A stretch of DNA of 64,000 nt from Promethearchaeota archaeon. GTDB lineage: Archaea; Asgardarchaeota; Lokiarchaeia; Sigyniarchaeales; SOKP01. The stretch covers positions 45,907 to 109,906 of the forward strand of contig JBHLLU010000007.1 in NCBI GenBank assembly GCA_048938895.1, given 5' to 3'. Shown here one piece after another: positions 1 through 64,000 of the stretch. The notes beneath the pieces are model-generated. The model had not been told where the DNA came from. It saw only the letters and a list, made by a program, of their open reading frames with translations, and did no database searches. Position 1 is the first letter of the stretch, and each line of letters starts with the position of its first letter. A program made the position numbers and the translations under genes.

Positions 1-522
1 ATTACTTAAGTGAATTAAATTAAGATTAAATTCTTTTGCAGACGTTAAAAATATATTTATTTTTCTATCTTTATCATAATTAGAAATTTTGTCAATTTTA
101 TTTAAGAGGATCAAGATGGGAATCTTAAATTCGTTTAAAAATTGAATAAGTTCAAAACTTAAGGGAATTGTATTTCTATCTTCTATAAAATATTTCTTTA
201 TTTCATCTTCTATTCTTAAAATATTGAGCACCACTAATCCTAAAAAATAATTATCATGATTTCTTTCAATATGAATGACAATCTGCTTTTTTATGTGTTC
301 TACACGTCTATGGCTAGAATGCTTAGCAAATCCAAATCCAGGAAGATCAACGATATTATAGTTTAAACCAGGTTGGGTTATTGGTTTTATCAACAAAGTG
401 CTACCGGGGGATTTCCCTATTTTCCCTTTGAATAAACTAGGGTTGGGTAATAAAAGTCTTGTAATTGATGTCTTACCGACATTTGAATTTCCAATTATTA
501 ATAAAGAAGGTTTTTCATTCAT
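1..522 (-). CDS. engB: EngB/YihA-family GTP-binding protein (3' end runs off window)
   Basis: Not in the ORF track. Manual translation from ATG at 522 gives MNEKPSLLIIGNSNVGKTS...GKSPGST...IVDLPGFG...LLNKIDK (G1, G2, G3 DLPGFG, G4 NKID). The frame stays open to position 1. Confidence 0.8.
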   Translation of the reverse strand, partial: MNEKPSLLIIGNSNVGKTSITRLLLPNPSLFKGKIGKSPGSTLLIKPITQPGLNYNIVDLPGFGFAKHSSHRRVEHIKKQIVIHIERNHDNYFLGLVVLNILRIEDEIKKYFIEDRNTIPLSFELIQFLNEFKIPILILLNKIDKISNYDKDRKINIFLTSAKEFNLNLIHLSN

Positions 523-553
523 TTTCTTTTTTATCTTGTTGATTCAGCGATAT

Positions 554-1438
554 TCAGATATCAAGGAAATCATCATTTAAAAAATCTTTGAACATTTTTT
601 TCTTTTCTTGTTCTTCAATTACAGGACGGGTACTTATTGGTTCACCTGCGATTTCTAACATTTCCTTTAGAGTATCAACATTAATGTTTATCTTAAACAT
701 TCCATCTTTTAAAAAGCGTACTACTTGTTTACTATTCAAACTCAATCGTAAGATATAACCTAATCCGAAATAAAATTGATGTTCTGGAATTGGATCTATA
801 GGTGATTTACTTGTAACTTCTTTCAAAACATCATATAATAACATTTTTGAGGCAATATGATCCTCAACATTAAATACAATATAGTAGAGGGCATGATACC
901 ATATTTTATCTCGCTTATTTTTGATGTAATCTAAAAATTGATCTGGAGATACAACTTTTTCTTCTGTTTCTTTTCTTTTTAATAACTCCTGTTTAATTCG
1001 TTCCTCTAGCTCTTTGGAGACTTCATGAGTTGGCTGAGGCAATTCCTCTCCTTCAGAAAGTTCTGTTATTTCTTCTTGTTTAACAGATTCTATTGCATCT
1101 TGCATATCTTTTAATTCTTCGAAGTCGATTTCATCCATATCGGAAAAGTCAGTTACCATTGTCTCTTTAAACTCTTTTTCTTGTTGCAATTCTTCCTCAA
1201 TTTTTAGGGCTATAGACTCTTCATCTGTTATCTCAATTTCGGATGATTCCTCAATTTCTTTAACTTGAGCTATAGCATCTTGTATTTCTTGAAGTTCTTC
1301 CATATCTAGATCCTCTAAATCAGAAAAATCGGTCTCTAGTGCTTTCATTTCTTCTAGATAAATTTTAAGATCGTCTTCCTCTATTGATTCTTCTTCATTT
1401 TCAATAAGTTCGGTTTCCTCTTCTTTATTCTCATTCAT
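554..1438 (-). CDS. Hypothetical protein: very acidic N-terminal region with a ~60-aa internal repeat and a globular C-terminal domain
   Basis: 294-aa ORF. E/D-rich first ~160 aa; TDFSD..D.EEL...QDAI..VK occurs twice. Confidence 0.75.
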   Translation of the reverse strand: MNENKEEETELIENEEESIEEDDLKIYLEEMKALETDFSDLEDLDMEELQEIQDAIAQVKEIEESSEIEITDEESIALKIEEELQQEKEFKETMVTDFSDMDEIDFEELKDMQDAIESVKQEEITELSEGEELPQPTHEVSKELEERIKQELLKRKETEEKVVSPDQFLDYIKNKRDKIWYHALYYIVFNVEDHIASKMLLYDVLKEVTSKSPIDPIPEHQFYFGLGYILRLSLNSKQVVRFLKDGMFKININVDTLKEMLEIAGEPISTRPVIEEQEKKKMFKDFLNDDFLDI

Positions 1439-1539
1439 TTTAAACTAATATACTAGTATTTATGATTGTTGATACATATTTAATTAAAATATTGCCTTTC
1501 GTATAATTAAAATTGTCCTAAATATTTATTCACTTTAGT

Positions 1540-2253
1540 ATGGATGAAATTAACTTAGATAAGTATAAAGGAATCATCTTTGATATGGATGGTGTGATCT
1601 ATAACATATCAGAAGCAATTGAAAAAGCAGTTGATGATTCTGTAGATAAGTACAAGATGAATGTCAATACTTCTGAGATAATGGAAGAACTTGCTCATCT
1701 CATTGAAGAAATCCAGAATTATCCCGTTCCCAAAATTATTCTTAACTCATATGATCTATTACAAGTAAAATTTTTGGAGGGTTTAAGCTATTTTAAGAAA
1801 CTTCGTATTGCTATTTTTCTATTTAATCAGTTTAATAAATATAAAGATGCTGAGTCTTCGATTTATCCGGGGATAGATGATTTGATAAAGAATATTTATG
1901 ATAAAAAATTGAAGTTAGCAATATTAACCAATAATAAAAGCCAATATGCTGAAGAAGTCTTAGAAAAGTTTAATTTAACCAAATTTTTCAAGACGATCAT
2001 AGGATTTAATGAAGTATCAGAAGTAAAACCTAGCCCTGAAGGTATTTTAAAAATCATCGATGTCTGGAAGATTAAACCATCAGAAACAATTTTTATAGGG
2101 GATATGACCACAGATGTAGATGCGGGAAAATCCGCAAAGGTCAAAATGATATGTGTCGCTTCTGGTCTGGCTAAAAAGGAATCTTTACTAGAGCATAATC
2201 CAGACATTTTGGTTGACAATACAGAACAATTAATCAAACTTTTCGGATTTTAA
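1540..2253 (+). CDS. HAD-superfamily hydrolase (phosphoglycolate phosphatase-like)
   Basis: Motifs FDMDGV, LTNN, KPSPEG, IGDMTTD. Confidence 0.9.
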   Translation: MDEINLDKYKGIIFDMDGVIYNISEAIEKAVDDSVDKYKMNVNTSEIMEELAHLIEEIQNYPVPKIILNSYDLLQVKFLEGLSYFKKLRIAIFLFNQFNKYKDAESSIYPGIDDLIKNIYDKKLKLAILTNNKSQYAEEVLEKFNLTKFFKTIIGFNEVSEVKPSPEGILKIIDVWKIKPSETIFIGDMTTDVDAGKSAKVKMICVASGLAKKESLLEHNPDILVDNTEQLIKLFGF

Positions 2254-2371
2254 TTTTATTATATTATTAATACCCTTTATAATAATAAGCAAGAGATTAG
2301 TGCTTCATCAGAGTAACAAACTGCCTTAATGGAATTTTATTGTTATTAATTTTTTAAATTTTTCTCATATT

Positions 2372-2399
2372 GTAAAAATTTAAAACACCTAATTTTTAC
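2372..2399. promoter_or_regulatory. Inverted repeat GTAAAAATT-N10-AATTTTTAC upstream of first Rab-like GTPase
   Basis: Perfect 9-bp arms overlapping a TTTAAA TATA-like element. The same arms and spacing occur at 3043-3070. Confidence 0.55.
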
Positions 2400-2439
2400 T
2401 ATTTAGGAAATAGATTCATTAAATTAGACGTTGAATCAT

Positions 2440-2991
2440 ATGAGTGATGCTTTCAAATTTAAAATTGTAGTAGTGGGGAATGCTGCTGTTGGGAAAACTT
2501 CGCTGATTAAGAGATATACCACAGATACCTTTGAAAAGGATTATATTTCAACTTTAGGAATGCATTTTTCGAAATTTGATGAAGAAGTTGCAGGAGAAAA
2601 GGTAGAATTATTACTTTGGGACTTAGCCGGTCAAGAATCGTTTAGTACTTTACGTGACAGATTTTATGCTGGTAGTAGTGGTGCTATTATTGTTTTTTCT
2701 CTTGCTCCAGAAGAAATTGAAACCTATAATCAGATTAATAAATGGTATTCGGATGTAAAAGAAGCATGTGGTAATATTCCAATTATATTATTTGGAAATA
2801 AAGCTGATTTGGTTGATCAAGAGGCTTTAATAAACAGTCCAGACTATGCTACTTCTGATATTCATGTTGAAAAGTTTGCTCAAGATCATAAATTTATTCG
2901 GTATTTCAAAACAAGTGCTTTATCAGGTCAAAATGTCAAAGAAGCATTTCAAGCATTAGTAGTAAAATTATATCAAAGAGCTACAATTTAA
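2440..2991 (+). CDS. Rab-like (Ras superfamily) small GTPase
   Basis: GNAAVGKT, YISTLG, WDLAGQE, NKAD, TSA motifs. ATG at 2440 (MSDAF) aligns with the paralog start; the track starts at TTG 2431. Confidence 0.9.
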   Translation: MSDAFKFKIVVVGNAAVGKTSLIKRYTTDTFEKDYISTLGMHFSKFDEEVAGEKVELLLWDLAGQESFSTLRDRFYAGSSGAIIVFSLAPEEIETYNQINKWYSDVKEACGNIPIILFGNKADLVDQEALINSPDYATSDIHVEKFAQDHKFIRYFKTSALSGQNVKEAFQALVVKLYQRATI

Positions 2992-3042
2992 TTTCTTCAA
3001 TTTTAACGCTTTTTCGATTAGATATTATTAGCATTTTCTTTT

Positions 3043-3070
3043 GTAAAAATTTAAAATATGAAATTTTTAC
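3043..3070. promoter_or_regulatory. Inverted repeat GTAAAAATT-N10-AATTTTTAC upstream of second Rab-like GTPase
   Basis: Same arms and spacing as 2372-2399, at a similar distance (~40 nt) from the start codon. Confidence 0.55.
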
Positions 3071-3113
3071 TAAATAAGAAAGAGTATTTTCAACTAAAAG
3101 GAGATTGGTATAA

Positions 3114-3683
3114 TTGAGTGATGTTAAAGGTTATGGATTTAAAATTACTGTTATCGGGGATGGTGCTGTGGGAAAAACTTCATTAATCAAAAAATATACT
3201 CAAGGATCCTTCCAGAATGAATATATCGCTACGTTGGGAACTCAATTTTCTAAATACGAGGAGATCATTGATGGAGATAAGGTTGAACTATATCTTTGGG
3301 ATATTGCAGGTCAGGATTCATTTGATGCATTACGTCAAAGATTTTATATTGGCAGTAGTGGAGCTATTATTGTATTTTCTCATGCGTCTGAACAATCTGC
3401 AAGTTTTGATCATATAACGAAATGGCTGAGTGATTTAAAAAAGCATTGTGGAAACATACCAATTGTTCTTTTCGGAAATAAAATTGATTTAATCGAGAAT
3501 GGTGAATTAAAATCGGATTCGAACAATCCAAAATCAGACGGTAATCTAGAAAAATTTGCAAAAGATAATCGGTTTGTTGGTTATTATAAGACCAGTGCTC
3601 TTACAGGTGAGGGAGTTACTGATGCGTTTAAAGCTTTGGTTAGAAAACTCTATATGATCGCTAAGGTCTCAAGCTTTTCATAA
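3114..3683 (+). CDS. Rab-like (Ras superfamily) small GTPase, tandem paralog
   Basis: GDGAVGKT, YIATLG, WDIAGQD, NKID, TSA. Colinear with 2440-2991; TTG start. Confidence 0.9.
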   Translation: MSDVKGYGFKITVIGDGAVGKTSLIKKYTQGSFQNEYIATLGTQFSKYEEIIDGDKVELYLWDIAGQDSFDALRQRFYIGSSGAIIVFSHASEQSASFDHITKWLSDLKKHCGNIPIVLFGNKIDLIENGELKSDSNNPKSDGNLEKFAKDNRFVGYYKTSALTGEGVTDAFKALVRKLYMIAKVSSFS

Positions 3684-3727
3684 ACTCTTGCTTTAATTAT
3701 TATTTATAGTTGTATAGTAAAAACTTT

Positions 3728-3738
3728 AAAAAAAAAAA
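3728..3738 (-). terminator. Oligo-U archaeal terminator candidate for EF-2
   Basis: A11 on + (U11 in the minus-strand transcript) just after the EF-2 stop. Confidence 0.5.
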
Positions 3739-3746
3739 TTAAAAGT

Positions 3747-6005
3747 CTAAGTACGCTTATAGATAAATCGTTCCCAACTTTTTCTGTTAGGCATTTCTAA
3801 TGGCATGTCCTTTCTTTTACGGATTTCAAGAATAAGGTCTTCTTCTAAAGAGCCAGGCACCTTTTCAAAACCTAAAAATTCATAACCAAAGAAAGCCCTT
3901 CCTTGTGTTGAGCCTCTGATATCATCAGCAATTCCAATTGTTTCTGCCGCAGGGATTTGACCTTGCACTCTTACGTATTCCCCTTCAGGTATGACATTGG
4001 TTATTCGGCCTCTTCTCTTAGTTACAGTTGTGGTTACACCTCCTTCAGTGCCTTGAGGTGTTTTTATGTCTATTTTCTGAACTGGTTCATAAAGATGAGG
4101 TCCTGCTTCTAACATCGCTAATGATACAGCAGAAAAGAACATTCCGGCAATTTGCCCATATTGTGTATGCCTGGGGTCTTCGTGAATGGTCATGTCTGTA
4201 AAAACTACTTTTATTCCGGCTGCGGGTTCTTTTGCTATAATACAATTACCTAACCAGTCTCTAAATGCTGCGCTTAAATAAGATCTAACACGATCGAATC
4301 TTTGTAGCCCCGTGGTACCGTTAACGAGTAAACTACCATGATAGACATCAACTATTCGTCTTGCTTCTTTTGCATCCCACCCTGCTTCTTCTCTGAGGAT
4401 CTGAGCTCTATCTTTATCGTTTTGTAAATCATTTATTTTTCCTGTTTCTATTAATCTTTCTGTAGTCTCATCTAAGGGTTCTATATATAATAAGATACGA
4501 TTATGTGTATTTGCAGACTTAGTATAATATTCTGGACTTTTTTGTGTTATTTTTTCTCTGTAAATAATAATTGGTTCCCCAATGTTTATTTGTACTTGAT
4601 TGTTGATTCTCTTTGTAAGGATTTCTATCTGGAGAGGATCAATACCACTTAGTATAAATTCACCAGATTCGTCGTCTCTTCTATATTCTGCTTCTGGGTT
4701 TGCCTTGAGCCATTTACTTACTACTTCATCCAATTTATCTATCTCGTGAGGATCTTTCGGTTTGATACTTCTTGATACGACCGCTTCACAGGCATAATTA
4801 ATTTTTTCGAATGCAATTTTTGCCAAATTTTTCTTTTCTTCTTTATCCCTCGGAACATTATTCGTCAGCATAAATGTTTCTCCAGCAGGACATACGAAAC
4901 CAAATAAAGCAAAGAGGTTTCCAGCAGGAATCTTAGGAATATCTAAGATATCTGTTATTTCCATAACCCCTAATCGCTTCACACGATTACTTGAATCACT
5001 GTTTATTAGATAAATTGAATCTGATTGGTCAAATGTACCCGAAAATACACGTCCAATAAGCGTTGCTTGATAATTCCTCTTAGGGTCAAGGAAAATTTTT
5101 GTAATCATTCCCAGCAATCTACCATTTGGGTCACTCTTAATTAAAGACTGCCCTAGTTCTGAATTTATATTTCCCCCCCAGATATGAGGTATTCTATATT
5201 CAGAAGCTGTGATTGGATCAGGAAGATGATCTACTATCATTCTCAACATTGGCTCATCTAGGGGAAGATTATCCCGTAGCCATTGAATGTCTCCTTCATT
5301 ATACTTAGCAAAGACATCTTGAGGTTTCAAACCTTTTTCCAATAATATTTCATATGTAAAACCCCAACCATGTTTAGCAGAACCCACTGCTACTGAATTC
5401 TTCGCAAAATCAATAGACCAATCTGAACCTTCAGGTCTAACTTTTTTAATTAGATCATTAACTTCCCGAGTAATTTTATCTATTTTTGCAAAAGTATCTT
5501 GAGGGCTTAACTTAAGTTCACTTATCAATCTATCAACTTTATTAATAAATAAAACAGGCTTACAGAGTTCTTCTCCTACGGATAAACGAATATTGGTTTC
5601 TGTTTGCGTCATAACTCCTTCTAGAGCATCAACTAAAATAATAGCACCATCGCTCCCTCTAAGCGCTCTTGATACTTCTCCTGTAAAACTAATATGTCCC
5701 GGGGTATCATTTAATTGAATGATATAGGGTTCAGGATCCTCTGGCTTTCTTGGGTCATTAAATGCAAGGAGAACAACGCTTGTAAATATTGTAATGCCCC
5801 TTTCTTGTTCTTCATCATCTGAATCAGTCATTTGAAGCTGACCTGCATCTTCAGGTCTCATAAGTCCCGCACGCCTTAATAAGTAATCTGTTGCTGTGGT
5901 TTTACCATGATCAATGTGTGCAGTGATCGAAAATATTCTCTTCTTCTCGTAGGAACCCTCGGTGACTAATTTGGCTATAGTTTCAGGATTTTTTACCTTA
6001 ACCAT
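3747..6005 (-). CDS. fusA: Translation elongation factor 2 family protein (aEF-2 or its Asgard paralog) with non-canonical diphthamide loop
   Basis: AHIDHGKTT, RGITI, DTPGH, NKVD; EF-G domains II-V. The domain IV tip reads HEDPRHTQ rather than HED..HRG. Confidence 0.9.
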   Translation of the reverse strand: MVKVKNPETIAKLVTEGSYEKKRIFSITAHIDHGKTTATDYLLRRAGLMRPEDAGQLQMTDSDDEEQERGITIFTSVVLLAFNDPRKPEDPEPYIIQLNDTPGHISFTGEVSRALRGSDGAIILVDALEGVMTQTETNIRLSVGEELCKPVLFINKVDRLISELKLSPQDTFAKIDKITREVNDLIKKVRPEGSDWSIDFAKNSVAVGSAKHGWGFTYEILLEKGLKPQDVFAKYNEGDIQWLRDNLPLDEPMLRMIVDHLPDPITASEYRIPHIWGGNINSELGQSLIKSDPNGRLLGMITKIFLDPKRNYQATLIGRVFSGTFDQSDSIYLINSDSSNRVKRLGVMEITDILDIPKIPAGNLFALFGFVCPAGETFMLTNNVPRDKEEKKNLAKIAFEKINYACEAVVSRSIKPKDPHEIDKLDEVVSKWLKANPEAEYRRDDESGEFILSGIDPLQIEILTKRINNQVQINIGEPIIIYREKITQKSPEYYTKSANTHNRILLYIEPLDETTERLIETGKINDLQNDKDRAQILREEAGWDAKEARRIVDVYHGSLLVNGTTGLQRFDRVRSYLSAAFRDWLGNCIIAKEPAAGIKVVFTDMTIHEDPRHTQYGQIAGMFFSAVSLAMLEAGPHLYEPVQKIDIKTPQGTEGGVTTTVTKRRGRITNVIPEGEYVRVQGQIPAAETIGIADDIRGSTQGRAFFGYEFLGFEKVPGSLEEDLILEIRKRKDMPLEMPNRKSWERFIYKRT

Positions 6006-6217
6006 CGATTAATACACTTTGTTTTCTATTGTTTTTTTATCTATAATGAAGAAGGAAGTATACAAAATCATAAAAATTTTATGAATTTAAGCTATAAATT
6101 CGTGATTTTTAGCGATTATTTGATTAATAATTAAATAAAATTAAAGGTAAATTTAAAACCACTAACTCTATTACTATTTTAACAACTGAAATTAGGGACA
6201 TTTTAAGGTTCTTAAGA

Positions 6218-7525
6218 ATGAATATTTATTTCGTCTTTAAGCTCTCAACTACATGTTTAATTATTCTTGGAACTATAATTTTTGCGGGAGTGTGCTTCAA
6301 ACGACGAGATTTATTTTCTTGGCTGATTGCTTTTATTGCTGGTTCAATCTCAGAATTTTTTAGGCTCCTTTCTCAGGAAGATTATGATCTTTATTATTTA
6401 ACGGGATTAATTTTTTCAACATTAACTTTATTGTTAATAATAATAGCAGTTTCTCATGAATATTACACAACATTTATGCATCCTAGTAAATCTGGACCTG
6501 TTTCTATCGTTCTTTTATCTGTTATTCAAATGATCCTTTCAGTTGGTCTCCAAATTATTATTGGAGTCCTATTATTTGTGGCATTATTTCTAAGTCTGAG
6601 GATTTATTTAAAGAAGAAAACACCTACCCATGCATTTTTATGTTTGATTCTAATAAGTGGAATTATAAACATGATAGCTATATCCTTAAGAGATGCAGGT
6701 ATTGAAGGCGCGGAAGAATTTTTTCTTTTTTCTTCAGCTGTAATGGCTACAAATATATTTCTTACCGGAATAGTTGCTCTTATCGAAGATAGGATGGTAA
6801 AGTCGGAATATAAGTTCCGGTTAGCTTATAATAGAGCTGAATTATATAAAGATCTATTTGTACATGACATCAATAATATACTCCAAAACTTAGAGTTTTC
6901 TTTAGAAATTATATCTCAACAATGTGAAAAGCATGAAATTGAAGAGGATATTAAAGAGCTACTAAGCCTAGCCAAAAAACAGGTAAATAGAGGTGCTGAA
7001 CTCGGTATTAACGTGAGAAAACTCTCAGATTTAGAATTGGGTAAAGTTAATTCTATCTCGATTGACTTGAATGGCGACTTAGAAAAAGCAATAGCATTTG
7101 TAAAACCAAGATTTCCAGAAAAAGATGTAAGAATTATAATTGATTCAAAGGAAGAAGGCTTAAAGGTAATTGCAAATGACTATTTATATGATACTTTCAG
7201 AATAATTATAAACAACGCGATTCGATATAATAATAGCCCTGAAGTAGAAATAAGAATTAATATCATTCCCATACATGAAGAAGGGAATAATTATATAAGA
7301 ATGGAATTTATAGATAATGGTACAGGATTGCCAGATGCAATGAAACAAAATATTTTTCATAGAAATTATGATGGACCTAAAAATTTTAAACGGTTCGGAC
7401 TAGGGCTTCTTCTTGTAAAAGAAGTTGCTCAGAGTTTTAATGGAAGAGTATGGGCAGAAGATAGAGTAAAAGGAGATTTTGAAAAAGGATGTAAAATAAT
7501 TATGTTAATCCCTGAAGCTCAATAA
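6218..7525 (+). CDS. Membrane-bound sensor histidine kinase
   Basis: About 6-7 hydrophobic segments, then H-box HDINNILQ, N-box NNAIRY, DNGTG and GLGL. Confidence 0.88.
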   Translation: MNIYFVFKLSTTCLIILGTIIFAGVCFKRRDLFSWLIAFIAGSISEFFRLLSQEDYDLYYLTGLIFSTLTLLLIIIAVSHEYYTTFMHPSKSGPVSIVLLSVIQMILSVGLQIIIGVLLFVALFLSLRIYLKKKTPTHAFLCLILISGIINMIAISLRDAGIEGAEEFFLFSSAVMATNIFLTGIVALIEDRMVKSEYKFRLAYNRAELYKDLFVHDINNILQNLEFSLEIISQQCEKHEIEEDIKELLSLAKKQVNRGAELGINVRKLSDLELGKVNSISIDLNGDLEKAIAFVKPRFPEKDVRIIIDSKEEGLKVIANDYLYDTFRIIINNAIRYNNSPEVEIRINIIPIHEEGNNYIRMEFIDNGTGLPDAMKQNIFHRNYDGPKNFKRFGLGLLLVKEVAQSFNGRVWAEDRVKGDFEKGCKIIMLIPEAQ

Positions 7526-7527
7526 CC

Positions 7528-8982
7528 TTAAATATAAAAAGGTAGTATTATTTTTGTAAGTAAAGTCAGAGCTTTCTTCCCAGAAGATAATCTAGCATTC
7601 ATACAATTATCAAGATTTAGGATATCAAAGTTATCGGGAATCTTAGGCTTAATAAATTTCTTTAAAAAATCAAGAAAATTAGTAAAATCTCTATGAGTTT
7701 CAGTCCATAAATACCCCTCTTTCTCAAAGAAGCGTGGATTTTTTCTTTTAAATTTTTCTACATGGTCTTTTTCTTTAATTGGTGGTCCCTTGCGAATATA
7801 AGTTTCTGAAATATTTGGATTTTCACAATATATTACGAGATTATACTCATTTATATCATCTTCAAAATAGACTTCAAATAGAATCTTACCGAACCGTTCT
7901 ATGTGTGTAAACTCTTTTTCTCCATTAGCTATGATCTGATCGCCTAAAGAATACAGTTTATCGCGGTTTATTGTATAGTGAATCTCATTATCAAGGTTTT
8001 TTAACTCTATAAGAAATAACTTCTTAAGCAGATTCTCTTTTTCAACATTGAAATCCATCTCTGGAATAGGTTTGAGTTCAAAAAAATCAACACTTGATTT
8101 TTCTAGAAATAGTTTTATTCTGTATTTACAATATCTATAAGACCGTTCTGATATAGCTGATGCGACATTTCTATTTTTGTCTATAGGATCAATAATAAGT
8201 AAACAATCTTTTTGAAAATGGGTAATTTTTTTTAAGTCTTTTTTACTTCTTTCATAATAATCTAGGGGATTTGAAGCAAGCTTATCAAAATTTTCAAAAA
8301 GATTAATAATGTTCTCAAAATAATAAATAAGTAATTCTGCACTATATCCAATAAATCCTACTTTACCTACAGAACTCTTATCTCCATAGCTATAGTTTGC
8401 TTTAAAAAATTGCTTTAAGAGTCGAACGTCATTTTTCTGGACTTCTGATAAATTATCTCGTATAAAGCGTCCATGCCAAGGTGAACGATCAACCGCAGTT
8501 ATTGGTCCCGTCTTTTTAATGACAGCTAAATCTAAATCAAAGTAGAGCACAATATCTATTTTTATTTTTACATTTTCTTGATAAAAATCCACAGTGACAT
8601 AGGGATGTTCTGCATATAATAGTCTTGGATTTTGAAATTCTTTTAAATTCAAGCTCGGAATGATCCATCTATTACAGAGATCTAAGAAATCATCTTTTGA
8701 CTCTCTCTTTAGCTTATTTTTACTTAATCCCTCATACTTGGGCGCAAAAGAATTATAATCTAACCCAATAAAGAGATCTATATCATAATCCCCCCTTAAT
8801 TGTGTTTGTTTTATCCCTGTTGAGCCTTGTGGTTCTATCTTTGTATACTCAATTCCTAATTCTTTCGCTTTCGTAGCTAGAAGGGCTCTTAATTGATCAG
8901 TTATTTTGCTGATTATATCAATTTCAGTTGGAGTTGGGGTAATTTTTTTTAAAACTTCTTCGAAGATATCATCATATGGCAT
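7528..8982 (-). CDS. cca: Archaeal (class I) CCA-adding tRNA nucleotidyltransferase
   Basis: GS...T.L.GDYDIDLF, YAEHPY, TAVDRSPWH, GFIGYSAELL, IDPIDKNRNVA. Confidence 0.92.
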   Translation of the reverse strand: MPYDDIFEEVLKKITPTPTEIDIISKITDQLRALLATKAKELGIEYTKIEPQGSTGIKQTQLRGDYDIDLFIGLDYNSFAPKYEGLSKNKLKRESKDDFLDLCNRWIIPSLNLKEFQNPRLLYAEHPYVTVDFYQENVKIKIDIVLYFDLDLAVIKKTGPITAVDRSPWHGRFIRDNLSEVQKNDVRLLKQFFKANYSYGDKSSVGKVGFIGYSAELLIYYFENIINLFENFDKLASNPLDYYERSKKDLKKITHFQKDCLLIIDPIDKNRNVASAISERSYRYCKYRIKLFLEKSSVDFFELKPIPEMDFNVEKENLLKKLFLIELKNLDNEIHYTINRDKLYSLGDQIIANGEKEFTHIERFGKILFEVYFEDDINEYNLVIYCENPNISETYIRKGPPIKEKDHVEKFKRKNPRFFEKEGYLWTETHRDFTNFLDFLKKFIKPKIPDNFDILNLDNCMNARLSSGKKALTLLTKIILPFYI

Positions 8983-8991
8983 CTTATTTGG

Positions 8992-10800
8992 TTACATCCC
9001 CCACCAAGGATGGTTTGTTTTACGCATTAAAGAGATAAATTCTCTAAGGACTTGTCTTTGATCAGTAGTCAATTCATCCAAAAATTTTCCCATCAATTGT
9101 CTTGCATGAGATTCTGGAACATTAACAAATAATGTTTCATCCTTTCCAATTTCTCTTCCAATTTCAATACCTCGAATAGAAATTGCGACCTCAGAGTCTT
9201 TTTCAGCCTTTTCTAATGTCTCCCCCTTATCTTGAATTTGATGAATTCTTCTAACCCTCTTACCTTCATCAGTTATTAAAGGAACTTTAGGATATAAGGT
9301 ACCAGCTTCAACTTTTACTCCAAATACTGCAGGATCTGAATTCCTGAATATATATTCAGGAAACATTTTTAATTTAGCAGGAAGGATCAATTCACTTAAA
9401 CCTTTTGCGGTATCTTCAGCTTTTCTTGTCTCTGAATATTCAATATAATCCTCCAGCAATCTGTAAATTACATTATTAGTAAAAATTCTTATGTTATCAA
9501 TAAATGCCTGTTCATTGGCTTCAGGTAAAATTGGGACATTAAATCCTAGCACAACGGCAGAATAGGGATCAAAAGTTTTTACGATATTAGCATTAATTAC
9601 ATCTTCTTTTTTTATCGGTCCAACATCAGCAATACTAATTTTTACCCCATTTTTAGTGAAGTGGTTTTCTAAGGCTTCTAAAGAACCCAGGGTATCGGCT
9701 TTTAAAACCACTCCTGCTTTTTCAGTTTTTATACGGATACTTTCTACTTCAGATTCTATTTCGCTATATACAGCTTCTTCATCAGATGGGCCCCCGATAC
9801 CCCTAAAAGGTGATCCTGCGACAACATCATCTATATTTGGGGAGAGAATTTTAATTCCTGCTGCTGCTGTAACCACCTCAACAGAATCGAATTTCTGTCG
9901 GGGATCTCTAATTTCATCTAAAGGTTTGGGTGTAAGTAACGCTCTTACTTTTGATTTTATTGGTTTTTCCAAACCACCAACTATAAATTCGTCCCCTTTG
10001 TGTATAACTCCATCATAAATTAATACATCCATTGTTTTTCCTTGTCCTTTCTCTTTTTTAACCTCTAAAACTACTCCACGTGCGGGACCTTCAGAAAATT
10101 GAATATTTGTAGTTAAATATTGTTGAACTAAACCCATCAATACCAGTAATAAAGTTGAAATTCCCTCTCCGGTTTTACCACTAGTAGGTACAATAGCTAC
10201 TTTCTTGGTAAAATCATTGATTTTATCATAACGGTCTATTCCTTTAAATCCTTCTTCTAAGAAATTACCCATTATTTGAAGAATTTTTTCATCTAAAAAC
10301 TCTTTTACATGTGGTTTTTGGGAATTATAAGAATCTTGAAAATCAGCATCTTTTTGAGATTTCCAACCAGATAACCTATCAATTTTATTTGCAGCTATGA
10401 CAAATGGAGTTTTTCTCTCTCTTAGTATTCTTACAGATTCCCATGTAATCGGCATCGTACCTGCGGTTACGTCAATTACTAAAATCGCTATGTCCGCCAC
10501 AGCACCCCCTCGCTTTCTTAAATTCAAAAATGCTGCATGCCCCGGTGTATCTACCACTAATATTCCAGGAAGTTTAATATCCATCTTACCAAATTCCTGT
10601 TTGGATTTGCTTAAAAATTCCTTGACATCCTCAGTAGGGAAATAAGAAGCACCAATATGTTGAGTAATACCTGCAGCTTCTCTTTGTTGAACCACTGTTC
10701 CTCTAATATAATCTAATATAGTAGTTTTTCCATGGTCAATATGCCCCAAAATACAGACAATTGGGGCTCTGATTGTCTTTTCAGTATCTGATGTTGTCAT
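8992..10800 (-). CDS. infB: Translation initiation factor aIF5B/IF-2
   Basis: GHIDHGKT, EAAGITQHIGA, DTPGHAAF, NKID, KADTLGSLEAL. Confidence 0.96.
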   Translation of the reverse strand: MTTSDTEKTIRAPIVCILGHIDHGKTTILDYIRGTVVQQREAAGITQHIGASYFPTEDVKEFLSKSKQEFGKMDIKLPGILVVDTPGHAAFLNLRKRGGAVADIAILVIDVTAGTMPITWESVRILRERKTPFVIAANKIDRLSGWKSQKDADFQDSYNSQKPHVKEFLDEKILQIMGNFLEEGFKGIDRYDKINDFTKKVAIVPTSGKTGEGISTLLLVLMGLVQQYLTTNIQFSEGPARGVVLEVKKEKGQGKTMDVLIYDGVIHKGDEFIVGGLEKPIKSKVRALLTPKPLDEIRDPRQKFDSVEVVTAAAGIKILSPNIDDVVAGSPFRGIGGPSDEEAVYSEIESEVESIRIKTEKAGVVLKADTLGSLEALENHFTKNGVKISIADVGPIKKEDVINANIVKTFDPYSAVVLGFNVPILPEANEQAFIDNIRIFTNNVIYRLLEDYIEYSETRKAEDTAKGLSELILPAKLKMFPEYIFRNSDPAVFGVKVEAGTLYPKVPLITDEGKRVRRIHQIQDKGETLEKAEKDSEVAISIRGIEIGREIGKDETLFVNVPESHARQLMGKFLDELTTDQRQVLREFISLMRKTNHPWWGM

Positions 10801-10880
10801 TTAGGATCACTTACTCTATATTTCTATTATTAGTTAATAAAAAGTAATAAGAAAATTAGAAGTTTTTTGATTTTTTCCTT

Positions 10881-13751
10881 TTAACTGTTTACAAGATATT
10901 TTTTAAGATATTTTGCGGTAAATGAGGTTTTTGAGTCAAGGATTTGTTCGGGAGTACCTTTGGTGACAATTTTACCACCTTTTTCCCCACCTTCGGGGCC
11001 TAAATCAATAATATAATCGACAGATTTTATAATATCCATATTATGTTCAATAATAATTACTGTATTTCCTTTATCTACTAATCTTTGGAGTACTTGTAAT
11101 AAAAATTTAATATCATACATATGTAATCCTGTAGTAGGTTCATCTAAGATATATAATGTATTTCCTGTACTTGTTTTTCTCAACTCTCTTGCAATTTTTA
11201 ATCTTTGGGATTCTCCACCACTTAAAGTGGTTGAAGATTGTCCTAATTCCAGATAACCTAAACCGACATCTACCACAGTTTTTAAGGTTCTTTTCAAATT
11301 AGGAATATTGTCAAAAAATTCCAAGGCTTGATTGAAGGTCATTTTCAAAACTTCTGAAATTGATTTCCCCTTATATCTTACTTCCAAGGTCTCTGCATTA
11401 TATCTTTCCCCTTTACACAGATCACATCTGATATAAACATCAGGTAGGAAATACATTTCTTTAAGGATATAGCCAGTCCCTTTACATTTTTTACAATGCC
11501 CTGCTTTGGTATTAAAGCTAAATCTACCTTTATTATAACCTCTTTCTTTCGATTTTGGTAATTGAGCAAATATATCTCGAATATAATCTAAAGCTTTTGT
11601 ATAAGTTGAAGGAACAGACCTAGGGGTTCTTCCTATTGGAGATTGATCAATGTTAATAATTTTATCTATTTTATCATAACCTTTTATAGTATCAAAATCT
11701 CCTTGTCTAATTTTAGAACTGCGACTATTAATGAGATTATGTAATCCTTTATAAAGACAATCTATAATTAAACTTGTTTTACCCGCCCCTGAAACACCAG
11801 TTACGCATGTGAATACGCCTAATGGAATTTCGATTTCAATATCTTTTAAATTATTTTCTCTTGCGCCGAAAAGTTGCAAAAAATCATTATCTGATTTACG
11901 TCGTTTTTTAGGGATTTCAATTTTTTCCATCCCTGATAAAAATTTTCCAGTCAAGGTATCAGACTTTATTATTTCATCTAATGAACCCTCAGCAACGATT
12001 TCTCCCCCTTTAACACCTGCTAAAGGTCCTAGATCTATAATGTGATCAGCATTCTCCATTATCGCTTCATCATGCTCTACAACAATAACTGTATTACCAA
12101 GATCTCGTAATTTTTTTAACATTTTTATAAGTCTATTAATATCCCTTTGATGTAAACCAACACTTGGTTCATCCAAAACATATAACACCCCCACTAGACT
12201 AGAACCTAATTGAGTCGCTAATCTAATTCTTTCTGCTTCTCCAACTGATAATGTATCTGAACGTCGGCTTAAAGATATATAATCTAATCCTACATTTTCT
12301 AGAAAAGATAATCGATCATTAATCTCTTTTAGTATTTCTTTTGCAATCGTTCTATCAGTCTCATTTAATTGTAGTGATTTAAAAAATTTGATTGAATCTT
12401 TTACAGATAAATCAGTTAATTGAGCGATATTCATATTATTTATAGTTACTGCCAGACTCTCTGGTTTTAAGCGTTTCCCATCACACTGAGGACATGCAAT
12501 CCGATTCATAAAACTTTCATAATTTTCTCGTGCCCATTCAGACCGTGTCTCCATATATCTCCGATGTAGCAATGGTATTATTCCCTCAAATGGTCTTATA
12601 ACATCCCAAGAAGATTTATATTCCTCGTGATTATTTCTATATTCATTTCCATTGCTTTCAAAGTGAAATTGAATTGCTTCATCTTCTGTACCAAATAACA
12701 TTTTATTTAATTTCTCAGGCTCTATTTCCTGTAATGGAGTTTTATTAGCACTGAATCCATAGTGTTTAGCTACCTGAACTATGGTTTGCCAAGAATATCC
12801 CGTTAAAGAGTTAAATCCTGGAATGTCTCTTATTGGTGTATCTATAAGCGGTACTGATAAATCATCGCCTAATACAAGTCCATAATCGAATTCCATCACG
12901 GTACCAAGACCACTACAATATCTACAACTCCCATGAGGGATATTGAATGAAAACATCTTATGGTCTAATTGTGGAAAAGAAATGCCACAATCTATGCAAG
13001 CAAGGTGTTCAGAATAAATTTGTTCTGCATCATCAACAACTTCGACTATAACTAATCCTTCTGCGAGTTCTAACGCGTTTTCTATTGAATCTGCTAATCT
13101 TGTTTTTATATCTTTACGCATTACTAACCTATCAATTATGACATTAATATTATGTTTAACATTCTTTGGCATTGTTATTTCTTCATCTAAAGTATATTGA
13201 ATCCCATCAACTTCTACTCTTACATATCCTTGCTTTCTTAAATCTTGTAGAAGATCTTTATACTCTCCTTTCCGGTCTCGAATTACTGGAGATTTAATTA
13301 TAAATTTTTGATTTTCCTTTATAGAATCGAGAAGAATTTGAATAATTTGTTGCGGGGTTTGTGGTCTTATTTCTTTTCCACAATTAGGACAATGTGGAAC
13401 ACCAATATTTGCGAAAAGAAGCCGATAATAATCATAAATCTCCGTAACCGTTCCTACTGTACTTCTAGGATTTTTCGAGAGTGGTTTTTGTTCTATCGCA
13501 ATTGCCGGTGATAAACCTTCAATGGAATCTACATCTGGTTTATCCATTTCGCCTAAAAACTGACGGGCATAGCTTGATAGTGATTCTAAAAATCTTCTCT
13601 GTCCTTCTGCATATAAAGTATCCATTGCTAGACTAGATTTACCACTTCCACTTATTCCTGTTATAACCACTAGTTTATTACGAGGGATAACAACATCAAT
13701 GTTTTTAAGATTATTTTGTCTAGCCCCTTTTATTACTATAAATTCACTCAT
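10881..13751 (-). CDS. uvrA: Excinuclease ABC subunit A
   Basis: GARQNNLKN, GISGSGKSS, two ABC modules, Zn fingers, DQSPIGRTPRS, LDEPTTGLH. Confidence 0.97.
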   Translation of the reverse strand: MSEFIVIKGARQNNLKNIDVVIPRNKLVVITGISGSGKSSLAMDTLYAEGQRRFLESLSSYARQFLGEMDKPDVDSIEGLSPAIAIEQKPLSKNPRSTVGTVTEIYDYYRLLFANIGVPHCPNCGKEIRPQTPQQIIQILLDSIKENQKFIIKSPVIRDRKGEYKDLLQDLRKQGYVRVEVDGIQYTLDEEITMPKNVKHNINVIIDRLVMRKDIKTRLADSIENALELAEGLVIVEVVDDAEQIYSEHLACIDCGISFPQLDHKMFSFNIPHGSCRYCSGLGTVMEFDYGLVLGDDLSVPLIDTPIRDIPGFNSLTGYSWQTIVQVAKHYGFSANKTPLQEIEPEKLNKMLFGTEDEAIQFHFESNGNEYRNNHEEYKSSWDVIRPFEGIIPLLHRRYMETRSEWARENYESFMNRIACPQCDGKRLKPESLAVTINNMNIAQLTDLSVKDSIKFFKSLQLNETDRTIAKEILKEINDRLSFLENVGLDYISLSRRSDTLSVGEAERIRLATQLGSSLVGVLYVLDEPSVGLHQRDINRLIKMLKKLRDLGNTVIVVEHDEAIMENADHIIDLGPLAGVKGGEIVAEGSLDEIIKSDTLTGKFLSGMEKIEIPKKRRKSDNDFLQLFGARENNLKDIEIEIPLGVFTCVTGVSGAGKTSLIIDCLYKGLHNLINSRSSKIRQGDFDTIKGYDKIDKIINIDQSPIGRTPRSVPSTYTKALDYIRDIFAQLPKSKERGYNKGRFSFNTKAGHCKKCKGTGYILKEMYFLPDVYIRCDLCKGERYNAETLEVRYKGKSISEVLKMTFNQALEFFDNIPNLKRTLKTVVDVGLGYLELGQSSTTLSGGESQRLKIARELRKTSTGNTLYILDEPTTGLHMYDIKFLLQVLQRLVDKGNTVIIIEHNMDIIKSVDYIIDLGPEGGEKGGKIVTKGTPEQILDSKTSFTAKYLKKYLVNS

Positions 13752-14055
13752 ATTCTACTATGTTTTCTAATTCTTGAAATCAAAAAAGTTTTTCTAGGAT
13801 ATTATAAAACCCAATACTTATATTGAAAATTAAAAAATAATATACAAAATCTGGGTATACGATTTATGAATTATTAAAGGAATATTAGAAAAATTCAGCA
13901 CTCAAAGATTTAAAATAATTTGTATCTATAATTATCCTATCCAATTATAAGACAAGAATTGGTAAAGGTAATATTATATCTAATGATGATCTATTGAGTG
14001 AGATAATCCCCTACGTTGGTTTATTCAAGATCATGCAACTATCTATTTCGGCCAT

Positions 14056-14358
14056 TTGAATATAGTTAAAGAGCGTGAGGATTCAAAATCATTAATACGA
14101 AGGCTCTTCACTAAACCACGGGAACTTGATAATAAAAAGATTGAGCCTTTATTTAAGATACTGGATGAAATTGCAAAAGCACATAATAAAACTCTTGCAC
14201 AAGTGGCAATTAATTGGCTTATAACAACAGAACAGATATGTGTTATACCAATTCCAGGAATTAGAAATATACGACAAATAAATGATAATATGGGTGCACT
14301 CGGTTGGCACATTACGAAAGAAGAACGTGCTCATATCAACAAAACCGAGATTAGTTGA
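14056..14358 (+). pseudogene. C-terminal fragment of an aldo/keto reductase
   Basis: IAKAHNKTLAQVAINWL...PIPGIRNIRQINDNMGALGW matches the AKR C-terminus. The N-terminal ~200 aa are missing and there is no room for them upstream. Confidence 0.7.
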
Positions 14359-14399
14359 AATTATAAGTTCAGAAGAATGCAATTAATGAACTTAGGTTC

Positions 14400-15143
14400 T
14401 TATTTATATTCAGATTCATCTACAACCAAATTGGGATCAAGTAATCCTTTTTGAATTTTCCTTAATACATAATTCCTAAATTCCTTGCTTGTGAAATTTC
14501 GAGTTTCAAATTGATTAAATTCCTCTACTTTTTCTCCTGATTTATTATTAATTGTTTCAACATCCCGCATGACATATTCAACCATCGTTGCGCCTAATAA
14601 TATACTAAATAAAAAGGATGAAATTAAAGCAGCATCTTTTTCTTTGATCTCTCCTTTATCAATTGCTTTTTGAATTACGCGAGTAGTTCCTTCCAGATAT
14701 CTAAAGGGCTTATATTCTTTTTCAAATGGTCCTTTTTTTTCTGAGGGAGGAGATCGGATAATGTGCATCATTCGAAAAGCCGCATAATCTTTTTCTGCAA
14801 ATTCAAAAAAGTGTTTAAAAATTTTTAGTAATAAATCAACAGTTGAACCGTTAAAATTCTTAATGATCTCCCGGTTTTCATTCCTGTATTGTTCATAAAA
14901 CTTTTTCCTTATCGCAATCCATAGTTCTCGTTTGCTTTCTACATAATTATAGAGATTATTTTGGCTCATACCTAATTTTCTTGCGAGACCACGTAGTGTG
15001 AAACCATGAAGTCCTTGTTCTTGAAATAATTGTTTTCCTACTTCAAGAATTTCATCAAATTGTTGAGCTTTCTTCTCAGGAGACCTACTTCTTGTTTGTT
15101 TTTTACTATTAATATCGCTTTTTCCATCAATCATTGATTTCAC
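14400..15143 (-). CDS. TetR/AcrR family transcriptional regulator
   Basis: ILEVGKQLFQEQGLHGFTLRGLARKLGMSQNNLYNYVESKREL helix-turn-helix. Confidence 0.92.
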   Translation of the reverse strand: MKSMIDGKSDINSKKQTRSRSPEKKAQQFDEILEVGKQLFQEQGLHGFTLRGLARKLGMSQNNLYNYVESKRELWIAIRKKFYEQYRNENREIIKNFNGSTVDLLLKIFKHFFEFAEKDYAAFRMMHIIRSPPSEKKGPFEKEYKPFRYLEGTTRVIQKAIDKGEIKEKDAALISSFLFSILLGATMVEYVMRDVETINNKSGEKVEEFNQFETRNFTSKEFRNYVLRKIQKGLLDPNLVVDESEYK

Positions 15144-15161
15144 AGAATTTTAAAATGAGTC

Positions 15162-15182
15162 TAAATTCACATAATTAATTTA
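15162..15182. promoter_or_regulatory. Candidate TetR operator (autoregulatory copy) TAAATTCACATAATTAATTTA
   Basis: 19/21 identical to the reverse complement of the palindrome at 18816-18836. Lies in the divergent tetR/activase intergenic region. Confidence 0.6.
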
Positions 15183-15253
15183 AAATGATTTATTGTTCAA
15201 GTACTTTATGAATTTATTTTCAATTTTTCTAAAAAATATGATGGTGTCTACTT

Positions 15254-16198
15254 ATAGCATCAAAATCTAAAGGTTTAATCTTCAAAATTGAGAGAATGGC
15301 TACTGACGATGGCCCTGGTATTCGTACGACAATTTTTTTTAATTATTGTCCCTTAAATTGCATTTGGTGTCATAATCCAGAATCCATTCCAAAGAAACCT
15401 CAACTTCAATGGATAGATCGTAAATGTATTGGTTGTAATAGTTGTGTAGATGCTTGCCAAGAGAATATCCTATTTTTTGAAGAAGATGGTTTACATATTA
15501 ATAGAGAGAAATGTACTAGTTGTGGAGATTGTGCAGAAGCCTGTCCAAGTACGGCATTAACTATGTGGGGTAAGTGGTGGGATCTAGATATTCTTTTTCG
15601 CGATATTGAGAAAGAAAAAATATTTTTTGATAAAACAAGAGGAGGTATTACCGTTTCTGGTGGTGAACCTACATTTCAAGCAGATTTTCTCTTACAGTTA
15701 TTAAAATTATGTAAGGAAAATGACATTACTACTGCTTTAGATACTTGTGGATATTCAAGTAAAAAAGTTTATCAAGATTTATTACCCTACGTTGATATTG
15801 TCCTTTTAGATATAAAAGTCATTGATCCTAAAAAACATGAAGAATATACGGGTGTTCCAAATAAAATAATTTTAGATAATGCTAAATGGATTTCACGTTA
15901 TATCAAAGAAAATGGAAAAGTTATGTGGATAAGAACACCAATAATTCCTCACTATACTGCAACTAAAGAGAATGTTAAAGGAATTGGAGAATTCATTGTA
16001 AATGAATTAAATAATATTCCTGATCAATGGGATCTATTAAGTTTTAATAAACTATGCGAAATTAAATATTCAAGGTTAGGTCAACCATGGCCTTTAAAGG
16101 ATGAGCCCTTAATGACAAAAGAAGAGATGGAAAATTTTCTTGAAATTGCTAAAAATACAGGTGTCAAAAACGTTAAGTGGTCTGGTTTAACTCGTTGA
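15254..16198 (+). CDS. Glycyl-radical enzyme activating enzyme (radical SAM with 2x[4Fe-4S] ferredoxin insert)
   Basis: DGPGIRTT, CPLNCIWCHNPE, two CxxCxxCxxxC motifs, GGITVSGGEP, DTCG. The conserved N-terminus KGLIFKIER lies upstream of the track ATG (15296); the likely start is ATA at 15254. Confidence 0.92.
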   Translation: MASKSKGLIFKIERMATDDGPGIRTTIFFNYCPLNCIWCHNPESIPKKPQLQWIDRKCIGCNSCVDACQENILFFEEDGLHINREKCTSCGDCAEACPSTALTMWGKWWDLDILFRDIEKEKIFFDKTRGGITVSGGEPTFQADFLLQLLKLCKENDITTALDTCGYSSKKVYQDLLPYVDIVLLDIKVIDPKKHEEYTGVPNKIILDNAKWISRYIKENGKVMWIRTPIIPHYTATKENVKGIGEFIVNELNNIPDQWDLLSFNKLCEIKYSRLGQPWPLKDEPLMTKEEMENFLEIAKNTGVKNVKWSGLTR

Positions 16199-16350
16199 AT
16201 CGAAAAAAAACGAATTGCAAATCCTCTATTTCTTATATTTTATATTAAAATATCATTCTCATTTCACATCTTAAACAAGAATATGATCTTGAGTTTTTTA
16301 ATTTAAGATTGAAAAATAAAATAGAAAAAATTAAAAAAGTAAAATAAAAT

Positions 16351-18789
16351 TTATATTTCATTGAATACTGTTCTTGCGATAATATCATCCTGAAGTTCTT
16401 TTCTTAGATCTATGAATCGAGCAGAATAACCTGAGACTTTAACGGAAAGATCAGGATATTTCTCTGGATGAGCTTGAGCGTCTCTTAATGTTTCTGAACT
16501 TATTGGATTTATCTGAAGCTCTCGACCTCCCATCTCTAAATAAGCCTCCACTATAGAAGTTAAATGTTCGAGTCCCTCATCTGTTTCTAGTATATTCGGA
16601 TTGATTCTAATATTCATAGTTGCTCCATTCGTTAAATGAGGGTCAGCTGTAGCATAGGCTACTGATCGAAGTGTCATAGTAAGCCCATTCTTTTCCATAC
16701 CGTTTGCAGGAGAAATACCATTTGATACAGGTTCATAGGCTAATCTTCCATCTGCAGTCGCCCCCAATGCTTTACCTTCCATAACTTGTGTTCCGGAAGA
16801 TACAAGACAATTATGATATATACCATCACCGCCTCTTGCTTTATATTTTCTTGTAATATCACATATAGTAGATGCAACCCATTTTGCTAACTCGTCTACC
16901 TTTTCATCACCATTACCGTATTTGGGAGCTTTATTTCGTAATTTTTCTCGAAGTTCTTCCGCCCCCTTGAAATTATTATTCATATGGTTAACTAATTCTT
17001 CCATGCTCACTAATTTCTCTTCAAAAACTGCCCATCGAATTGCTGCTAAGGAGTCTGCGACACCACCAAGTCCTTGAGACCCCATTGGGTTGTTGTTATA
17101 TTTAGCTCCGTTTCTAGTTGCATCCATTCCGCTTTCGAGACATCCTTCTATCGTAGATGATAGCAATGGGGAAGGTAGGTAATCTGCAAATGCTTTATCC
17201 TTTAACTCAGCCTTTTGTACCGTGAGATCTATAGCAAATTTAAGCTGTTCTACATAAGCTTTCTTGACATCTTCAAAAGATTTAAAAGTTTTAGCTGGGG
17301 GTGTTTTCACTCCAACAGTTTTATTTCCTGAAAAAATAGTGCGTCCTTCATTTAATGCCATGTTAAGAAGGATTGAAATCTGAATAGCATTCCCTGCAGT
17401 ATAAGAGAAATCATTACCAGTACCATGGGGTTCCACGCATCCCACAAGTGAATAATCTCTAGCATCCTCTAATGAATATCCAGTATTATGAAGTTGTGGG
17501 ACTAGAACTTCATCATTATGAATGCCCATTCCAGCTGTATATTTAAAAGCTTCAATTGTCCTTTTCAGAAAATTATGGGGTGTCTTGGAAGAAATTCGTA
17601 TTGATATTGTATTTAATAAGCTTTTTACATTTGCAACAGCCTCAAGAAACATGTATGATACATCATTAGTAGCGTCATTTCCATCCTTGTCTAGTCCACC
17701 GATAGTTACATTATTCTGTCCTGCGATAACGACAGAAGCAAGTTTAACTAAATACTCCTCAACGAGTTCTAAAGCTTCTTCATAAGTAATACGGCCTTCG
17801 GCTAAATCAGCGGCATAATATGGGTAAAGATATTGGTCAACGCGTCCTTGAGAAAATATATTTCCTTCACCATAACTCATTTCCATGACGACATTAGTCA
17901 TCCATATTGATTGAAGTGCTTCTATAAATGTTCTTGGTGGAAGGGCAGGTACTCGTCTTGTGCGTTCAGCAATTTCTAAGAGTTCAGCCTTTCTTGTTTC
18001 TGAAGCATTTTCTGCCATTTCCACTGCAAGATCAGCATAACGATTGGAATAATCGCAGGCAGTTCTTGCTGCAACTACGACTGATTCATAAAAATCCTTG
18101 CGTTGGTCATATTTTTCATCAGTCTCCCTGAGTTTCGTAAGCCCTTCTTCTGCCATTTTTTCAATTCCTCTAAATCCCATTTTAAGAACTCGTCTATATC
18201 CAGGAATAACATGTCCTTGACCACTAGCACCTGCAAATATATCAGTGCCGCCCCGAGATCTACCCATAGGACTTAGTTCAGACTCTGCTGTAGTTAAACC
18301 TGCTTTTTCCCAATATTCTCTTTTCCGAGCTGCTACTGTTCTTCCTTTCCAGAAGGGGACGATTTCATTTTTCAACTCATCCATTTCTTCCTTTGGTAAG
18401 GGAAGATATCGATTAAGGAAAGTAAATTTTTTGGCAAACCCATCTCTTATTCTTTTATCTATTGCATCATTAAAGATAAACCCAAAAATACTAGCACGCA
18501 TTCCACGTTCTATTTCAATTGGATCGGCTCTTACCTTACTAGATTTTACACCCACAAGAAGCTCATCGTTCTCAATCCTAATCGGTAAGCGATGTAAGAA
18601 TTCCTCTAATGCTTTAGCATTCTTCATACAGGGCGGAGCATCTTCCATTTGTTTATATATTATTGTATAACACCGAGCTCGTTCAATATCAAGTTCTCTA
18701 GGCATAGAAAGCATTCTATCTCTAATCTTTCGAACCCTCTCGGAAGGAATCCCTTGAAGAGGGGTCATTTTAATACCTTGAACAACCAT
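16351..18789 (-). CDS. Glycyl-radical enzyme, eliminase-type PFL superfamily, substrate unknown (paralog 1)
   Basis: Cys loop LVGCVEP, Gly loop LSVKVSGYSARF, GRVDQYLYPYY, APKYGN, GATADGR. Confidence 0.92.
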   Translation of the reverse strand: MVVQGIKMTPLQGIPSERVRKIRDRMLSMPRELDIERARCYTIIYKQMEDAPPCMKNAKALEEFLHRLPIRIENDELLVGVKSSKVRADPIEIERGMRASIFGFIFNDAIDKRIRDGFAKKFTFLNRYLPLPKEEMDELKNEIVPFWKGRTVAARKREYWEKAGLTTAESELSPMGRSRGGTDIFAGASGQGHVIPGYRRVLKMGFRGIEKMAEEGLTKLRETDEKYDQRKDFYESVVVAARTACDYSNRYADLAVEMAENASETRKAELLEIAERTRRVPALPPRTFIEALQSIWMTNVVMEMSYGEGNIFSQGRVDQYLYPYYAADLAEGRITYEEALELVEEYLVKLASVVIAGQNNVTIGGLDKDGNDATNDVSYMFLEAVANVKSLLNTISIRISSKTPHNFLKRTIEAFKYTAGMGIHNDEVLVPQLHNTGYSLEDARDYSLVGCVEPHGTGNDFSYTAGNAIQISILLNMALNEGRTIFSGNKTVGVKTPPAKTFKSFEDVKKAYVEQLKFAIDLTVQKAELKDKAFADYLPSPLLSSTIEGCLESGMDATRNGAKYNNNPMGSQGLGGVADSLAAIRWAVFEEKLVSMEELVNHMNNNFKGAEELREKLRNKAPKYGNGDEKVDELAKWVASTICDITRKYKARGGDGIYHNCLVSSGTQVMEGKALGATADGRLAYEPVSNGISPANGMEKNGLTMTLRSVAYATADPHLTNGATMNIRINPNILETDEGLEHLTSIVEAYLEMGGRELQINPISSETLRDAQAHPEKYPDLSVKVSGYSARFIDLRKELQDDIIARTVFNEI

Positions 18790-18815
18790 AATTCTTATAT
18801 TGTTTTTTTATTATT

Positions 18816-18844
18816 TAAATTAACTATGTTAATTTATTTATAAA
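18816..18844 (-). promoter_or_regulatory. TATA box (TTTATAAA, 18837-18844) with immediately downstream palindromic operator TAAATTAAC-TAT-GTTAATTTA (18816-18836)
   Basis: Perfect 9-bp inverted repeat between the TATA box and the GRE1 ATG (18789). Confidence 0.7.
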
Positions 18845-18987
18845 TTATTGTAATAATGTATAATCTTTTATAAAAAATTTTGTAATAAAGTTAATTTTAT
18901 TTAGTTTTAGCAAGTAAGTTAAAAGAAAGAATTTCTTTAAGGCTATTTAAAAATATTAATAAAAATTAAAAAAATGAAAACTAAATT

Positions 18988-21417
18988 TTATAATTCATTA
19001 AATACTGTACGGGAAATGATGTCATTTTGAAGACTTCTACCCACTTCTATAAAACGAGCAGAATAACCTGTAACCTTAACTGATAAGTCAGGGTATTTTT
19101 CTGGATGAGCTTGAGCGTCTCTTAATGTTTCTGAACTTACTGGATTAATTTGAAGTTCTCTTCCTCCTATTTCTAAATAAGCTTCAACAATAGAAGTTAA
19201 CTTATCTACACCCTCTTCTGTTTCTATTAAACTGGGATTGATCCTTATGTTCATTGATGCTCCACCGGTTAGGAGGGCATCTTTTGTCGCGTAAGCTACT
19301 GATCGGAGCGTCATAGTAAGCCCATTTTTCTCTGTTCCGTTTGCAGGAGATATGCCGTTAGAAACAGCTTCACCAGATAATCTTCCATCGGGAGTAGCTC
19401 CTAACATTTTACCCTCAAGTATATTAAGTCCTGAAGATACAAAATATGTGCGATAAATACCAGCACCACCTCTGGCAGGATATTTTCTCACAATATCACA
19501 TAAAGTATTCGCAACCCATATTGCTAGTTCATCTGTCCGTTCATCACCATTACCGTATTTGGGAGCCTTATTTCTTAAAAGTTCTTTAAGTTTCTCTGCT
19601 CCCTTGAAATTATTATTCAGATGCGTAACTAATTCTTCCATTGTTAACAACTTTTCTTCGAATACAGCCCAACGAATTGCTGCTAATGAATTGGTTACGG
19701 TTGCTAATGCTTGACAGCCAATAGGGTTGTTATTATAGAGCGCTCCATTTCGAGTTACATCTTTTCCACTCTCTAGACATCCCTCTATTGTAGATGAAAG
19801 CAAGGGGGAAGGAAAATAATCTGCATATACTTTATCCTTTAGTTCAGCCTTTTTCACCACTAAATCTACTCCAAAGGAAAGCTGGTCTACAAAAGCTTGT
19901 TTCACATCTTCGAAAGTTTTAAATGTACTTGGATGAGGGGTTTTTGCTCCAAATTGGCGGTTCCCTGCTATAATCATTTGTCCTTCGTTTAAAGCCATAT
20001 GTAAAACGGTTGACAATCGAACACCATTACCTGCAGTGTATGAAAAATCAAAACCTGTACCATGAGGTTCTACACAACCTACAAGTGAGTAATCTCGGGC
20101 ATGTTCTAGTGAATAGCCATCTTCTTGAAGCTGTGGTACTAAGATTTCATCATTATGAATGCCCATTCCACCTGTGTATTTAAAAGCTTCAATAGTTCTT
20201 TTCACAAAATCCCGAGGTGTCTTGGAAGAAATCCGTATTGATATTGTATTCAATAAACTTTTTACATTTGCAACAGCTTCAAGAAACATATAAGATATAT
20301 CATTTGTGGTATCATTTCCATCCTTATCTAATCCTCCAATAGTTATATTATTCTGTCCTGCGATAACAACAGAAGCAAGTTTAACTAAATATTCCTCAAT
20401 GGCTTCCAAAGCTTCCTCATAAGTAATCCGTCCTTCTGCTAAATCAGCTGCATAATAAGGATAAAGATATTGATCTACTCGTCCTTGAGAAAATATATTA
20501 CCATTACCATAGCTCATTTCCATGACGACGTTGGTCATCCATACCGATTGAAGTGCTTCCATGAAACTTCTGGGTGGGAGGGAAGGCACTCTTCTTGTCC
20601 GTTCAGCGATATCTAAAAGTTCTGCTCTTCTATGTTCTGGTGCATTTTCAGCCATCTCTATTGCCAGATTTGCGTAACGATTAGAATAATCACAAACAGC
20701 TTTGGAACAAACTTGAACTGCTTCATAAAAAGTCTTGCGATTTTCGTAATCCTCATCATCTTCTTTAAGTTTTTCAAGTTCTTCGATAGCTCGTTTTTCT
20801 ATTCCTTTAAATCCTATTTTAAGAACTCGTTTATACCCTGGAATGGTATGACCCTGCATATTTGCATAAAATGGGTTAATCCAACTCTCAGCTCGTTCCA
20901 TAGAACTCTTTTTCTCCTTGAATAAGCCTGCTTCGATCCAAAGTTTTTCTTTCAGGTCCGTTAATGTCTTCCCTTTCCAAACTGGGATAATATCATTTTT
21001 CAATTCGTCAAGTTCTTCTTCTGTAAAAGGGACATAACGTCTAAGGATGGGATTACGCCTGCGGAAATAATCTTTAGTTTTTTCGTCTATTGAATCATCT
21101 AAAAGAAAATCATATGTTCGAACATGCCTTCCAAGTTCTATTTCAAAAGGATCAGCTCGTATTTTACTGGATTTTACTCCTACAAGAATTTCATCAGTGT
21201 CAATCCTAATAGGGAGGCAGCGCAAAAATTCTTCTAATGCTTTAGCCTTTTTCATGTAGGGATGAGCATCTTCCATCTGTTTCCAAATCCTTGAATAGCA
21301 TCGTGCTCGCTCAAGATCATATTCGAAGGGTTGGGATAACATTTTGTCCCTAATTTTACGAACCCTTTCTGTAGGAATACCTTGAAGTGGAGTCAATCTG
21401 ATATCTTGAACTACCAT
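18988..21417 (-). CDS. Glycyl-radical enzyme, eliminase-type PFL superfamily, substrate unknown (paralog 2)
   Basis: LVGCVEP, LSVKVTGYSARF. Colinear with and highly similar to 16351-18789. Confidence 0.92.
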   Translation of the reverse strand: MVVQDIRLTPLQGIPTERVRKIRDKMLSQPFEYDLERARCYSRIWKQMEDAHPYMKKAKALEEFLRCLPIRIDTDEILVGVKSSKIRADPFEIELGRHVRTYDFLLDDSIDEKTKDYFRRRNPILRRYVPFTEEELDELKNDIIPVWKGKTLTDLKEKLWIEAGLFKEKKSSMERAESWINPFYANMQGHTIPGYKRVLKIGFKGIEKRAIEELEKLKEDDEDYENRKTFYEAVQVCSKAVCDYSNRYANLAIEMAENAPEHRRAELLDIAERTRRVPSLPPRSFMEALQSVWMTNVVMEMSYGNGNIFSQGRVDQYLYPYYAADLAEGRITYEEALEAIEEYLVKLASVVIAGQNNITIGGLDKDGNDTTNDISYMFLEAVANVKSLLNTISIRISSKTPRDFVKRTIEAFKYTGGMGIHNDEILVPQLQEDGYSLEHARDYSLVGCVEPHGTGFDFSYTAGNGVRLSTVLHMALNEGQMIIAGNRQFGAKTPHPSTFKTFEDVKQAFVDQLSFGVDLVVKKAELKDKVYADYFPSPLLSSTIEGCLESGKDVTRNGALYNNNPIGCQALATVTNSLAAIRWAVFEEKLLTMEELVTHLNNNFKGAEKLKELLRNKAPKYGNGDERTDELAIWVANTLCDIVRKYPARGGAGIYRTYFVSSGLNILEGKMLGATPDGRLSGEAVSNGISPANGTEKNGLTMTLRSVAYATKDALLTGGASMNIRINPSLIETEEGVDKLTSIVEAYLEIGGRELQINPVSSETLRDAQAHPEKYPDLSVKVTGYSARFIEVGRSLQNDIISRTVFNEL

Positions 21418-21444
21418 AATTCAATTATTGTTTTTTTATTATTT

Positions 21445-21473
21445 TAAATTAACTATGTAAATTTATTTATAAA
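21445..21473 (-). promoter_or_regulatory. TATA box (21466-21473) plus operator TAAATTAAC-TAT-GTAAATTTA (21445-21465)
   Basis: One mismatch from the 18816 palindrome, same position relative to the TATA box. Confidence 0.7.
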
Positions 21474-21577
21474 TTATACATCACTAATTTTATAGAAAAT
21501 TGGGATTTAAATTAATAGTTTTTAAATTAATAGTGCTGTCATAAATAAGTACAAGAATAAAAGACGTACTTTGCCCA

Positions 21578-23326
21578 TTATTCCACAGATAAACTCTCTT
21601 TAGGTTCTTGAATTTCTGATCGTATCGACGTAGGAGGATTTACACACCAAATATAATGTCCCTCCTCGACTTTTATCCTATGAGGTAATTCAAATTCACA
21701 TTCTTTAGTACGTGCATCTGAAGAGCAGCGTGGATTAAAAGTGCATCCCGGTGGGGGTGCTATAGGACTTGGAACTTCTCCTTTAATAACAAAACTGATT
21801 TCTTGATTGTATGGATCAATGTCAGAATGTGAAGAAAGAAGTGCTTGAGTATACGGATGAGTGGGTCTTTTAAAAACTTGTTCTTTACTTCCAACTTCTA
21901 CAATTTTTCCAAGATACATGACAGCAACACGATCAGCAATATAATTTACAACAGCTAAATTATGAGTAATAAACAGATATCCATACCCATATTGTGCTTG
22001 TAACTCTCTAAGAAGATTGAGTATTTGTGCTTGAACTGATACATCTAGTGCCGAAGTTGGCTCGTCTAAGATAATTAATTCAGGATTACATGCCAATGCT
22101 CTCGCAATAACAATTCTTTGCTTCTGACCACCAGAAAATTCATGCGGGTAGCGATCCATATGCTCTCGTTTTAAGGAAACTTCGTCCAGCAATCTTAATA
22201 CACGTTTTCTGATTTCTATTTTATCTGTAACAGCAAGTAAATTTCTGAGCGGTTCTGCTATTATATCAACTATTTTCATACGTGGATTTAAAGATGCATC
22301 TGGATCTTGAAAAACCATTTGTATCTTATGTCTTAAATAAGCAGAATAATCTGGAGGGATTGATTTATTTTGGAACAACATTTCTCCTTCGGTCTTATCT
22401 ACCAAACCTAGAACAGCTTTAGCAACTGTTGTTTTCCCACATCCACTTTCTCCTACTAAACCCAATGTCTCACCAGTTTTTATGCTAAAAGAGATTCCAT
22501 TAACTGCCTTCACAGCACCAATTTGCCTTTTAAGGGTTCCTTTATAGAGGGGATAGTGTACTTTAAGATCTTTTACGTTAAGTAAAGCTTTATCTTTCTC
22601 AAGAACAGTTAAACCTCTGAGTTCTGTTAGTTCTATGGTTTGGTAAGCTATGAATTTCACAACCACGATAACAATAATTGCTATAATAAAACTAAATAAG
22701 ATATTACTAAAAGCATTCTTAAGAAATTTGTCTTGTTGAGTAATAAAGGTTAATATTAAATAATAGACTCCAGGTGCTATGCTACCAAAAGCAAGAGGTA
22801 TCCTATGTTGCACTAATTGTATTTTATTGCCCCAATAAGCCAGTAAAATAGATAATCCGAAAAGAAAGAGAAAACCTAGAGCAAAAGTAAATTTTGACCC
22901 ATCTAAATCATCATTTCCTTCAATTAGCCAGATATTAAGGATCTTAGGAAGAGCATTTAAAAACAACGATATTACTAGTAAAATACCTTGAATGAATCCA
23001 ATAATTTTGATGGACTCAAAAAAATTTTTATTATAAAATCCCCATAAAACTAATACACCAATAGGGATAAATAGTATTGCATTTACAAAAATCAGTATTA
23101 AAGAGGAATCAATGATAGAATTCAATATAATAAAAGTGAAGACCAATAAAAGTGAATAACCTAATTGAATCAAAGTGAAAAGTAACCAAATAGAATTTAT
23201 TACGAGAGCAATCTTCGTTGAATTCTCCCACATCTTCGATCTTATATAACTTCTCATGATAAAAAATCCAATTATGAATAGAATAACTGGAAAAATAATA
23301 ATTTCAGATATATCAACCATGATCAT
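21578..23326 (-). CDS. oppF: Opp/Dpp ABC ATPase (OppF-like) fused to an N-terminal ~7-TM membrane domain
   Basis: GESGCGKT, FQDP, YPHEFSGGQKQR, LDEPTSALD, HPYT and a Cys-rich C-terminus. The first ~230 aa are hydrophobic helices. Confidence 0.85.
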   Translation of the reverse strand: MIMVDISEIIIFPVILFIIGFFIMRSYIRSKMWENSTKIALVINSIWLLFTLIQLGYSLLLVFTFIILNSIIDSSLILIFVNAILFIPIGVLVLWGFYNKNFFESIKIIGFIQGILLVISLFLNALPKILNIWLIEGNDDLDGSKFTFALGFLFLFGLSILLAYWGNKIQLVQHRIPLAFGSIAPGVYYLILTFITQQDKFLKNAFSNILFSFIIAIIVIVVVKFIAYQTIELTELRGLTVLEKDKALLNVKDLKVHYPLYKGTLKRQIGAVKAVNGISFSIKTGETLGLVGESGCGKTTVAKAVLGLVDKTEGEMLFQNKSIPPDYSAYLRHKIQMVFQDPDASLNPRMKIVDIIAEPLRNLLAVTDKIEIRKRVLRLLDEVSLKREHMDRYPHEFSGGQKQRIVIARALACNPELIILDEPTSALDVSVQAQILNLLRELQAQYGYGYLFITHNLAVVNYIADRVAVMYLGKIVEVGSKEQVFKRPTHPYTQALLSSHSDIDPYNQEISFVIKGEVPSPIAPPPGCTFNPRCSSDARTKECEFELPHRIKVEEGHYIWCVNPPTSIRSEIQEPKESLSVE

Positions 23327-23346
23327 AAATAACCTCTAATTATTCT

Positions 23347-25230
23347 TTATTCTGATAACCTTTCTGCCTTTTGTATAGAAATTCTAGCTAAATCTTCATA
23401 TTCTGGATCATAAAGATGACATGCTACAAAATATCCAGTCTCAACCTCAACTTGGATTGGAATTTTTGAATCACATGGCTCAAAACAATAACGACATCTA
23501 GGATGATATCTACATCCTGAAGGGGGGTAAATTAGATTTGGTACCATTCCAGGAATTACTTCAAGTTTTTGTTGTCTTTTCTTCATAACAGGAACAGAAG
23601 CAATAAGTCCTCTAGTGTATGGATGATAAGGTTTAATAAATAATTTTTTTATATCTCCATATTCAACAATGGATCCGCAATACATCACCGCAACTCGATT
23701 ACACATTTTAGAGATAATTCCAAGATCATGTGTAATAAATAATATAGTTGTATTATATTTCTTACGAAGATCTTTCATCAGTTTCAGAATTTGATTTTGA
23801 ATTGTGACATCAAGTGCTGTGGTAGGTTCATCAGCAATTAATAGCTTGGGTCTACATGCAAGAGCCATCGCAATCTGGACTCGTTGGCGCATACCACCAC
23901 TTAACTCATGTGGGTATCGATCAATAATTACATGAGGAAAGGGGATATTCAATTCCCTTAAAAGATCTATACTCCATTCTCGAGCAATACCGTAAATAGT
24001 TTTATCAGGAAATTTGGAAGCTTCAGCAAGCATTTCATTCTCCATATGTAGTAAGAATACTTCTGAAATTTGCTTACCAATTCTATAAACAGGATTGAGA
24101 GAATTTAGTGGATCTTGAAAAATCATAGTAATTTCTTTACCACGATATTTTAACATTTCATTTTCAGGTTTTATTATTAGATTTTCCCCACCAAAAATAA
24201 CACTGCCTTTTTCAATTTTTCCTGGAGGTCGAATTACTCGAAGAATTGATAATGCGGTTACAGATTTGCCGCATCCCGTTTCACCCACAAGACCAAGAAC
24301 TTCTCCCTCGTATAGCTTAAAAGAAACATTCTCTACAGCACGAACAGTACCCTCTTCGGTGTGGAAGTAAGTAGTGAGATTCTTCACGTCAAGAATCGTA
24401 TGATTCCCTCCTGAAACAAAATCTTGTACAGTTTGCATTTCAGCTTCAACTATTTCAATTGCTCTTTGAACCCTTAACTTGCCTTTTTCCTCGGCTTTAG
24501 GTAAAAATATCTTAATCAAAGATACAAGAAAAATAGCAACATATATATTACTAAAAATTATAAATTCAAAACGAATATCCTGTTTGAATACCATTATTCC
24601 AAGCCATCTGTTTAAATATAACTCAAAAATTATTAGCTGTATTGACCAGATCCCGAATGCAACAAGTCCACCAGTAAACATAGCGTATCTGAGAATTTCC
24701 TTAGAAATACGTTTCTCAATTGGAAGAGCGCTATTTATTAAAATTGTGATACCCATATCAAATAAAATAATTAAAGCTGCCCATATAAAACCTATGTTGA
24801 AAATATCAGGATTACTCATTCTAATTCTCAGAAGAGAAATTGAAAAGAATACACCACAAATTATCCAAGATATTATAATAAAATAATTAAATACTTTTTG
24901 AAATAGATTACTCAAAAAGGGATCTCCTATTGAACCAAATTTTTCCTTTTTAATTACCAGTTCTTTATAAAAGACATTAAACAGAGTTGCCATAAGAGCA
25001 AACATTAAACTATCATTATTCATCATTAAAAATAGAGTAAAATAAGCCCCTATAGTTTCAAGAAAGCTCCGAATACCAAATATTATGAAAAAAACTATGA
25101 TACAAATTACAAGTGAGCTTTTTCTATGAATTGAACGCAAGATTTTTTTGTCTTCAGGGAGATATTTATGAATTAAATTCGAAATAAAGAACAAAATGAG
25201 CATAGCAACGAATGTTTCAATGAAAGCCAT
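23347..25230 (-). CDS. oppD: Opp/Dpp ABC ATPase (OppD-like) fused to an N-terminal ~7-TM membrane domain
   Basis: [45 protein letters not shown]...C...ACH. The first ~245 aa are hydrophobic helices. Confidence 0.85.
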
Positions 25231-25301
25231 CCCATAATTTAATCCTTGACCTCCTTGATATAATATGTTTATAACCTTTTATCCCCTCTTCTCTATACTT
25301 T

Positions 25302-26297
25302 TTATAAACTTAATCGTGGATCCAATGCATCTCGCAGTCCATCTCCTACAAGCATAAATCCTATAGATGTTACTCCTATTAATAGTCCAGGCCAAACAGC
25401 CGCATTGACATTGCTAAATGTAGCTCTTGCCCAATTAATATCAGTTCCCCAACTGGCAACAGTTGGATCTCCAAATCCTATAAAAGCTAAACCTGCTAGA
25501 CCTATTACAGCGACCGCTGCTCCGCCAAAAAATGCTATTATCATAGGGCTAATAGCATTAGGTATAATATGCTTAAACATCACTTTGAACTTTTGCGCAC
25601 CACCTGTTTTTGCTGCTTGAATATATTCTAATTGCTTTACTTGTAACACAAGGGATCGCATAAACCTGGTCCTATATGGTATAAAAAGAATTCCATAAAT
25701 TACAAGACTAGTAAATAATGCTTGTCCCAGTATAGGAACGAGTATGACAACCAGAACCAAATTTGGAAATGCATACATTACATCTACAAAACGCATCATT
25801 AGATAATCTACCGTGCCACCAAAATATGCTGATATCGTTCCTAAGATAAGTCCTCCTCCAATTGAGATGGATACAGGAATTAATGCCATTAAAAATGTGG
25901 TTCTACCACCCCAAATAATTCTTGCTAAAACATCATATCCATATTTTGTTGTCCCTAAAGGATGTTCGGGTGATGGAGAAGCAAATGCAGTTTCTCCAGC
26001 AGGAATATAAGGTATCACTATCTCTTCTATTCTATAGTGAGTTAACCAAGGAGTATATATTGCTAATACCATAATGAATAGGATCATTACCATTCCTGAT
26101 ATTGTTAAAGGTCTCAGAAGGCGTCGAAACATTCTCCTTTTAGATTTTATTTTTTCTATCTGATATTCTTGAGCTGAGAATTCAGGATCTCGCCAACCAG
26201 GAGTTAAATAAAATCTTAAGAATCGAAAAAATTGCTTTTTCCTATCTAATTCAGGCTGTATTTGAATCTTATCCTCAATAAAAGTTTGTTCTGTCAT
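25302..26297 (-). CDS. oppC: Opp/Dpp ABC permease C
   Basis: HPLGTTKYGYDVLARIIWG, EAA-like YIQAAKTGGA, HIIPN, GDGLRDALDPR. Confidence 0.92.
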   Translation of the reverse strand: MTEQTFIEDKIQIQPELDRKKQFFRFLRFYLTPGWRDPEFSAQEYQIEKIKSKRRMFRRLLRPLTISGMVMILFIMVLAIYTPWLTHYRIEEIVIPYIPAGETAFASPSPEHPLGTTKYGYDVLARIIWGGRTTFLMALIPVSISIGGGLILGTISAYFGGTVDYLMMRFVDVMYAFPNLVLVVILVPILGQALFTSLVIYGILFIPYRTRFMRSLVLQVKQLEYIQAAKTGGAQKFKVMFKHIIPNAISPMIIAFFGGAAVAVIGLAGLAFIGFGDPTVASWGTDINWARATFSNVNAAVWPGLLIGVTSIGFMLVGDGLRDALDPRLSL

Positions 26298-26321
26298 CTT
26301 TAATTACCTCTCGATTTTATG

Positions 26322-27398
26322 TTAAGTATATGTTATTCTAGGATCAATAATAGTATACATGACGTCCGCAACTAAATTCCCTGTAAGAAGTATTATGGTA
26401 GAAAATACTAAGAGTCCGTTTATAACTAAATAATCTCCTAAAAATATCGACTCAACCATATAAAAGCCAAAACCTTTATATTCAAAAGTTACTTCAATAA
26501 AAAAAGATCCTAGTAATGCCGTTGCGGTCCCCCCGATAATAAGATTGCTAGTGGGTAATAAAGCATTTCGAAGGGCATGTTTATTTATAACATCTTTTTC
26601 TATAACACCTTTAGCTCTCGCAGTTCTAATGTAATCTTGATCTAAAACATCTAACATACTTGATCGGGTTTGCCTAGTAATAGCGGCCAACGAAACAAAA
26701 GTTACGCATAGAGCCGGAAGAAGTAAATGTTGTAATGTGTCCCATAGATAAATTTGATCATTATAGAGGAAACTATCAATTAAACGAAATCCTGTTTTAT
26801 CCCAAGGCCAAACAAGGTCTGGCTCTGGATATCTCAATCCTGGAGTATTAGCGAAAAATACAGGTAAGTCTAATTTAGTATACGTAAACGTTCCCAAATA
26901 ATAACCAAATAAGAGCTGAAGCAAAGTAGCAATCCAAAACACGGGAAACCCAGCTCCAAAAATTGCAAGAGCTCTGATGAGAATATCTTTTGATTTATCC
27001 TTATGGGTTGCTGATGATAGTCCAAGCTTAACTGCAATGATAGGACTTAATACTATCGGAATTATCATTAATTCTATTGTTCTTGGAAATACTTCTAAAA
27101 TAAAATCGATAACAGGAACATTTTCTCGAATTACATAAGAATTACCCCAATCTCCTGTAAAAAAATTTTTATAATACAAACCCAATTGAACATACCAAGG
27201 ATCATAGAAACCAGCTCTCTCTAATTCGGCTTTAAGCACGTCAAAATCAACTAAGCCACCTAATTTGTTGGTAATTGGGCTTACTTCCATCAAATGCGAT
27301 AAAATCCAGGCAAAAGTTAGAACAAGAAACAACATTGGGATCATCATTAATATCCGTCTGATGATATATTTTATCATATTTGTCTTTTTTTTAACCAC
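26322..27398 (-). CDS. oppB: Opp/Dpp ABC permease B
   Basis: YIIRRIL, DYIRTARAKG, HALRNAL, DVMYTIIDPRI. Confidence 0.92.
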   Translation of the reverse strand: MVKKKTNMIKYIIRRILMMIPMLFLVLTFAWILSHLMEVSPITNKLGGLVDFDVLKAELERAGFYDPWYVQLGLYYKNFFTGDWGNSYVIRENVPVIDFILEVFPRTIELMIIPIVLSPIIAVKLGLSSATHKDKSKDILIRALAIFGAGFPVFWIATLLQLLFGYYLGTFTYTKLDLPVFFANTPGLRYPEPDLVWPWDKTGFRLIDSFLYNDQIYLWDTLQHLLLPALCVTFVSLAAITRQTRSSMLDVLDQDYIRTARAKGVIEKDVINKHALRNALLPTSNLIIGGTATALLGSFFIEVTFEYKGFGFYMVESIFLGDYLVINGLLVFSTIILLTGNLVADVMYTIIDPRITYT

Positions 27399-27554
27399 TT
27401 TTTCTCATCTCCACATGTATCATAACAAAATTTTTACTCTCACTTAAATTCTTCGATCTAAAAATTGAAGATCCTATATTATATTCAATTAACATTGATT
27501 TTTTAACCAAAGTGATAATTTTCAGAAACGTTTAAATATATAATTATCATAACC

Positions 27555-27581
27555 TATAAATAAATTTACTTCGTAAATTTA
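27555..27581 (+). promoter_or_regulatory. TATA element (TATAAA) plus perfect palindrome TAAATTTAC-TTC-GTAAATTTA (27561-27581) upstream of the substrate-binding protein
   Basis: Same consensus and same TATA-adjacent position as the GRE promoters. Confidence 0.7.
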
Positions 27582-27629
27582 ATTTAACAAAAAAATCGAA
27601 ATCAAAAAAAAGTAAGGCGAATCAATAAT

Positions 27630-29840
27630 ATGAAAAAATATTCAAAAGGATTAATATTAACTCTTTTTCTTACTTCTATGCTAATACCGTTCTTTCCTAT
27701 TGCAAAAGCTCAAGTCACAGATGTTTTTATTGGAAGCTCCGCCGGACCACGTTCTCTTGCTCACTGGGATAGTCCTACTGCTGTGGTTAGTACTGGCGAT
27801 TATTATGTGGGTGCCACTCTTGAAACATTGTTTCGACCACGAGAACAGCTTTGGGATGGTGGTAATGATGGCGCTGAATTACTTCCAGTACTTGCAACAA
27901 GCTGGGTACTTACAAATAGACCAGATGAAATGAATGAGGATGGTTTTATGAATTATGACGGTGTAGAATCAGTAGAAATAACCCTTCGATCGGGAGTTAA
28001 GTTCCATGACGGTTCAGATTGGAATGCAACAGTATGCAAATGGAATATCGATAGACTTATGACAATTATTGGGAATATTAGTGGTATTACACCAGTAGTT
28101 GATTCAAATATGGGTTCTAGACGAGATACTTTTTGGTTAGAACAAGCTGATTGGGCACCCTATGAAAGCCCCAGTTGGAATGTCACGCAGTATGCGGGGA
28201 AGCCTGGAGAGTATCCAGGATTTGGTACCTCTACTGAATCAAAAATGATGGGTCGCTGGCCCCGATTTTATAATGTAACCATTACACAAGATTTACAATC
28301 GGGGGGGACACTTATAATCCATTTTGGTGACTGGGCCTCTGGTATGAATTATTTATGGGGAATCATCATGATCTCAATGTATTCCTATGGAGCAGACTAT
28401 TCTGATACTGCTATCTTAGGATATGGTCTGACTCCTCCTTTTCTACAACCAGATATTTCTGGTGGCTATCCTACTACAGGATTCCCCGGACACCTCATAG
28501 GTACAGGTCCTTATGTTTTTGAAGAACATGTATCGGATATTGGTACATTACATAGATGGGATGATTGGTGGAATGCTACTGCTCAACAAGCTGAGGGTTG
28601 GCATACAGTTGAGAACGTTGCGTTAGCTACTTTTGCCCACACAGAAGCAGGATATCAGGCTAGAAATACTGCTATGGTTACAGGAGATATTGACTGTGCT
28701 TATGACCGTACTTGGGAACCTGTCAATTATAAAGATATGAAAAAAGCTCCTAATGTAAGATATGTACCTCTTGGCGTTGAAAGTTATGGAGAAAATATAA
28801 TTCTCAATTGTATCAATGAAACGTTTATGTGGACTTGGGCTAATGTCTATCACTTAAATATGAGTTCCTACTATCCTACTCTCAAGGGTGCATTCGTTGC
28901 TTCAGGAGTAATGAATCCAGACGGGACTATGAATGCACATGGAATAAATCGTGCTTTTAGAAAGGCGCTTTCTTATGCGTTTGATTATGATACTTGGATA
29001 CACGTTGCAATGGAAGACCGTGTAGTACGTTCTGGAGGATATCTTTGCACAACAAATCCATATTATAATCCATCCATACCAATTGCTACTCATAACCTCA
29101 CCATAGCACGCCAAGCTCTTTTAGATGATCCATACTGGGGAGCAAAATGTGCTGCTAGAGGTCTTGATGAAAGTAGTTCAGATAGTGATTGGCGGACAGT
29201 AGCAGAGACCAATCCTATTTATAGCATGGAGTATAGTTGGGATGATGCCCATTTAGAATCTTATAGTGTGATGTCGACAAGTCTTACGGATATTGGGTGT
29301 GATCTGGCTGATACCGAAGCTTGGAAAGATGTACCTGATACATACACTAAAATGTCTGCATACTTCACATTTCCTTGGACCATAACTGATGGATTTGCAT
29401 TAAAATTAGGTTATACCCGAGTAGCCAATCTTGGTTACCTTGAAGCCTATTATAAGAGTCCTGCATCTTCAATCTTTCCATATGATCAGTTTTACAATAT
29501 GGGCTTTTGCTATAATACAACATACGATAATGCAATCAAGAAAGTCTGGTTCCAAAATGAAACTGGAGTTCAAGAATCATATGATTTCCTATCTGATTGG
29601 ATTCAGAACTATCAATATCCAACTATTTATTTAGGGAATGATTTGAGGGGGATGGCAATCGCTAAAGACTGGGATTTTAGCTTTTTCTGGGGTGTGTTCA
29701 GGTTTAATTTTATTAAGCCTAGAGAACCGGGTGCGGCACCATTGATCCCAGGTTATTCACTTTGTGTTATTTTACCTGTTGGAATAATGGCTATCTCAGG
29801 AATCGGTTACACAATTATAAGAAAAAAGAAACATGCATAG
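27630..29840 (+). CDS. oppA: ABC substrate-binding protein, family 5 (OppA/DppA-like), with signal peptide and C-terminal PGY-TM-basic sorting signal
   Basis: P.LATSW, LRSGVKFHDGS.WNA, IGTGPY, FRKALSYAFD. C-terminus IPGYSLCVILPVGIMAISGIGYTIIRKKKHA. Confidence 0.88.
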   Translation: MKKYSKGLILTLFLTSMLIPFFPIAKAQVTDVFIGSSAGPRSLAHWDSPTAVVSTGDYYVGATLETLFRPREQLWDGGNDGAELLPVLATSWVLTNRPDEMNEDGFMNYDGVESVEITLRSGVKFHDGSDWNATVCKWNIDRLMTIIGNISGITPVVDSNMGSRRDTFWLEQADWAPYESPSWNVTQYAGKPGEYPGFGTSTESKMMGRWPRFYNVTITQDLQSGGTLIIHFGDWASGMNYLWGIIMISMYSYGADYSDTAILGYGLTPPFLQPDISGGYPTTGFPGHLIGTGPYVFEEHVSDIGTLHRWDDWWNATAQQAEGWHTVENVALATFAHTEAGYQARNTAMVTGDIDCAYDRTWEPVNYKDMKKAPNVRYVPLGVESYGENIILNCINETFMWTWANVYHLNMSSYYPTLKGAFVASGVMNPDGTMNAHGINRAFRKALSYAFDYDTWIHVAMEDRVVRSGGYLCTTNPYYNPSIPIATHNLTIARQALLDDPYWGAKCAARGLDESSSDSDWRTVAETNPIYSMEYSWDDAHLESYSVMSTSLTDIGCDLADTEAWKDVPDTYTKMSAYFTFPWTITDGFALKLGYTRVANLGYLEAYYKSPASSIFPYDQFYNMGFCYNTTYDNAIKKVWFQNETGVQESYDFLSDWIQNYQYPTIYLGNDLRGMAIAKDWDFSFFWGVFRFNFIKPREPGAAPLIPGYSLCVILPVGIMAISGIGYTIIRKKKHA

Positions 29841-29864
29841 ATTTAAGAATTAATAACAATTTCA

Positions 29865-29877
29865 TTTTTTTTTTTTT
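29865..29877 (+). terminator. Oligo-T terminator after substrate-binding protein
   Basis: T13 run starting 25 nt after the stop. Confidence 0.55.
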
Positions 29878-30013
29878 CCTTCTATTAGCTTAAAAAGACT
29901 AAGTTTTAATAAATTCTAGAAACCTTAAAAGGACTAACAGATTTTAAAATCCGTAAAATCAAGTTTCATTACAAAATGAAAAATTTATAATATATATAGC
30001 CCTCAATTATTTT

Positions 30014-31117
30014 ATGACTCAAATTGATAATTATGAGATTGTAAGACAAAAATTACAAATTGGAACAATAACTGCTCCTAACCACAAAAAAATATTCAAA
30101 TTGATGAAGATTTTCTGGAATGAAGATGAGATCAAAGTTTTATCTCAATTTAATAATGTGGGGATGAAAACCTCTCGAAAAGAATTAGCGGAAAAAACAG
30201 GTAAATCAGAAGAAGAAATAGAAGAACTGTTAAGAAGATCAGCAAGAAATGGCACCGTTTTGAGATCTGGCTCAGATTATCGATTGCTTCCGCTTGTACC
30301 AGGTATATTTGAAATGTACTTTATCAGACGAAAGGATTCTGAAGAAAATCTTCACAAAGTTGCAGAGATTTATCGATACATTTTCAAAAACAGAGCACCA
30401 GATTTAGAAGATGATAAAAGCATCCGAAGAGGATTCCGTCCTTTACTTCCATATGATTCTGAGGAGAAGTTAATTAAAGTTGATGAATCGTTAGATGTTG
30501 AGACTAAGGTTCTTCCTTTTGAAGTAGTTAAAGATATGATCGATAAAAATGAATCATTTGCCGTTGTACCTTGTCAGTGTCGGTTAATTGGTGAATATAC
30601 AGGAGAACCATGCAAACATGCATCTGCAGAATTGGGTTGTTTTCTAACTGGAGAAGCTGCGGAAAGGCAGATAGGTTATGGCGCAAAAAGACTGACTAAG
30701 GAAGAAGCTATTGAGTTTATTAGAGAAACTGAGAAAGCAGGACTTGTTCATAATACTGTTGCAGATACCAGTAAAGACACGTCTCAATGGATTTGTAATT
30801 GTTGTAGTTGTCATTGTGGAGTATTACTTCCCGCCAAATTATATCATTATAAGGGTGTTTTTCAGACTAATTTTACTCCTGAATTTGATATGGAACTCTG
30901 TACTAAATGTGAAATATGTATGGAAAAATGTCCTAACGAAGCGATTTATCATGTCTGGCCAAGTAAACCAGATTCATCAGATGAGAAGATGAAAGTTAGA
31001 GAAGAAATGTGTATAGGATGCGGAACTTGTGCTGCAAATTGTCCAAATAATGCAATTAAAATGGTTAAAGTAAGAGACGAGCACCCTAAAAGACTGAGCA
31101 TAAATATTTTTGGTTAA
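30014..31117 (+). CDS. Fe-S protein: N-terminal HTH-like region, Cys-rich central domain, C-terminal 2x[4Fe-4S] ferredoxin
   Basis: PCQCR...C...C, ICNCCSCHC, CTKCEICMEKCP, CIGCGTCAANCP. Confidence 0.85.
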   Translation: MTQIDNYEIVRQKLQIGTITAPNHKKIFKLMKIFWNEDEIKVLSQFNNVGMKTSRKELAEKTGKSEEEIEELLRRSARNGTVLRSGSDYRLLPLVPGIFEMYFIRRKDSEENLHKVAEIYRYIFKNRAPDLEDDKSIRRGFRPLLPYDSEEKLIKVDESLDVETKVLPFEVVKDMIDKNESFAVVPCQCRLIGEYTGEPCKHASAELGCFLTGEAAERQIGYGAKRLTKEEAIEFIRETEKAGLVHNTVADTSKDTSQWICNCCSCHCGVLLPAKLYHYKGVFQTNFTPEFDMELCTKCEICMEKCPNEAIYHVWPSKPDSSDEKMKVREEMCIGCGTCAANCPNNAIKMVKVRDEHPKRLSINIFG

Positions 31118-31227
31118 ATTGATATTTCTAAGTTTAAATTCTTTTTTTTGTAAAAAAGTAATAAATTATTGATTCTCCTTGATTTTCTCGTCACTTTCTC
31201 CTTCCGAAAATATACAAAAGCGAAAGA

Positions 31228-31989
31228 TTAACGACCTTTAAATATTGGCTTTCGATTTTCACTAAGCGCCTTGATACCTTCCTGCAGGTCTTCACTATCT
31301 AATTGAGGTTGAATAAACGCATTAAATTCCTCCTGGGCTAAACGTGCTGCTTTTCTTGCTGCAGGTTCCATATTCTTGTAAAGTCCATATTTAATCGCTT
31401 TTAGTGTTAATGGCGCATTGTCACGTAGTATTTCAGCCATCTTGGTAGCTTCTATCATAAGCTCTTCCTTATTTTTTGTTACATGGTTGACTAAACCCAC
31501 TTCATAAGCTCGTTTACCACTCATTGGTTGACCGCCCATATAAAATTCCATAGCAACCTTAAAAGGCATGTAAGGGGTATATTCTATAATTCCACCTACA
31601 ATTCCGACCCACGCTTCACCAAAGATGAACTGAGTATCTTCAGTGGCATAGGTAATATCGGTACCACGAATCGCAAGTCCATATCCACTTCCCGCAACAG
31701 TTCCATGCACAGCCCCAACAATTGGTTTCAGGATTTTGGTTCCATTCGAGGGAAATGCTTTACGAAGATCGTTTAATAAGCCCCTGACTCTGAGATCTGC
31801 ACCAAAACTAAAGTCTGGACCATTTGCACTGAGAATTCCAACTCTGCTTTCAGGATCATCAGCGAAGCGATCCCATGCTTTTCCCAAGGCTTTACATAAA
31901 GGAGGATCTAATAAATTTCGCTTTGGATTGTTTAATGTAATATATGCAATCTGATCTTTAACCTCATATATTAATACTTCACTTGACAT
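31228..31989 (-). CDS. Crotonase (enoyl-CoA hydratase/isomerase) family protein
   Basis: ITLNNPKRN, FSFGADL, KPIVGAVHG.VAGSG, SEDLQEGIKAL.ENRKP.F. Confidence 0.9.
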   Translation of the reverse strand: MSSEVLIYEVKDQIAYITLNNPKRNLLDPPLCKALGKAWDRFADDPESRVGILSANGPDFSFGADLRVRGLLNDLRKAFPSNGTKILKPIVGAVHGTVAGSGYGLAIRGTDITYATEDTQFIFGEAWVGIVGGIIEYTPYMPFKVAMEFYMGGQPMSGKRAYEVGLVNHVTKNKEELMIEATKMAEILRDNAPLTLKAIKYGLYKNMEPAARKAARLAQEEFNAFIQPQLDSEDLQEGIKALSENRKPIFKGR

Positions 31990-32120
31990 TTTTTTTACCT
32001 TTTTTATGTTTGATTAGATTTTTCAATAGTTATATATGGATTATTTTTATATATAATTTTTTTAACTTTGAAATAACCATGCTTTGAGCAATAAATTTAA
32101 AAACTTAGGAAATAATTCAT

Positions 32121-33440
32121 TTATTTTCGAGAGAAACCATATTTTTCAAGCGTTTTAGTTACAGCCATAACATTTTCATGTTTCGAACGTTCAGGAAGAC
32201 CTACTCCACCATCAAGAATATACCCTCCACCTTCCTTGCAGCCTTCAAGGATTTTTTTCACGTAATCTTCCATTTGAATTGGAGTTCCTGCAATAAATAA
32301 TGTTGCAGGAATATTTCCCAGAATTATTGCATAATCACCCATTCTTTCTTTTACTTTAATTATATCTGTTTTATCAAACCTATAACATACTTTTCCCTTA
32401 TGCGATTTAGCAAATTCTTCAAGATAATCAAGTCGATCATTATATGATCCTTCTATGAAAGGTGATGCAATATAACCTTGTTTAATAAAATTATCCATGA
32501 CTTTTGCTAGTGATGGCCAATAAAATTCTGCAAATTGCTCATCACTCATAAATCCATCAGCTCCTCTATGTAAAGGCATAAAAACCATAGGATCGATCTC
32601 TTGATGTACACTTCTGGAACTTAATGTCATTACTTCACTCAATGGTACAATAAACATTTCTATTAATGCTTTTAATTCCTCAGGTCGTTGATACATATCT
32701 AACATTACACCCCTCAGACCTCTAAGTTGATCACCGACCATATCAAAGGGAGCAAATGAAAATGCATTCCTTGTATTCAATGAAGGAAAGCCTAGTTTTT
32801 TCATCTCACTTAAATAATTCATACTAGCATTCCTTGATTTCCTCATTAGTTGTCGTACTTCACCAATTTTTTCCACTAGCTTCAAAACATCTGGATTCAT
32901 GATCCACATTGGTATTCCCATTAAACCATTTAATAATTGGAGCCTTGTAAAATTTGGAAACAAGGTAAATGGCTTAAAAAGACCACACAGATTGGGCAAG
33001 ACTTTTCGAATTACATACTGAGTAGGATCTGCAAGAATCTCTTTATAATCTTCAGCTTTCATGTATTCACCTTCAATATATTGAACTGTCGAGTTATCTG
33101 GTAATCGAACCTCTGGATTTTCAGCCCCTGCCCATTTTAAAGTCTTTACTTCCAGTAGATCCATGATAGGGCCTGATTGTAAGCCTAAGATGCCACTAGA
33201 GGCTAAATCCCATTCATATTGTGGTAAAATTTTTAAAGCCGCTTCATACATTTTTTCAGGATTATAATTTGCCTCTTTAACTGTCATCCCATTTTGAATA
33301 GCAGCATAAAGTGTGCCCATTGGAGCATATGGAACCCGATCTGGTTCTCTCATTTTCATTGCATCAATATATCTTTGCTTTCTTATTTCACAAAGTCGTT
33401 CAATTTCTTCTTCATTCATAGTAATTACACCATTGACCAC
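32121..33440 (-). CDS. UroD/MtaA-fold corrinoid-dependent methyltransferase-like protein
   Basis: EPDRVP, YMKAEDY, PFD...D.LRG, PLHRGADGFMSDEQFAEFYWP, GNIP, GGGYIL. Overlaps the corrinoid-protein gene. Confidence 0.8.
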   Translation of the reverse strand: MVNGVITMNEEEIERLCEIRKQRYIDAMKMREPDRVPYAPMGTLYAAIQNGMTVKEANYNPEKMYEAALKILPQYEWDLASSGILGLQSGPIMDLLEVKTLKWAGAENPEVRLPDNSTVQYIEGEYMKAEDYKEILADPTQYVIRKVLPNLCGLFKPFTLFPNFTRLQLLNGLMGIPMWIMNPDVLKLVEKIGEVRQLMRKSRNASMNYLSEMKKLGFPSLNTRNAFSFAPFDMVGDQLRGLRGVMLDMYQRPEELKALIEMFIVPLSEVMTLSSRSVHQEIDPMVFMPLHRGADGFMSDEQFAEFYWPSLAKVMDNFIKQGYIASPFIEGSYNDRLDYLEEFAKSHKGKVCYRFDKTDIIKVKERMGDYAIILGNIPATLFIAGTPIQMEDYVKKILEGCKEGGGYILDGGVGLPERSKHENVMAVTKTLEKYGFSRK

Positions 33441-34063
33441 TTTGTAGCTAAATTTACTGCTTCCACAGCACTCTCTCCATAGGCATCCGCACCCACATAT
33501 TCAACAATTCTTTCATCGACAGTTCCACCTCCAATCATAATTTTTATCGTATCACGTAATCCCGCTTCTTCTACTTTTTGAATGATTTCTTTCATCGAGT
33601 CAAATGCAAGAGTTAGGAATCCACTAAGTGCTAAAACTTTAGGTTTAAACTGTTTTAAGTTTTCGATAAACATGCTCGCAGGAACATCTATGCCTAAATC
33701 TAATACATCAAACCCATTTGCTTCTAGCATGAATTTCACTACATCTTTACCAATATCATGAATATCCCCCGCAACAGTTCCTAAAAGTACTTTTCCTTTC
33801 TTTTCTTCAGAACTTTGAACTTCTTTTAATTTAGGACCTAACTCCTCAAAGATTTGTCGCAAAATTTCTCCCGACATGATCAAATCCGGTAAGAAGTATT
33901 CTTTATTTTGGAATCTATCTCCAATAAGTTTCATAGCAGTCTTTACATCATTCATAATTAATAATAGATCATCTTTATTGGCAAGTCTTTCTTTTAATAA
34001 CTCTAAAACTTTACTTTCATTCAAATCCACTATTTCATCAATAAAATTAGACACACGAATCAC
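33425..34063 (-). CDS. Corrinoid (B12-binding) methyl-carrier protein
   Basis: Cap domain IGDRFQNKEYFLPDL; GTVAGDIHDIGK (DxHxxG), DLGIDVP, SGFLT, MIGGG. Confidence 0.93.
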   Translation of the reverse strand: MIRVSNFIDEIVDLNESKVLELLKERLANKDDLLLIMNDVKTAMKLIGDRFQNKEYFLPDLIMSGEILRQIFEELGPKLKEVQSSEEKKGKVLLGTVAGDIHDIGKDVVKFMLEANGFDVLDLGIDVPASMFIENLKQFKPKVLALSGFLTLAFDSMKEIIQKVEEAGLRDTIKIMIGGGTVDERIVEYVGADAYGESAVEAVNLATKWSMV

Positions 34064-34209
34064 TTTAATTTAGTAAATCAATTTAGGATTAGAAATTATT
34101 TAAATTTGGTTTTGCAATTAGACATATTTTTTCTAGTTTAAAACTAAACCGAAATTTTATTCTTTAGCTTATTTATCAGTAGGAAAATAATTTATCCTTT
34201 TTGGAATTT

Positions 34210-36225
34210 TTATGCCAGAATTTTATTCTTTTTCTTTATTTCTTGAATTTTATCACGTAAATACGCAGCATCTTCAAATCGAAGTTCTTTAGCCGCCAGA
34301 AACATTTTAGTTTCCAGGTATTGAAGAACTATATCAATATCCCCTTCTCTCTCTAGTTGTTCTATTTTTGATTTAATGCTTTGTTTTAGTCGTTTAACTT
34401 CTTTTTCCTTATATTCTTTCTCATCTGATAAAGATTTTAAGATATTCTTATGGATTGTTTGGGGAGTAATATTATTTTTCTCGTTATATGCGATTTGTTT
34501 TTTCCTTCTTCTATTAGTCTCATTGATTGCTTCTCTCATTGCTGTTGAAACTCTATCAGCATATAATACTGCTCTTCCTTCTACATTCCTTGAGGCTCTT
34601 CCAATTGTTTGAATCAAAGAACGAGTATCTCTTAAAAATCCTAACTTATCAGCATCTAATATCGCCACTAATTTGACTTCAGGAAGATCAAGTCCTTCTC
34701 TTAAAAGATTAATCCCTACCACGACATCGTGAGTTCCGTCTCTTAATTGTCTTAAGATTTCAAATCTTTCTACTGTATCGACTTCTGAATGGAGATACGC
34801 TATTTTTACCCCTAGTTCTGTATAATATTCTGCAATATCTTCTGCCATACGCTTAGTTAATGTCGTTATTAGAATTCTACCACCACTAGCTACAACTTTT
34901 CGTATTTCATTTAATAAGTCGTCAATTTGATTTTTTGCGGGCCGTATTTCAATTTCAGGATCAACTAATCCTGTTGGCCTGATAATCTGTTCAGCAGAAA
35001 TTCCTCCGCTTTTTTTCAATTCATAATCTCCTGGAGTTGCACTCATGAAAATAATATATTTAATCTTGTTCTCCCATTCCTCAAAGGTAAGTGGTCGATT
35101 ATCAAAAGCACTGGGTAAACGCCAACCGTATTCAACAAGGTTTTCTTTGCGCGATCGATCTCCTCCTATCATCCCATGAATTTGAGGTATGGTAACATGG
35201 CTTTCATCTGCTACAATTAAAAAATCATCAGGAAAGTAATCAATCAACGTCATTGGAGGAGTTCCAGGCGCTCTTAAAGAAAGAGGTCTAGAATAATTCT
35301 CGATCCCTTTACACCATCCCATTTCTCTCATCATTTCTAGATCGAATTTTACTCTCCTTTCAATTCTTTGAGCTTCAGCATACCTTTTTTGACTTTTAAA
35401 ATACTCAATTCTTTCATTCAATTCTTCTTCAATTAATTCTAAGGCTTTTATTTTGTTTTCTTCTGGAATCATGAAATGGGTTGCAGGAAAAACTCGAAAA
35501 TTTGATAACTCTCTTAGTGTACTATTAGAAATTGGATGTATCTCTTGAATTGATTCTATCTCATCTCCGAACATTGATATTCGAATAGCAACTTCAGTGT
35601 AAGCTGGAAATATATCTATAATATCACCTCTTACTCTCACAGAACCAGGCTTGAAATCAGTACTCTTTCGTTCATAATTAATTTTAATTAATTTTGAGAG
35701 GATTTCAGATCTCTTAAGTTTTTGACCTACTTCTAAATATAGGGTCACAGATTCCCAATATTCAGGATCCCCAACACCATATATACATGATACAGTAGCA
35801 ACGATTACAACATCTCTCCTGGTCCTTATAGCATGAGCAGATGCTAACCTTAATCTTTCTATTTCTTCGTTTACAGAGAAATCTTTTTCAATATATAATC
35901 CTGAAACTGGCATGTAAGCCTCTGGTTGATAGTAATCGTAGTAGGAGACAAAATAATGAACCGCGTTATGAGGAAATAGTTCCTTAAGCTCATTATATAA
36001 TTGAGCAGAAAGGGTTTTATTAGGTGCCATTACAAGTGTTGGTTTTTGGATTTCTTGGATTATATTGGCGATTGTGAATGTTTTACCCGTTCCTGTAGCA
36101 CCCAATAATGTTTGAAATCGATTTCCCTCCTGAATATTTCTTGCTAGGGTTGAAATAGCTAAAGGTTGGTCTCCAGCAGGTTTGAAATCTGTTTGAATTC
36201 GGAACTCAGTTGTCATATAAATCAA
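34210..36225 (-). CDS. uvrB: Excinuclease ABC subunit B
   Basis: PAGDQP, GATGTGKT, FVSYYDYYQPEAY, DESH, GINLLREGLD, C-terminal UVR domain. Confidence 0.97.
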   Translation of the reverse strand: MIYMTTEFRIQTDFKPAGDQPLAISTLARNIQEGNRFQTLLGATGTGKTFTIANIIQEIQKPTLVMAPNKTLSAQLYNELKELFPHNAVHYFVSYYDYYQPEAYMPVSGLYIEKDFSVNEEIERLRLASAHAIRTRRDVVIVATVSCIYGVGDPEYWESVTLYLEVGQKLKRSEILSKLIKINYERKSTDFKPGSVRVRGDIIDIFPAYTEVAIRISMFGDEIESIQEIHPISNSTLRELSNFRVFPATHFMIPEENKIKALELIEEELNERIEYFKSQKRYAEAQRIERRVKFDLEMMREMGWCKGIENYSRPLSLRAPGTPPMTLIDYFPDDFLIVADESHVTIPQIHGMIGGDRSRKENLVEYGWRLPSAFDNRPLTFEEWENKIKYIIFMSATPGDYELKKSGGISAEQIIRPTGLVDPEIEIRPAKNQIDDLLNEIRKVVASGGRILITTLTKRMAEDIAEYYTELGVKIAYLHSEVDTVERFEILRQLRDGTHDVVVGINLLREGLDLPEVKLVAILDADKLGFLRDTRSLIQTIGRASRNVEGRAVLYADRVSTAMREAINETNRRRKKQIAYNEKNNITPQTIHKNILKSLSDEKEYKEKEVKRLKQSIKSKIEQLEREGDIDIVLQYLETKMFLAAKELRFEDAAYLRDKIQEIKKKNKILA

Positions 36226-36362
36226 TTTATAGAGTATGAATAATGTAATATAAAGATTTAAATGAATATATAAGAGATATGTCTATAGATATTCTAATTA
36301 ATAATCGGTTATGATTTTTTCTAAAAAAAGTTATAAAAAATTGGATGATTTAGCGACAAGTA

Positions 36363-39300
36363 TTAGGGAACAACAGTTTCCTCATGATAAATCTCAGCAC
36401 CCTCTTCGGTCCGTATAAGGATTACTACTACATCATCTATATCAATAGAAAGTCCGGTAATTGTTTCAAGGTCACTGACTTGGATAGTTATTTTCATAGA
36501 ATCTCCAATCCCAACATTAAAAGCAGCCAAATTACTGCCCGTTAATCGTACCCATGAATTATTGAAGTATGCAAAGAGATTATTTAGAGCTACGTAAGTA
36601 TCGTTTACATAAACAGAATCAAGTGTGACATTAGCCATCCCATTATTAGTAAAGACCAAAGTCATATTTCTGGAGTTATCGACAATTGTATTGACATCGT
36701 CGAGAGTTAGATTGTAATACGCAGAATCTACATAAGCATGTAAAATTTTCCCTGCTTTAGCGGTTGAAGTGGTAGTGACATTGATAACTACTTCATCCGA
36801 TTTGTTTATCATCAAATTGGGAATATCAAATGATACTATTGCGCATTCTTGAATATTTAAGGAAGGCTTTCCATATATATACTTCACATTATCGACGAGT
36901 GTGGAATTTACATAAATTTCGTCAATTGTGACCTCCTTATCTCCTGTATTTTTAATCATTAGTTTTCCTGTTTCATTTGCATAGATAAAGGAAGTTATAA
37001 TACTATCAACGCTGTCGATTATTTGTATATCTGAATCATCTCTAATTGTATGGATATACCCGATATCTGAAGTTACTGTTGTACCGAAACTTCCCGTTAC
37101 GCAAACTAAAATCTCGTCATTAACTTCAAAATTTCCGTAATCTGTTGCATCTATAATAATAACATCCTCATCATTCTTATCCATAAGGAGACTACCACTT
37201 TTAGTATAAAAATCTTCATAATCAACTTCGATCAAAGATTCTGTTAGATATATTGAATCTATCCCGAATATTATGTTCCCAGTATTTTTAACCTTGATTT
37301 TTAAAATGGTACTCTCATTATCGTAGGTAAATCCATGACTCAGGTTAAAATCTAGAGGAATGTGATATCTTTCATAACTATTGAGTGCCACCAACGCTTC
37401 AGGGGATACAATTCTTTCCCTACTTAAAATTGAGAGGGAATAGTTTTCCTTTGTAGATGTAAACAAGACTTCGTCTCTTACATCATTTGGAGTAGCTACC
37501 CCAATTTTATCATAAGTTCGTATTGGATAAAAATTAGTTGCAACATTGGTAATTTGTACTGCGACTTTTTCTCCAGGTCGTAGAATAGAAGAACCACTTA
37601 GGAATTTAACCTTAGTAGGATCTATTTTGTTTTCTATAATATCCTCGTCAAGATAAAATCTTTCTAATACTTCAACAGTATCTCCGATATTTTCAACCTC
37701 AAGATAAATATCCGAATGAGCAGAATCTTTTTGGATTACTTTACTATTCTCTTTATTGATTTTAATAGCTCCTTCTTTAGGTTCTTTTACAAAGAAATTT
37801 TTTGTGCTATTAGAAAATTCATAAGCTCTCCCTGCTAACCCCACTGACTCCGCTGTTACATTAATATTAACGACATCATCTTTCTGAAAATTTGTACCTT
37901 TTGATTTAATATCTACCCATACCATTTCTGATTCCCCACCTTTCAAAATCGCAGTATCCTGGCTTTCACCCATAACAAAATCATATTCCGTTCCATTGAT
38001 ATTTATACTTTTAATAAATAAATCTTTTGTACCTGTGTTTCTCAAATTAAACGTAGCATATCCATTTTCAAAAACCTCGGCATCATTTATGGTGAATTTA
38101 GAATCTAAGATTGTGTAATCAATTTTATAAAGTTTTACTAAGCCTAATGCTGAAATATATGTGGGTATAAATATTTGGAAATTATATATTCCATTATCGG
38201 GAATATGATCCTTCCAAACACCCCCATCCTGAGTAGGGTTGTTAGGATTGTTGATTAAATTAGCATACGTCTTTCTTATGTCTTGATCTTCAAGATCATC
38301 CGGATTTGTAGGAACACCATAAAACATTAACCTTACTAGTTGACTCTGGAACCATTTTGCTCCCATCCTTCCATTATTTGGGTTTTGATATGCACTTTCA
38401 TTAAATACAGAATTAGATGCCCAATTATCTTCCTCCATACCTTGTCTCTTATACCTTTCGTAATTATCATTACAAATTCTTATCATCCAAGGCCACTTTC
38501 CTTCATCTCCACCTAATCCGGTAATCATTAATCCAAAATAGACTAATACATAATCTGCCTTTAATCTACGAAATGCTTTTGCACTATACAGTTCACTTGT
38601 CTGCATTAATGCCATTCCAGTTAAACCGATTCTAGTGGAATTCATGGTGGCATTATCATTTACAGTCGTTACATTCCCGATCGGGGTAAGCCAATATCCA
38701 TAATCCCACCAGGATACGACAACATCGGTACCTTTCAGGTTAGATCTCATCCAAGTTAACGATTCTTCCCAATCATGAACAACTCCTGCGGGAGCAATTT
38801 GAGTAAAAGAAAACTGGTCAATAGCAATATCTGTTGCATGAACAATCTGGGCGACTCCTAAAAATCCAACAACCATAAAAATGGCTACCGTTTCAGGAAC
38901 GCCTACCGATCCTTTTACCTGCCTTCTCCGTTTTCTACTTACCCCTTCTCTCTGTTCACCTATAAAGCTACCAAAGATCTTAAGAACACTTACTAATCCA
39001 TATGCTCCCATTAATGATACTGCAGGAGCAAATATTAAGATGATGCGTATCATACTCCCTGTAAAATAAAACATCAGGATTACAAATGCAATTAAAAATA
39101 TTTCTGATGCATTTAAAATTTTAAAACAAAAGTATATTCCTAGGGGGGTTAATACTAACGGAATTAACGTATTATAGTAAAATACACTCCAAGGACTTGG
39201 CATTTGTTCTGCGACTGATGCTACTAAACTTATTTCATCTCTAAATAAAGGATTCAGAATTGTTTGGAATCGTGATCCAAAACCAAAAGGAATAAGATCA

Positions 39301-40286
39301 GGTGCAACCCATAAAATAATCGCCCCAATTAATATTCCGGGTATAAAACCCCATTTTACAAAATTTATAATACTGTTATATAATGCAGGGTGTTCTGTTT
39401 TTTTGGATTGAATTATGTGAAAAATTACTAAGATTATTGTGAATAAAAAGATTCCACCTGTCTCTAATTCAGAAAATAATGCAGAATAATCAAACTTAGC
39501 ATATAAAGAAAAAATAAGTAAACCAATACCCTCAACTCCAGCATAAGTAATAAGGATATTTTCATTGTATTTATCAGAAAGAATCAAAATAATACTAAGA
39601 AGTGGAATTATTAAATAGACAAACTGATATCCCCCCCAACTTAAAGATAAATATCCTAATGACATACCACCTAGCGCAGAAAACACAAATTTTCCAGTTC
39701 TCATACCTTTTAAAAGAAAGAGAAATGTTAGGAGAGAGGCAAATACTCCTATTGTTTCATTATCAAAAAACCCCGCCATTGTGCGTTGCATATATCCTGG
39801 ATTAAAAGCTAGAAAAAACGCAGCAATTAATCCAGTTCCTCGATCAAGTATTTCTTTTCCTAAAAAATAAATGACTAACACAGTTAATCCACCCATTATT
39901 GCTGGGAAGAAATAACATACATCATACAATGATATTGGGATCCCTAAAAATGTAAGTGTTTTGTGTGTTACAACAACAGTAAAGGTTAAACCGGGGCGTA
40001 AACTTCCACGGTAGAACCCCGTGGGATACCAGCTTTTATAATCACGCCAACTAAAATACTCATAGAGAGTATGCTTATTTAGATATTCTGAGTTATACCA
40101 TTGCATCCAAGGATCAAATGCTTTAATTAATCGTGGACCTCTAAACATAGGGCTAATACGTAATAATATAGCTAAAAACACCACCAAAAAAACTGCGAAG
40201 AAAAACAATATATTCTGGGTTTTAACACTCACTGATGTTCTAATACGATCACGAAAGTTTCTCAATGAAGCAATGATATTTACCAT
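36363..40286 (-). CDS. aglB: Oligosaccharyltransferase AglB/STT3 with long C-terminal beta-rich repeat extension
   Basis: AFDPW, RTMAGFFDNE, SVAEQ, WWDYG, DNAT, GDEGKWPWMIRI, followed by ~570 extra aa. Confidence 0.92.
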   Translation of the reverse strand: MVNIIASLRNFRDRIRTSVSVKTQNILFFFAVFLVVFLAILLRISPMFRGPRLIKAFDPWMQWYNSEYLNKHTLYEYFSWRDYKSWYPTGFYRGSLRPGLTFTVVVTHKTLTFLGIPISLYDVCYFFPAIMGGLTVLVIYFLGKEILDRGTGLIAAFFLAFNPGYMQRTMAGFFDNETIGVFASLLTFLFLLKGMRTGKFVFSALGGMSLGYLSLSWGGYQFVYLIIPLLSIILILSDKYNENILITYAGVEGIGLLIFSLYAKFDYSALFSELETGGIFLFTIILVIFHIIQSKKTEHPALYNSIINFVKWGFIPGILIGAIILWVAPDLIPFGFGSRFQTILNPLFRDEISLVASVAEQMPSPWSVFYYNTLIPLVLTPLGIYFCFKILNASEIFLIAFVILMFYFTGSMIRIILIFAPAVSLMGAYGLVSVLKIFGSFIGEQREGVSRKRRRQVKGSVGVPETVAIFMVVGFLGVAQIVHATDIAIDQFSFTQIAPAGVVHDWEESLTWMRSNLKGTDVVVSWWDYGYWLTPIGNVTTVNDNATMNSTRIGLTGMALMQTSELYSAKAFRRLKADYVLVYFGLMITGLGGDEGKWPWMIRICNDNYERYKRQGMEEDNWASNSVFNESAYQNPNNGRMGAKWFQSQLVRLMFYGVPTNPDDLEDQDIRKTYANLINNPNNPTQDGGVWKDHIPDNGIYNFQIFIPTYISALGLVKLYKIDYTILDSKFTINDAEVFENGYATFNLRNTGTKDLFIKSININGTEYDFVMGESQDTAILKGGESEMVWVDIKSKGTNFQKDDVVNINVTAESVGLAGRAYEFSNSTKNFFVKEPKEGAIKINKENSKVIQKDSAHSDIYLEVENIGDTVEVLERFYLDEDIIENKIDPTKVKFLSGSSILRPGEKVAVQITNVATNFYPIRTYDKIGVATPNDVRDEVLFTSTKENYSLSILSRERIVSPEALVALNSYERYHIPLDFNLSHGFTYDNESTILKIKVKNTGNIIFGIDSIYLTESLIEVDYEDFYTKSGSLLMDKNDEDVIIIDATDYGNFEVNDEILVCVTGSFGTTVTSDIGYIHTIRDDSDIQIIDSVDSIITSFIYANETGKLMIKNTGDKEVTIDEIYVNSTLVDNVKYIYGKPSLNIQECAIVSFDIPNLMINKSDEVVINVTTTSTAKAGKILHAYVDSAYYNLTLDDVNTIVDNSRNMTLVFTNNGMANVTLDSVYVNDTYVALNNLFAYFNNSWVRLTGSNLAAFNVGIGDSMKITIQVSDLETITGLSIDIDDVVVILIRTEEGAEIYHEETVVP

Positions 40287-40478
40287 GATGGTTCATTTAC
40301 TTTTTTAATAAAATAGTAATTTATTACCCATAATTTAATTTTGAATATAAAAAATATGCTTTAGATTAAAATGTTTTTCTTTAATCAAACACATCGTAAA
40401 ATTCAAGTTTCGTGGATAAAAGAAAAAAATTTATGATTTTTTGCATCTTTAGTTGATTTATTATTAGTTGAAGTTAAG

Positions 40479-41327
40479 ATGATGGAAAAAAGAAGGTATC
40501 TTTTTAAATTATATTATATTGGCAAATCGAAATATCATGGATCTCAAAGGCAGCCCAATTTTTTAACAATTGAAGATTGTCTCATAGACGCATTGTTGAA
40601 AAAAAAGTATATAGAAAACATTAAAGAATCTGGATTTGAATTTGCTAGTAGAACAGATAGATATGTATCTGCTCGTGGTGCATGTTTTACTTGTATTATG
40701 GAAAAAGAACCGATTTTGATGGAAATAAATTCAGCATTACCTAAAGAAATAGGTATTTGGGCTTATGGGAAAGTTCCAATGCATTTTCTCTCTCGATATA
40801 ATGCAGTATTACGGCATTACTTGTACCTAGTTTTGAAACCATATTCATACCTACAAAATTATAGTTCTATTGATGTTGAAATAATGAAAAAAGCTTGTAA
40901 AATTTTAGAAGGGAAACATGATTTCATCAACTTTTCGAAAAGAGAAAAACTTGAAGTAAAATCTATAAGAGATATGGAATCCGCAACGTTAACGGTCGTA
41001 AATGATTATTTATTATTTCAATTTAAAAGCCAAGCATTTCTTAGACAGCAAGTCCGACGTATGGTTAGAAAAATATTGGAATTAGGCTTAGGAGAAATTT
41101 CATTTACAGATTTCAATCAACTGTTTGATCCCACTCGTGAATGGTCCTATCAACCTGTCAATGCTAAGGGATTAATTTTATGGAATATTGATTACAGCGA
41201 AGAGATAAGATTTATCGAAGATAAAAAATCTAAGGAGAGGATGGAAGCATTTTTTTTAAAAGAGAAACTATCTATTGAGCATAAGGCTCAACTATTCCGC
41301 CTCTTGCAACATAACGATTTTTGCTAA
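40479..41327 (+). CDS. truA: tRNA pseudouridine(38-40) synthase
   Basis: YHGSQRQP, ASRTDRYVSA, G.HDF.NFS, AFLRQQVRRMV. Confidence 0.92.
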   Translation: MMEKRRYLFKLYYIGKSKYHGSQRQPNFLTIEDCLIDALLKKKYIENIKESGFEFASRTDRYVSARGACFTCIMEKEPILMEINSALPKEIGIWAYGKVPMHFLSRYNAVLRHYLYLVLKPYSYLQNYSSIDVEIMKKACKILEGKHDFINFSKREKLEVKSIRDMESATLTVVNDYLLFQFKSQAFLRQQVRRMVRKILELGLGEISFTDFNQLFDPTREWSYQPVNAKGLILWNIDYSEEIRFIEDKKSKERMEAFFLKEKLSIEHKAQLFRLLQHNDFC

Positions 41328-42263
41328 AAGTGCTTGTAGCTGAATCTCTTCTGTTCCTCCCTGACTTAATCGATATTCAAATTCGGCTAAAAGCTTGGCT
41401 AACTCTAATTTTACATTTTCCAAGATGTTTAGATCATAGATCTCTCTATGAATATTCTTAATAATATTTTGTCCAGAAAGCCCATAATCATTGATTAAAT
41501 CGTTTAAAAGTTTAATTGATAGTTGGAGCTTAGAATCTAAAGCAGTTATTATAATATCCTTTATTTTTTCTGGAGGTACTTCTCCAGCGACTCTGAAAAC
41601 AATATCCTTGTCAATAGTTTTTGAGATAGTACCACAAGATTGTAAATAATTAATAGCTCTCCTACAATCTCCTCGGGATACATCTACCAGGGCATTTAAT
41701 CCTCCAGGTGTTAAGGATATATTTTCTTGTTTTGCAACGAAATTAATCTGTTTTTTGATATCTGTATTATTCAAATATGAAAATCGAAATACAACACATC
41801 TTGATTGAATAGGAGGAATGATTCTATTAGAATAATTACAAATTAAGATCATTCTACAATTCTTAGTATATTTTTCCATCGTTCTCCTTAAAGCTTGCTG
41901 AGCTGGGGCTGTCATATTATCTGCTTCATCCAATATGAGTATTTTAAAGGGGATATCTGTAGGTGGTCGTGCTTTTGCAAAGTCTTTAATAAATGTTCTA
42001 ATGACATCAATTCCTCTAGCATCACTCGCATTCAATTCTAAATATGTTCTGTTAATTGCCATCTTTCTCCTGTACAGTTCTCTAACCATTGCTAAGGCTG
42101 AAGTTGTTTTACCTGTACCAGCGGGACCTGCAAATATGAGATGGGGCATCGATTTATCTTTTACAAATTGTTTTAAACGTTTAATTATACCTTCTTGATT
42201 CACAATCTCATCTAGAAACCTAGGACGGTATTTTTCAACGAAAGGTCTGTTCTCAAGAGACAT
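41292..42263 (-). CDS. rfcS: Replication factor C small subunit
   Basis: PFVEKYRP, GPAGTGKT, ELNASDARG, LDEADNM, SRC. No intein. Confidence 0.96.
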   Translation of the reverse strand: MSLENRPFVEKYRPRFLDEIVNQEGIIKRLKQFVKDKSMPHLIFAGPAGTGKTTSALAMVRELYRRKMAINRTYLELNASDARGIDVIRTFIKDFAKARPPTDIPFKILILDEADNMTAPAQQALRRTMEKYTKNCRMILICNYSNRIIPPIQSRCVVFRFSYLNNTDIKKQINFVAKQENISLTPGGLNALVDVSRGDCRRAINYLQSCGTISKTIDKDIVFRVAGEVPPEKIKDIIITALDSKLQLSIKLLNDLINDYGLSGQNIIKNIHREIYDLNILENVKLELAKLLAEFEYRLSQGGTEEIQLQALLAKIVMLQEAE

Positions 42264-42364
42264 ATTTTTTAATAGAGAAGTTTAAATTTTAAAGGAATAT
42301 ATTAAGAATTAAATTTTCTTAATTCCTTATTAATATTCATATCTAGAAAAAAAATTGAATATTT

Positions 42365-43669
42365 ATGACTGATTTCAAAATCACAAATATAAAATCAAGA
42401 TGGATTTTAGATTCTCGAGGAAATCCTACTGTAGAATCAGATGTATATGCGGGAAAATACTTTGGAAGAGCAGCAGTTCCTTCTGGCGCATCAACCGGTG
42501 TGCTAGAAGCACTTGAACTAAGAGATGGAGGGAAAGCATTTAAAGGTAAACATGTTACAAAAGCAGTGTCTAATGTAAACAATATATTAGGGAAAAAGCT
42601 GATTGGATTTGATGTGCGCGAGCAAACGAAAATTGATGATGAGATGATAAAAATTGATGGAACAGAAAACAAGAGTAGATTAGGTGCTAATGCAATCTTG
42701 TCGGTGTCTCTAGCAGTAGCTAAGTTAGCAGCAAATTTATCTGAAATACCTTTATATGAATATATTCATAAATTAGCATACCATAAGACAAGACAAGATT
42801 TTCTCTTACCAATACCTTCTGCTAATATCATCAATGGGGGAGAGCATGCAGGGAATAATTTAGCAATTCAAGAATTTATGGTTTTACCGATTGGAGCCAA
42901 ATCATTCTCAAAAGCGATACAAAATGTAGCAGAAGTATATCAGACCTTAAAATCTCTACTTGCTACCAAATATGGTCCTTCAGCGATTAATGTTGGTGAT
43001 GAGGGGGGATTTGCACCAAATTTATCACAAACATCCGAAGCCGTTGATATAATAATTGAAGCCATTGAACAAGCAGGATTTATGCTTGGTACAGATTTTG
43101 TTTTGGGTATGGATGCTGCTGCGAGTGAGTTTTATGAAGATGGTGTATATAACATTGATGGCAAAAAGTTGAACGAAGAAGAATTGATACAATTTTATCT
43201 CGATCTCATTCAAGATTATCCATTTAAATCGATTGAAGACCCTTTTGATGAAAAGGATTTCAGAAGTTTTGCTAATTTAACAGCTAAAATTGATAAAACA
43301 ATGCAAATTGTGGATGATGATTTAACAGTAACTAATATTAAAATTCTAGAAAAAGCTATAAATGAAAGAGCAGGAAATGCTTTACTACTGAAGGTTAACC
43401 AAATTGGTTCTCTTACAGAAGCCATAAATGCTTGTAAAATGGCTTTCAAAAACGGATTTAATGTTATGGTTTCTCACCGTTCGGGGGAAACAGAAGACCC
43501 ATTTATTGCAGATTTAGCAGTAGGTCTTTGTACAGGTCAGCTAAAATCTGGTGCTACCTGCAGATCTGATAGATGCTCAAAATTTAATCAACTTCTTAGA
43601 ATAGAGGAAATATTAGGAAATAACGCCGTTTATCCAACGCATTTAGATTCATGGAAACAATTTCAATAA
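42365..43669 (+). CDS. eno: Enolase
   Basis: DSRGNPTVE, VPSGASTG, GDEGGFAP, LLKVNQIGSLTE, SHRSGETED. Confidence 0.97.
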   Translation: MTDFKITNIKSRWILDSRGNPTVESDVYAGKYFGRAAVPSGASTGVLEALELRDGGKAFKGKHVTKAVSNVNNILGKKLIGFDVREQTKIDDEMIKIDGTENKSRLGANAILSVSLAVAKLAANLSEIPLYEYIHKLAYHKTRQDFLLPIPSANIINGGEHAGNNLAIQEFMVLPIGAKSFSKAIQNVAEVYQTLKSLLATKYGPSAINVGDEGGFAPNLSQTSEAVDIIIEAIEQAGFMLGTDFVLGMDAAASEFYEDGVYNIDGKKLNEEELIQFYLDLIQDYPFKSIEDPFDEKDFRSFANLTAKIDKTMQIVDDDLTVTNIKILEKAINERAGNALLLKVNQIGSLTEAINACKMAFKNGFNVMVSHRSGETEDPFIADLAVGLCTGQLKSGATCRSDRCSKFNQLLRIEEILGNNAVYPTHLDSWKQFQ

Positions 43670-43679
43670 ATATTTAGCT

Positions 43680-44330
43680 CTATCTTCTATTTTTTATAAA
43701 TCTATAGACATTTACATCAATAGTTTTTACTTTCTTTTTATGGAATTGAAAGGTTCTCTCAAGAGTCATTCTATGGGCGAAGAAATTATCAATACGCCAA
43801 CCGAATTTCTCAGAAAATTTAGATATGAAATTATAAACTTTGTCTCCCGCAAGATGGATAGAGTAAACTACATTTGATATGGAGAATGCTTTTTCTAAAA
43901 AAATGCGATCAGCAGCTCTTTTTTTTACTCCAAATGGGGGATTCATAATTGTGGTGACTTCTAAATTCTTTAAAAATGTACCTTTCGAAAATTCAAGATA
44001 GTTTATATCACAGCAGAAGGGTAATATGACTTTTTCGAGTCCCAACTTAGAAATGTTCATTTTTAAGGTTTTTAAAGCAAGTAGATCTATATCTATGCTT
44101 AATATAGTTTCGGCATTTAAGAGAGCGCTTGCTACTGACAATCTTCCGGTTCCAGAACCGAAATCAATAACAAATTTGTTTCGGATATCGTTAAACTCAA
44201 AACCAGCGAAATATATTATATCTACGGCACTATTAGCATCAATACAATATTGTTCTAATTCTACTTTAGGATTAACGAATGGTTCAGTGTTTTGGATGAT
44301 AGAAATTAATTGCTTCTTGTTGATATTCAT
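43680..44330 (-). CDS. METTL5-like N6-adenine RNA methyltransferase
   Basis: PKVELEQY, DFGSGTG, NPPFG, D..FLEKA, FHKKK. Confidence 0.88.
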   Translation of the reverse strand: MNINKKQLISIIQNTEPFVNPKVELEQYCIDANSAVDIIYFAGFEFNDIRNKFVIDFGSGTGRLSVASALLNAETILSIDIDLLALKTLKMNISKLGLEKVILPFCCDINYLEFSKGTFLKNLEVTTIMNPPFGVKKRAADRIFLEKAFSISNVVYSIHLAGDKVYNFISKFSEKFGWRIDNFFAHRMTLERTFQFHKKKVKTIDVNVYRFIKNRR

Positions 44331-44432
44331 CCGTGAAAATGTTATCTCTTTTAAAATTAATTCATTAAATTTATTTATTTTATTTAATACTATTTATTTA
44401 AATTAGAAAGAAATTGGGAAATTAAAAGATTA

Positions 44433-45044
44433 TTGTTGATGTTATTGGATAAAAAATCTATAAAAAATGATGATATCGTTTTAACGGGTCAATATCTTGG
44501 AGTTGTCGAAGAATTTCTCCCCGATAAGCAATCAACATTTGTTAAAGATGGTCAAATTTATGCAACAAAGACTGGATTAATAAGTATTGATAACGAAAAG
44601 AGAAAAATAGAGATAAAAACTCATCAAGAAAAAGACCGAAAAACCGTTAAAGTCGGAGATATTGTTATTGGTACTATTTTGTTTTTACGTCAATATTCTG
44701 TTGGTTTAAATTTCTACACGATAAACCAGAAAATCCATTTTAATTCAAGTTGTTTTGGCAATATTCATGTATCTCAGATTTCAGAGAAATATATAGATAA
44801 AATTTCTGATGCATTTCAAATTACAGACATCATTCGAGCTCGAGTCATTAATCTTAATTTTAATGAATATAACTTAAGTACGAGTGAGAAACATTTAGGA
44901 GTTATTTACGCAGATTGTGTGATATGTGGAACACCTCTTGATAAAATTGGTTATAATAAATTAAGATGTGAGAGATGTGGAAATACTGAAACCAGGAAGT
45001 TAGCGGATGATTACAGAAATGTATCAGAAGCTCTAAAATTTTAA
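44433..45044 (+). CDS. csl4: Exosome complex component Csl4
   Basis: N-terminal domain, S1 domain, LGVIYADC..CG...C..CG..E.RKLA Zn ribbon. Confidence 0.92.
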   Translation: MLMLLDKKSIKNDDIVLTGQYLGVVEEFLPDKQSTFVKDGQIYATKTGLISIDNEKRKIEIKTHQEKDRKTVKVGDIVIGTILFLRQYSVGLNFYTINQKIHFNSSCFGNIHVSQISEKYIDKISDAFQITDIIRARVINLNFNEYNLSTSEKHLGVIYADCVICGTPLDKIGYNKLRCERCGNTETRKLADDYRNVSEALKF

Positions 45045-45109
45045 TTTGTTTCACTTTAAATTAATAAAGATTTAAAAAAACCATAGAATCTCTTAAACGG
45101 TGTTTTAAT

Positions 45110-45328
45110 TTGAGGAAAATGGGTAAAAAAGTGATTCATTTTTATAATAATAGTGGTTCTTTAGATAATATTGTTAAATTTCTCGAAAATATCCAAAAAA
45201 AAGTTAATTATCTTAGCTTAAATGTAAATGTTGAGGGAAAGAGCATTAAAATAACTTTATTTGGTTCTCGAGATCTTCAGAACCTTGCAACTGAAAAATT
45301 AAAAGACTTAGCTAATGAGTTTCTGTAA
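45110..45328 (+). CDS. Small conserved-position hypothetical protein (ferredoxin-like fold; occupies the DUF2067 slot between csl4 and rpoL)
   Basis: 72-aa ORF with an alternating beta/alpha pattern, inside the csl4-rpoL cluster. Confidence 0.6.
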   Translation: MRKMGKKVIHFYNNSGSLDNIVKFLENIQKKVNYLSLNVNVEGKSIKITLFGSRDLQNLATEKLKDLANEFL

Positions 45329-45423
45329 AAATTGACTTTTATTTATAAAACCATAAAAAATTTATTTTATTTTAAATATTTTTACTTAGTATTTTTATTT
45401 CTTAATGATTTGGAGTTTTAATA

Positions 45424-45936
45424 ATGGCAAAGAAAAAAGCTGTCAAACCAGAAGTAGAAGAGGATGACGATCTAGAGGACTTTGAAGATGAATTTTTTGA
45501 TAAAGAGGATGATGAGATTGCCAGTGAATATCCTAAAGTAAGTGAAAAAGAAGAGAAAAAAGTAATAAGTTCAGTATCAGATGAAGAAGATTTAGAATCT
45601 CTTTCCGAAGAGGAATATGAATTAGAAGAAGAAGCTAGATTTCCAGATTATAAACATTTAAAACTAAAACTCATTAAAACCATTGGAAAAAACGATTATG
45701 AATTGATGATCGAAGGTCAATCACATGGATTCTGTAATATTCTCGTAAAACATTTACTTAATACTGAAGGTGTAAATGCGGCAGCTTATAAGGTAACAGG
45801 TCTAGTACCCGCCCAAATTTTTATACGTCTTGACGACAGTGATAAGTATAAAATTAAAAAAATTTTACTTAAAGCAATTGAATCTCTGAGAGAGGAAGTG
45901 TTAGAAGTTCAGAACTTGTTTAAGAAATTAACATAA
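45424..45936 (+). CDS. rpoL: RNA polymerase subunit Rpo11 (RpoL) with acidic N-terminal extension
   Basis: ELMIEGQSHGFCNIL...L....GV.AAAYK matches Rpo11/RPB11. Syntenic with csl4. Confidence 0.82.
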   Translation: MAKKKAVKPEVEEDDDLEDFEDEFFDKEDDEIASEYPKVSEKEEKKVISSVSDEEDLESLSEEEYELEEEARFPDYKHLKLKLIKTIGKNDYELMIEGQSHGFCNILVKHLLNTEGVNAAAYKVTGLVPAQIFIRLDDSDKYKIKKILLKAIESLREEVLEVQNLFKKLT

Positions 45937-45991
45937 ATTGCTCTCAATCTTTTATGAAACTTTATAAGAAGCCATAATTCAACTTATCTTA

Positions 45992-46444
45992 ATGGATTAT
46001 AAGTTTTTAATTAAGGATTTAGATCTAAATAAATCCCAAAAAGAAATAGGAACAGATAAGGGATTAGCAAAAATCGGAGATGGAATTGTAAATCTTACAT
46101 ATTCTATGGCTAAATCAATTTATTTAACGAAAAATAGCCCATATAGCAATATAATTAGAACTGGGACAAAAGTTAGTAAAACAATATTAGCCAATGCTTT
46201 AAAGAATGCCAATTTGAAAAGTTTTGCTAAAAATCGTGCTGATGCACATGATCTTGCTGATACTGCTGAAGCTATAGTCGCCTATCTTTGGTTAAGTAGA
46301 AAAGTTGATATTCACGAAATTATTGACTTCTTATCCAATAATTTTTCCGGAGATTTTAATATTAGAAACGAGGAAATAAAAGGTGCTACAGAAGCTTTTA
46401 CTAAATTTTTTAATTATATTGAGGATTTTTTACCTAAGAAATAA
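45992..46444 (+). CDS. Archaeal ribonuclease III-like protein
   Basis: DKGLAKIGDGIVNL.YS, G.KV....LA.AL, H.LAD.AEA.VAY.W. Confidence 0.8.
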   Translation: MDYKFLIKDLDLNKSQKEIGTDKGLAKIGDGIVNLTYSMAKSIYLTKNSPYSNIIRTGTKVSKTILANALKNANLKSFAKNRADAHDLADTAEAIVAYLWLSRKVDIHEIIDFLSNNFSGDFNIRNEEIKGATEAFTKFFNYIEDFLPKK

Positions 46445-46448
46445 TATT

Positions 46449-47009
46449 ATGAAAGATAATCCAATTACAATTGGAATAGATGATTCCACTTTTAATTTAA
46501 AATCTGGGTTGAAGACAACTCAGTTAATAGGGGTAGTGTGTCAAGGTATTAGGATGGTAAATGTATTAAAAACTGAAATTAATATTGATGGGAATGACGC
46601 TACCGAAAAATTAATCGACCTTGTTCGCCAAAATGAGAAACATATTCAATTTATATTTACGCATACTATAACATTTGGTGGTTTCAACATTATCGATCTT
46701 GATTATATATTTAGGGAAGTAAAAAAACCAATTATCGCACTTAATGATCGAGAGGTTAATCTGGATTCTGTAATTAATGCGCTTATTAAAAAATTCCCAA
46801 AAAATTATAAAAAAAAAATTAAATATATATCAAACGCAGGATATTTATATCAAGACACCATCAAGACTGCAGGAGGAGCTTCAACAGTTTATTTCCATGC
46901 TAAAGGTATTGAAATTAATGACGTAAACCTTTTAATACAAAAGAGTAGTATTGATTCAAAGTTACCAGAATGTCTTCGCTTAGCACATTTAATTGGGAAA
47001 CTGTTCTAA
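46449..47009 (+). CDS. DUF99 family protein (RNase H-like/endonuclease V-like)
   Basis: IGIDDS, IDGNDAT, ITFGGFNIID, KLPECLRLAHLIG. Start corrected to ATG 46449. Confidence 0.85.
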   Translation: MKDNPITIGIDDSTFNLKSGLKTTQLIGVVCQGIRMVNVLKTEINIDGNDATEKLIDLVRQNEKHIQFIFTHTITFGGFNIIDLDYIFREVKKPIIALNDREVNLDSVINALIKKFPKNYKKKIKYISNAGYLYQDTIKTAGGASTVYFHAKGIEINDVNLLIQKSSIDSKLPECLRLAHLIGKLF

Positions 47010-47017
47010 ATAATTAT

Positions 47018-47500
47018 TTACTTTTTATTCAGCATCTCATATTCTAAAATTCGTTTAATTCTCCCACGTAAGTCTAATCTAATCGCAGACATTCCGTAAG
47101 TGGGGATACCTAACTTTTCTTCGACTTGTTCTGCGCTTAACGCGTTAGGCAAATCTTGTTTATTTGCTATGGCTATCATTTTTGAGCCGATATAACGAGA
47201 AAATTTTTTATAGATCTCTTTTGTCTTCTCGATATTATCTTCAGTAGAATCACAAACTAATATAGCTAATCCAGCTCCTTTTAAAAAATCTCTCCACATG
47301 AATCTAAAACGTTCTTGACCACCAAAGTCCCAAATGTTTACCTTACTTCCGTTTAACGTTGAATCCTCTATTTCTAATCCAACTGTGGGATTTGTTTCTT
47401 TGTAGATTTTTCTTCCTTGGAGTAAAGATAACAATGAAGACTTCCCAACCCCACTATGACCAACAAAACATATCTTTGCTTTTGTTGTTTGAACCTTCAA
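47018..47500 (-). CDS. Arf-like small GTPase
   Basis: GHSGVGKS, PTVG, WDFGGQERFR.MW, ANKQDLPNA, MSA. Confidence 0.88.
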   Translation of the reverse strand: MKVQTTKAKICFVGHSGVGKSSLLSLLQGRKIYKETNPTVGLEIEDSTLNGSKVNIWDFGGQERFRFMWRDFLKGAGLAILVCDSTEDNIEKTKEIYKKFSRYIGSKMIAIANKQDLPNALSAEQVEEKLGIPTYGMSAIRLDLRGRIKRILEYEMLNKK

Positions 47501-47705
47501 TCAACCTTTTCTATGTAAAACACCGTTATGTAGAAAAGGCAAATCCGGTTTCAAAAATTAAAATAATATTCGTATAATACGTAAATAACCCAATAGATAA
47601 TAAAGATAATATTGAAACTGAAAATTTTGAAATAACCAAAAGATTTAAAATAAATTTTTAAAACAAAACGATTTAAAATAAAAGTTCAAAAAAAAAGTTT
47701 TTTCT

Positions 47706-49007
47706 TTAGGCTCCTGTGTCGATTTCCTTAACTATTCCAACGGCGACAGTGCGTCCCATGTCCCGTACAGCAAATCGGCCCATCTCAGGGAAATCATTAT
47801 ACTTTTCGAGACACATTTTCTTGATGGGTGATAATTCTACAATTGCAGATTCATTTCTCTTGAGGAACTTAGGAGAATCCTCAATTACAGCCCCTGTTTT
47901 CTGATCTAATTTTTTAACCAAGCTTGCAAACCTTGCAGCAACTTGAGCAGTGTGAGCATGAACCACTGGTGTATATCCTTGTGCTACAGCAGTTGGGTGC
48001 CATATAACTATAATTTGCCCCGTCCATTTTCCCTTTGGGGTAATTACAGTAGGAATATTACTTGGATGACCTAAGCAATCACCTCGACTTGCATCTTGCA
48101 TTGTAATTCCACGAATACTCATTCCTATATTATCACCAGGTTCAGCTTGAGGTATTTCTTCATGATGCATCTCAATTGTTCTAATTTCTCCTTTAAAACC
48201 AGTGGGCATTATAACTACTTGATCACCTTTCTTCAAAATTCCTGTTTCTACCCGTCCCACTGGTACAACACCAGTTCCTTTAATTCTATAAGAATCTTGA
48301 ATTGGAACTCTTAAAGGTTTGCCTGTAGGTTTCTCTGGGAGCACGAATTTATCAATAGCTTCAATTAATGTTGGTCCGTCATACCAAGATAATTTATCGC
48401 TCTTCTTCGAGAGATTATCCATTGCCATACCACTCGTTGGAACGAATGGTACATCCTTTACCCGAAAACCGATATTTTTAAGAAGATCTCCAACAGATTC
48501 TTTTACTTCATTAAAACGGTCCTCACTATAGTCATACACGTCAGCTTTATTCACAGCAACTACAAGCTGTTTTACACCTAGAGTTTGTGCTAAATAAGCA
48601 TGCTCTCTAGTCTGACCATTGGCAGCAATACCTACTTCCATTTCACCTTTCTTGCCAGAAACGACGAGGATTGCGGCGTCAGCTTGGCTGGCGCCAGTTA
48701 TCATGTTCTTGACAAAATCGGCATGGCCAGGAGCATCAATAATAGTAAAATATCGATTTGGAGTTTCAAACTTACGAAATGCTAAATCGATTGTGATACC
48801 ACGCTGTCGTTCTTCTTTTAGCTTGTCAAACACAAATGCATATGACCAAGATTCTCTATCATATTCTTTTGCAAGTTTTTCCAATTCCCGGGCTTCTCTT
48901 TCAGTGACCGCACCTGTTTCAATGAGTAAAGCACCCATCATGGTGCTTTTGCCGTGATCAATATGTCCTATAATTACTAGGTTTAAATGAGGTTTATCAG
49001 TTGGCAT
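47706..49007 (-). CDS. tuf: Elongation factor 1-alpha
   Basis: GHIDHGKST, RGITID, DAPGHADF, NKAD, GRFAVRDMGRTVAVG. Confidence 0.97.
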   Translation of the reverse strand: MPTDKPHLNLVIIGHIDHGKSTMMGALLIETGAVTEREARELEKLAKEYDRESWSYAFVFDKLKEERQRGITIDLAFRKFETPNRYFTIIDAPGHADFVKNMITGASQADAAILVVSGKKGEMEVGIAANGQTREHAYLAQTLGVKQLVVAVNKADVYDYSEDRFNEVKESVGDLLKNIGFRVKDVPFVPTSGMAMDNLSKKSDKLSWYDGPTLIEAIDKFVLPEKPTGKPLRVPIQDSYRIKGTGVVPVGRVETGILKKGDQVVIMPTGFKGEIRTIEMHHEEIPQAEPGDNIGMSIRGITMQDASRGDCLGHPSNIPTVITPKGKWTGQIIVIWHPTAVAQGYTPVVHAHTAQVAARFASLVKKLDQKTGAVIEDSPKFLKRNESAIVELSPIKKMCLEKYNDFPEMGRFAVRDMGRTVAVGIVKEIDTGA

Positions 49008-49391
49008 AATTCATCAATTTCCTCTATTTTTATTATTTTTATTCAATCTAAATTTTAATTATATATTCAATTTAATTTTTATTAGATGTTAATTGTAAAT
49101 GTCGATGAGTTTATATTTTTTACTATATTTAACTCTTAATTTTCGAGGATTTGACCTCAAAATAAATAATATTGCATAATTTAATTCTTTTTACTCAATG
49201 TTTTAAAGGTAATTCAATTTACAGTAACTTCAGTCAGAGTTCAATTTTTCAAACTATTTATTGTCAAATTTCATAATATGATAATAGTTTTAAGTACAAG
49301 GATAAGAGGATTTTTAATAAAACAAGAAATATAAACGAGTTGAAATTTAACTAAATATTGAAAAAAATTATTGAAAATAAGGGGGATAAAT

Positions 49392-51257
49392 ATGGTAAAT
49401 GGATATACTGGTAATATTCTTAGAGTGGATTTAAAGAATGAAAAAACTTCAATAGAAAATCCCGAGGAAATTTTCTACCGTCGATATATAGGAGGTGAAG
49501 GTATTGTAGCCTACTATCTCTTAAAGGAATTAAAAGCAGGTGTAGATCCATTAGGTCCTGAAAATAAGTTAATTTTTGCTACTGGTCCTTTGACTGGATA
49601 TGCGATTCCTGGGACGGGGAGAAATAGTGTTGGTGCTAAGTCGCCTTTGACAGGAGGATTTGGTGAAGCCGAAGTGGGTGGTCATTGGGGAGCAGAGTTA
49701 AAGCATGCAGGAGTTGACGTGATAATAATAGAAGGAAAATCAAAAAGTCCTGTTTATCTATGGATAAATGATGGAAAAGTGGAAATTAAGGATGCAAGTC
49801 ATCTCTGGGGCAAAATTACAGGTGAAACAGAAGCAATAATTAAAAAAGAGCTAAACGATGAGTTTATCCGAGTAGCACAAATTGGACCTGGAGGAGAAAA
49901 CCTAGTGCGTTATGCTTGTGTTATAAACGACTTAAGAAATGCTGCTGGTCGTAGTGGTTTAGGTGCTGTAATGGGATCCAAGAATCTAAAAGCTATAGCT
50001 GTAAGAGGACATAAAAAGCTTGATATCAGTAATAAAGAGAATCTAAGAGCAAAAATGAGAGAATTTAACGAGGTGGCTTATAAACCCGTTTCAGGTTATT
50101 TTAAGTATGGAACAGGATATGGAATAATGGAACAATTTGCTTCAACTGGAAATCTTCCAACACGGAATTTTAGGGATGGTGATTTTAATTACGCAAGGGA
50201 TTTAGATCCTGGTATAATGAAAGAAGAGATTAGGCTAAAAATGGAAGCTTGTTATGCATGTTCAATTAGATGTAAGAAAATTGTTGATATTGGAGATCCT
50301 TGGAATGTTGATCCAATTTATGGAGGTCCTGAATATGAGTCAATTGGTGCATTTGGTTCAAATTGTGGGATAAATAATTTAAAAGCTATTTGTAAAGCTA
50401 ATGAACTTTGCAATAAATATTCTTTGGATGCAATATCTGCTGGAGTTTCTATTGGTTTTGCAATGGAATGTTATGAGAATGGAATCCTAACTGATAAAAA
50501 TACGAATGGAATAGAACTAAATTTTGGAAATACTGAAGCTATGATTCAAATGGTTGAGTTAATTGCTAAACGTGAAGGATTAGGAGACATTTTAGCAGAT
50601 GGAGTTAAAAGAGCTGCAGAAAAAATAAAAAAGGGATCAGAAAAGTTTGCTATGCATGTTAAAGGCCAAGAGATCCCTATGCATGAACCTCGTTTAAAGC
50701 AAGGATTAGGGGTTGGGTATGCTGTTTCACCAACAGGAGCAGAACACATGGCAAATATGCATGATCCTTCAATTGCAAGTGAAAGAGCTATTGCGGTTCA
50801 TAAAGCTATAAGTATTTTAGAACCACTCGAGATGGATGATTTGGGAATTAAAAAGATTAGAGCGTTGGTTTATTATACTAATTGGCGTAATTTGTTGAAT
50901 GCAGTATTAATATGTTATTTCGTACCATGGGATTATGTGGATATACCTGAAATTCTACGAGCCGTTACTGGGTGGTATACTTCGTCTTGGGAATTAATGA
51001 AAGTAGGAGAGAGAATAACAACAATGGCTAGAGTTTTCAATATAAGAGAGGGATTTAGGACTGAGGATGATTGGTTACCAGAAAGATTTTTCCAACCTCA
51101 TACGTCGGGAGCCCTCTCAGAAATTGCTATTAAATCAGATGATTTTAAAAATGCAATTATTAATTATTATAAAATGATGGGATGGAGTGAGGAAGGAATA
51201 CCAACAGAATCAAAATTAGATGAATTGGATATAAACTGGGTCTCTCAACATCTTTAA
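49392..51257 (+). CDS. aor: Tungsten-type aldehyde:ferredoxin oxidoreductase family protein
   Basis: KSPLTGG, IGPGGENL, GRSGLGAVMGSKNLKA, C..C...C, GPEYE, HVKG.E.P.HEPR. ATG at 49392 follows GGGGG. Confidence 0.92.
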   Translation: MVNGYTGNILRVDLKNEKTSIENPEEIFYRRYIGGEGIVAYYLLKELKAGVDPLGPENKLIFATGPLTGYAIPGTGRNSVGAKSPLTGGFGEAEVGGHWGAELKHAGVDVIIIEGKSKSPVYLWINDGKVEIKDASHLWGKITGETEAIIKKELNDEFIRVAQIGPGGENLVRYACVINDLRNAAGRSGLGAVMGSKNLKAIAVRGHKKLDISNKENLRAKMREFNEVAYKPVSGYFKYGTGYGIMEQFASTGNLPTRNFRDGDFNYARDLDPGIMKEEIRLKMEACYACSIRCKKIVDIGDPWNVDPIYGGPEYESIGAFGSNCGINNLKAICKANELCNKYSLDAISAGVSIGFAMECYENGILTDKNTNGIELNFGNTEAMIQMVELIAKREGLGDILADGVKRAAEKIKKGSEKFAMHVKGQEIPMHEPRLKQGLGVGYAVSPTGAEHMANMHDPSIASERAIAVHKAISILEPLEMDDLGIKKIRALVYYTNWRNLLNAVLICYFVPWDYVDIPEILRAVTGWYTSSWELMKVGERITTMARVFNIREGFRTEDDWLPERFFQPHTSGALSEIAIKSDDFKNAIINYYKMMGWSEEGIPTESKLDELDINWVSQHL

Positions 51258-51390
51258 AATTCAATATTAAAATTTATTCATCATCCAAATATTCATTTTT
51301 TAGAAAGATAATAAAAATAAAAAACTAGAGATCGTTAATTATAGTAATCTTCTAAAAAAGAAAGAGAATAAACAATAGTTAATTAGTATT

Positions 51391-52212
51391 ATGGTAAAGA
51401 GTAGAACAAAATTTCCGAAGGAAGGAGAGTTTGTAGTGGCTAAAGTCACTGAGGTTCAAAATCAATATGTCTACGTAGATTTAATTGATTTCGAAGGGTT
51501 ACCTTCTGAGGGGACCGCAAGAGGGATGATCCATATATCAGAGATCAGTTCTCGGTGGATTAAAAACATACGAAATTATGTTCGAATCGGTCAGAGAATA
51601 GTGCTAAGAGTATTACGAGTTGATCAAGAAAAGGGCCATGTTGATCTGTCGTTAAGAAGGGTAAATTCTGCTCAAAGAGAGATTCGTTTAAAAGAATGGA
51701 AGTATGCGGTGAAGTATGAAAATTTACTACAGTTTCTTACCGAAACAGAAGGAATTGATATGAGCCTTGATGAAGCTTATGAATTAATTGGATTTCCTGT
51801 GCTAGATTTTTTTGATACTTACCAGGAAACAATAGAGAATCTAAAGGAAAATGGTGAGGAGCTCTTAGGTGATTTGGAGGGGGTTACTGATGAAATAAAA
51901 ACTACATTATTGAAAATTGTAGATGAAAATGTAGAAATTTCTACAGTTAATATTTCTGGAAAAGTTAAACTCTCTTTTAATTCAGAAAATGGAATAGATC
52001 AAATTAAAGAGTCATTATTTGAAGCTATGAAGGTAATTGATTCCAAACAAACCCGTAATATTAAAATTAGCTATTTAGCAGCACCTTTTTATCGGCTAGA
52101 AGTGGTAACGAAAGATTATTTAGACGCTGAAAATATCTTATCTGATGCATTAGAGGTAATTGACCAAAAAGCACATCAATATAACGGAACTTTTGAATTC
52201 ATAAGAGATTAA
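51391..52212 (+). CDS. eif2a: Translation initiation factor 2 alpha subunit
   Basis: P.EGEFVV, S1 domain GMIHISEIS..WIKNIR, DLSLRRV, AAPFYR. Confidence 0.94.
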   Translation: MVKSRTKFPKEGEFVVAKVTEVQNQYVYVDLIDFEGLPSEGTARGMIHISEISSRWIKNIRNYVRIGQRIVLRVLRVDQEKGHVDLSLRRVNSAQREIRLKEWKYAVKYENLLQFLTETEGIDMSLDEAYELIGFPVLDFFDTYQETIENLKENGEELLGDLEGVTDEIKTTLLKIVDENVEISTVNISGKVKLSFNSENGIDQIKESLFEAMKVIDSKQTRNIKISYLAAPFYRLEVVTKDYLDAENILSDALEVIDQKAHQYNGTFEFIRD

Positions 52213-52225
52213 CTTTGAGTGAACT

Positions 52226-52417
52226 ATGACAAAATATTTGTTAAAATGTGTTGAATGTAAAAAGTATGGTTTACCAAACCCAAATTTAAAGTGTCGTTAT
52301 TGTGGGGGGCGACTAGCCAACCCGAAGCCCCCAAAATTTTCATTAACCGATAAGTGGGGGAAATACCGATTACAATATTTTAAAGAAGAATTTGATAAAA
52401 AATTTAGATCATCCTAA
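52226..52417 (+). CDS. nop10: H/ACA RNP protein Nop10
   Basis: CxxC..Y...CxxCGG...PKPPKFS..DKWGKYR; follows aIF2alpha. Confidence 0.9.
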   Translation: MTKYLLKCVECKKYGLPNPNLKCRYCGGRLANPKPPKFSLTDKWGKYRLQYFKEEFDKKFRSS

Positions 52418-53082
52418 GTTATATCTACTTTTTCTGCAAACTTTTCCAACAATAGGATTTTCGCATTTTGGGAGGGAATAGATGCAAGATCCCCTTCCTT
52501 GAATGGTCCATAGTTGATGAGATCAATACCTACTAACGGTGGAGTTTCTTTTATGAATTTTAATATTATAAAATCCACTTCTTCTTTCTCTGGTATAATA
52601 ACTGTATCAAGGATTTTAGCTTCTATTTCTCTGCTAGGAGTTTCTGGTTTATCAATCTCAGAAACAACCTGTTCTTCAGGTTTAATAATTTCTTCTGGTT
52701 GTGTTATCTCTTCCCCTTCAAACATGGATATTGCTTTTACCTTTCTATAACCTTTGATCGAGCTGACTAAATTTTGATATAATAGTTTCTCAGCTTCTAT
52801 AACATTATCTAGATCAATTTCTTTTAAAGCAAGAGCGGAGTTAATTATTTTGAGTTCCCGTATCTTTAATAGATCCTCATAAAGATATTTTAAGTTATTC
52901 TTATATGCTTCAAATAATTTGAATTTAATAATATCTTTTTCAGGTTCTTGATGGTCCTCAATAGTTTTCAAAAGGTTAGTATAGTGATCAAAAAGATTCC
53001 GATTTAATTTAGTCAATTCTACCTGTTCGAACTCATCTTTCCACTGCTGGAACATGTCTTCATAATCTTTTTCTAAATCCAT
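52414..53082 (-). CDS. gins15: GINS complex subunit (Gins15/Psf1-Sld5 type)
   Basis: Helical A domain with R..KI, acidic linker, B domain VGIDL..YGPF..GD...IP..NA..L. Follows priS. Confidence 0.85.
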   Translation of the reverse strand: MDLEKDYEDMFQQWKDEFEQVELTKLNRNLFDHYTNLLKTIEDHQEPEKDIIKFKLFEAYKNNLKYLYEDLLKIRELKIINSALALKEIDLDNVIEAEKLLYQNLVSSIKGYRKVKAISMFEGEEITQPEEIIKPEEQVVSEIDKPETPSREIEAKILDTVIIPEKEEVDFIILKFIKETPPLVGIDLINYGPFKEGDLASIPSQNAKILLLEKFAEKVDIT

Positions 53083-53143
53083 TAATATCGGAACTTTTTG
53101 CTTTGAAGTATTTAAGTATTTTTCACTTTAGTAGGTTTGGAAT

Positions 53144-54427
53144 TTATACTGTTCTTGCTACTTCTTTACATAAAAGAAAGACCGCAATATGATGGGGTAC
53201 TTCAATTATTTCTCCTTTTGAATATGGTCCATAAGAGATTCCTTTAATTTTTGTATGAGGGACTCGTTTCTCCATAATTTCTAATTTGGTTGTTTCCTTC
53301 TTACTTTCAAAAACAATTGGATCAAGCTTTTTTTTTGGTTCATCTAAGGGACTAAATTCATCGAGCTCATCAGGAAATATTTCTTGAGTTTTGAATCCAG
53401 TTTTTCCGTGTAATGACCCCGGATATCTTATGAGTCTATGAATATCAATAGTCACGGGAGTATCGATCTCTATACCGATTTTATGTATAATTCCTTTAAA
53501 AAATTTTTCCCAATTATTTATTCCAAAACCCTCAATTGAAGGTAAAACAAAATTGATTTTATCTTCTAGCCTATTTATAAAATCTTTTTTTGAATTCATA
53601 AAGCTTTTGATATAATTCTTACTAAAGTTGAAATTCGATAAAGTGTGTTCTATCTCTAAATCGTTTCTTTTAAGTAAATCTAATGTTTTCCGTATGATTT
53701 TTTGAGTCCAACCATAAGTATCACCTGAAAATCTATATATATTTCCTCCTTTCTCCTGTAATCCTAATAATTTTAATGAGATATTTTCTCCAACAATATA
53801 GTCAGCAATTTCTCTCCTTTCGTTGCTAGTTAAATTCCGTATTTGTCGACTTTCAATTTTCAAATGGTATCCTCGATGTCCTGAAAAGGCTATCTTCATA
53901 TTACTTAAATCAATCCCGAAGTCAGGAATTAAGAAATTATAGATTAACTTGATTATTTCTCTTTTAGCTGTTTCTAAACAATCATCACAAATCCAAGCTA
54001 AAGTTTTAATTTTCATTTTTTTACAATTGGGACATGAATTTACCATCCCTTTTCCACTTTCTCCACATTCCTTACAGTACCAGAGATCATGATCTGCCTT
54101 ACAGGGAGTATAAAAATGATCAACATCAATATCAATAATGAAATCGCATCCTTGGTATCCTTTTCCTTCCATATCTTGGTTTTCTGGTTGTTTATAAATA
54201 GCTCCACTCGAATAAATATGTCTAGGTCCCTCGTTAACTAGAAGTGCTAGAAGTTGCTCTTGAATTTTAAAACTCATATGCCTTTTCATGAATGTCTTTT
54301 TATCCCATGGTATGTATCCAAATTCTCTAAGATCAAATGAGCTAAGATGGGGGATTTCAGAACTCTTTTCGCTGTAATAAGCTTTGAAAAGACGTTTAAG
54401 ATAGTTTATATCACTCATCTTTCCCAC
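53144..54427 (-). CDS. priS: DNA primase catalytic subunit
   Basis: REFG, DFIIDIDVD, FSGHRGYH, IDTPVTIDIHRLIRYPGSLHGKTG. Confidence 0.95.
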   Translation of the reverse strand: MGKMSDINYLKRLFKAYYSEKSSEIPHLSSFDLREFGYIPWDKKTFMKRHMSFKIQEQLLALLVNEGPRHIYSSGAIYKQPENQDMEGKGYQGCDFIIDIDVDHFYTPCKADHDLWYCKECGESGKGMVNSCPNCKKMKIKTLAWICDDCLETAKREIIKLIYNFLIPDFGIDLSNMKIAFSGHRGYHLKIESRQIRNLTSNERREIADYIVGENISLKLLGLQEKGGNIYRFSGDTYGWTQKIIRKTLDLLKRNDLEIEHTLSNFNFSKNYIKSFMNSKKDFINRLEDKINFVLPSIEGFGINNWEKFFKGIIHKIGIEIDTPVTIDIHRLIRYPGSLHGKTGFKTQEIFPDELDEFSPLDEPKKKLDPIVFESKKETTKLEIMEKRVPHTKIKGISYGPYSKGEIIEVPHHIAVFLLCKEVARTV

Positions 54428-55604
54428 CTTGGTCTTCTTTATTATAATATTCCCATTTCTCTGCTCTATATTTCTGTATTTGAGTATAAGATAAAGGATG
54501 AGCTAATTTTCTTCTTTCATTTGGTTCCTTTGCACCATATCCTAGCAAGCATAACTCATCTTTGTATTTCATGGCCATACATAAGTTAAGAGACTTTAAT
54601 GTTAAACATTTATAAGGAATATATTTTTTCTTCTTAGCGAAATTAACTTGGTAAGCAGTCTTCTCTCGATTGAAATCTGGCATTGTGGAAAACAGATCCA
54701 CCACTTTTTCCACGGGATATTCAAGAGCAAGTAAAAACCAAACGATAAAAAGTCTTTCATTATGAATTAAATTTTGACCTGCTTGCATTTTCTTTAATAT
54801 TTCATTTACACATGGGGGAAATAGACGCGATATATTTTCTTCACTTTCAATATCAATTTTGAAAACAAATTCAAATTCTTCCTTCTTATTTGCCCACGCA
54901 ACCAATATCTTGTCGTATAGCTCCATAAAATCTTGAACTTGTGTAACTTCTTCTAGAAATGATTTTAATGAATCTTTATCTTCAGATTCTTCTATTAAAA
55001 GTTTATTTCTTACATACTCTTGTATTAATCGAATCAATCTATTATTTTCAAGGAATATATAGCCTTCTAAAAGAGAATTATGTACTAATTTTCTATATTC
55101 ATCTCTTAGGTTTGAGGCAAGTTTTAAATAATCAATGTAGTGAATAGTAAAATTACTCTCAAGGTTTTGATGTTCATCTTTTACAATATTTGTCCCATAT
55201 TTAACTGGGGGATCGTAGTATCTAATTTCTAGTCCTATATCTTTGCAGATATTATAGATAACCGCATCATTTTTTTCATTAATTAATTCATTATAAGTAA
55301 TTTTAGAATAAAGATTAGCTATACGATTTGTGATCATCTGGTTATCCAAAGCATATAGAAATATGTTTAACAGTAAATAAACGTAAACATTTAGTTTATC
55401 ACTTTTATAATCCGATATTTCCTCTAAATTTTCGAAAGCGGCTTTAAAAATGGTTAAAATTCTCTTCTTTATCTCACTTCCTAAATCATGGGAAAAAATT
55501 TCAGAAATAAAATTAGATGGTGATTTTGAAGCGATATCAGAATAATACTTTTTCAATGAAGGAAGCCATGGGTAATGATTAACAAGGTCAGTTGTTATAG
55601 TCAA
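54411..55604 (-). CDS. priL: DNA primase large subunit
   Basis: YPW, FPPCV, H.ERL, PDF....T.YQV, Fe-S cysteines, HPL.Y. Confidence 0.93.
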   Translation of the reverse strand: MTITTDLVNHYPWLPSLKKYYSDIASKSPSNFISEIFSHDLGSEIKKRILTIFKAAFENLEEISDYKSDKLNVYVYLLLNIFLYALDNQMITNRIANLYSKITYNELINEKNDAVIYNICKDIGLEIRYYDPPVKYGTNIVKDEHQNLESNFTIHYIDYLKLASNLRDEYRKLVHNSLLEGYIFLENNRLIRLIQEYVRNKLLIEESEDKDSLKSFLEEVTQVQDFMELYDKILVAWANKKEEFEFVFKIDIESEENISRLFPPCVNEILKKMQAGQNLIHNERLFIVWFLLALEYPVEKVVDLFSTMPDFNREKTAYQVNFAKKKKYIPYKCLTLKSLNLCMAMKYKDELCLLGYGAKEPNERRKLAHPLSYTQIQKYRAEKWEYYNKEDQGGKDE

Positions 55605-55719
55605 GGCTTTTAATACCTCACTTCATAGAATTGATATAAAATAATCAATTAGGATATGGTTGTTACTTTAATTTAATTATCCGGAGTTAATCGGTTTAAT
55701 AAAATTAATAAAGTGGGAG

Positions 55720-56523
55720 TTAAAATTCATCCATATCATCATCTTCATCGAATTCTTCTTCTTCAACGCGAGGTGCAAGGAAATAACTAAGTTTTCCACC
55801 TTCAAGAAGATCAAAATTCATTTTCAGAGGATGATCAGTCTTTAATGATATTTCCAGTTTTTCTGTAATTGAAGCTATTTTTAATATAGCTTTAAGGAAC
55901 GTTAAGGAATATGCTCCGGAACTGGTGCCTTGAAGTTCGCTTTCGATTAAATCATCTTCATTTAGATCGTATTCCATTTCGCCTATTTGTCCCGATGAGC
56001 TAAAAATTAATCCTTGTCCCTCATTTGCGTTTATATTGAGAATTTCAGAGTAAATTTCAGCATCTTTTATTGCTTCTACGAGAAAGTCTGGATCCAGAAC
56101 CCACGTAGAGGGATATTCAATTTTTAATAGGTTATCCATTGGGATTTCTTCAATATCAATATCAAGCAGAGCTAAGCTAAATGTTCTTGTTCGTGATACT
56201 CCTTCCCTTTGCATTTTGATTTTTATTTTTTGGTCAGTTTCATTAAAGTTGATCTCCACTGAATCATTTGCTGCGCTTCGTTTCAAGATTTTATCAAGAT
56301 CATCCAAATTTAGTCCCACTTTAGATTCTTTCCTGCACTCATAGCCGTCGAAATCGTCTTTTTTAATAGATAGCTTGAGTAAGCAAATTCTGCTTGGATC
56401 CATTGCTGAAATTGTAAACTCTTTAGGAGTGACCCGAAACTCAGTTTCATCAATTATACTGGCAAGAGTTTCAACAATACCTTTCAATATCCGACTATTT
56501 TCTAATTTTAACGTAAAACTCAT
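55720..56523 (-). CDS. pcn: Proliferating cell nuclear antigen (sliding clamp)
   Basis: AMDPSRI, C-terminal YFLAPR followed by an acidic tail. Confidence 0.96.
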   Translation of the reverse strand: MSFTLKLENSRILKGIVETLASIIDETEFRVTPKEFTISAMDPSRICLLKLSIKKDDFDGYECRKESKVGLNLDDLDKILKRSAANDSVEINFNETDQKIKIKMQREGVSRTRTFSLALLDIDIEEIPMDNLLKIEYPSTWVLDPDFLVEAIKDAEIYSEILNINANEGQGLIFSSSGQIGEMEYDLNEDDLIESELQGTSSGAYSLTFLKAILKIASITEKLEISLKTDHPLKMNFDLLEGGKLSYFLAPRVEEEEFDEDDDMDEF

Positions 56524-56701
56524 ATTCTTTCAGTATCTTTATTCAATTATAATTAAGATAATAATGTTGTGTTGGCATTATTAATAATGTTTAATATTAG
56601 TCTTTTAATAAAACCATTTCTAAGTATTAAAATAATTATTTATAGGTATCTTAATTTTTGAATGTATAGTATTATTAAATTTAGAGATTTTTAAGTAAAA
56701 A

Positions 56702-57019
56702 ATGTCAATACAATCGGCTCCACAAAGAGTAATAAAAGATATTAAAAATGATGACGTGAGAATTCAAGTAACTGGCTACATAAGAGATCCGATTGAGCAA
56801 GATTCTTTTGTTTTAGAAGATAGAACAGGAGATATTAGCGTTAACATCAAAAATGTTGAATTCCCTTTCAAGAAAGACGATTTAATTAATGTTATTGGTG
56901 AGCTTTTAATTAGTATGGATGGTAGCAAAACAATTGTTGCACAGATCATCCAAGACATGAAGAATTTAAATTTCGAATACTATCTAAAATTATATGAATT
57001 AAAGAAGGAATACGGTTAA
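56702..57019 (+). CDS. Small OB-fold protein, RPA14/RPA3-like
   Basis: RIQVTG...F.LED.TG.I.V...D.I.VIG...A.IIQD plus C-terminal helix NFEYY. Divergent from pcn. Confidence 0.7.
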   Translation: MSIQSAPQRVIKDIKNDDVRIQVTGYIRDPIEQDSFVLEDRTGDISVNIKNVEFPFKKDDLINVIGELLISMDGSKTIVAQIIQDMKNLNFEYYLKLYELKKEYG

Positions 57020-57044
57020 GTAGAGAAATTTTAGTTGATGATAA

Positions 57045-57377
57045 ATGGTAGATTTCTGTCCTGAATGCTCCAATCTTTTACGTAAAAAGGTTGAAGATGG
57101 TACTGAATTTTTGGTATGTAAGTGTGGTTACCAAGAAATTCTCGAAGATTCAATTGATCATGAGACGATTCAAAAAAAAAGAGAGGCTTTAGAGAATAGC
57201 TTGATAATAGTTAAAGAAGAAGATAAAATTAATGTTCATCCTATTGTGAAAAAAATTTGCCCTAAATGTGAGCATAAGGAAGCTGAAACCTGGCAAGTTC
57301 AAATTCGGAGCTCAGATGAGCCAAGTACTCATTTTTTTAAATGTACAAATTGTAAATACTCTTGGCGCGAAGGATAA
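57045..57377 (+). CDS. tfs: Transcription factor S / RpoM (TFIIS-like)
   Basis: FCPEC...C.CGY; CPKC...QIRSSDEPST.FF.C..C...WRE. Confidence 0.93.
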   Translation: MVDFCPECSNLLRKKVEDGTEFLVCKCGYQEILEDSIDHETIQKKREALENSLIIVKEEDKINVHPIVKKICPKCEHKEAETWQVQIRSSDEPSTHFFKCTNCKYSWREG

Positions 57378-57404
57378 CATGCTTTAGGAGGTAAAAAAGT
57401 ACAA

Positions 57405-57476
57405 TTGCATATTATTCCAATATAGCTCTTTAATCGTGAAAGTCCAGTTTCACGAAATTTAGGAATTAGAATGCAA
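57405..57476. other. Extended imperfect stem-loop between convergent tfs and rps27e
   Basis: TTGCAT/ATGCAA outer helix, TTCC/GGAA middle helix, perfect TCGTGAAA/TTTCACGA apical stem. Confidence 0.5.
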
Positions 57477-57491
57477 ATAATAATTCATTCA

Positions 57492-57698
57492 TTAAGAAAG
57501 GACTTCTAAAATTTTAGTAAGAATTCGAGCTTTTCCTCCTGTTGATTGGAGTAAAGTCTTTCCACACACTAAACATTCTACATCAGTTGCAGAACATCCA
57601 AAGATAATCTGTTGGTTCCCGCAATTCAAACACTTCACACGTAAAAACCTACTTTTAGGTTGGGGGATCAAATCTTGTGCTTTTTTTCTCTTTGGCAT
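57492..57698 (-). CDS. rps27e: 30S ribosomal protein eS27
   Basis: [14 protein letters not shown]......V.C..CG..L...TGGKA. Start corrected to MPKRKK (57698). Confidence 0.95.
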
Positions 57699-57720
57699 AA
57701 TATTTCTTTTCCTTTTATAA

Positions 57721-58002
57721 TTATACCTCTTGTAATTCAAGTTTTTTTACACGGTATGACTTAGCATACTGCTTTTTACCACATTCGGAACACTCTAAGA
57801 CAGGAGTGGTTCTTTTGTTAATTTTAGCGTTTTTATGAAAGATTTCTTTGGGAAAGCTCCCGTAACCTTTTTTCTTGCGTTCCACTCGTCTCCTACCGTG
57901 ATTTAAGGCTCTTTCTTTACCCTTCTTATATACTGTGACATTATGAATTTGATGTTGTCGGCAACTGGGACAATATCTTCTTGTAGTTTTCGGATACTTC
58001 AC
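57721..58002 (-). CDS. rpl44e: 50S ribosomal protein eL42 (L44e)
   Basis: MKYPK..RRYCP.C..H..H.V..YKKG...G.RR...K..GYG...CSECGK. Confidence 0.95.
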
Positions 58003-58161
58003 TTTAAAAAACCATTTTACTCTAGCTAATCTATGTAATTATTTATAAATTTTAAATTTTATTAGTTCTGCTTATTTCTTCTGAAAAACCATTGTTTAAT
58101 AATAAATAATTTAAATCTTAGTTTCATAAAGATAATAAAAACATTATTAATGAGAATTTAA

Positions 58162-59079
58162 ATGTTTCATGAGAAATTTGCGGAAGGAATAATTAGCGCG
58201 AAGCAATTTGATAGAGAGGATGTTGAGTATATCTTAAAGAAAGGTCGAGAAATGATACGTGAAACCAACTCAAATCTCCTAAAAGGTAAAATTCTTGCTA
58301 CCCTATTCTTTGAGCCATCTACTCGTACGCGCCTTAGTTTTGAATCTGCTATGTATAGATTAGGAGGGAATGTGATTGGGTTTCATTCGGGTGATGTATC
58401 ATCTATTAAGAAAGGTGAAAGTATTGCAGATACTATTCGAACAGTAGAAAATTATAGTGATTGCATTGTAATAAGACACTCATTGGAAGGAGCAGCTAGA
58501 ATGGCCGCAAAATTTGCTCAAGTTCCTATTATTAATGCAGGTTCTGGAAGTGGAGAGCATCCTACTCAAGCATTGCTTGATATTCTCACAATTACTGAAG
58601 AATTAGGCTCATTAGATGGGTTAAATATAGGATTAATGGGAGATCTAAAGTATGGGAGGACAGTTCATTCACTTTCAATTTTACTATCTCTTTTTGATGT
58701 AAATGTATATTTTATCAGTCCGTTAGAATTGAAAATGAGGAATCGTGATAAAGACTTTCTTCAACAACGACATATGAACTATAAAGAAATTACCGAATAT
58801 AGAAAGATTTTGGATATATTAGATGTTCTGTATATAACTAGGATTCAGAAAGAGAGGTTTATTGATTTAGAAGAGTATGAAAAAGTTAAAGAATTTTACA
58901 TTTTTAGAAAGGATGACCTTGAGAACACTAAAGAAAATTTTCGATTGTTACACCCTTTACCACGAATAACTGAAATTTCACCTGATATTGATGAATCTGA
59001 GAAGGCTATATATTTCAAACAGACATATTATGGGATTCCTATGAGAAAAGCACTTCTTGCAGAAATGATGAAGAATTAA
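58162..59079 (+). CDS. pyrB: Aspartate carbamoyltransferase catalytic subunit
   Basis: FFEPSTRTRLSF, KGES..DT, NAGSG..EHPTQ, GDLKYGRTVHS, HPLPR. Confidence 0.97.
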   Translation: MFHEKFAEGIISAKQFDREDVEYILKKGREMIRETNSNLLKGKILATLFFEPSTRTRLSFESAMYRLGGNVIGFHSGDVSSIKKGESIADTIRTVENYSDCIVIRHSLEGAARMAAKFAQVPIINAGSGSGEHPTQALLDILTITEELGSLDGLNIGLMGDLKYGRTVHSLSILLSLFDVNVYFISPLELKMRNRDKDFLQQRHMNYKEITEYRKILDILDVLYITRIQKERFIDLEEYEKVKEFYIFRKDDLENTKENFRLLHPLPRITEISPDIDESEKAIYFKQTYYGIPMRKALLAEMMKN

Positions 59080-59103
59080 CTAACCATATGAAGTTATTTA
59101 TTA

Positions 59104-61098
59104 TTATTTTATATCATTCTCATAATTACGTAGAGGAAACGCATTTATTTTTGAATCAATTAGCATGTTTAGAGATTTATTGAGAGATAAGTCACTTCCA
59201 CTTATAATTTGATCGAATATTGATCCTCCATTCATTATGTTCTCAAACTTTTTAAAGAGCGATAATTTTTTGTGTAAACTTAAAGAAGAGTCCTCCCTAA
59301 TAATTTTAGAGGAGTAAGATGTAACATTTTTCCCGTTAATTGAATTTCCATTATGCCAGCAATCTTCAAGATATCTACCAATATGAGGCTGCGACAAGAT
59401 ATAACATTCATTATCCAACTCATTTTTTTCCTCGATGAGATTTCTCATAAGGGATAAAATATTCAGAGCAAATTTTGTACTACTTTCTGTCCTATCAAGT
59501 TCGAGACCACAATGATTTAGGATTGCCTTGTCTAGTCCAAAAAAACTTATTGATTTTATGGAATCACTAATTATACTCTCTTGGTTTTCTCCAAATATAT
59601 TAAAGGCAATCTTATTCCACTTTTTACCAACCTTCAATTTTCTTATGATTAGTTCTTTCTTAATATGGAAAAAATCAAAAATTGAATCCATCTTATCCTG
59701 AATCAACTCATAAAACTCGTCATCGTTTTGACAAGCGTCAATAGAAACTGTGTGCAAGTTCATTAAGACCTTATCTAAAATAATTTTGTTTTGTTCAGGA
59801 TTAATAATTTTAATTAGTGTTGAACTTAATAAATCTAAAATATTATTATTTTGGAGTATTATACTTTTCTTGAGAGGGCTAGAAAGGAGATTTTTGATTA
59901 TTAATTTTGAGTCATTTTCCTCTTTAAAATCTGAGTATCTAAGCAGGAGTAACGGGCTACTCAAATGTTCAGATTTATTCATTAAAGCAGAAAAAAATTC
60001 TTTCACTGCATTTTCATTTAGAATACTCCCATTAGTTATAATTTTATTACTGTTAAATCCTAAAGACAGATGTGGGTAATTATCTTTGTATGTTTCCTCG
60101 AAACGAAGTAGCTGAGTGGTTAGGATATCCATGATATAAGATTGATTTTCAGATAAGTTGAAATTGACAAGAAATTTGTCATAGAAGTCTCCTAATATTA
60201 AATCTCCAGAGTAGAATTGTCTAAAGTTGTATAAAAAATTGCAAAAATCTAAGATTGTGATAATGTAGTCTTTTTCTGCCCTTAGACTATGTGTGATATT
60301 GAAACTTGTACCGTAAATATAATTAAAAACAGATTCAATATTCAAATATACACTTAAAGGTCTTAAACTCCAATAATTTAGATAAAGCAGTGCAATTTCT
60401 CCTGTGAGATATAAGTCTGCTAACTTTTTAGGAAGGAGATTGAGAAGTAAAAATTGTTCAGAAACATCAGAGCCTAACCTTTCTATAAATTTTTCAGGTG
60501 TATTTTCAGTATTATTCGAATCAAATAACTTAAATACTTCATAGGGGGGTGTACCTAACCTAGTAAGTTTATGTCTTACTTCTTCTAATCCATTTTCTAA
60601 TAAAATTACGTTAATATACTCTCGCATTAATGGAGCTGTTAAATATTCAATATTTGTTTTTGTTAGGCGTTCTTCCACCTCATGTGCAATTTGTTTTGCT
60701 AAGTAAACGTCTAATTCACCCTCAGTCACTAAATATTCCTCAATTTTTCCAGAATCAAATAATTCCTTCGAATATTTCGAAGTTCGAATCATCCGAGTTT
60801 TAGTGCGATCTATTAGAATCTGCTCTATTGAAAGTATATTCTTTAATATCTGTTTCCCCAAAGTGGTGATATAGTATCCTTCTTCAGATGAATCAATTAA
60901 GTCGCACTTTTTTAACGCATTTAAGTGAAAAGTGAAATTTACTGAAGAATCAACTTGCTCAAGGACCTCTTTTTGTAATTTTGAAAAAGACAAGGGATTC
61001 TGTATATCTCTTAGCTTTTTCATAATATCGATTCTTATTTTTTGACCTAAGGTTTTTAGCTGCTTTTCTAAATAATTTATATTTTTGTCGGAGCTCAC
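59104..61098 (-). CDS. ArsR-type winged HTH + ATP-cone + degenerate class III ribonucleotide-reductase-like domain (no glycyl-radical motif)
   Basis: R..I...L....LSFS.L...FHL..L...DLI.....Y.IT.LG; ATP-cone FD..KI...L..E.......A..IA.EVE...LTAPLMRE..N..LLE.G....R...TRLG.P; LP..LADL...GEI. No C-terminal R..GY motif or Zn ribbon. Confidence 0.75.
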   Translation of the reverse strand: MSSDKNINYLEKQLKTLGQKIRIDIMKKLRDIQNPLSFSKLQKEVLEQVDSSVNFTFHLNALKKCDLIDSSEEGYYITTLGKQILKNILSIEQILIDRTKTRMIRTSKYSKELFDSGKIEEYLVTEGELDVYLAKQIAHEVEERLTKTNIEYLTAPLMREYINVILLENGLEEVRHKLTRLGTPPYEVFKLFDSNNTENTPEKFIERLGSDVSEQFLLLNLLPKKLADLYLTGEIALLYLNYWSLRPLSVYLNIESVFNYIYGTSFNITHSLRAEKDYIITILDFCNFLYNFRQFYSGDLILGDFYDKFLVNFNLSENQSYIMDILTTQLLRFEETYKDNYPHLSLGFNSNKIITNGSILNENAVKEFFSALMNKSEHLSSPLLLLRYSDFKEENDSKLIIKNLLSSPLKKSIILQNNNILDLLSSTLIKIINPEQNKIILDKVLMNLHTVSIDACQNDDEFYELIQDKMDSIFDFFHIKKELIIRKLKVGKKWNKIAFNIFGENQESIISDSIKSISFFGLDKAILNHCGLELDRTESSTKFALNILSLMRNLIEEKNELDNECYILSQPHIGRYLEDCWHNGNSINGKNVTSYSSKIIREDSSLSLHKKLSLFKKFENIMNGGSIFDQIISGSDLSLNKSLNMLIDSKINAFPLRNYENDIK

Positions 61099-61391
61099 TT
61101 TCCTTCAAGTGAAATTACATATTCTTTAAACCTGCTTAACTAAATAATAAGATTATCAATTATATAAAAATTTAGGATTTCTACAATCTTACAATGAGGA
61201 GAGATAATATACAGGTGATATGTAATTTACAAATTTGAGAATTGAATAATGGGGTAAAATAATTTAAAGAACAATTTTGAAGCGTCCTAAATTGTAATAT
61301 CATTTAATTCTAATAACAATTTTTGGACTCCTTATGAAATATATTCCACTAAATCAATAAAAATAATTAACTACAATTTTCTTGAATACTA

Positions 61392-62891
61392 ATGTGTGAG
61401 ACTCTTATGAAAAAAAAAGAAAAAGTATCTGAAGTAGTACTAACTGAAATGAATAGAGAGAGGGTGTTAGATGAATCTCAAAATTTTTTCCAAGTAGACT
61501 TCTTGAAGGCGTTAATGATTTTCCTTGTAATTTTTGATCATGTCGTATATTGGGATGTGAAAAATAATATCGGTGCTGCCTTGTGGGAAAGAATATCCAT
61601 TCCTGTATTTTTAGTTTTACTAGGATTTAATGCTGGTAAATCATTTCAAAGACAGGGTGATTTATCATTAAAGGAATTATATTCATGGAAATACTTTAAA
61701 AAGAAGATTTTACGCTATATTGTACCATATCTTATATTATATGCTGTTTCTACCCTTATTGGCTTAATAATCTATGGTTTTGATATTACTGCTATGTATC
61801 GTAACCAATATTATCCCAGCCACGGTTATATGAATTTATTCATAGGGATCCTACCTTTTTGGGGGCCTGGTAATTGGTTCCTTCCATTACTCTTCCAATC
61901 TATCCTAATTTTACCACTGCTTTATAAGTTTTTTACAAAAAAACCAATAATAGCTTTAATCTCATGCTTTATTATTGAAATTGCTATGCAACTATGTGTC
62001 TTTTTCTTTATTGGGGATCTATTTCCTGGAGGTGTAATATCTTTTCCAAAATTGCATGTTCTTAACATGTTTATGGACTGTGTATTATTTTATCTTTCTG
62101 GAATAGGTTTAGGTATGTGGTTTTCATTTGAACACAGACTTGAGCATAGTAGGAATTTTTTTATGTGGCTATTATATCCTATTAGTTTGGCTTTTATCGT
62201 TACATATCAATTCTTTGGATATCGAATTATGATTGGAAATGTCCCTCTATTAAGAGGTGATTATCATTTCCTGATTTTTCCCTATTCTGCCTTTTTGGTT
62301 TTACTTGCTTTGAAGTTTTTACCGCAAAGGGTAGATGGTCCAATTAAACGAGCAATCTCTCTAATTGGGAAATCAACCTATCATATTTTGCTTACTCAAA
62401 TATTTGGGTTTGGGATAATGTATTCTGGTTTAGGTCGCCATTACATTATCTTTGACGGATTTAGCTGGCTTGATGTATTATATTTAACATTTGCATGGTT
62501 TCTCTTTATACCGCTTGGGATTTTATGGTATAAAACAGATCAGAATAAGAATATCTATAGACGCATTCTATATTACCTTGATTTCTTCATAATCTTAACA
62601 ATTGCAACCTTTGCAATTTTCGTAAGTCGAGGTGACTGGGTACCAATTCCAATTTATATTATTTTAGGGGTCGCTTTAGCAGCATTAATTCCTATTCTTC
62701 ATCCAAGAATACGCCTTAGAACGCGCATTATTGCGTTATGGACTGCATTTTTAGGTTATTGTTTTGCAATAGCAATTTTGTATGTTGCGATTCTTCCACC
62801 TACTGAATTTTTAACTCAAAACATTTCAATCGGAGCTTTTCTTGTTATGGCAGTGGTTGGTACATATTTGGATTACAAATTTTTGAAATAA
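61392..62891 (+). CDS. Acyltransferase-3 (OafA-like) polytopic membrane protein
   Basis: VDFLKAL.IFLVIFDH, IPVF..L.G, KK..R...PY, WF.P, IGK.TY.I.L.Q, and many TM helices. Confidence 0.85.
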   Translation: MCETLMKKKEKVSEVVLTEMNRERVLDESQNFFQVDFLKALMIFLVIFDHVVYWDVKNNIGAALWERISIPVFLVLLGFNAGKSFQRQGDLSLKELYSWKYFKKKILRYIVPYLILYAVSTLIGLIIYGFDITAMYRNQYYPSHGYMNLFIGILPFWGPGNWFLPLLFQSILILPLLYKFFTKKPIIALISCFIIEIAMQLCVFFFIGDLFPGGVISFPKLHVLNMFMDCVLFYLSGIGLGMWFSFEHRLEHSRNFFMWLLYPISLAFIVTYQFFGYRIMIGNVPLLRGDYHFLIFPYSAFLVLLALKFLPQRVDGPIKRAISLIGKSTYHILLTQIFGFGIMYSGLGRHYIIFDGFSWLDVLYLTFAWFLFIPLGILWYKTDQNKNIYRRILYYLDFFIILTIATFAIFVSRGDWVPIPIYIILGVALAALIPILHPRIRLRTRIIALWTAFLGYCFAIAILYVAILPPTEFLTQNISIGAFLVMAVVGTYLDYKFLK

Positions 62892-62924
62892 GCTATTCTT
62901 AATATTATTTTTTTTTTCACTTTA

Positions 62925-63056
62925 TTACTTTATTAATCTTTCATTATTTTCCATAATCTCATGTATGAGTTCCTTAAACATTTGTTTATAATATTCTTTT
63001 GGGCTTTTATCGATCATTTTCTCATCTTGTATTAGCCACTCCCGTTGCTTTAACAT
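62925..63056 (-). CDS. Candidate 43-aa small protein (below track cut-off)
   Basis: MLKQREWLIQDEKMIDKSPKEYYKQMFKELIHEIMENNERLIK followed by a double TAA stop; amphipathic helical pattern. Confidence 0.4.
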   Translation of the reverse strand: MLKQREWLIQDEKMIDKSPKEYYKQMFKELIHEIMENNERLIK

Positions 63057-63466
63057 CTTAATGCACAATCATCTCTTTTTGTTTTTAATGTACATTATCT
63101 TCATAACTTGTACTATTATAAAAAGGAAATTGTTATAATTATGAAGTTCATAGAAAATGATAGAAGAAAGATTTACCTTACGGATTTTTTTTGATTTCAT
63201 TATGATCATTTTGTCTATTCTGGTATTTATATTTTTGGACTCTCATAATTTATTAATTACAAATAAAGTAAAATTATATAAGGGGATAGATGTTTTCCCC
63301 TAAACAGGTGCTTAAAAACCATTCCCAAAATTTATTTCGTTTATTTTCATCCAGAAACAAGTTTTCATTCGTATGATCCTACGATCCTACGAAAATTCGT
63401 CGCGATAGAAGACTAATAACTAAAATTTAATTTGAGAATTGTATGACTGTTGAATGAGTTTTGAAA

Positions 63467-63530
63467 GGGCTATTGGGAGATTAGTCTCCAAGGGTTACTA
63501 AACTTAACCTCAAAGCCCGCTTACCGGGCT
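63467..63530 (-). other. GC-rich structured element at and after the rps7 stop codon
   Basis: Minus-strand GGGCU/AGCCC closing helix enclosing two hairpins (GGUUA/UAACC and UUGGAGA/UCUCCCAA). An alternative AGCCCG/CGGGCU hairpin spans the stop codon. Confidence 0.45.
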
Positions 63531-64000
63531 GAAACAGCAATTCTTTCGATCTCATCCTTCCGTTTGACGGCTCTAGACTCTTGACTATTTCTTGCTGCTA
63601 ATATTAATTCCTGTGCCAGGTTTTCTTCAAACTGTTTTTCATTGGAATGTGACCGGGCTCCAATAGCTTGAGCTAAATACTTCAAAGCTAAATCTACTCT
63701 GCGCTGGGGTGCGATATCGACCGCAGAAGCATAGCTTATGCCACCCATGGCGATTTTCGTCGTTTCTTCTCTAGGACATGTATTCACAATAGCATCAATT
63801 AGGATTTGAATAGGATTTTCACCTGTAGTTAATTCTATCAACGCAAAGGAGTTTTTAATATCCTTCAACAATTTTCCTTTCTTGCCAGAATTGAAGGAAC
63901 TCTTATGACCTCTAATCCTACTACCAATAAATCCAGGAGAAAGTAATCTATTTGTAAAACGTTCGATAATTGATACTTTAGAAGATTTCCAAAATCGTCT
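63521..64000 (-). CDS. rps7: 30S ribosomal protein uS7 (5' end beyond window)
   Basis: The frame is open to 64000: RRFWKSSKVSIIERFTNRL...SGKK...NPIQILIDAI.N..PREET...AVDIAPQRRVD...KRKDEIERIAVSAR. Confidence 0.96.
   Translation of the reverse strand, partial: RRFWKSSKVSIIERFTNRLLSPGFIGSRIRGHKSSFNSGKKGKLLKDIKNSFALIELTTGENPIQILIDAIVNTCPREETTKIAMGGISYASAVDIAPQRRVDLALKYLAQAIGARSHSNEKQFEENLAQELILAARNSQESRAVKRKDEIERIAVSAR

Follow-up and report, generated by a model that had tools for sequence, protein, structure and literature searches.

A putative TetR-controlled glycyl-radical catabolic regulon within a mosaic insertion at the uvrB-uvrA junction of a Promethearchaeota archaeon

A Cys-X-Glu (CXE) motif is common to all glycyl-radical enzyme (GRE) eliminases and isomerases, according to an excerpt of PMC13450708, and the same excerpt describes closely related paralogues of the hydroxyproline family that act on one stereoisomer each. 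In contrast, pyruvate formate-lyase (PFL) carries two adjacent cysteines in its active loop, as stated in an excerpt of PMC8163825. The closest described counterparts of the locus reported here are the B12-independent glycerol dehydratase (GD, PDB 1r8w) and propanediol dehydratase, the choline TMA-lyase CutC (PDB 9f3w and 5fau), and the hydroxyproline-family enzymes HypD, HpyG, HpzG and HplG, together with Opp/Dpp-type ABC importers, TetR repressors with palindromic operators, and the Cdm/O-demethylase systems.

The locus is a ~20-kb island at positions 13752-34209 of a 64,000-nucleotide window (the whole stretch of DNA analysed, to which all coordinates refer) from a 4.65-Mb Promethearchaeota archaeon MAG with 7.5% estimated contamination. 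It is flanked by two co-oriented genes: uvrA on the downstream side (10881..13751, minus strand; UvrA_inter, UvrA_DNA-bind and ABC_tran domains), whose orthologues within the genus are 79-90% identical, and uvrB on the upstream side (34210..36225, minus strand; UvrB_inter, UvrB, Helicase_C and UVR domains), which also has orthologues in the genus. A previous sequence-only reading had named a set of catabolic genes between the two, all of which are present, and had taken the block to separate genes that are often neighbours, which synteny bears out. Because uvrB and uvrA are 56-65 bp apart in 16 of 25 same-genus genomes (both genes on one contig) and collinear in 20 of 24 genomes from other families, their adjacency is ancestral and the 20-kb block is an insertion. 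One further genome, G002, has an insertion of ~20.2 kb between uvrB and uvrA that is identical save for the corrinoid pair discussed below. We found no tRNA in positions 8000-41000 of the window, no integrase or transposase families among the ORFs scanned in the window, no long direct repeat flanking the island, and no sharp break in GC content (0.31-0.38 within the island, 0.31-0.35 outside).

Two paralogous eliminase-type GREs, GRE-A (16351..18789, minus strand) and GRE-B (18988..21417, minus strand), are encoded in the island; both have PFL-like and Gly_radical domains, they are 73% identical, and GRE-B falls in a separate subclade of the tree. Beside them lies a radical-SAM GRE activase (15296..16198, plus strand; TIGR02494 297.5 bits, cut-off 174.35) with a C18-x3-C22-x2-C25 motif and a ferredoxin-like insert. 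GCVEP and SGYSA motifs are found in the GREs, with C451-V-E453, H193 and G787 in GRE-A and C448, E450, H190 and G784 in GRE-B, and the histidine aligns with His164 of GD. From these sequences, elimination chemistry is predicted. Literature annotation of Asgard PFL-like genes would instead make the GREs pyruvate formate-lyases or alkyl/benzyl-succinate synthases: the source names them "pyruvate formate lyase family protein" and "formate C-acetyltransferase", two Asgard papers, in excerpt, list PFL for formate production, and an excerpt of PMC8163825 places GREs of Asgard archaea with Ass/Bss on the strength of 29-33% identity. We consider this extremely unlikely. With the PFL equivalog TIGR01255 the GREs reach 138 and 131 bits where 994 are required, PFL structures reach 110-116 bits, and the GRE loop has one cysteine (GCVEP) where PFL has two. 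Structures of BSS and MAS score 212-231 bits as opposed to 402-465 for CutC and GD, the best PDB matches, and the activase scores 174 bits in the BssD model, whose cut-off is 496. No succinate-synthase alpha-subunit match stands out, no small-subunit candidate was noticed, small subunits lying outside the search, and the locus has a polar-solute importer instead.

It is also possible, though in our view improbable, that the GREs are divergent but isofunctional forms of a known eliminase (glycerol, 1,2-propanediol or hydroxyproline dehydratase), and the locus an archaeal copy of a known pathway. Such an identity would agree with the CXE motif and the His164 equivalent, with HypD as the best-scoring equivalog and GD among the best PDB matches, with alcohol dehydrogenase (ADH) and aldehyde:ferredoxin oxidoreductase (AOR) partners that recall the aldehyde disproportionation of diol pathways, and with an M24 peptidase in one related locus. 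However, GRE-A and GRE-B fall short of half of each equivalog cut-off, including those of HypD (489 and 482 bits against 1100), CutC (TIGR04394, 477 and 451 against 1050) and HpsG (482 and 468 against 1000), and the near equality of scores to different enzymes means that no single enzyme is favoured. The PFL2/glycerol-dehydratase subfamily model, at 547 and 505 bits, is also below its cut-off (678). In the alignment, Asp447 and Ser282, functional residues of GD, are replaced by Ala465 and Ile, and the Asp of the CutC GGGD motif, also a functional residue, by His. Moreover, small diols would not be expected to require an Opp-type importer whose binding protein is 736 aa long. With all curated equivalogs failed, sequence comparison places the GREs outside every characterised clade, in line with the undescribed pathway that the previous reading had suggested. 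They make up a discrete clade in which every named member has an Asgard label; 15 genomes carry it, and its paralogues occur in tandem, in up to four copies. Gene contexts around the closest GREs from outside the Asgards, at 47-52% identity, were uninformative.

The GRE product is probably an aldehyde, derived from an imported hydroxylated compound, because an Fe-alcohol dehydrogenase (Fe-ADH) and an AOR share the activase operon in other genomes. Among 55 related loci, many of them short contigs and all to be regarded as kin rather than as independent, AOR adjoins the activase in six and Fe-ADH in five, in two differing gene orders. A Zn-ADH lies near a diverged copy, and an ADH and AOR pair (61% and 71% identity) is encoded elsewhere in this genome. 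The shared operon favours an aldehyde among the products, aldehydes or ketones, that the previous reading had associated with eliminations by such GREs. The island itself contains no ADH or AOR, only a remnant aldo/keto reductase (AKR) gene, a C-terminal fragment (14056..14358, plus strand; PF00248 positions 218-288 of 291, E 1.2e-10) that has no second copy in the genome and was not found in the related loci; the remnant, too, fits an aldehyde product.

Import of the substrate would fall to an Opp-type system, whose direction of transport we infer. It consists of an OppF-type ATPase (21578..23326, minus strand; ABC_tran 276-425, oligo_HPY), an OppD-type ATPase (23347..25230, minus strand; ABC_tran 300-471, oligo_HPY), OppC-type and OppB-type permeases (25302..26297 and 26322..27398, both minus strand and BPD_transp_1), and a very divergent family 5 (Opp/Dpp-type) substrate-binding protein (27630..29840, plus strand; SBP_bac_5 80.9 bits). 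The binding protein is membrane-anchored, with hydrophobic segments at its N- and C-terminal ends, and the search for an informative relative returned a single weak PDB sequence match. Each ATPase begins with a 7-TM domain, of ~240 aa in OppF (seven to eight hydrophobic stretches between residues 6 and 227) and ~260 aa in OppD; the two are orphans and unrelated. All 86 homologues of the OppD domain, save two partial records, have OppD-type ATPase families; the domain was seen nowhere but in fusion with ATPases of this kind, and its named homologues are all Asgard.

A TetR-family regulator (14400..15143, minus strand; PF00440 at residues 32-77) is the predicted repressor of these genes, and its orthologues (67-87% identity) adjoin the activase in 18 of the 55 related loci. 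The candidate operator is a 19-bp palindrome, AAATTWAC-N3-GTWAATTT. A perfect copy (AAATTAACTATGTTAATTT, 18817..18835, 0 mismatches) lies between the TATA box and the start of GRE-A, its centre 37 bp before the ATG and the TATA-like TTTATAAAT abutting it; a second (AAATTAACTATGTAAATTT, 21446..21464) lies upstream of GRE-B in the same promoter module, which lone GRE-B copies retain; and a third (AAATTTACTTCGTAAATTT, 27562..27580) lies in the divergent region between oppB and the binding protein, its centre ~59 bp before the binding-protein ATG. These are the only exact copies in the 4.65-Mb genome, all three at island promoters. A variant (AAATTCACATAATTAATTT, 15163..15181) occupies the TetR/activase divergent promoter. 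Across the related loci (790 kb), 36 of 37 copies with at most one mismatch are just upstream of the same genes, at 37-40 bp for the GREs, 59-84 bp for the binding protein and, for the variant, 29-42 bp for TetR. At two mismatches, the strict motif shows no genome-wide enrichment (37 sites, compared with 43 for the control). The conservation of the operator across genomes supports a single regulon of import and GRE genes, as had been suggested from the shared operator within the island, and TetR would repress it. The operator is 150-181 bp from the oppB starts, so control of oppBCDF would be less direct.

No operator was found upstream of the remaining genes, in agreement with what had been noted for the corrinoid and crotonase genes. 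The first encodes an Fe-S protein (30014..31117, plus strand; Fer4 families at 290-350) with a 2x[4Fe-4S] C-terminus and a Cys-rich middle; the atlas clusters closest to it consist of unnamed 4Fe-4S proteins, and the gene has its own upstream T-run and TATA-like box. A crotonase-fold protein follows (31228..31989, minus strand; ECH_1 103.5 bits), and then a UroD-superfamily corrinoid methyltransferase I (MTI) of CdmB/O-demethylase type (32121..33440, minus strand; PF01208 87 bits) and a corrinoid protein (33425..34063, minus strand; B12-binding and B12-binding_2 domains; TIGR02370 172.6 bits, short of its cut-off, 215). The best PDB match of the methyltransferase is a distant one to CdmB (9rui, E 2e-27, 99 bits), full-length (429 and 439 aa), the C-terminal half contributing most of the score.

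Were the whole block one pathway, as previously proposed, the corrinoid pair would demethylate the imported compound (O-, N- or halo-methyl) before or after GRE cleavage, and the crotonase and Fe-S protein would process the rest. By its domains, its match to CdmB and comparison with an excerpt of PMC13222342, the pair is a genuine MTI and corrinoid protein, and pterin-binding proteins and RACo-type activators encoded elsewhere in the genome could complete the chain, but the island contains neither MTII nor activator. Orthologues of the URO-D-fold protein (87% identity) occur only in the island beside uvrB (G000, G025 and G027), and the pair is found at two positions relative to the crotonase, which implies that it was kept through rearrangement; yet it is missing from G002, and 12 of 15 GRE-clade genomes have no such orthologue. 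Crotonase orthologues are present in 10 of 61 genomes, all ten of which have the GRE clade, although the neighbourhood is unrelated in G024, G025 and G036, and G018 has a close Fe-S orthologue (89% identity) without the GRE clade. With the operator also lacking from the accessory genes, a single pathway is unlikely. The crotonase is likely a downstream helper, its co-occurrence making the link stronger than the mere proximity first credited to it. The corrinoid pair, with close orthologues in just three of 61 genomes, appears to be a late add-on; it and the Fe-S protein are best seen as later additions, tied to the core at most tentatively.

The core itself (binding protein, OppBCDF, one or more GREs, activase and TetR) recurs at differing genome sites in related loci, including in genomes that keep uvrB and uvrA adjacent. 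Together with the composition of the G002 island and the rarity of the URO-D-fold protein, this leads us to view the island as a mosaic at a variable junction. We therefore favour, at a probability of roughly 65%, a mosaic of accessory genes at the uvrB-uvrA junction with a functional core that is one TetR-controlled catabolic regulon, in which GRE elimination yields an aldehyde.

Under this mosaic reading, TetR would, without inducer, block transcription by sitting on the palindrome that directly follows the TATA box at three promoters (GRE-A, GRE-B and the binding protein) and on the copy in its own divergent promoter with the activase. With inducer present, the anchored binding protein, OppB/C and the 7-TM OppD/F would take up a polar substrate, and the activase would install the glycyl radical on both GREs. 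Their Cys-X-Glu machinery and histidine could then catalyse a 1,2-elimination, most likely a dehydration, with a hydroxylated compound as substrate. The resulting aldehyde would be oxidised by a tungsten-type AOR, reduced by Fe-ADH, or both, these enzymes being supplied from the operon in other genomes and from elsewhere in the genome here. The two GREs probably serve related substrates or isomers.

Compared with known systems, the corrinoid pair shares with the Cdm/O-demethylases (CdmB, MtvB, OdmB, VdmB and MtoB, in the excerpt of PMC13222342) a whole-length alignment and an overlapping corrinoid protein gene, but the match is distant and MTII and activator are outside the locus. The transporter has the five-component layout of Opp/Dpp importers, with the family 5 binding protein, two permeases and two oligo_HPY ATPases; unlike them, both ATPases have orphan 7-TM N-terminal domains. 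As in other TetR systems, an N-terminal HTH is paired with an inverted repeat found both in the divergent promoter of the regulator itself and in those of its targets, but here the system is archaeal and the predicted operator immediately follows a TATA-like box.

Among GREs, CutC gives the best PDB sequence match (465 and 452 bits) and shares CXE chemistry yielding an aldehyde, but differs in its equivalog score and in its GGGD motif. By analogy with the hydroxyproline family, stereoisomer-specific paralogy may account for the GRE-A/GRE-B pair, although the HypD score is low and the structures 6vxc, 8id1 and 8iof score no higher than CutC or GD. Glycerol and propanediol dehydratases share the PFL-like fold, the glycyl radical motif, the Cys-X-Glu loop, the histidine, an activase of their own that has a ferredoxin-like insert, and dehydrogenases that handle the aldehyde product. 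The present GREs differ from them in subfamily score and in the Ser282 and Asp447 positions, and no microcompartment genes were seen here; the host is archaeal, the importer is of Opp type, the paralogues are in tandem, and the aldehyde would be oxidised by a ferredoxin-dependent AOR, not by a CoA-acylating dehydrogenase.

Between uvrB (34210-36225, minus strand) and uvrA (10881-13751, minus strand), a pair flanked by aIF5B and by a 1307-amino-acid AglB/STT3 protein, we found exactly the genes that the sequence-only reading had listed for 13752-34209: an aldo/keto reductase remnant and a TetR gene, an activase and two paralogous glycyl radical enzymes (GRE-A and GRE-B), an Opp-type importer, and genes for an Fe-S protein, a crotonase, a URO-D-fold protein and a corrinoid protein. 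That reading had also taken uvrB and uvrA to be often adjacent, and the synteny check bears this out. UvrB and UvrA were searched in 60 relatives, the gap being taken as the distance between match ends. The two genes lay on a single contig in 25 of the 36 same-genus genomes, where they were 56-65 bp apart in 16, 195-301 bp in three, 0.7-1.7 kb in three, 3.7 and 5.6 kb in two, and 20.2 kb in one (G002). Among other families they shared a contig in 20 of 24 genomes, always in the order uvrB to uvrA, with gaps of 30-430 bp in 12 genomes and 1.2-3.8 kb in eight. Adjacency is found across the genus and in the other families and is therefore ancestral, and the island is an insertion.

The island of G002 has the same order as that of the window, without the corrinoid pair (the URO-D-fold protein and corrinoid protein), and the layouts in G004, G025 and G027, viewed as far as contig ends allow, are consistent with it. 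The uvr gap of G024 and G036 carries a lone GRE-B orthologue, 90-91% identical to GRE-B of the window, and the remaining module genes are at other sites in those genomes. Mixed cargo occupies the gap or the island edges in other genomes, including a PKD-domain protein, a thiolase-like protein, a TPR/CN-hydrolase protein and a weak SAM-methyltransferase match. We rejected a mobile element or classical mobile genomic island as the explanation: the scanned ORFs contained no integrase or transposase Pfam families, the repeat search found no long direct repeat flanking the island, and no tRNA target lay within 8000-41000 of the window. There was also no sharp GC break at the island. In our reading, the uvr junction is a variable spot where accessory genes have gathered, rather than a mobile island of the classical kind.

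Two further observations concern the uvr genes themselves. The uvrB beside the island of G002, the closest relative (C3:215295-217136), has three TGA and three TAA stops within the match, a possible sign of a pseudogene or of an assembly error there. The genome of the window also holds UvrA-like paralogues on another contig (G000:C99:55805-62881), one an 846-amino-acid frame and one an open frame of about 1644 amino acids containing two UvrA-like regions (41-44% identity); this arrangement is seen again in most genus members.

GRE-A (16351-18789, minus strand) and GRE-B (18988-21417, minus strand) carry the PFL-like domain PF02901 (539 and 518 bits) and the glycine-radical domain PF01228 (87 and 84 bits), with the glycine motif SGYSA in both (G787 and G784, respectively) and a Cys loop, GCVEP, that has a single cysteine (C451/E453 and C448/E450). 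A 2026 review records Cys-X-Glu in the new isomerases and in every characterised eliminase, whether of C-O, C-N or C-S type, and describes His164 of glycerol dehydratase (GD) as protonating the leaving hydroxyl (PMC13450708). H193 of GRE-A aligns with that histidine in a HMMER alignment to 1r8w, GRE-B has the same QGH motif, and the CutC residue at this position is Asp. The roles of CutC Asp216, GD Ser282 and GD Asp447 are our presumption. The activase (15296-16198, plus strand) scores 297.5 bits with TIGR02494, above the cut-off of 174.35, has a CX3CX2C motif at residues 18-25, and is a direct neighbour of a GRE in 36 of the 55 related loci; a BssD-type activase was rejected, TIGR04003 giving 173.9 bits against a cut-off of 496. 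By domains, motif and activase, GRE-A and GRE-B are glycyl radical enzymes of the predicted 1,2-eliminase/isomerase class.

Asgard PFL-like genes have been read, in the relevant passages of three reports (PMC8163825, 10.1101/2025.03.11.642519, PMC11291895), as formate-making pyruvate formate-lyases (PFLs) or as Ass/Bss hydrocarbon activators. It is very improbable that GRE-A and GRE-B are a PFL or a succinate synthase, since their clade fails both the curated thresholds and the motif tests. PFL model TIGR01255 gives 138 and 131 bits (GRE-A and GRE-B here and below) against a cut-off of 994, and PFL requires two adjacent cysteines where GCVEP has a single catalytic one; the BSS/MAS alpha subunits 4pkc and 9o8u score 212-231 bits, versus 402-465 for CutC and GD. 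The PDB matches, at 285-465 bits, include all solved eliminases and isomerases, with no single one prominent. We consider an isofunctional copy of a known eliminase unlikely, both proteins scoring under half of the cut-off of all NCBIfam equivalogs: 477.2 and 451.1 bits against 1050 for CutC (TIGR04394), 488.7 and 481.6 against 1100 for the trans-4-hydroxy-L-proline dehydratase HypD (NF043068), and, for the sulfopropanediol dehydratases, 482 and 468 against 1000 for 'HpsG' (NF048011) and 474 and 461 against 1000 for 'HpfG' (NF048009). Falling below the cut-off of every equivalog and also of the PFL2/GD subfamily model (TIGR01774; 546.6 and 504.7 bits versus 678.2), the two enzymes lie outside the characterised clades, as had been suspected. 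Sections 5.6 and 5.7 of the 2026 review contain no characterised archaeal GRE eliminase (PMC13450708), and in the literature on Asgard glycyl radical enzymes we found no description of the clade or locus beyond the Ass/Bss and PFL readings.

Among the 60 relatives, proteins at least 69% identical to GRE-A form a group present in 14 genomes, with next matches at 43% or less. In a set of 5.8 billion proteins, named hits of at least 63% identity were all Asgard-labelled, and the next tier stood at 47-52%. For a FastTree phylogeny we kept ORFs that were at least 650 amino acids long, contained GCVEP or GYSA, aligned over more than 700 amino acids and reached 55% or more identity with GRE-A, together with outgroup proteins longer than 780 amino acids; after identical sequences were merged, 86 rows remained. 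In this tree the Asgard group was placed as one apparent clade against 28 next-tier proteins, with GRE-A and GRE-B as separate subclades and the lone uvr-site copies nested within GRE-B. The paralogues differ at 15 positions that are each fixed inside their subclade, H659R and Q668N among them, and other genomes hold up to four GRE copies in tandem. For the nearest non-Asgard GREs, at 47-52% identity, the surroundings of three metagenome loci out of 24 were examined (L104, L108 and L109), and these had no catabolic neighbours in common. All comparisons are among related MAGs, so the counts overstate independence, and the relative-genome and related-locus sets overlap; the gene censuses of related loci leave out hits covering less than 30% of the query, and one also applies per-gene identity thresholds. 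Candidate-phylum labels of clearly related loci vary (Promethearchaeota, Hod-, Hermod-, Odin-, Thor- and Helarchaeota), and how widely the clade is spread taxonomically cannot safely be judged from submitter labels.

A repeat search revealed similar stretches of 46-59 nucleotides ahead of GRE-A, of GRE-B and of the gene for the binding protein; the TetR/activase spacer has a shorter one. At the core of these stretches is a 19-bp palindrome. Its strict form, AAATTAAC-N3-GTTAATTT, has eight matches in the window at up to three mismatches versus 3.3 expected, and not one of 100 shuffles gave as many as eight. The consensus from related loci is AAATTWAC-N3-GTWAATTT, which has three exact matches in the window, at 18817, 21446 and 27562, every one in an island promoter, and no further exact match in the 4.65-Mb genome, the genome-wide list for the strict motif necessarily including all exact matches of the degenerate form. 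A variant of the palindrome lies at 15163. Across the genome, allowing two mismatches brings no enrichment of the strict motif (37 sites versus 43 in the control). In 790,046 bp of sequence from the 55 related loci there are 37 operator sites at no more than one mismatch, of which 36 are upstream of a GRE, binding protein or TetR gene and the 37th is at a contig end, in agreement with the earlier claim that a shared operator marks the import and GRE core. Measured from the operator centre in these loci, the start lies 37-40 bp away for GREs, 59-84 bp for binding proteins and 29-42 bp for TetR; the TetR sites are 126-140 bp away from the activase. Immediately 5' of the palindrome, and abutting it, is a TATA-like TTTATAAAT or CTATAAAT, and a bound dimer would therefore occupy the site of the archaeal pre-initiation complex. 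In the lone GRE-B copies this operator/TATA module is preserved in degenerate form. The likely ligand of the operator is the TetR protein (14400-15143, minus strand), which has an N-terminal HTH (PF00440, 41 bits, residues 32-77). We suggest that the import and GRE core is one predicted TetR regulon, with its palindrome at fixed promoter positions. The genome's only other site within one mismatch of the strict operator, G000:C165:11009-11027, has adenylate kinase on one side and, on the other, a second binding protein of family 5 (556 amino acids), and may be an additional regulon member or a chance match.

The product of the GREs is suggested by neighbours in other genomes. A tungsten-type aldehyde:ferredoxin oxidoreductase (AOR) is part of the activase operon in six of the 55 loci, five of which also have an Fe-alcohol dehydrogenase (ADH), in two gene orders divergent from TetR, ADH-AOR-activase and activase-ADH-AOR. 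The island of the window has only the aldo/keto reductase remnant (14056-14358, plus strand; 100 codons), and another contig of its genome has an adjacent ADH and AOR pair at 61% and 71% identity. Linkage of this kind usually marks an eliminase that forms an aldehyde, and the predicted electron acceptor in this case is ferredoxin. Outside the island, about 13 kb past uvrB, the window has an AOR paralogue (49371-51257, plus strand) that shares 39% identity with the AOR found beside the cluster elsewhere. In L084, a GRE that belongs to the clade but has diverged (68% identity) has a Zn-dependent dehydrogenase, a type-B carboxylesterase and an alpha/beta hydrolase nearby (L084:5565-7379 and L084:14665-16749), and a PKD protein in the island of L043 has a very weak tannase/feruloyl-esterase match; these observations hint faintly at esters as the source of the substrate.

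We propose that TetR would repress the promoters of the GREs, the binding protein and TetR/activase until an inducer lifts repression, that the Opp importer would take up a polar, hydroxylated compound, and that the activated GREs would remove water or another leaving group beside a hydroxyl, giving an aldehyde for oxidation by AOR or reduction by ADH. To this scheme as a whole we assign a probability of roughly 0.65.

Could the whole island, corrinoid pair included, be one pathway? The crotonase (31228-31989, minus strand) has orthologues (at least 72% identity) in 10 of 61 genomes, all within the 15 holders of the GRE clade, and lies inside the cluster at three different positions. Although the genomes are kin and not independent, this suggests that the crotonase is functionally tied to the clade; its neighbourhoods in G024, G025 and G036 (PNPOx-like, MarR, carbonic anhydrase, Band 7 and TPR genes) are unrelated and give no pathway hint. 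Orthologues of the Fe-S protein (30014-31117, plus strand; at least 74% identity) are in nine genomes, one of which, G018, is without the clade, and the gene's neighbourhoods in G024 and G018 are likewise uninformative; its PDB matches are through the ferredoxin part alone and its atlas matches are unnamed 4Fe-4S clusters. Co-transcription of this gene with the binding protein gene was rejected as unlikely, a T-run and a separate TATA-like box in between arguing against it. As had been noted for the corrinoid and crotonase genes, we found no operator ahead of these or of the genes for the Fe-S and URO-D-fold proteins.

The URO-D-fold protein (32121-33440, minus strand; PF01208, 87 bits) adjoins the B12-binding corrinoid protein (33425-34063, minus strand; PF02310 and PF02607), an arrangement that makes it a candidate methyltransferase I (MTI) of a corrinoid system. 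It aligns along its length, at a distance (99 bits, E 2e-27), with 9rui, which is CdmB, the chloromethane methyltransferase I of Acetobacterium; the source for CdmB groups it in the UroD superfamily with the O-demethylases MtvB, OdmB, VdmB and MtoB and reports close homologues in one Asgard order (PMC13222342). Orthologues at 87% identity occur only in the window's genome, G025 and G027, each time beside uvrB, and the next best matches are at 34-48%. The co-occurrence of methyltransferase and GRE clade that had been looked for did not hold, with close orthologues in three genomes and a G002 island without the pair. Of the two links to the core that had been said to rest on proximity only, that of the crotonase is stronger than supposed, with co-occurrence in 10 of 10 genomes, and that of the corrinoid pair stays tentative. 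We conclude that the corrinoid pair is a recent, lineage-specific addition, and a single pathway spanning the whole island seems improbable to us.

The importer has the Opp/Dpp layout, with a family 5 binding protein (27630-29840, plus strand) and, from 27398 down to 21578 on the minus strand, oppB, oppC, oppD and oppF, encoding two BPD_transp_1 permeases and two ABC_tran plus oligo_HPY ATPases. The binding protein is the fastest-evolving part (39-63% identity versus 51-93% for the others), has hydrophobic segments at its N- and C-terminal ends, and matched the PDB by sequence just once, weakly, its NCBIfam matches all being below threshold. OppD (627 amino acids) and OppF (582 amino acids) have about seven N-terminal hydrophobic or transmembrane segments ahead of the ABC domain. 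Their N-terminal domains show no mutual similarity and no atlas relatives, and the structure matches for that of OppD all had TM values below 0.5. Its 86 homologues all occur with OppD-type ATPase families, except for two partial records, and those carrying names are all Asgard-labelled; an alignment of 33 of the 86 has invariant polar residues W122, W195, S196, Q198 and E203 and an invariant run Q217-D218-I219-R220. Beyond the island's ATPases (21578-25230), transmembrane-fused forms occur in two more Opp systems of the genome, G000:C125 and G000:C142 (open frames of 1068 and 593, and of 639 and 441, amino acids), and one conventional Opp ATPase pair is found elsewhere (348 and 268 amino acids). 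Ten of the 55 related loci have a conserved ORF of 178-179 amino acids, with no Pfam family, that separates oppB from the binding protein gene (L045:3838-4377; L086:2498-3034); it is not in the 231-bp spacer of the window.

A more ambitious reading, which we hold tentatively as a possibility, joins these features. GRE-A and GRE-B would be founding members of an Asgard-confined GRE eliminase family acting on a substrate class new to GREs, a larger polar molecule imported by Opp, perhaps a diol that reaches the cell in esterified, etherified or methylated form from the detritus of plants or algae, and the paralogues, up to four in tandem, would resolve isomers or variants. The importer would represent a new ABC architecture, its two ATPases each having an Asgard-specific seven-transmembrane domain with conserved polar residues, and in the window's lineage a recruited methyltransferase of the CdmB/O-demethylase type would unmask or pre-process a methylated substrate.

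The context of the GRE clade points to a regulated import and elimination pathway feeding ferredoxin through AOR, which, if true, would alter metabolic models of sediment Asgard archaea. The system is tractable, having a defined 19-bp operator with its TetR protein, a screenable binding protein, and a paralogue pair with 15 fixed differences. UroD-superfamily corrinoid systems comprise MTI, a corrinoid protein, methyltransferase II (MTII) and an activator, whereas the island has the first two, with no MTII or activating enzyme among its ORFs; matches to PF00809 (pterin-binding) and PF14574 (RACo-type) are on other contigs of the genome. The seven-transmembrane extensions on both ABC ATPases are a transporter architecture of note, in that Opp/Dpp importers have soluble ATPases of about 270-350 amino acids, whereas those of the island, at 582 and 627 amino acids, carry transmembrane segments.

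Follow-up and report, generated by a model that had tools for sequence, protein, structure and literature searches.

The window, by which we mean the whole 64,000-nucleotide stretch of DNA analysed here, contains an ABC importer locus in which four genes stand in a row on the minus strand, encoding OppB, OppC, an OppD-type ATPase and an OppF-type ATPase, while the gene for a family-5 substrate-binding protein diverges from this row. The binding protein (27630..29840, plus strand; an ORF of 736 aa with a Pfam SBP_bac_5 match at 1.2e-22) is hydrophobic at residues 7-25, where it has an N-terminal signal or anchor, and at residues 712-730, where a C-terminal anchor precedes a basic tail. The OppB-type permease (26322..27398, minus strand; 358 aa) and the OppC-type permease (25302..26297, minus strand; 331 aa, with a weak OppC_N match) match BPD_transp_1 in Pfam at 1e-34 and 1.1e-29, respectively, and both are the complete permeases that the initial annotation took them to be. 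We read an RTA-type coupling-helix motif, YIRTARAKG, from the OppB translation; the coupling helix of E. coli DppB is itself labelled "RTA" in the account of that transporter (PMC12136057).

Two BPD_transp_1 permeases and a family-5 binding protein thus share one locus, as expected of Opp/Dpp systems, and the importer belongs to a subfamily of type I ABC importers of the Opp/Dpp type (PepT family, TC 3.A.1.5) that is restricted to Asgard archaea. It is only from the family-5 binding protein that we infer a peptide substrate. A linkage to glycyl-radical enzymes was considered as a family trait and rejected, with 0 such genes beside the transporter in the wide-flank loci of its relatives. The two ATPase frames in the ORF list, the OppD type of 627 aa (23347..25230, minus strand; hereafter D) and the OppF type of 582 aa (21578..23326, minus strand; hereafter F), have exactly the coordinates and lengths first assigned to them, and it is their N-terminal parts that set this locus apart.

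Complete ATP-binding domains behind two membrane modules

The OppD-type ATP-binding domain with its oligo_HPY C-terminal domain occupies residues 266-627 of D (23347..24435, minus strand), and its OppF-type counterpart, also with an oligo_HPY domain, residues 246-582 of F (21578..22591, minus strand), as delimited from the ORF translations, Pfam and NCBIfam. In Pfam, D matches ABC_tran at 1.5e-27 and oligo_HPY at 2.4e-20, together spanning residues 300-586, and F does so at 1.8e-35 and 1.8e-16 over residues 276-536. Residues 279-606 of D align with positions 1-313 of the 318 in the NCBIfam OppD profile, and residues 244-561 of F with positions 8-323 of the 334 in a Dpp ATPase profile. Because these profiles are covered end to end, with scores below the equivalog cut-offs, the ATP-binding domains are complete and the N-terminal parts are additions.

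As in Opp/Dpp ATPases generally, the Walker A, Q-loop, signature, Walker B and H-switch elements are intact in both proteins; the translations give GETGCGKS (Walker A), LSGGMRQR (signature), LLIADEP (Walker B) and ITHDL (H-switch) for D, and GESGCGKT (Walker A), FQDP (Q-loop), FSGGQKQR (signature), LIILDEP (Walker B) and ITHNL (H-switch) for F. Cysteines are arranged as C-x5-C-x2-C-x3-C-x17-C in D and as C-x5-C-x8-C-x17-C in F, and both ATPases show a four-cysteine pattern resembling the [4Fe-4S] sites described for E. coli DppD and DppF (PMC12136057).

The D module, a seven-helix membrane domain at residues 1-265 (24436..25230, minus strand), was delimited by a hydrophobicity scan, an AlphaFold2 model and a 22-sequence alignment, and includes a conserved linker helix at about residues 245-264. 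The model, at a mean pLDDT of 78.5, consists of seven long helices of 21-46 residues. Near-invariant in the alignment are D142, W150, N166, W195, D218, R220 and P244, of which N166 sits where helix 5 ends on the inner side, and D142, D218 and R220 at the membrane's outer face. Among relatives the module has about 7 helices or a tandem of ~15.

The F module falls into two parts in the alignment: a variable part with the first ~4 helices (residues 1-137; 22916..23326, minus strand), missing from the short forms found in relatives, and a conserved core in which the last 3 helices are followed by the linker (residues 138-245; 22592..22915, minus strand). The core has the motifs EGNDDLDGSK, YWGNKIQLV..R and PG.YY, and the three-helix forms of relatives begin at about residue 138 of the window protein; elsewhere the helix count is about 7 or more. 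In the alignments the F module keeps an outer loop that is acidic and an inner one that is basic. Its structure model is poor (pLDDT 61). The initial reading of some seven hydrophobic helices per N-terminal part, in frame with an intact nucleotide-binding domain, agrees with the seven hydrophobic segments that a Kyte-Doolittle scan gives for each module and with the complete NCBIfam profiles behind them.

The D and F modules are unrelated to each other and to OppB and OppC, and match no Pfam family or solved fold. Profile-profile comparison of the two modules gave a probability of 0.2-0.4%, in line with the lack of mutual similarity noted at the outset, and comparison of either with OppB and OppC profiles gave at most 0.4%. 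Nothing significant was found by Pfam in the first ~245 residues of F or ~265 of D, the lone match being DUF5056 at an E value of 0.0036, below its cut-off; 0 matches to BPD_transp_1 and none to ABC_membrane or ABC2 were returned for the modules. A fusion of permease and ATPase, that is, BPD_transp_1 with its EAA loop, is dismissed on the same Pfam result and on the alignments with OppB and OppC (at most 0.4%), so the modules are not permease domains; OppC-type fusions were the second outcome on which the initial annotation would have fallen. An intramembrane protease was likewise considered and set aside, since neither a GxGD or HExxH-type motif nor any invariant His, Ser or Cys appears in the alignments.

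Structural comparisons were similarly negative. Foldseek found 0 matches to the D module in the PDB at E <= 0.001 (best 0.54), and its profile reached a best E value of 0.03 against PDB sequences, where the F module profile had 0 matches at E <= 1. A wide VIA-align search with the D module reached Z 8.6 at best, over 104 residues (rmsd 3.1), a partial helical overlap at noise level for models made of helices; with the F module its top match was a designed helical protein (Z 9.4), which is uninformative given the model's pLDDT of 61. The ESM Atlas held no usable feature match for either module, and its structure rows stayed at a TM score of 0.43 or less by query. The two modules represent uncharacterised membrane-protein families and may have new folds.

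Reality and distribution of the fusion

In a survey of 400 genomes of the phylum, suggested by the initial annotation, the D module was found in 44 and the F module in 46, with both in 41 genomes when the two tables are compared. The reading frames are open, at about 425-760 or 980-1100 aa, except for a few weak or broken matches, and predicted helices precede the ATP-binding domain in 47 of 47 D-type and 15 of 15 F-type ORF rows from 49 loci, some genes being counted twice among these rows. The order of binding protein and OppB-OppC-D-F is kept in every relative with visible flanks. The window genome itself has three module-bearing loci among five Opp-type ATPase pairs, and also encodes two Opp systems with soluble ATPases.

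A mis-assembly, a frameshift, an over-extended gene call or an internal start yielding a soluble ATPase might have been invoked for these fusions, and D does have a methionine at residue 266, just ahead of the ATP-binding domain. That residue is not conserved, the closest relative having alanine there. Contigs from other sequencing runs, one of them from a different study, span both junctions gap-free with no insertions or deletions listed, and in neither these contigs nor the relatives does a stop or start divide the membrane part from the nucleotide-binding domain, the outcome on which the original proposal had been staked; in the relatives' alignments neither junction contains a stop or a conserved internal methionine, and the linker sequences are conserved. 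The runs listed as containing this stretch include none of RNA. A frame of ~250 codons that stays open at ~30% G+C and is kept in dozens of genomes is far more than chance would allow. The D module is moreover under purifying selection, with a dN/dS of 0.25-0.67 versus 0.07-0.22 for the ATP-binding domain (33 non-independent pairs). An artefact is scarcely credible on this evidence; the fusion is neither a product of assembly nor of gene calling, and the proposed architecture, a type I importer with two additional membrane modules, is real, conserved and under selection.

The D module alone as a query returned 86 proteins, 84 of them with ABC_tran and oligo_HPY and the other two partial records. 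Among 1.84 billion representatives searched by profile, just 67 proteins have the module; all 17 of at least 560 aa have the ATP-binding domain, and the shorter matches stop within the module or soon after the ATP-binding domain begins, or run into unrelated tails. In the searches run here, the D module was found only joined to an Opp-type ATP-binding domain. The F module as a query returned 20 proteins, 20 of 20 with ABC_tran.

At least 7,989 database proteins of at least 635 aa match the ATP-binding domain of the module-bearing subfamily; the best 120 of these matches are all of the module-bearing type, and every named one among them is Asgard. Close Asgard relatives filled this search, which had been aimed at module-bearing Opp ATPases of other lineages. 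Thousands of module-bearing ATPases lie in public databases, annotated merely as "ABC transporter ATP-binding protein". Full-text literature searches found no description of the fusion, and a survey of Asgard transporters (PMC7997004) gives no description of it in its passages on fusions and peptide ATPases, although the supplements of that survey could list such proteins. The arrangement is apparently undescribed, as the initial annotation had supposed, though the proteins themselves are common. In this abundant and conserved subfamily both importer ATPases bear a membrane module, and the two modules belong to two new families.

Placement and possible roles of the modules

By the positive-inside pattern each module has its N-terminus outside and its last helix running inward, and this last helix continues as the conserved cytoplasmic linker helix into the complete ATP-binding domain. 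We tentatively favour, at somewhat less than an even chance, the reading that the modules are accessory domains packing beside the permeases as lateral "outriggers". Peptides would pass through OppB and OppC, supplied by the anchored binding protein, as membership of this transporter family suggests. The D module would lie against OppB on its outer side, and the F module likewise against OppC, so that each ATPase would be permanently tethered to the translocator and conserved loops would be added on both membrane faces, in a complex of perhaps ~26 membrane helices.

Several observations point this way. In the solved complex of E. coli DppBCDF, DppB pairs with DppD (PMC12136057), the OppD-type subunit sitting above the OppB-type one, and a module tethered to D is therefore expected beside OppB. 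A complex prediction with OppB, OppC and the D module scored 0.48 (runs of 0.48, 0.51 and 0.47), in the band termed "weak support", while the controls, including one with OppB replaced, reached 0.00 as the best of 3; contacts agreed at 100% between runs and partner pLDDT was at least 69, with no interface reported. Of 157 solved complexes 116 attain this mark, as do 2 of 215 mismatched pairs; scores of 0.60 or below account for 18 of the 157 and for both passing mismatches, and a pass in this weak band is wrong in the majority of cases except where the guess had been likely from the start. Relative to the ATP-binding domains the modules evolve 2-3 times as fast, and their variable helix number together with this faster evolution suits accessory packing more readily than catalysis or translocation. 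Set against the outrigger reading are the nearly invariant polar residues D142, D218, R220 and N166 and the loops of the F module, which exceed the needs of a passive anchor and could make ligand, binding-protein or regulatory contacts; the poor model of the F module (pLDDT 61); and the fact that ordinary Opp systems function without modules, two with soluble ATPases coexisting in this very genome.

The modules may instead be regulatory sensors of a membrane-borne or external signal, such as lipid state, membrane potential or an external ligand, and gate ATP hydrolysis through the linker helix. The conservation of the linkers between last membrane helix and ATP-binding domain, the charged outer-face residues D142, D218 and R220 of the D module, the conserved acidic outer loop of the F module and purifying selection would all suit such a role. 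We nevertheless regard it as unlikely: neither module resembles a known sensor domain in Pfam, PDB sequences or folds, the two are mutually unrelated, and many systems have an F module of just 3 helices, a strange finding if all shared a single way of sensing. The modules might, alternatively, dock the cognate binding protein near the translocator, by its C-terminal anchor or by its body. At each of the three module loci in this genome the binding protein has an N-terminal hydrophobic segment, a C-terminal anchor and a basic tail, and in both modules the conserved polar residues are predicted to face outward. The same genome, however, encodes family-5 binding proteins with a C-terminal anchor elsewhere too, not beside module-bearing ATPases (C83 and C12), and we consider docking distinctly unlikely.

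A second ATP-driven transport path formed by the two modules, or a separate enzymatic activity, seems highly improbable. Their lack of a known fold leaves room for it, yet the modules are non-homologous, range from 3 to ~15 helices, are under relaxed constraint relative to the ATP-binding domains and offer no invariant His, Ser or Cys suggestive of catalysis, and their helices of 21-46 residues lack long cytoplasmic extensions of exporter type, with no ABC_membrane or ABC2 match in Pfam. Of the roles first proposed, the scaffold thus gains from the weak complex-prediction signal between the D module and OppB and from the variability of the modules, which makes the secondary transport path less likely; of the structural checks proposed, the fold search returned no match to the D module at E <= 0.001, and the complex prediction lent the OppB pairing the weak support described above. 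A bolder reading, for which we hold out little hope, is that the modules are working parts rather than anchors, with ATP-driven closure of the OppD/OppF dimer transmitted through the conserved linker helices into the two unrelated modules. Such an importer might then couple peptide uptake to a further event in the membrane, be it gating by an external or membrane signal, handling of the anchored binding protein or movement of a second substrate; if true, type I ABC importers would include a functionally new class, found solely in the archaeal lineage that stands nearest to eukaryotes.

Comparison with known transporters

In type I ABC importers the ATPases are soluble subunits that attach through coupling helices alone, and known OppD and OppF are soluble proteins of ~320-350 aa. 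The window ATPases, of 627 and 582 aa with seven helices each, depart from this. Importer ATPases can be modulated by additional domains, for instance the C-terminal regulatory domains of MalK and MetN and the CBS domains of OpuA, and the likeness to the window proteins is that of an importer ATPase extended by a non-catalytic domain that possibly modulates its activity; those domains are soluble and C-terminal, whereas the window additions are membrane-embedded, N-terminal and present on both ATPases. In some Gram-positive importers, binding domains are covalently fused to the permeases, an arrangement that docking of the binding protein by the modules would imitate.

ABC exporter half-transporters (type IV) likewise place an N-terminal membrane domain before an ATP-binding domain in one polypeptide. 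The window modules differ in having no ABC_membrane match and short helices without long cytoplasmic extensions, and their ATP-binding domains, which have oligo_HPY, belong to the Opp type of importers and occur alongside separate permeases with coupling helices; the fold searches list no exporter above noise, although a fold that fails to appear in such a list may still be present.

Should the modules turn out to stabilise, regulate or extend the transporter, they would enlarge the range of designs known for ABC importers. If they matter in this way, they would also bear on the organisation of nutrient uptake in peptide-fermenting Asgard archaea, where binding proteins can be the most abundant proteins (PMC11284389). 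The closest comparison is with Opp/Dpp importers such as E. coli DppABCDF, which has the same five components, a binding protein, two permeases with six-helix cores and two different ATPases (PMC12136057); the window system differs in its N-terminal membrane modules of ~265 (D) and ~245 (F) residues and in the C-terminal anchor of its binding protein.

Membrane modules ahead of intact Opp-type ATPases

Open reading frames and Pfam place the importer genes on the minus strand in the order OppB (26322..27398), OppC (25302..26297), the OppD-type ATPase (D, 627 aa, 23347..25230) and the OppF-type ATPase (F, 582 aa, 21578..23326), with a family-5 binding protein of 736 aa (27630..29840) encoded divergently from this row. 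Pfam assigns D 300-586 and F 276-536 to ABC_tran plus the Opp-specific oligo_HPY, with no significant match N-terminal to them, while alignments to NCBIfam OppD/Dpp ATPase profiles begin with the start of the profile, at D 279 and F 244. Neither ATP-binding domain thus lacks any part, and the ~265 residues at the start of D and the ~245 at the start of F are additions, here called D-N (residues 1-265) and F-N (1-245). In translation, Walker A, Q-loop, signature, Walker B and H-switch are all intact in both proteins, and each C-terminal domain retains four Cys in a pattern resembling the [4Fe-4S] sites of E. coli DppD and DppF (PMC12136057). The D C-terminal domain (window 23347-23500) reads C-x5-C-x2-C-x3-C-x17-C and so has a fifth Cys; the other four align with the DppD ligand spacing in the same source.

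By hydropathy, each addition contains seven hydrophobic segments, and the AlphaFold2 model of D-N has seven long helices (mean pLDDT 78.5), the last continuing helical to residue 264; that of F-N is poor (pLDDT 61). Hydropathy, Pfam, NCBIfam and the D-N model thus agree with the initial annotation that ~7 hydrophobic helices precede an intact ATP-binding domain in each ATPase. Alternate loops of both modules hold Lys/Arg clusters in translation, a pattern that, as read from the sequence, fits an outside N-terminus and an inside C-terminus, which is what a cytoplasmic ATP-binding domain requires. D-N is best conserved in its last three helices, and D142, W150, N166, W195, D218, R220 and P244 are almost invariant among 22 diverse aligned members; on the Lys/Arg-based topology D142 and the QDIR motif would be at the outer face. 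F-N has a modular build: in many relatives it is a three-helix form of ~110 residues, without further helices, that aligns with the final three helices of the window's F-N. In this core an inner loop (YWGNKIQLV..R) is conserved and a PG motif is present, and the first four helices vary among relatives.

Profile comparison of D-N with F-N gave a probability of 0.2-0.4%, and of either with OppB/OppC at most 0.4%, so the claim that the two domains show no similarity to each other stood, and they are not related to the permeases either. Neither module has a family match in Pfam, a PDB sequence match or a lead in the ESM Atlas, and fold searches with both models (F-N at pLDDT 61) returned helical overlaps at noise level only. 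Against 1.84 billion representative proteins the D-N profile found 67 matches only. The 17 that reach at least 560 aa all include the ATP-binding domain; shorter matches end within the module or shortly into the ATP-binding domain, or else in unrelated tails, and look like fragments, although some could be stand-alone forms. D-N hence appears to occur solely as part of this ATPase type.

Recurrence and continuity of the fusion

A database search with D-N alone returned 86 proteins, mostly of ~625-645 aa with a subset of ~930-1043 aa, and all named ones belong to Asgard groups; ABC_tran and oligo_HPY are present in 84, the remaining two being partial records. The F-N search returned 20 proteins, every one with ABC_tran. 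Across the phylum (Asgard archaea), D-N occurs in 44 of 400 genomes (single-sequence query; of these 44, two rest on weak or broken matches), in 39 of 134 scored genomes of the window's family and 24 of 53 of its genus; F-N (profile query) occurs in 46 of the 400 and 26 of the 53, and comparison of both result tables places the two together in 41 of the 400. The survey proposed in the initial annotation thus found the fusion repeatedly. Open frames around the genome matches span ~425-760 aa or ~980-1100 aa, with stops in only a few weak matches, and helices are predicted ahead of the ATP-binding domain in 47/47 D-type and 15/15 F-type ORF rows from 49 loci, some rows being the same gene twice or cut by a locus edge. 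Where relatives' flanks are long enough, OppC lies immediately upstream of D, with OppB and a divergent binding protein further out.

Contigs from four other DNA runs list no insertions or deletions against the window. The junctions, where module passes into ATP-binding domain, had been marked for a read check, and both are crossed by gapless single contigs, which span 22298-23854 and 23825-25300 (one run, from a different study), 24109-24525 (second run) and 22466-22750 (third run). There is no conserved Met at either junction (Met266 of the window's D is Ala in the closest relative), and both linker sequences are conserved. For D genes compared in 33 non-independent pairs with 80-99.5% protein identity, dN/dS lies at 0.25-0.67 in D-N versus 0.07-0.22 in the ATP-binding domain, and of the 23 changes that a near-identical contig shows within the two modules, 14 are synonymous (40 of 329 differences listed). 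Given this recurrence, the open frames, gapless contigs, conserved linkers and dN/dS, the fusion is genuine and under selection, its modules evolving faster than the ATP-binding domains, and that it is an artefact is scarcely credible.

The window's genome has five Opp-type ATPase pairs, of which three carry membrane modules (the window's, one with a 1067-aa D in which two D-N-like modules stand in tandem, and one with a three-helix F) and two have no membrane part. The 1067-aa D (G000:C125:119672-122875; locus L048 8673-11876) has about 15 predicted helices, its module closer to the ATP-binding domain being the more divergent; D forms of ~930-1100 aa are common among relatives. A pair of 418-aa ATPases without membrane part (G000:C51:63303-65837) has an insert of ~50-65 residues within the ATP-binding domain, and no other non-anchored ATPase in the genome is as close to the window's D domain as the D-type member of this pair. 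Presence of D-N and F-N is patchy within the genus, many genomes without a module being >90% complete, so that the subfamily has the character of an accessory, often multi-copy trait and not a core one. Restricted to proteins of 635 aa or more, a search with the D ATP-binding domain gave at least 7,989 matches and was saturated by close relatives; the 120 best stand at 73-87% identity, all named ones Asgard.

Possible roles of the modules

Since no canonical part is missing or damaged, peptide import via OppB/OppC would be the default function. We tentatively favour the extra modules as accessory "outrigger" domains, at a little short of an even chance, in which each would pack against the permease above which its own ATPase sits; the E. 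coli DppBCDF complex has DppD paired with DppB, and DppF with DppC (PMC12136057). A complex prediction for OppB, OppC and D-N, with a separate alignment for each, scored 0.48 (runs 0.48, 0.51 and 0.47), passing a mark that 116 of 157 solved complexes and 2 of 215 mismatched pairs attain, in a range (0.60 or under) that holds 18 of those solved complexes and both passing mismatches. The runs' contacts agree 100%, partner pLDDT is at least 69, and the best of three controls, one with OppB replaced, scored 0.00; the prediction, whose output names no interface, lends weak support to D-N lying beside OppB.

The variable helix count and faster evolution of the modules fit packing better than translocation or catalysis, and make it highly unlikely that they form a second pathway. 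Polar residues conserved on either face, as well as conserved linkers, nevertheless speak against purely passive anchors and keep that second pathway alive along with two other readings: a sensor, which we consider unlikely, and a docking site for the C-terminally anchored binding protein, which is quite doubtful. Docking could draw on the anchored binding proteins in all three module-bearing loci of the genome, but such proteins also occur at unrelated loci. The window's binding protein ends (29730-29840) with PGY followed by a hydrophobic stretch and then RKKKHA, which resembles a PGF-CTERM/archaeosortase-type sorting signal, and those of the two paralogous loci likewise terminate in a hydrophobic anchor and basic tail.

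Directly downstream of F, on the same strand, lie two tandem glycyl radical enzymes of ~810 aa (16351-18789 and 18988-21417, minus; NCBIfam), and beyond them, within the block 14400-21417, a radical-SAM/ferredoxin activase-like protein (15296-16198, plus) and a TetR-family regulator (14400-15143, minus). Among named NCBIfam models the enzymes score best with the PFL2-3 subfamily and trans-4-hydroxy-L-proline dehydratase, reaching 482-489 bits where the cut-off is 1100. In this organism the importer may supply a glycyl-radical pathway; the other wide-flank loci, those of relatives, have no gene of this kind alongside, and the linkage, peculiar to this locus, bears at most on substrate and not on the fusion. 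An STT3/AglB-type oligosaccharyltransferase ORF at 36363-40286 is unusually long, at 1307 aa.

Relation to known importers

Full-text literature searches found no description of the module-ATPase fusion, nor do the passages of an Asgard transporter survey (PMC7997004) that deal with fusions, this transporter family and ATPases describe it. Such proteins are common in public databases, annotated just as "ABC transporter ATP-binding protein", and this is a real and widespread elaboration that has apparently gone undescribed so far. A permease-ATPase fusion is ruled out by the OppB/OppC comparison, and Pfam and noise-level fold searches gave no sign of an exporter fold in the modules. The components place the system in the Opp/Dpp (PepT) family, but in place of the customary soluble ~330-aa ATPases it has two membrane-domain families without known relatives, added to a textbook machine.
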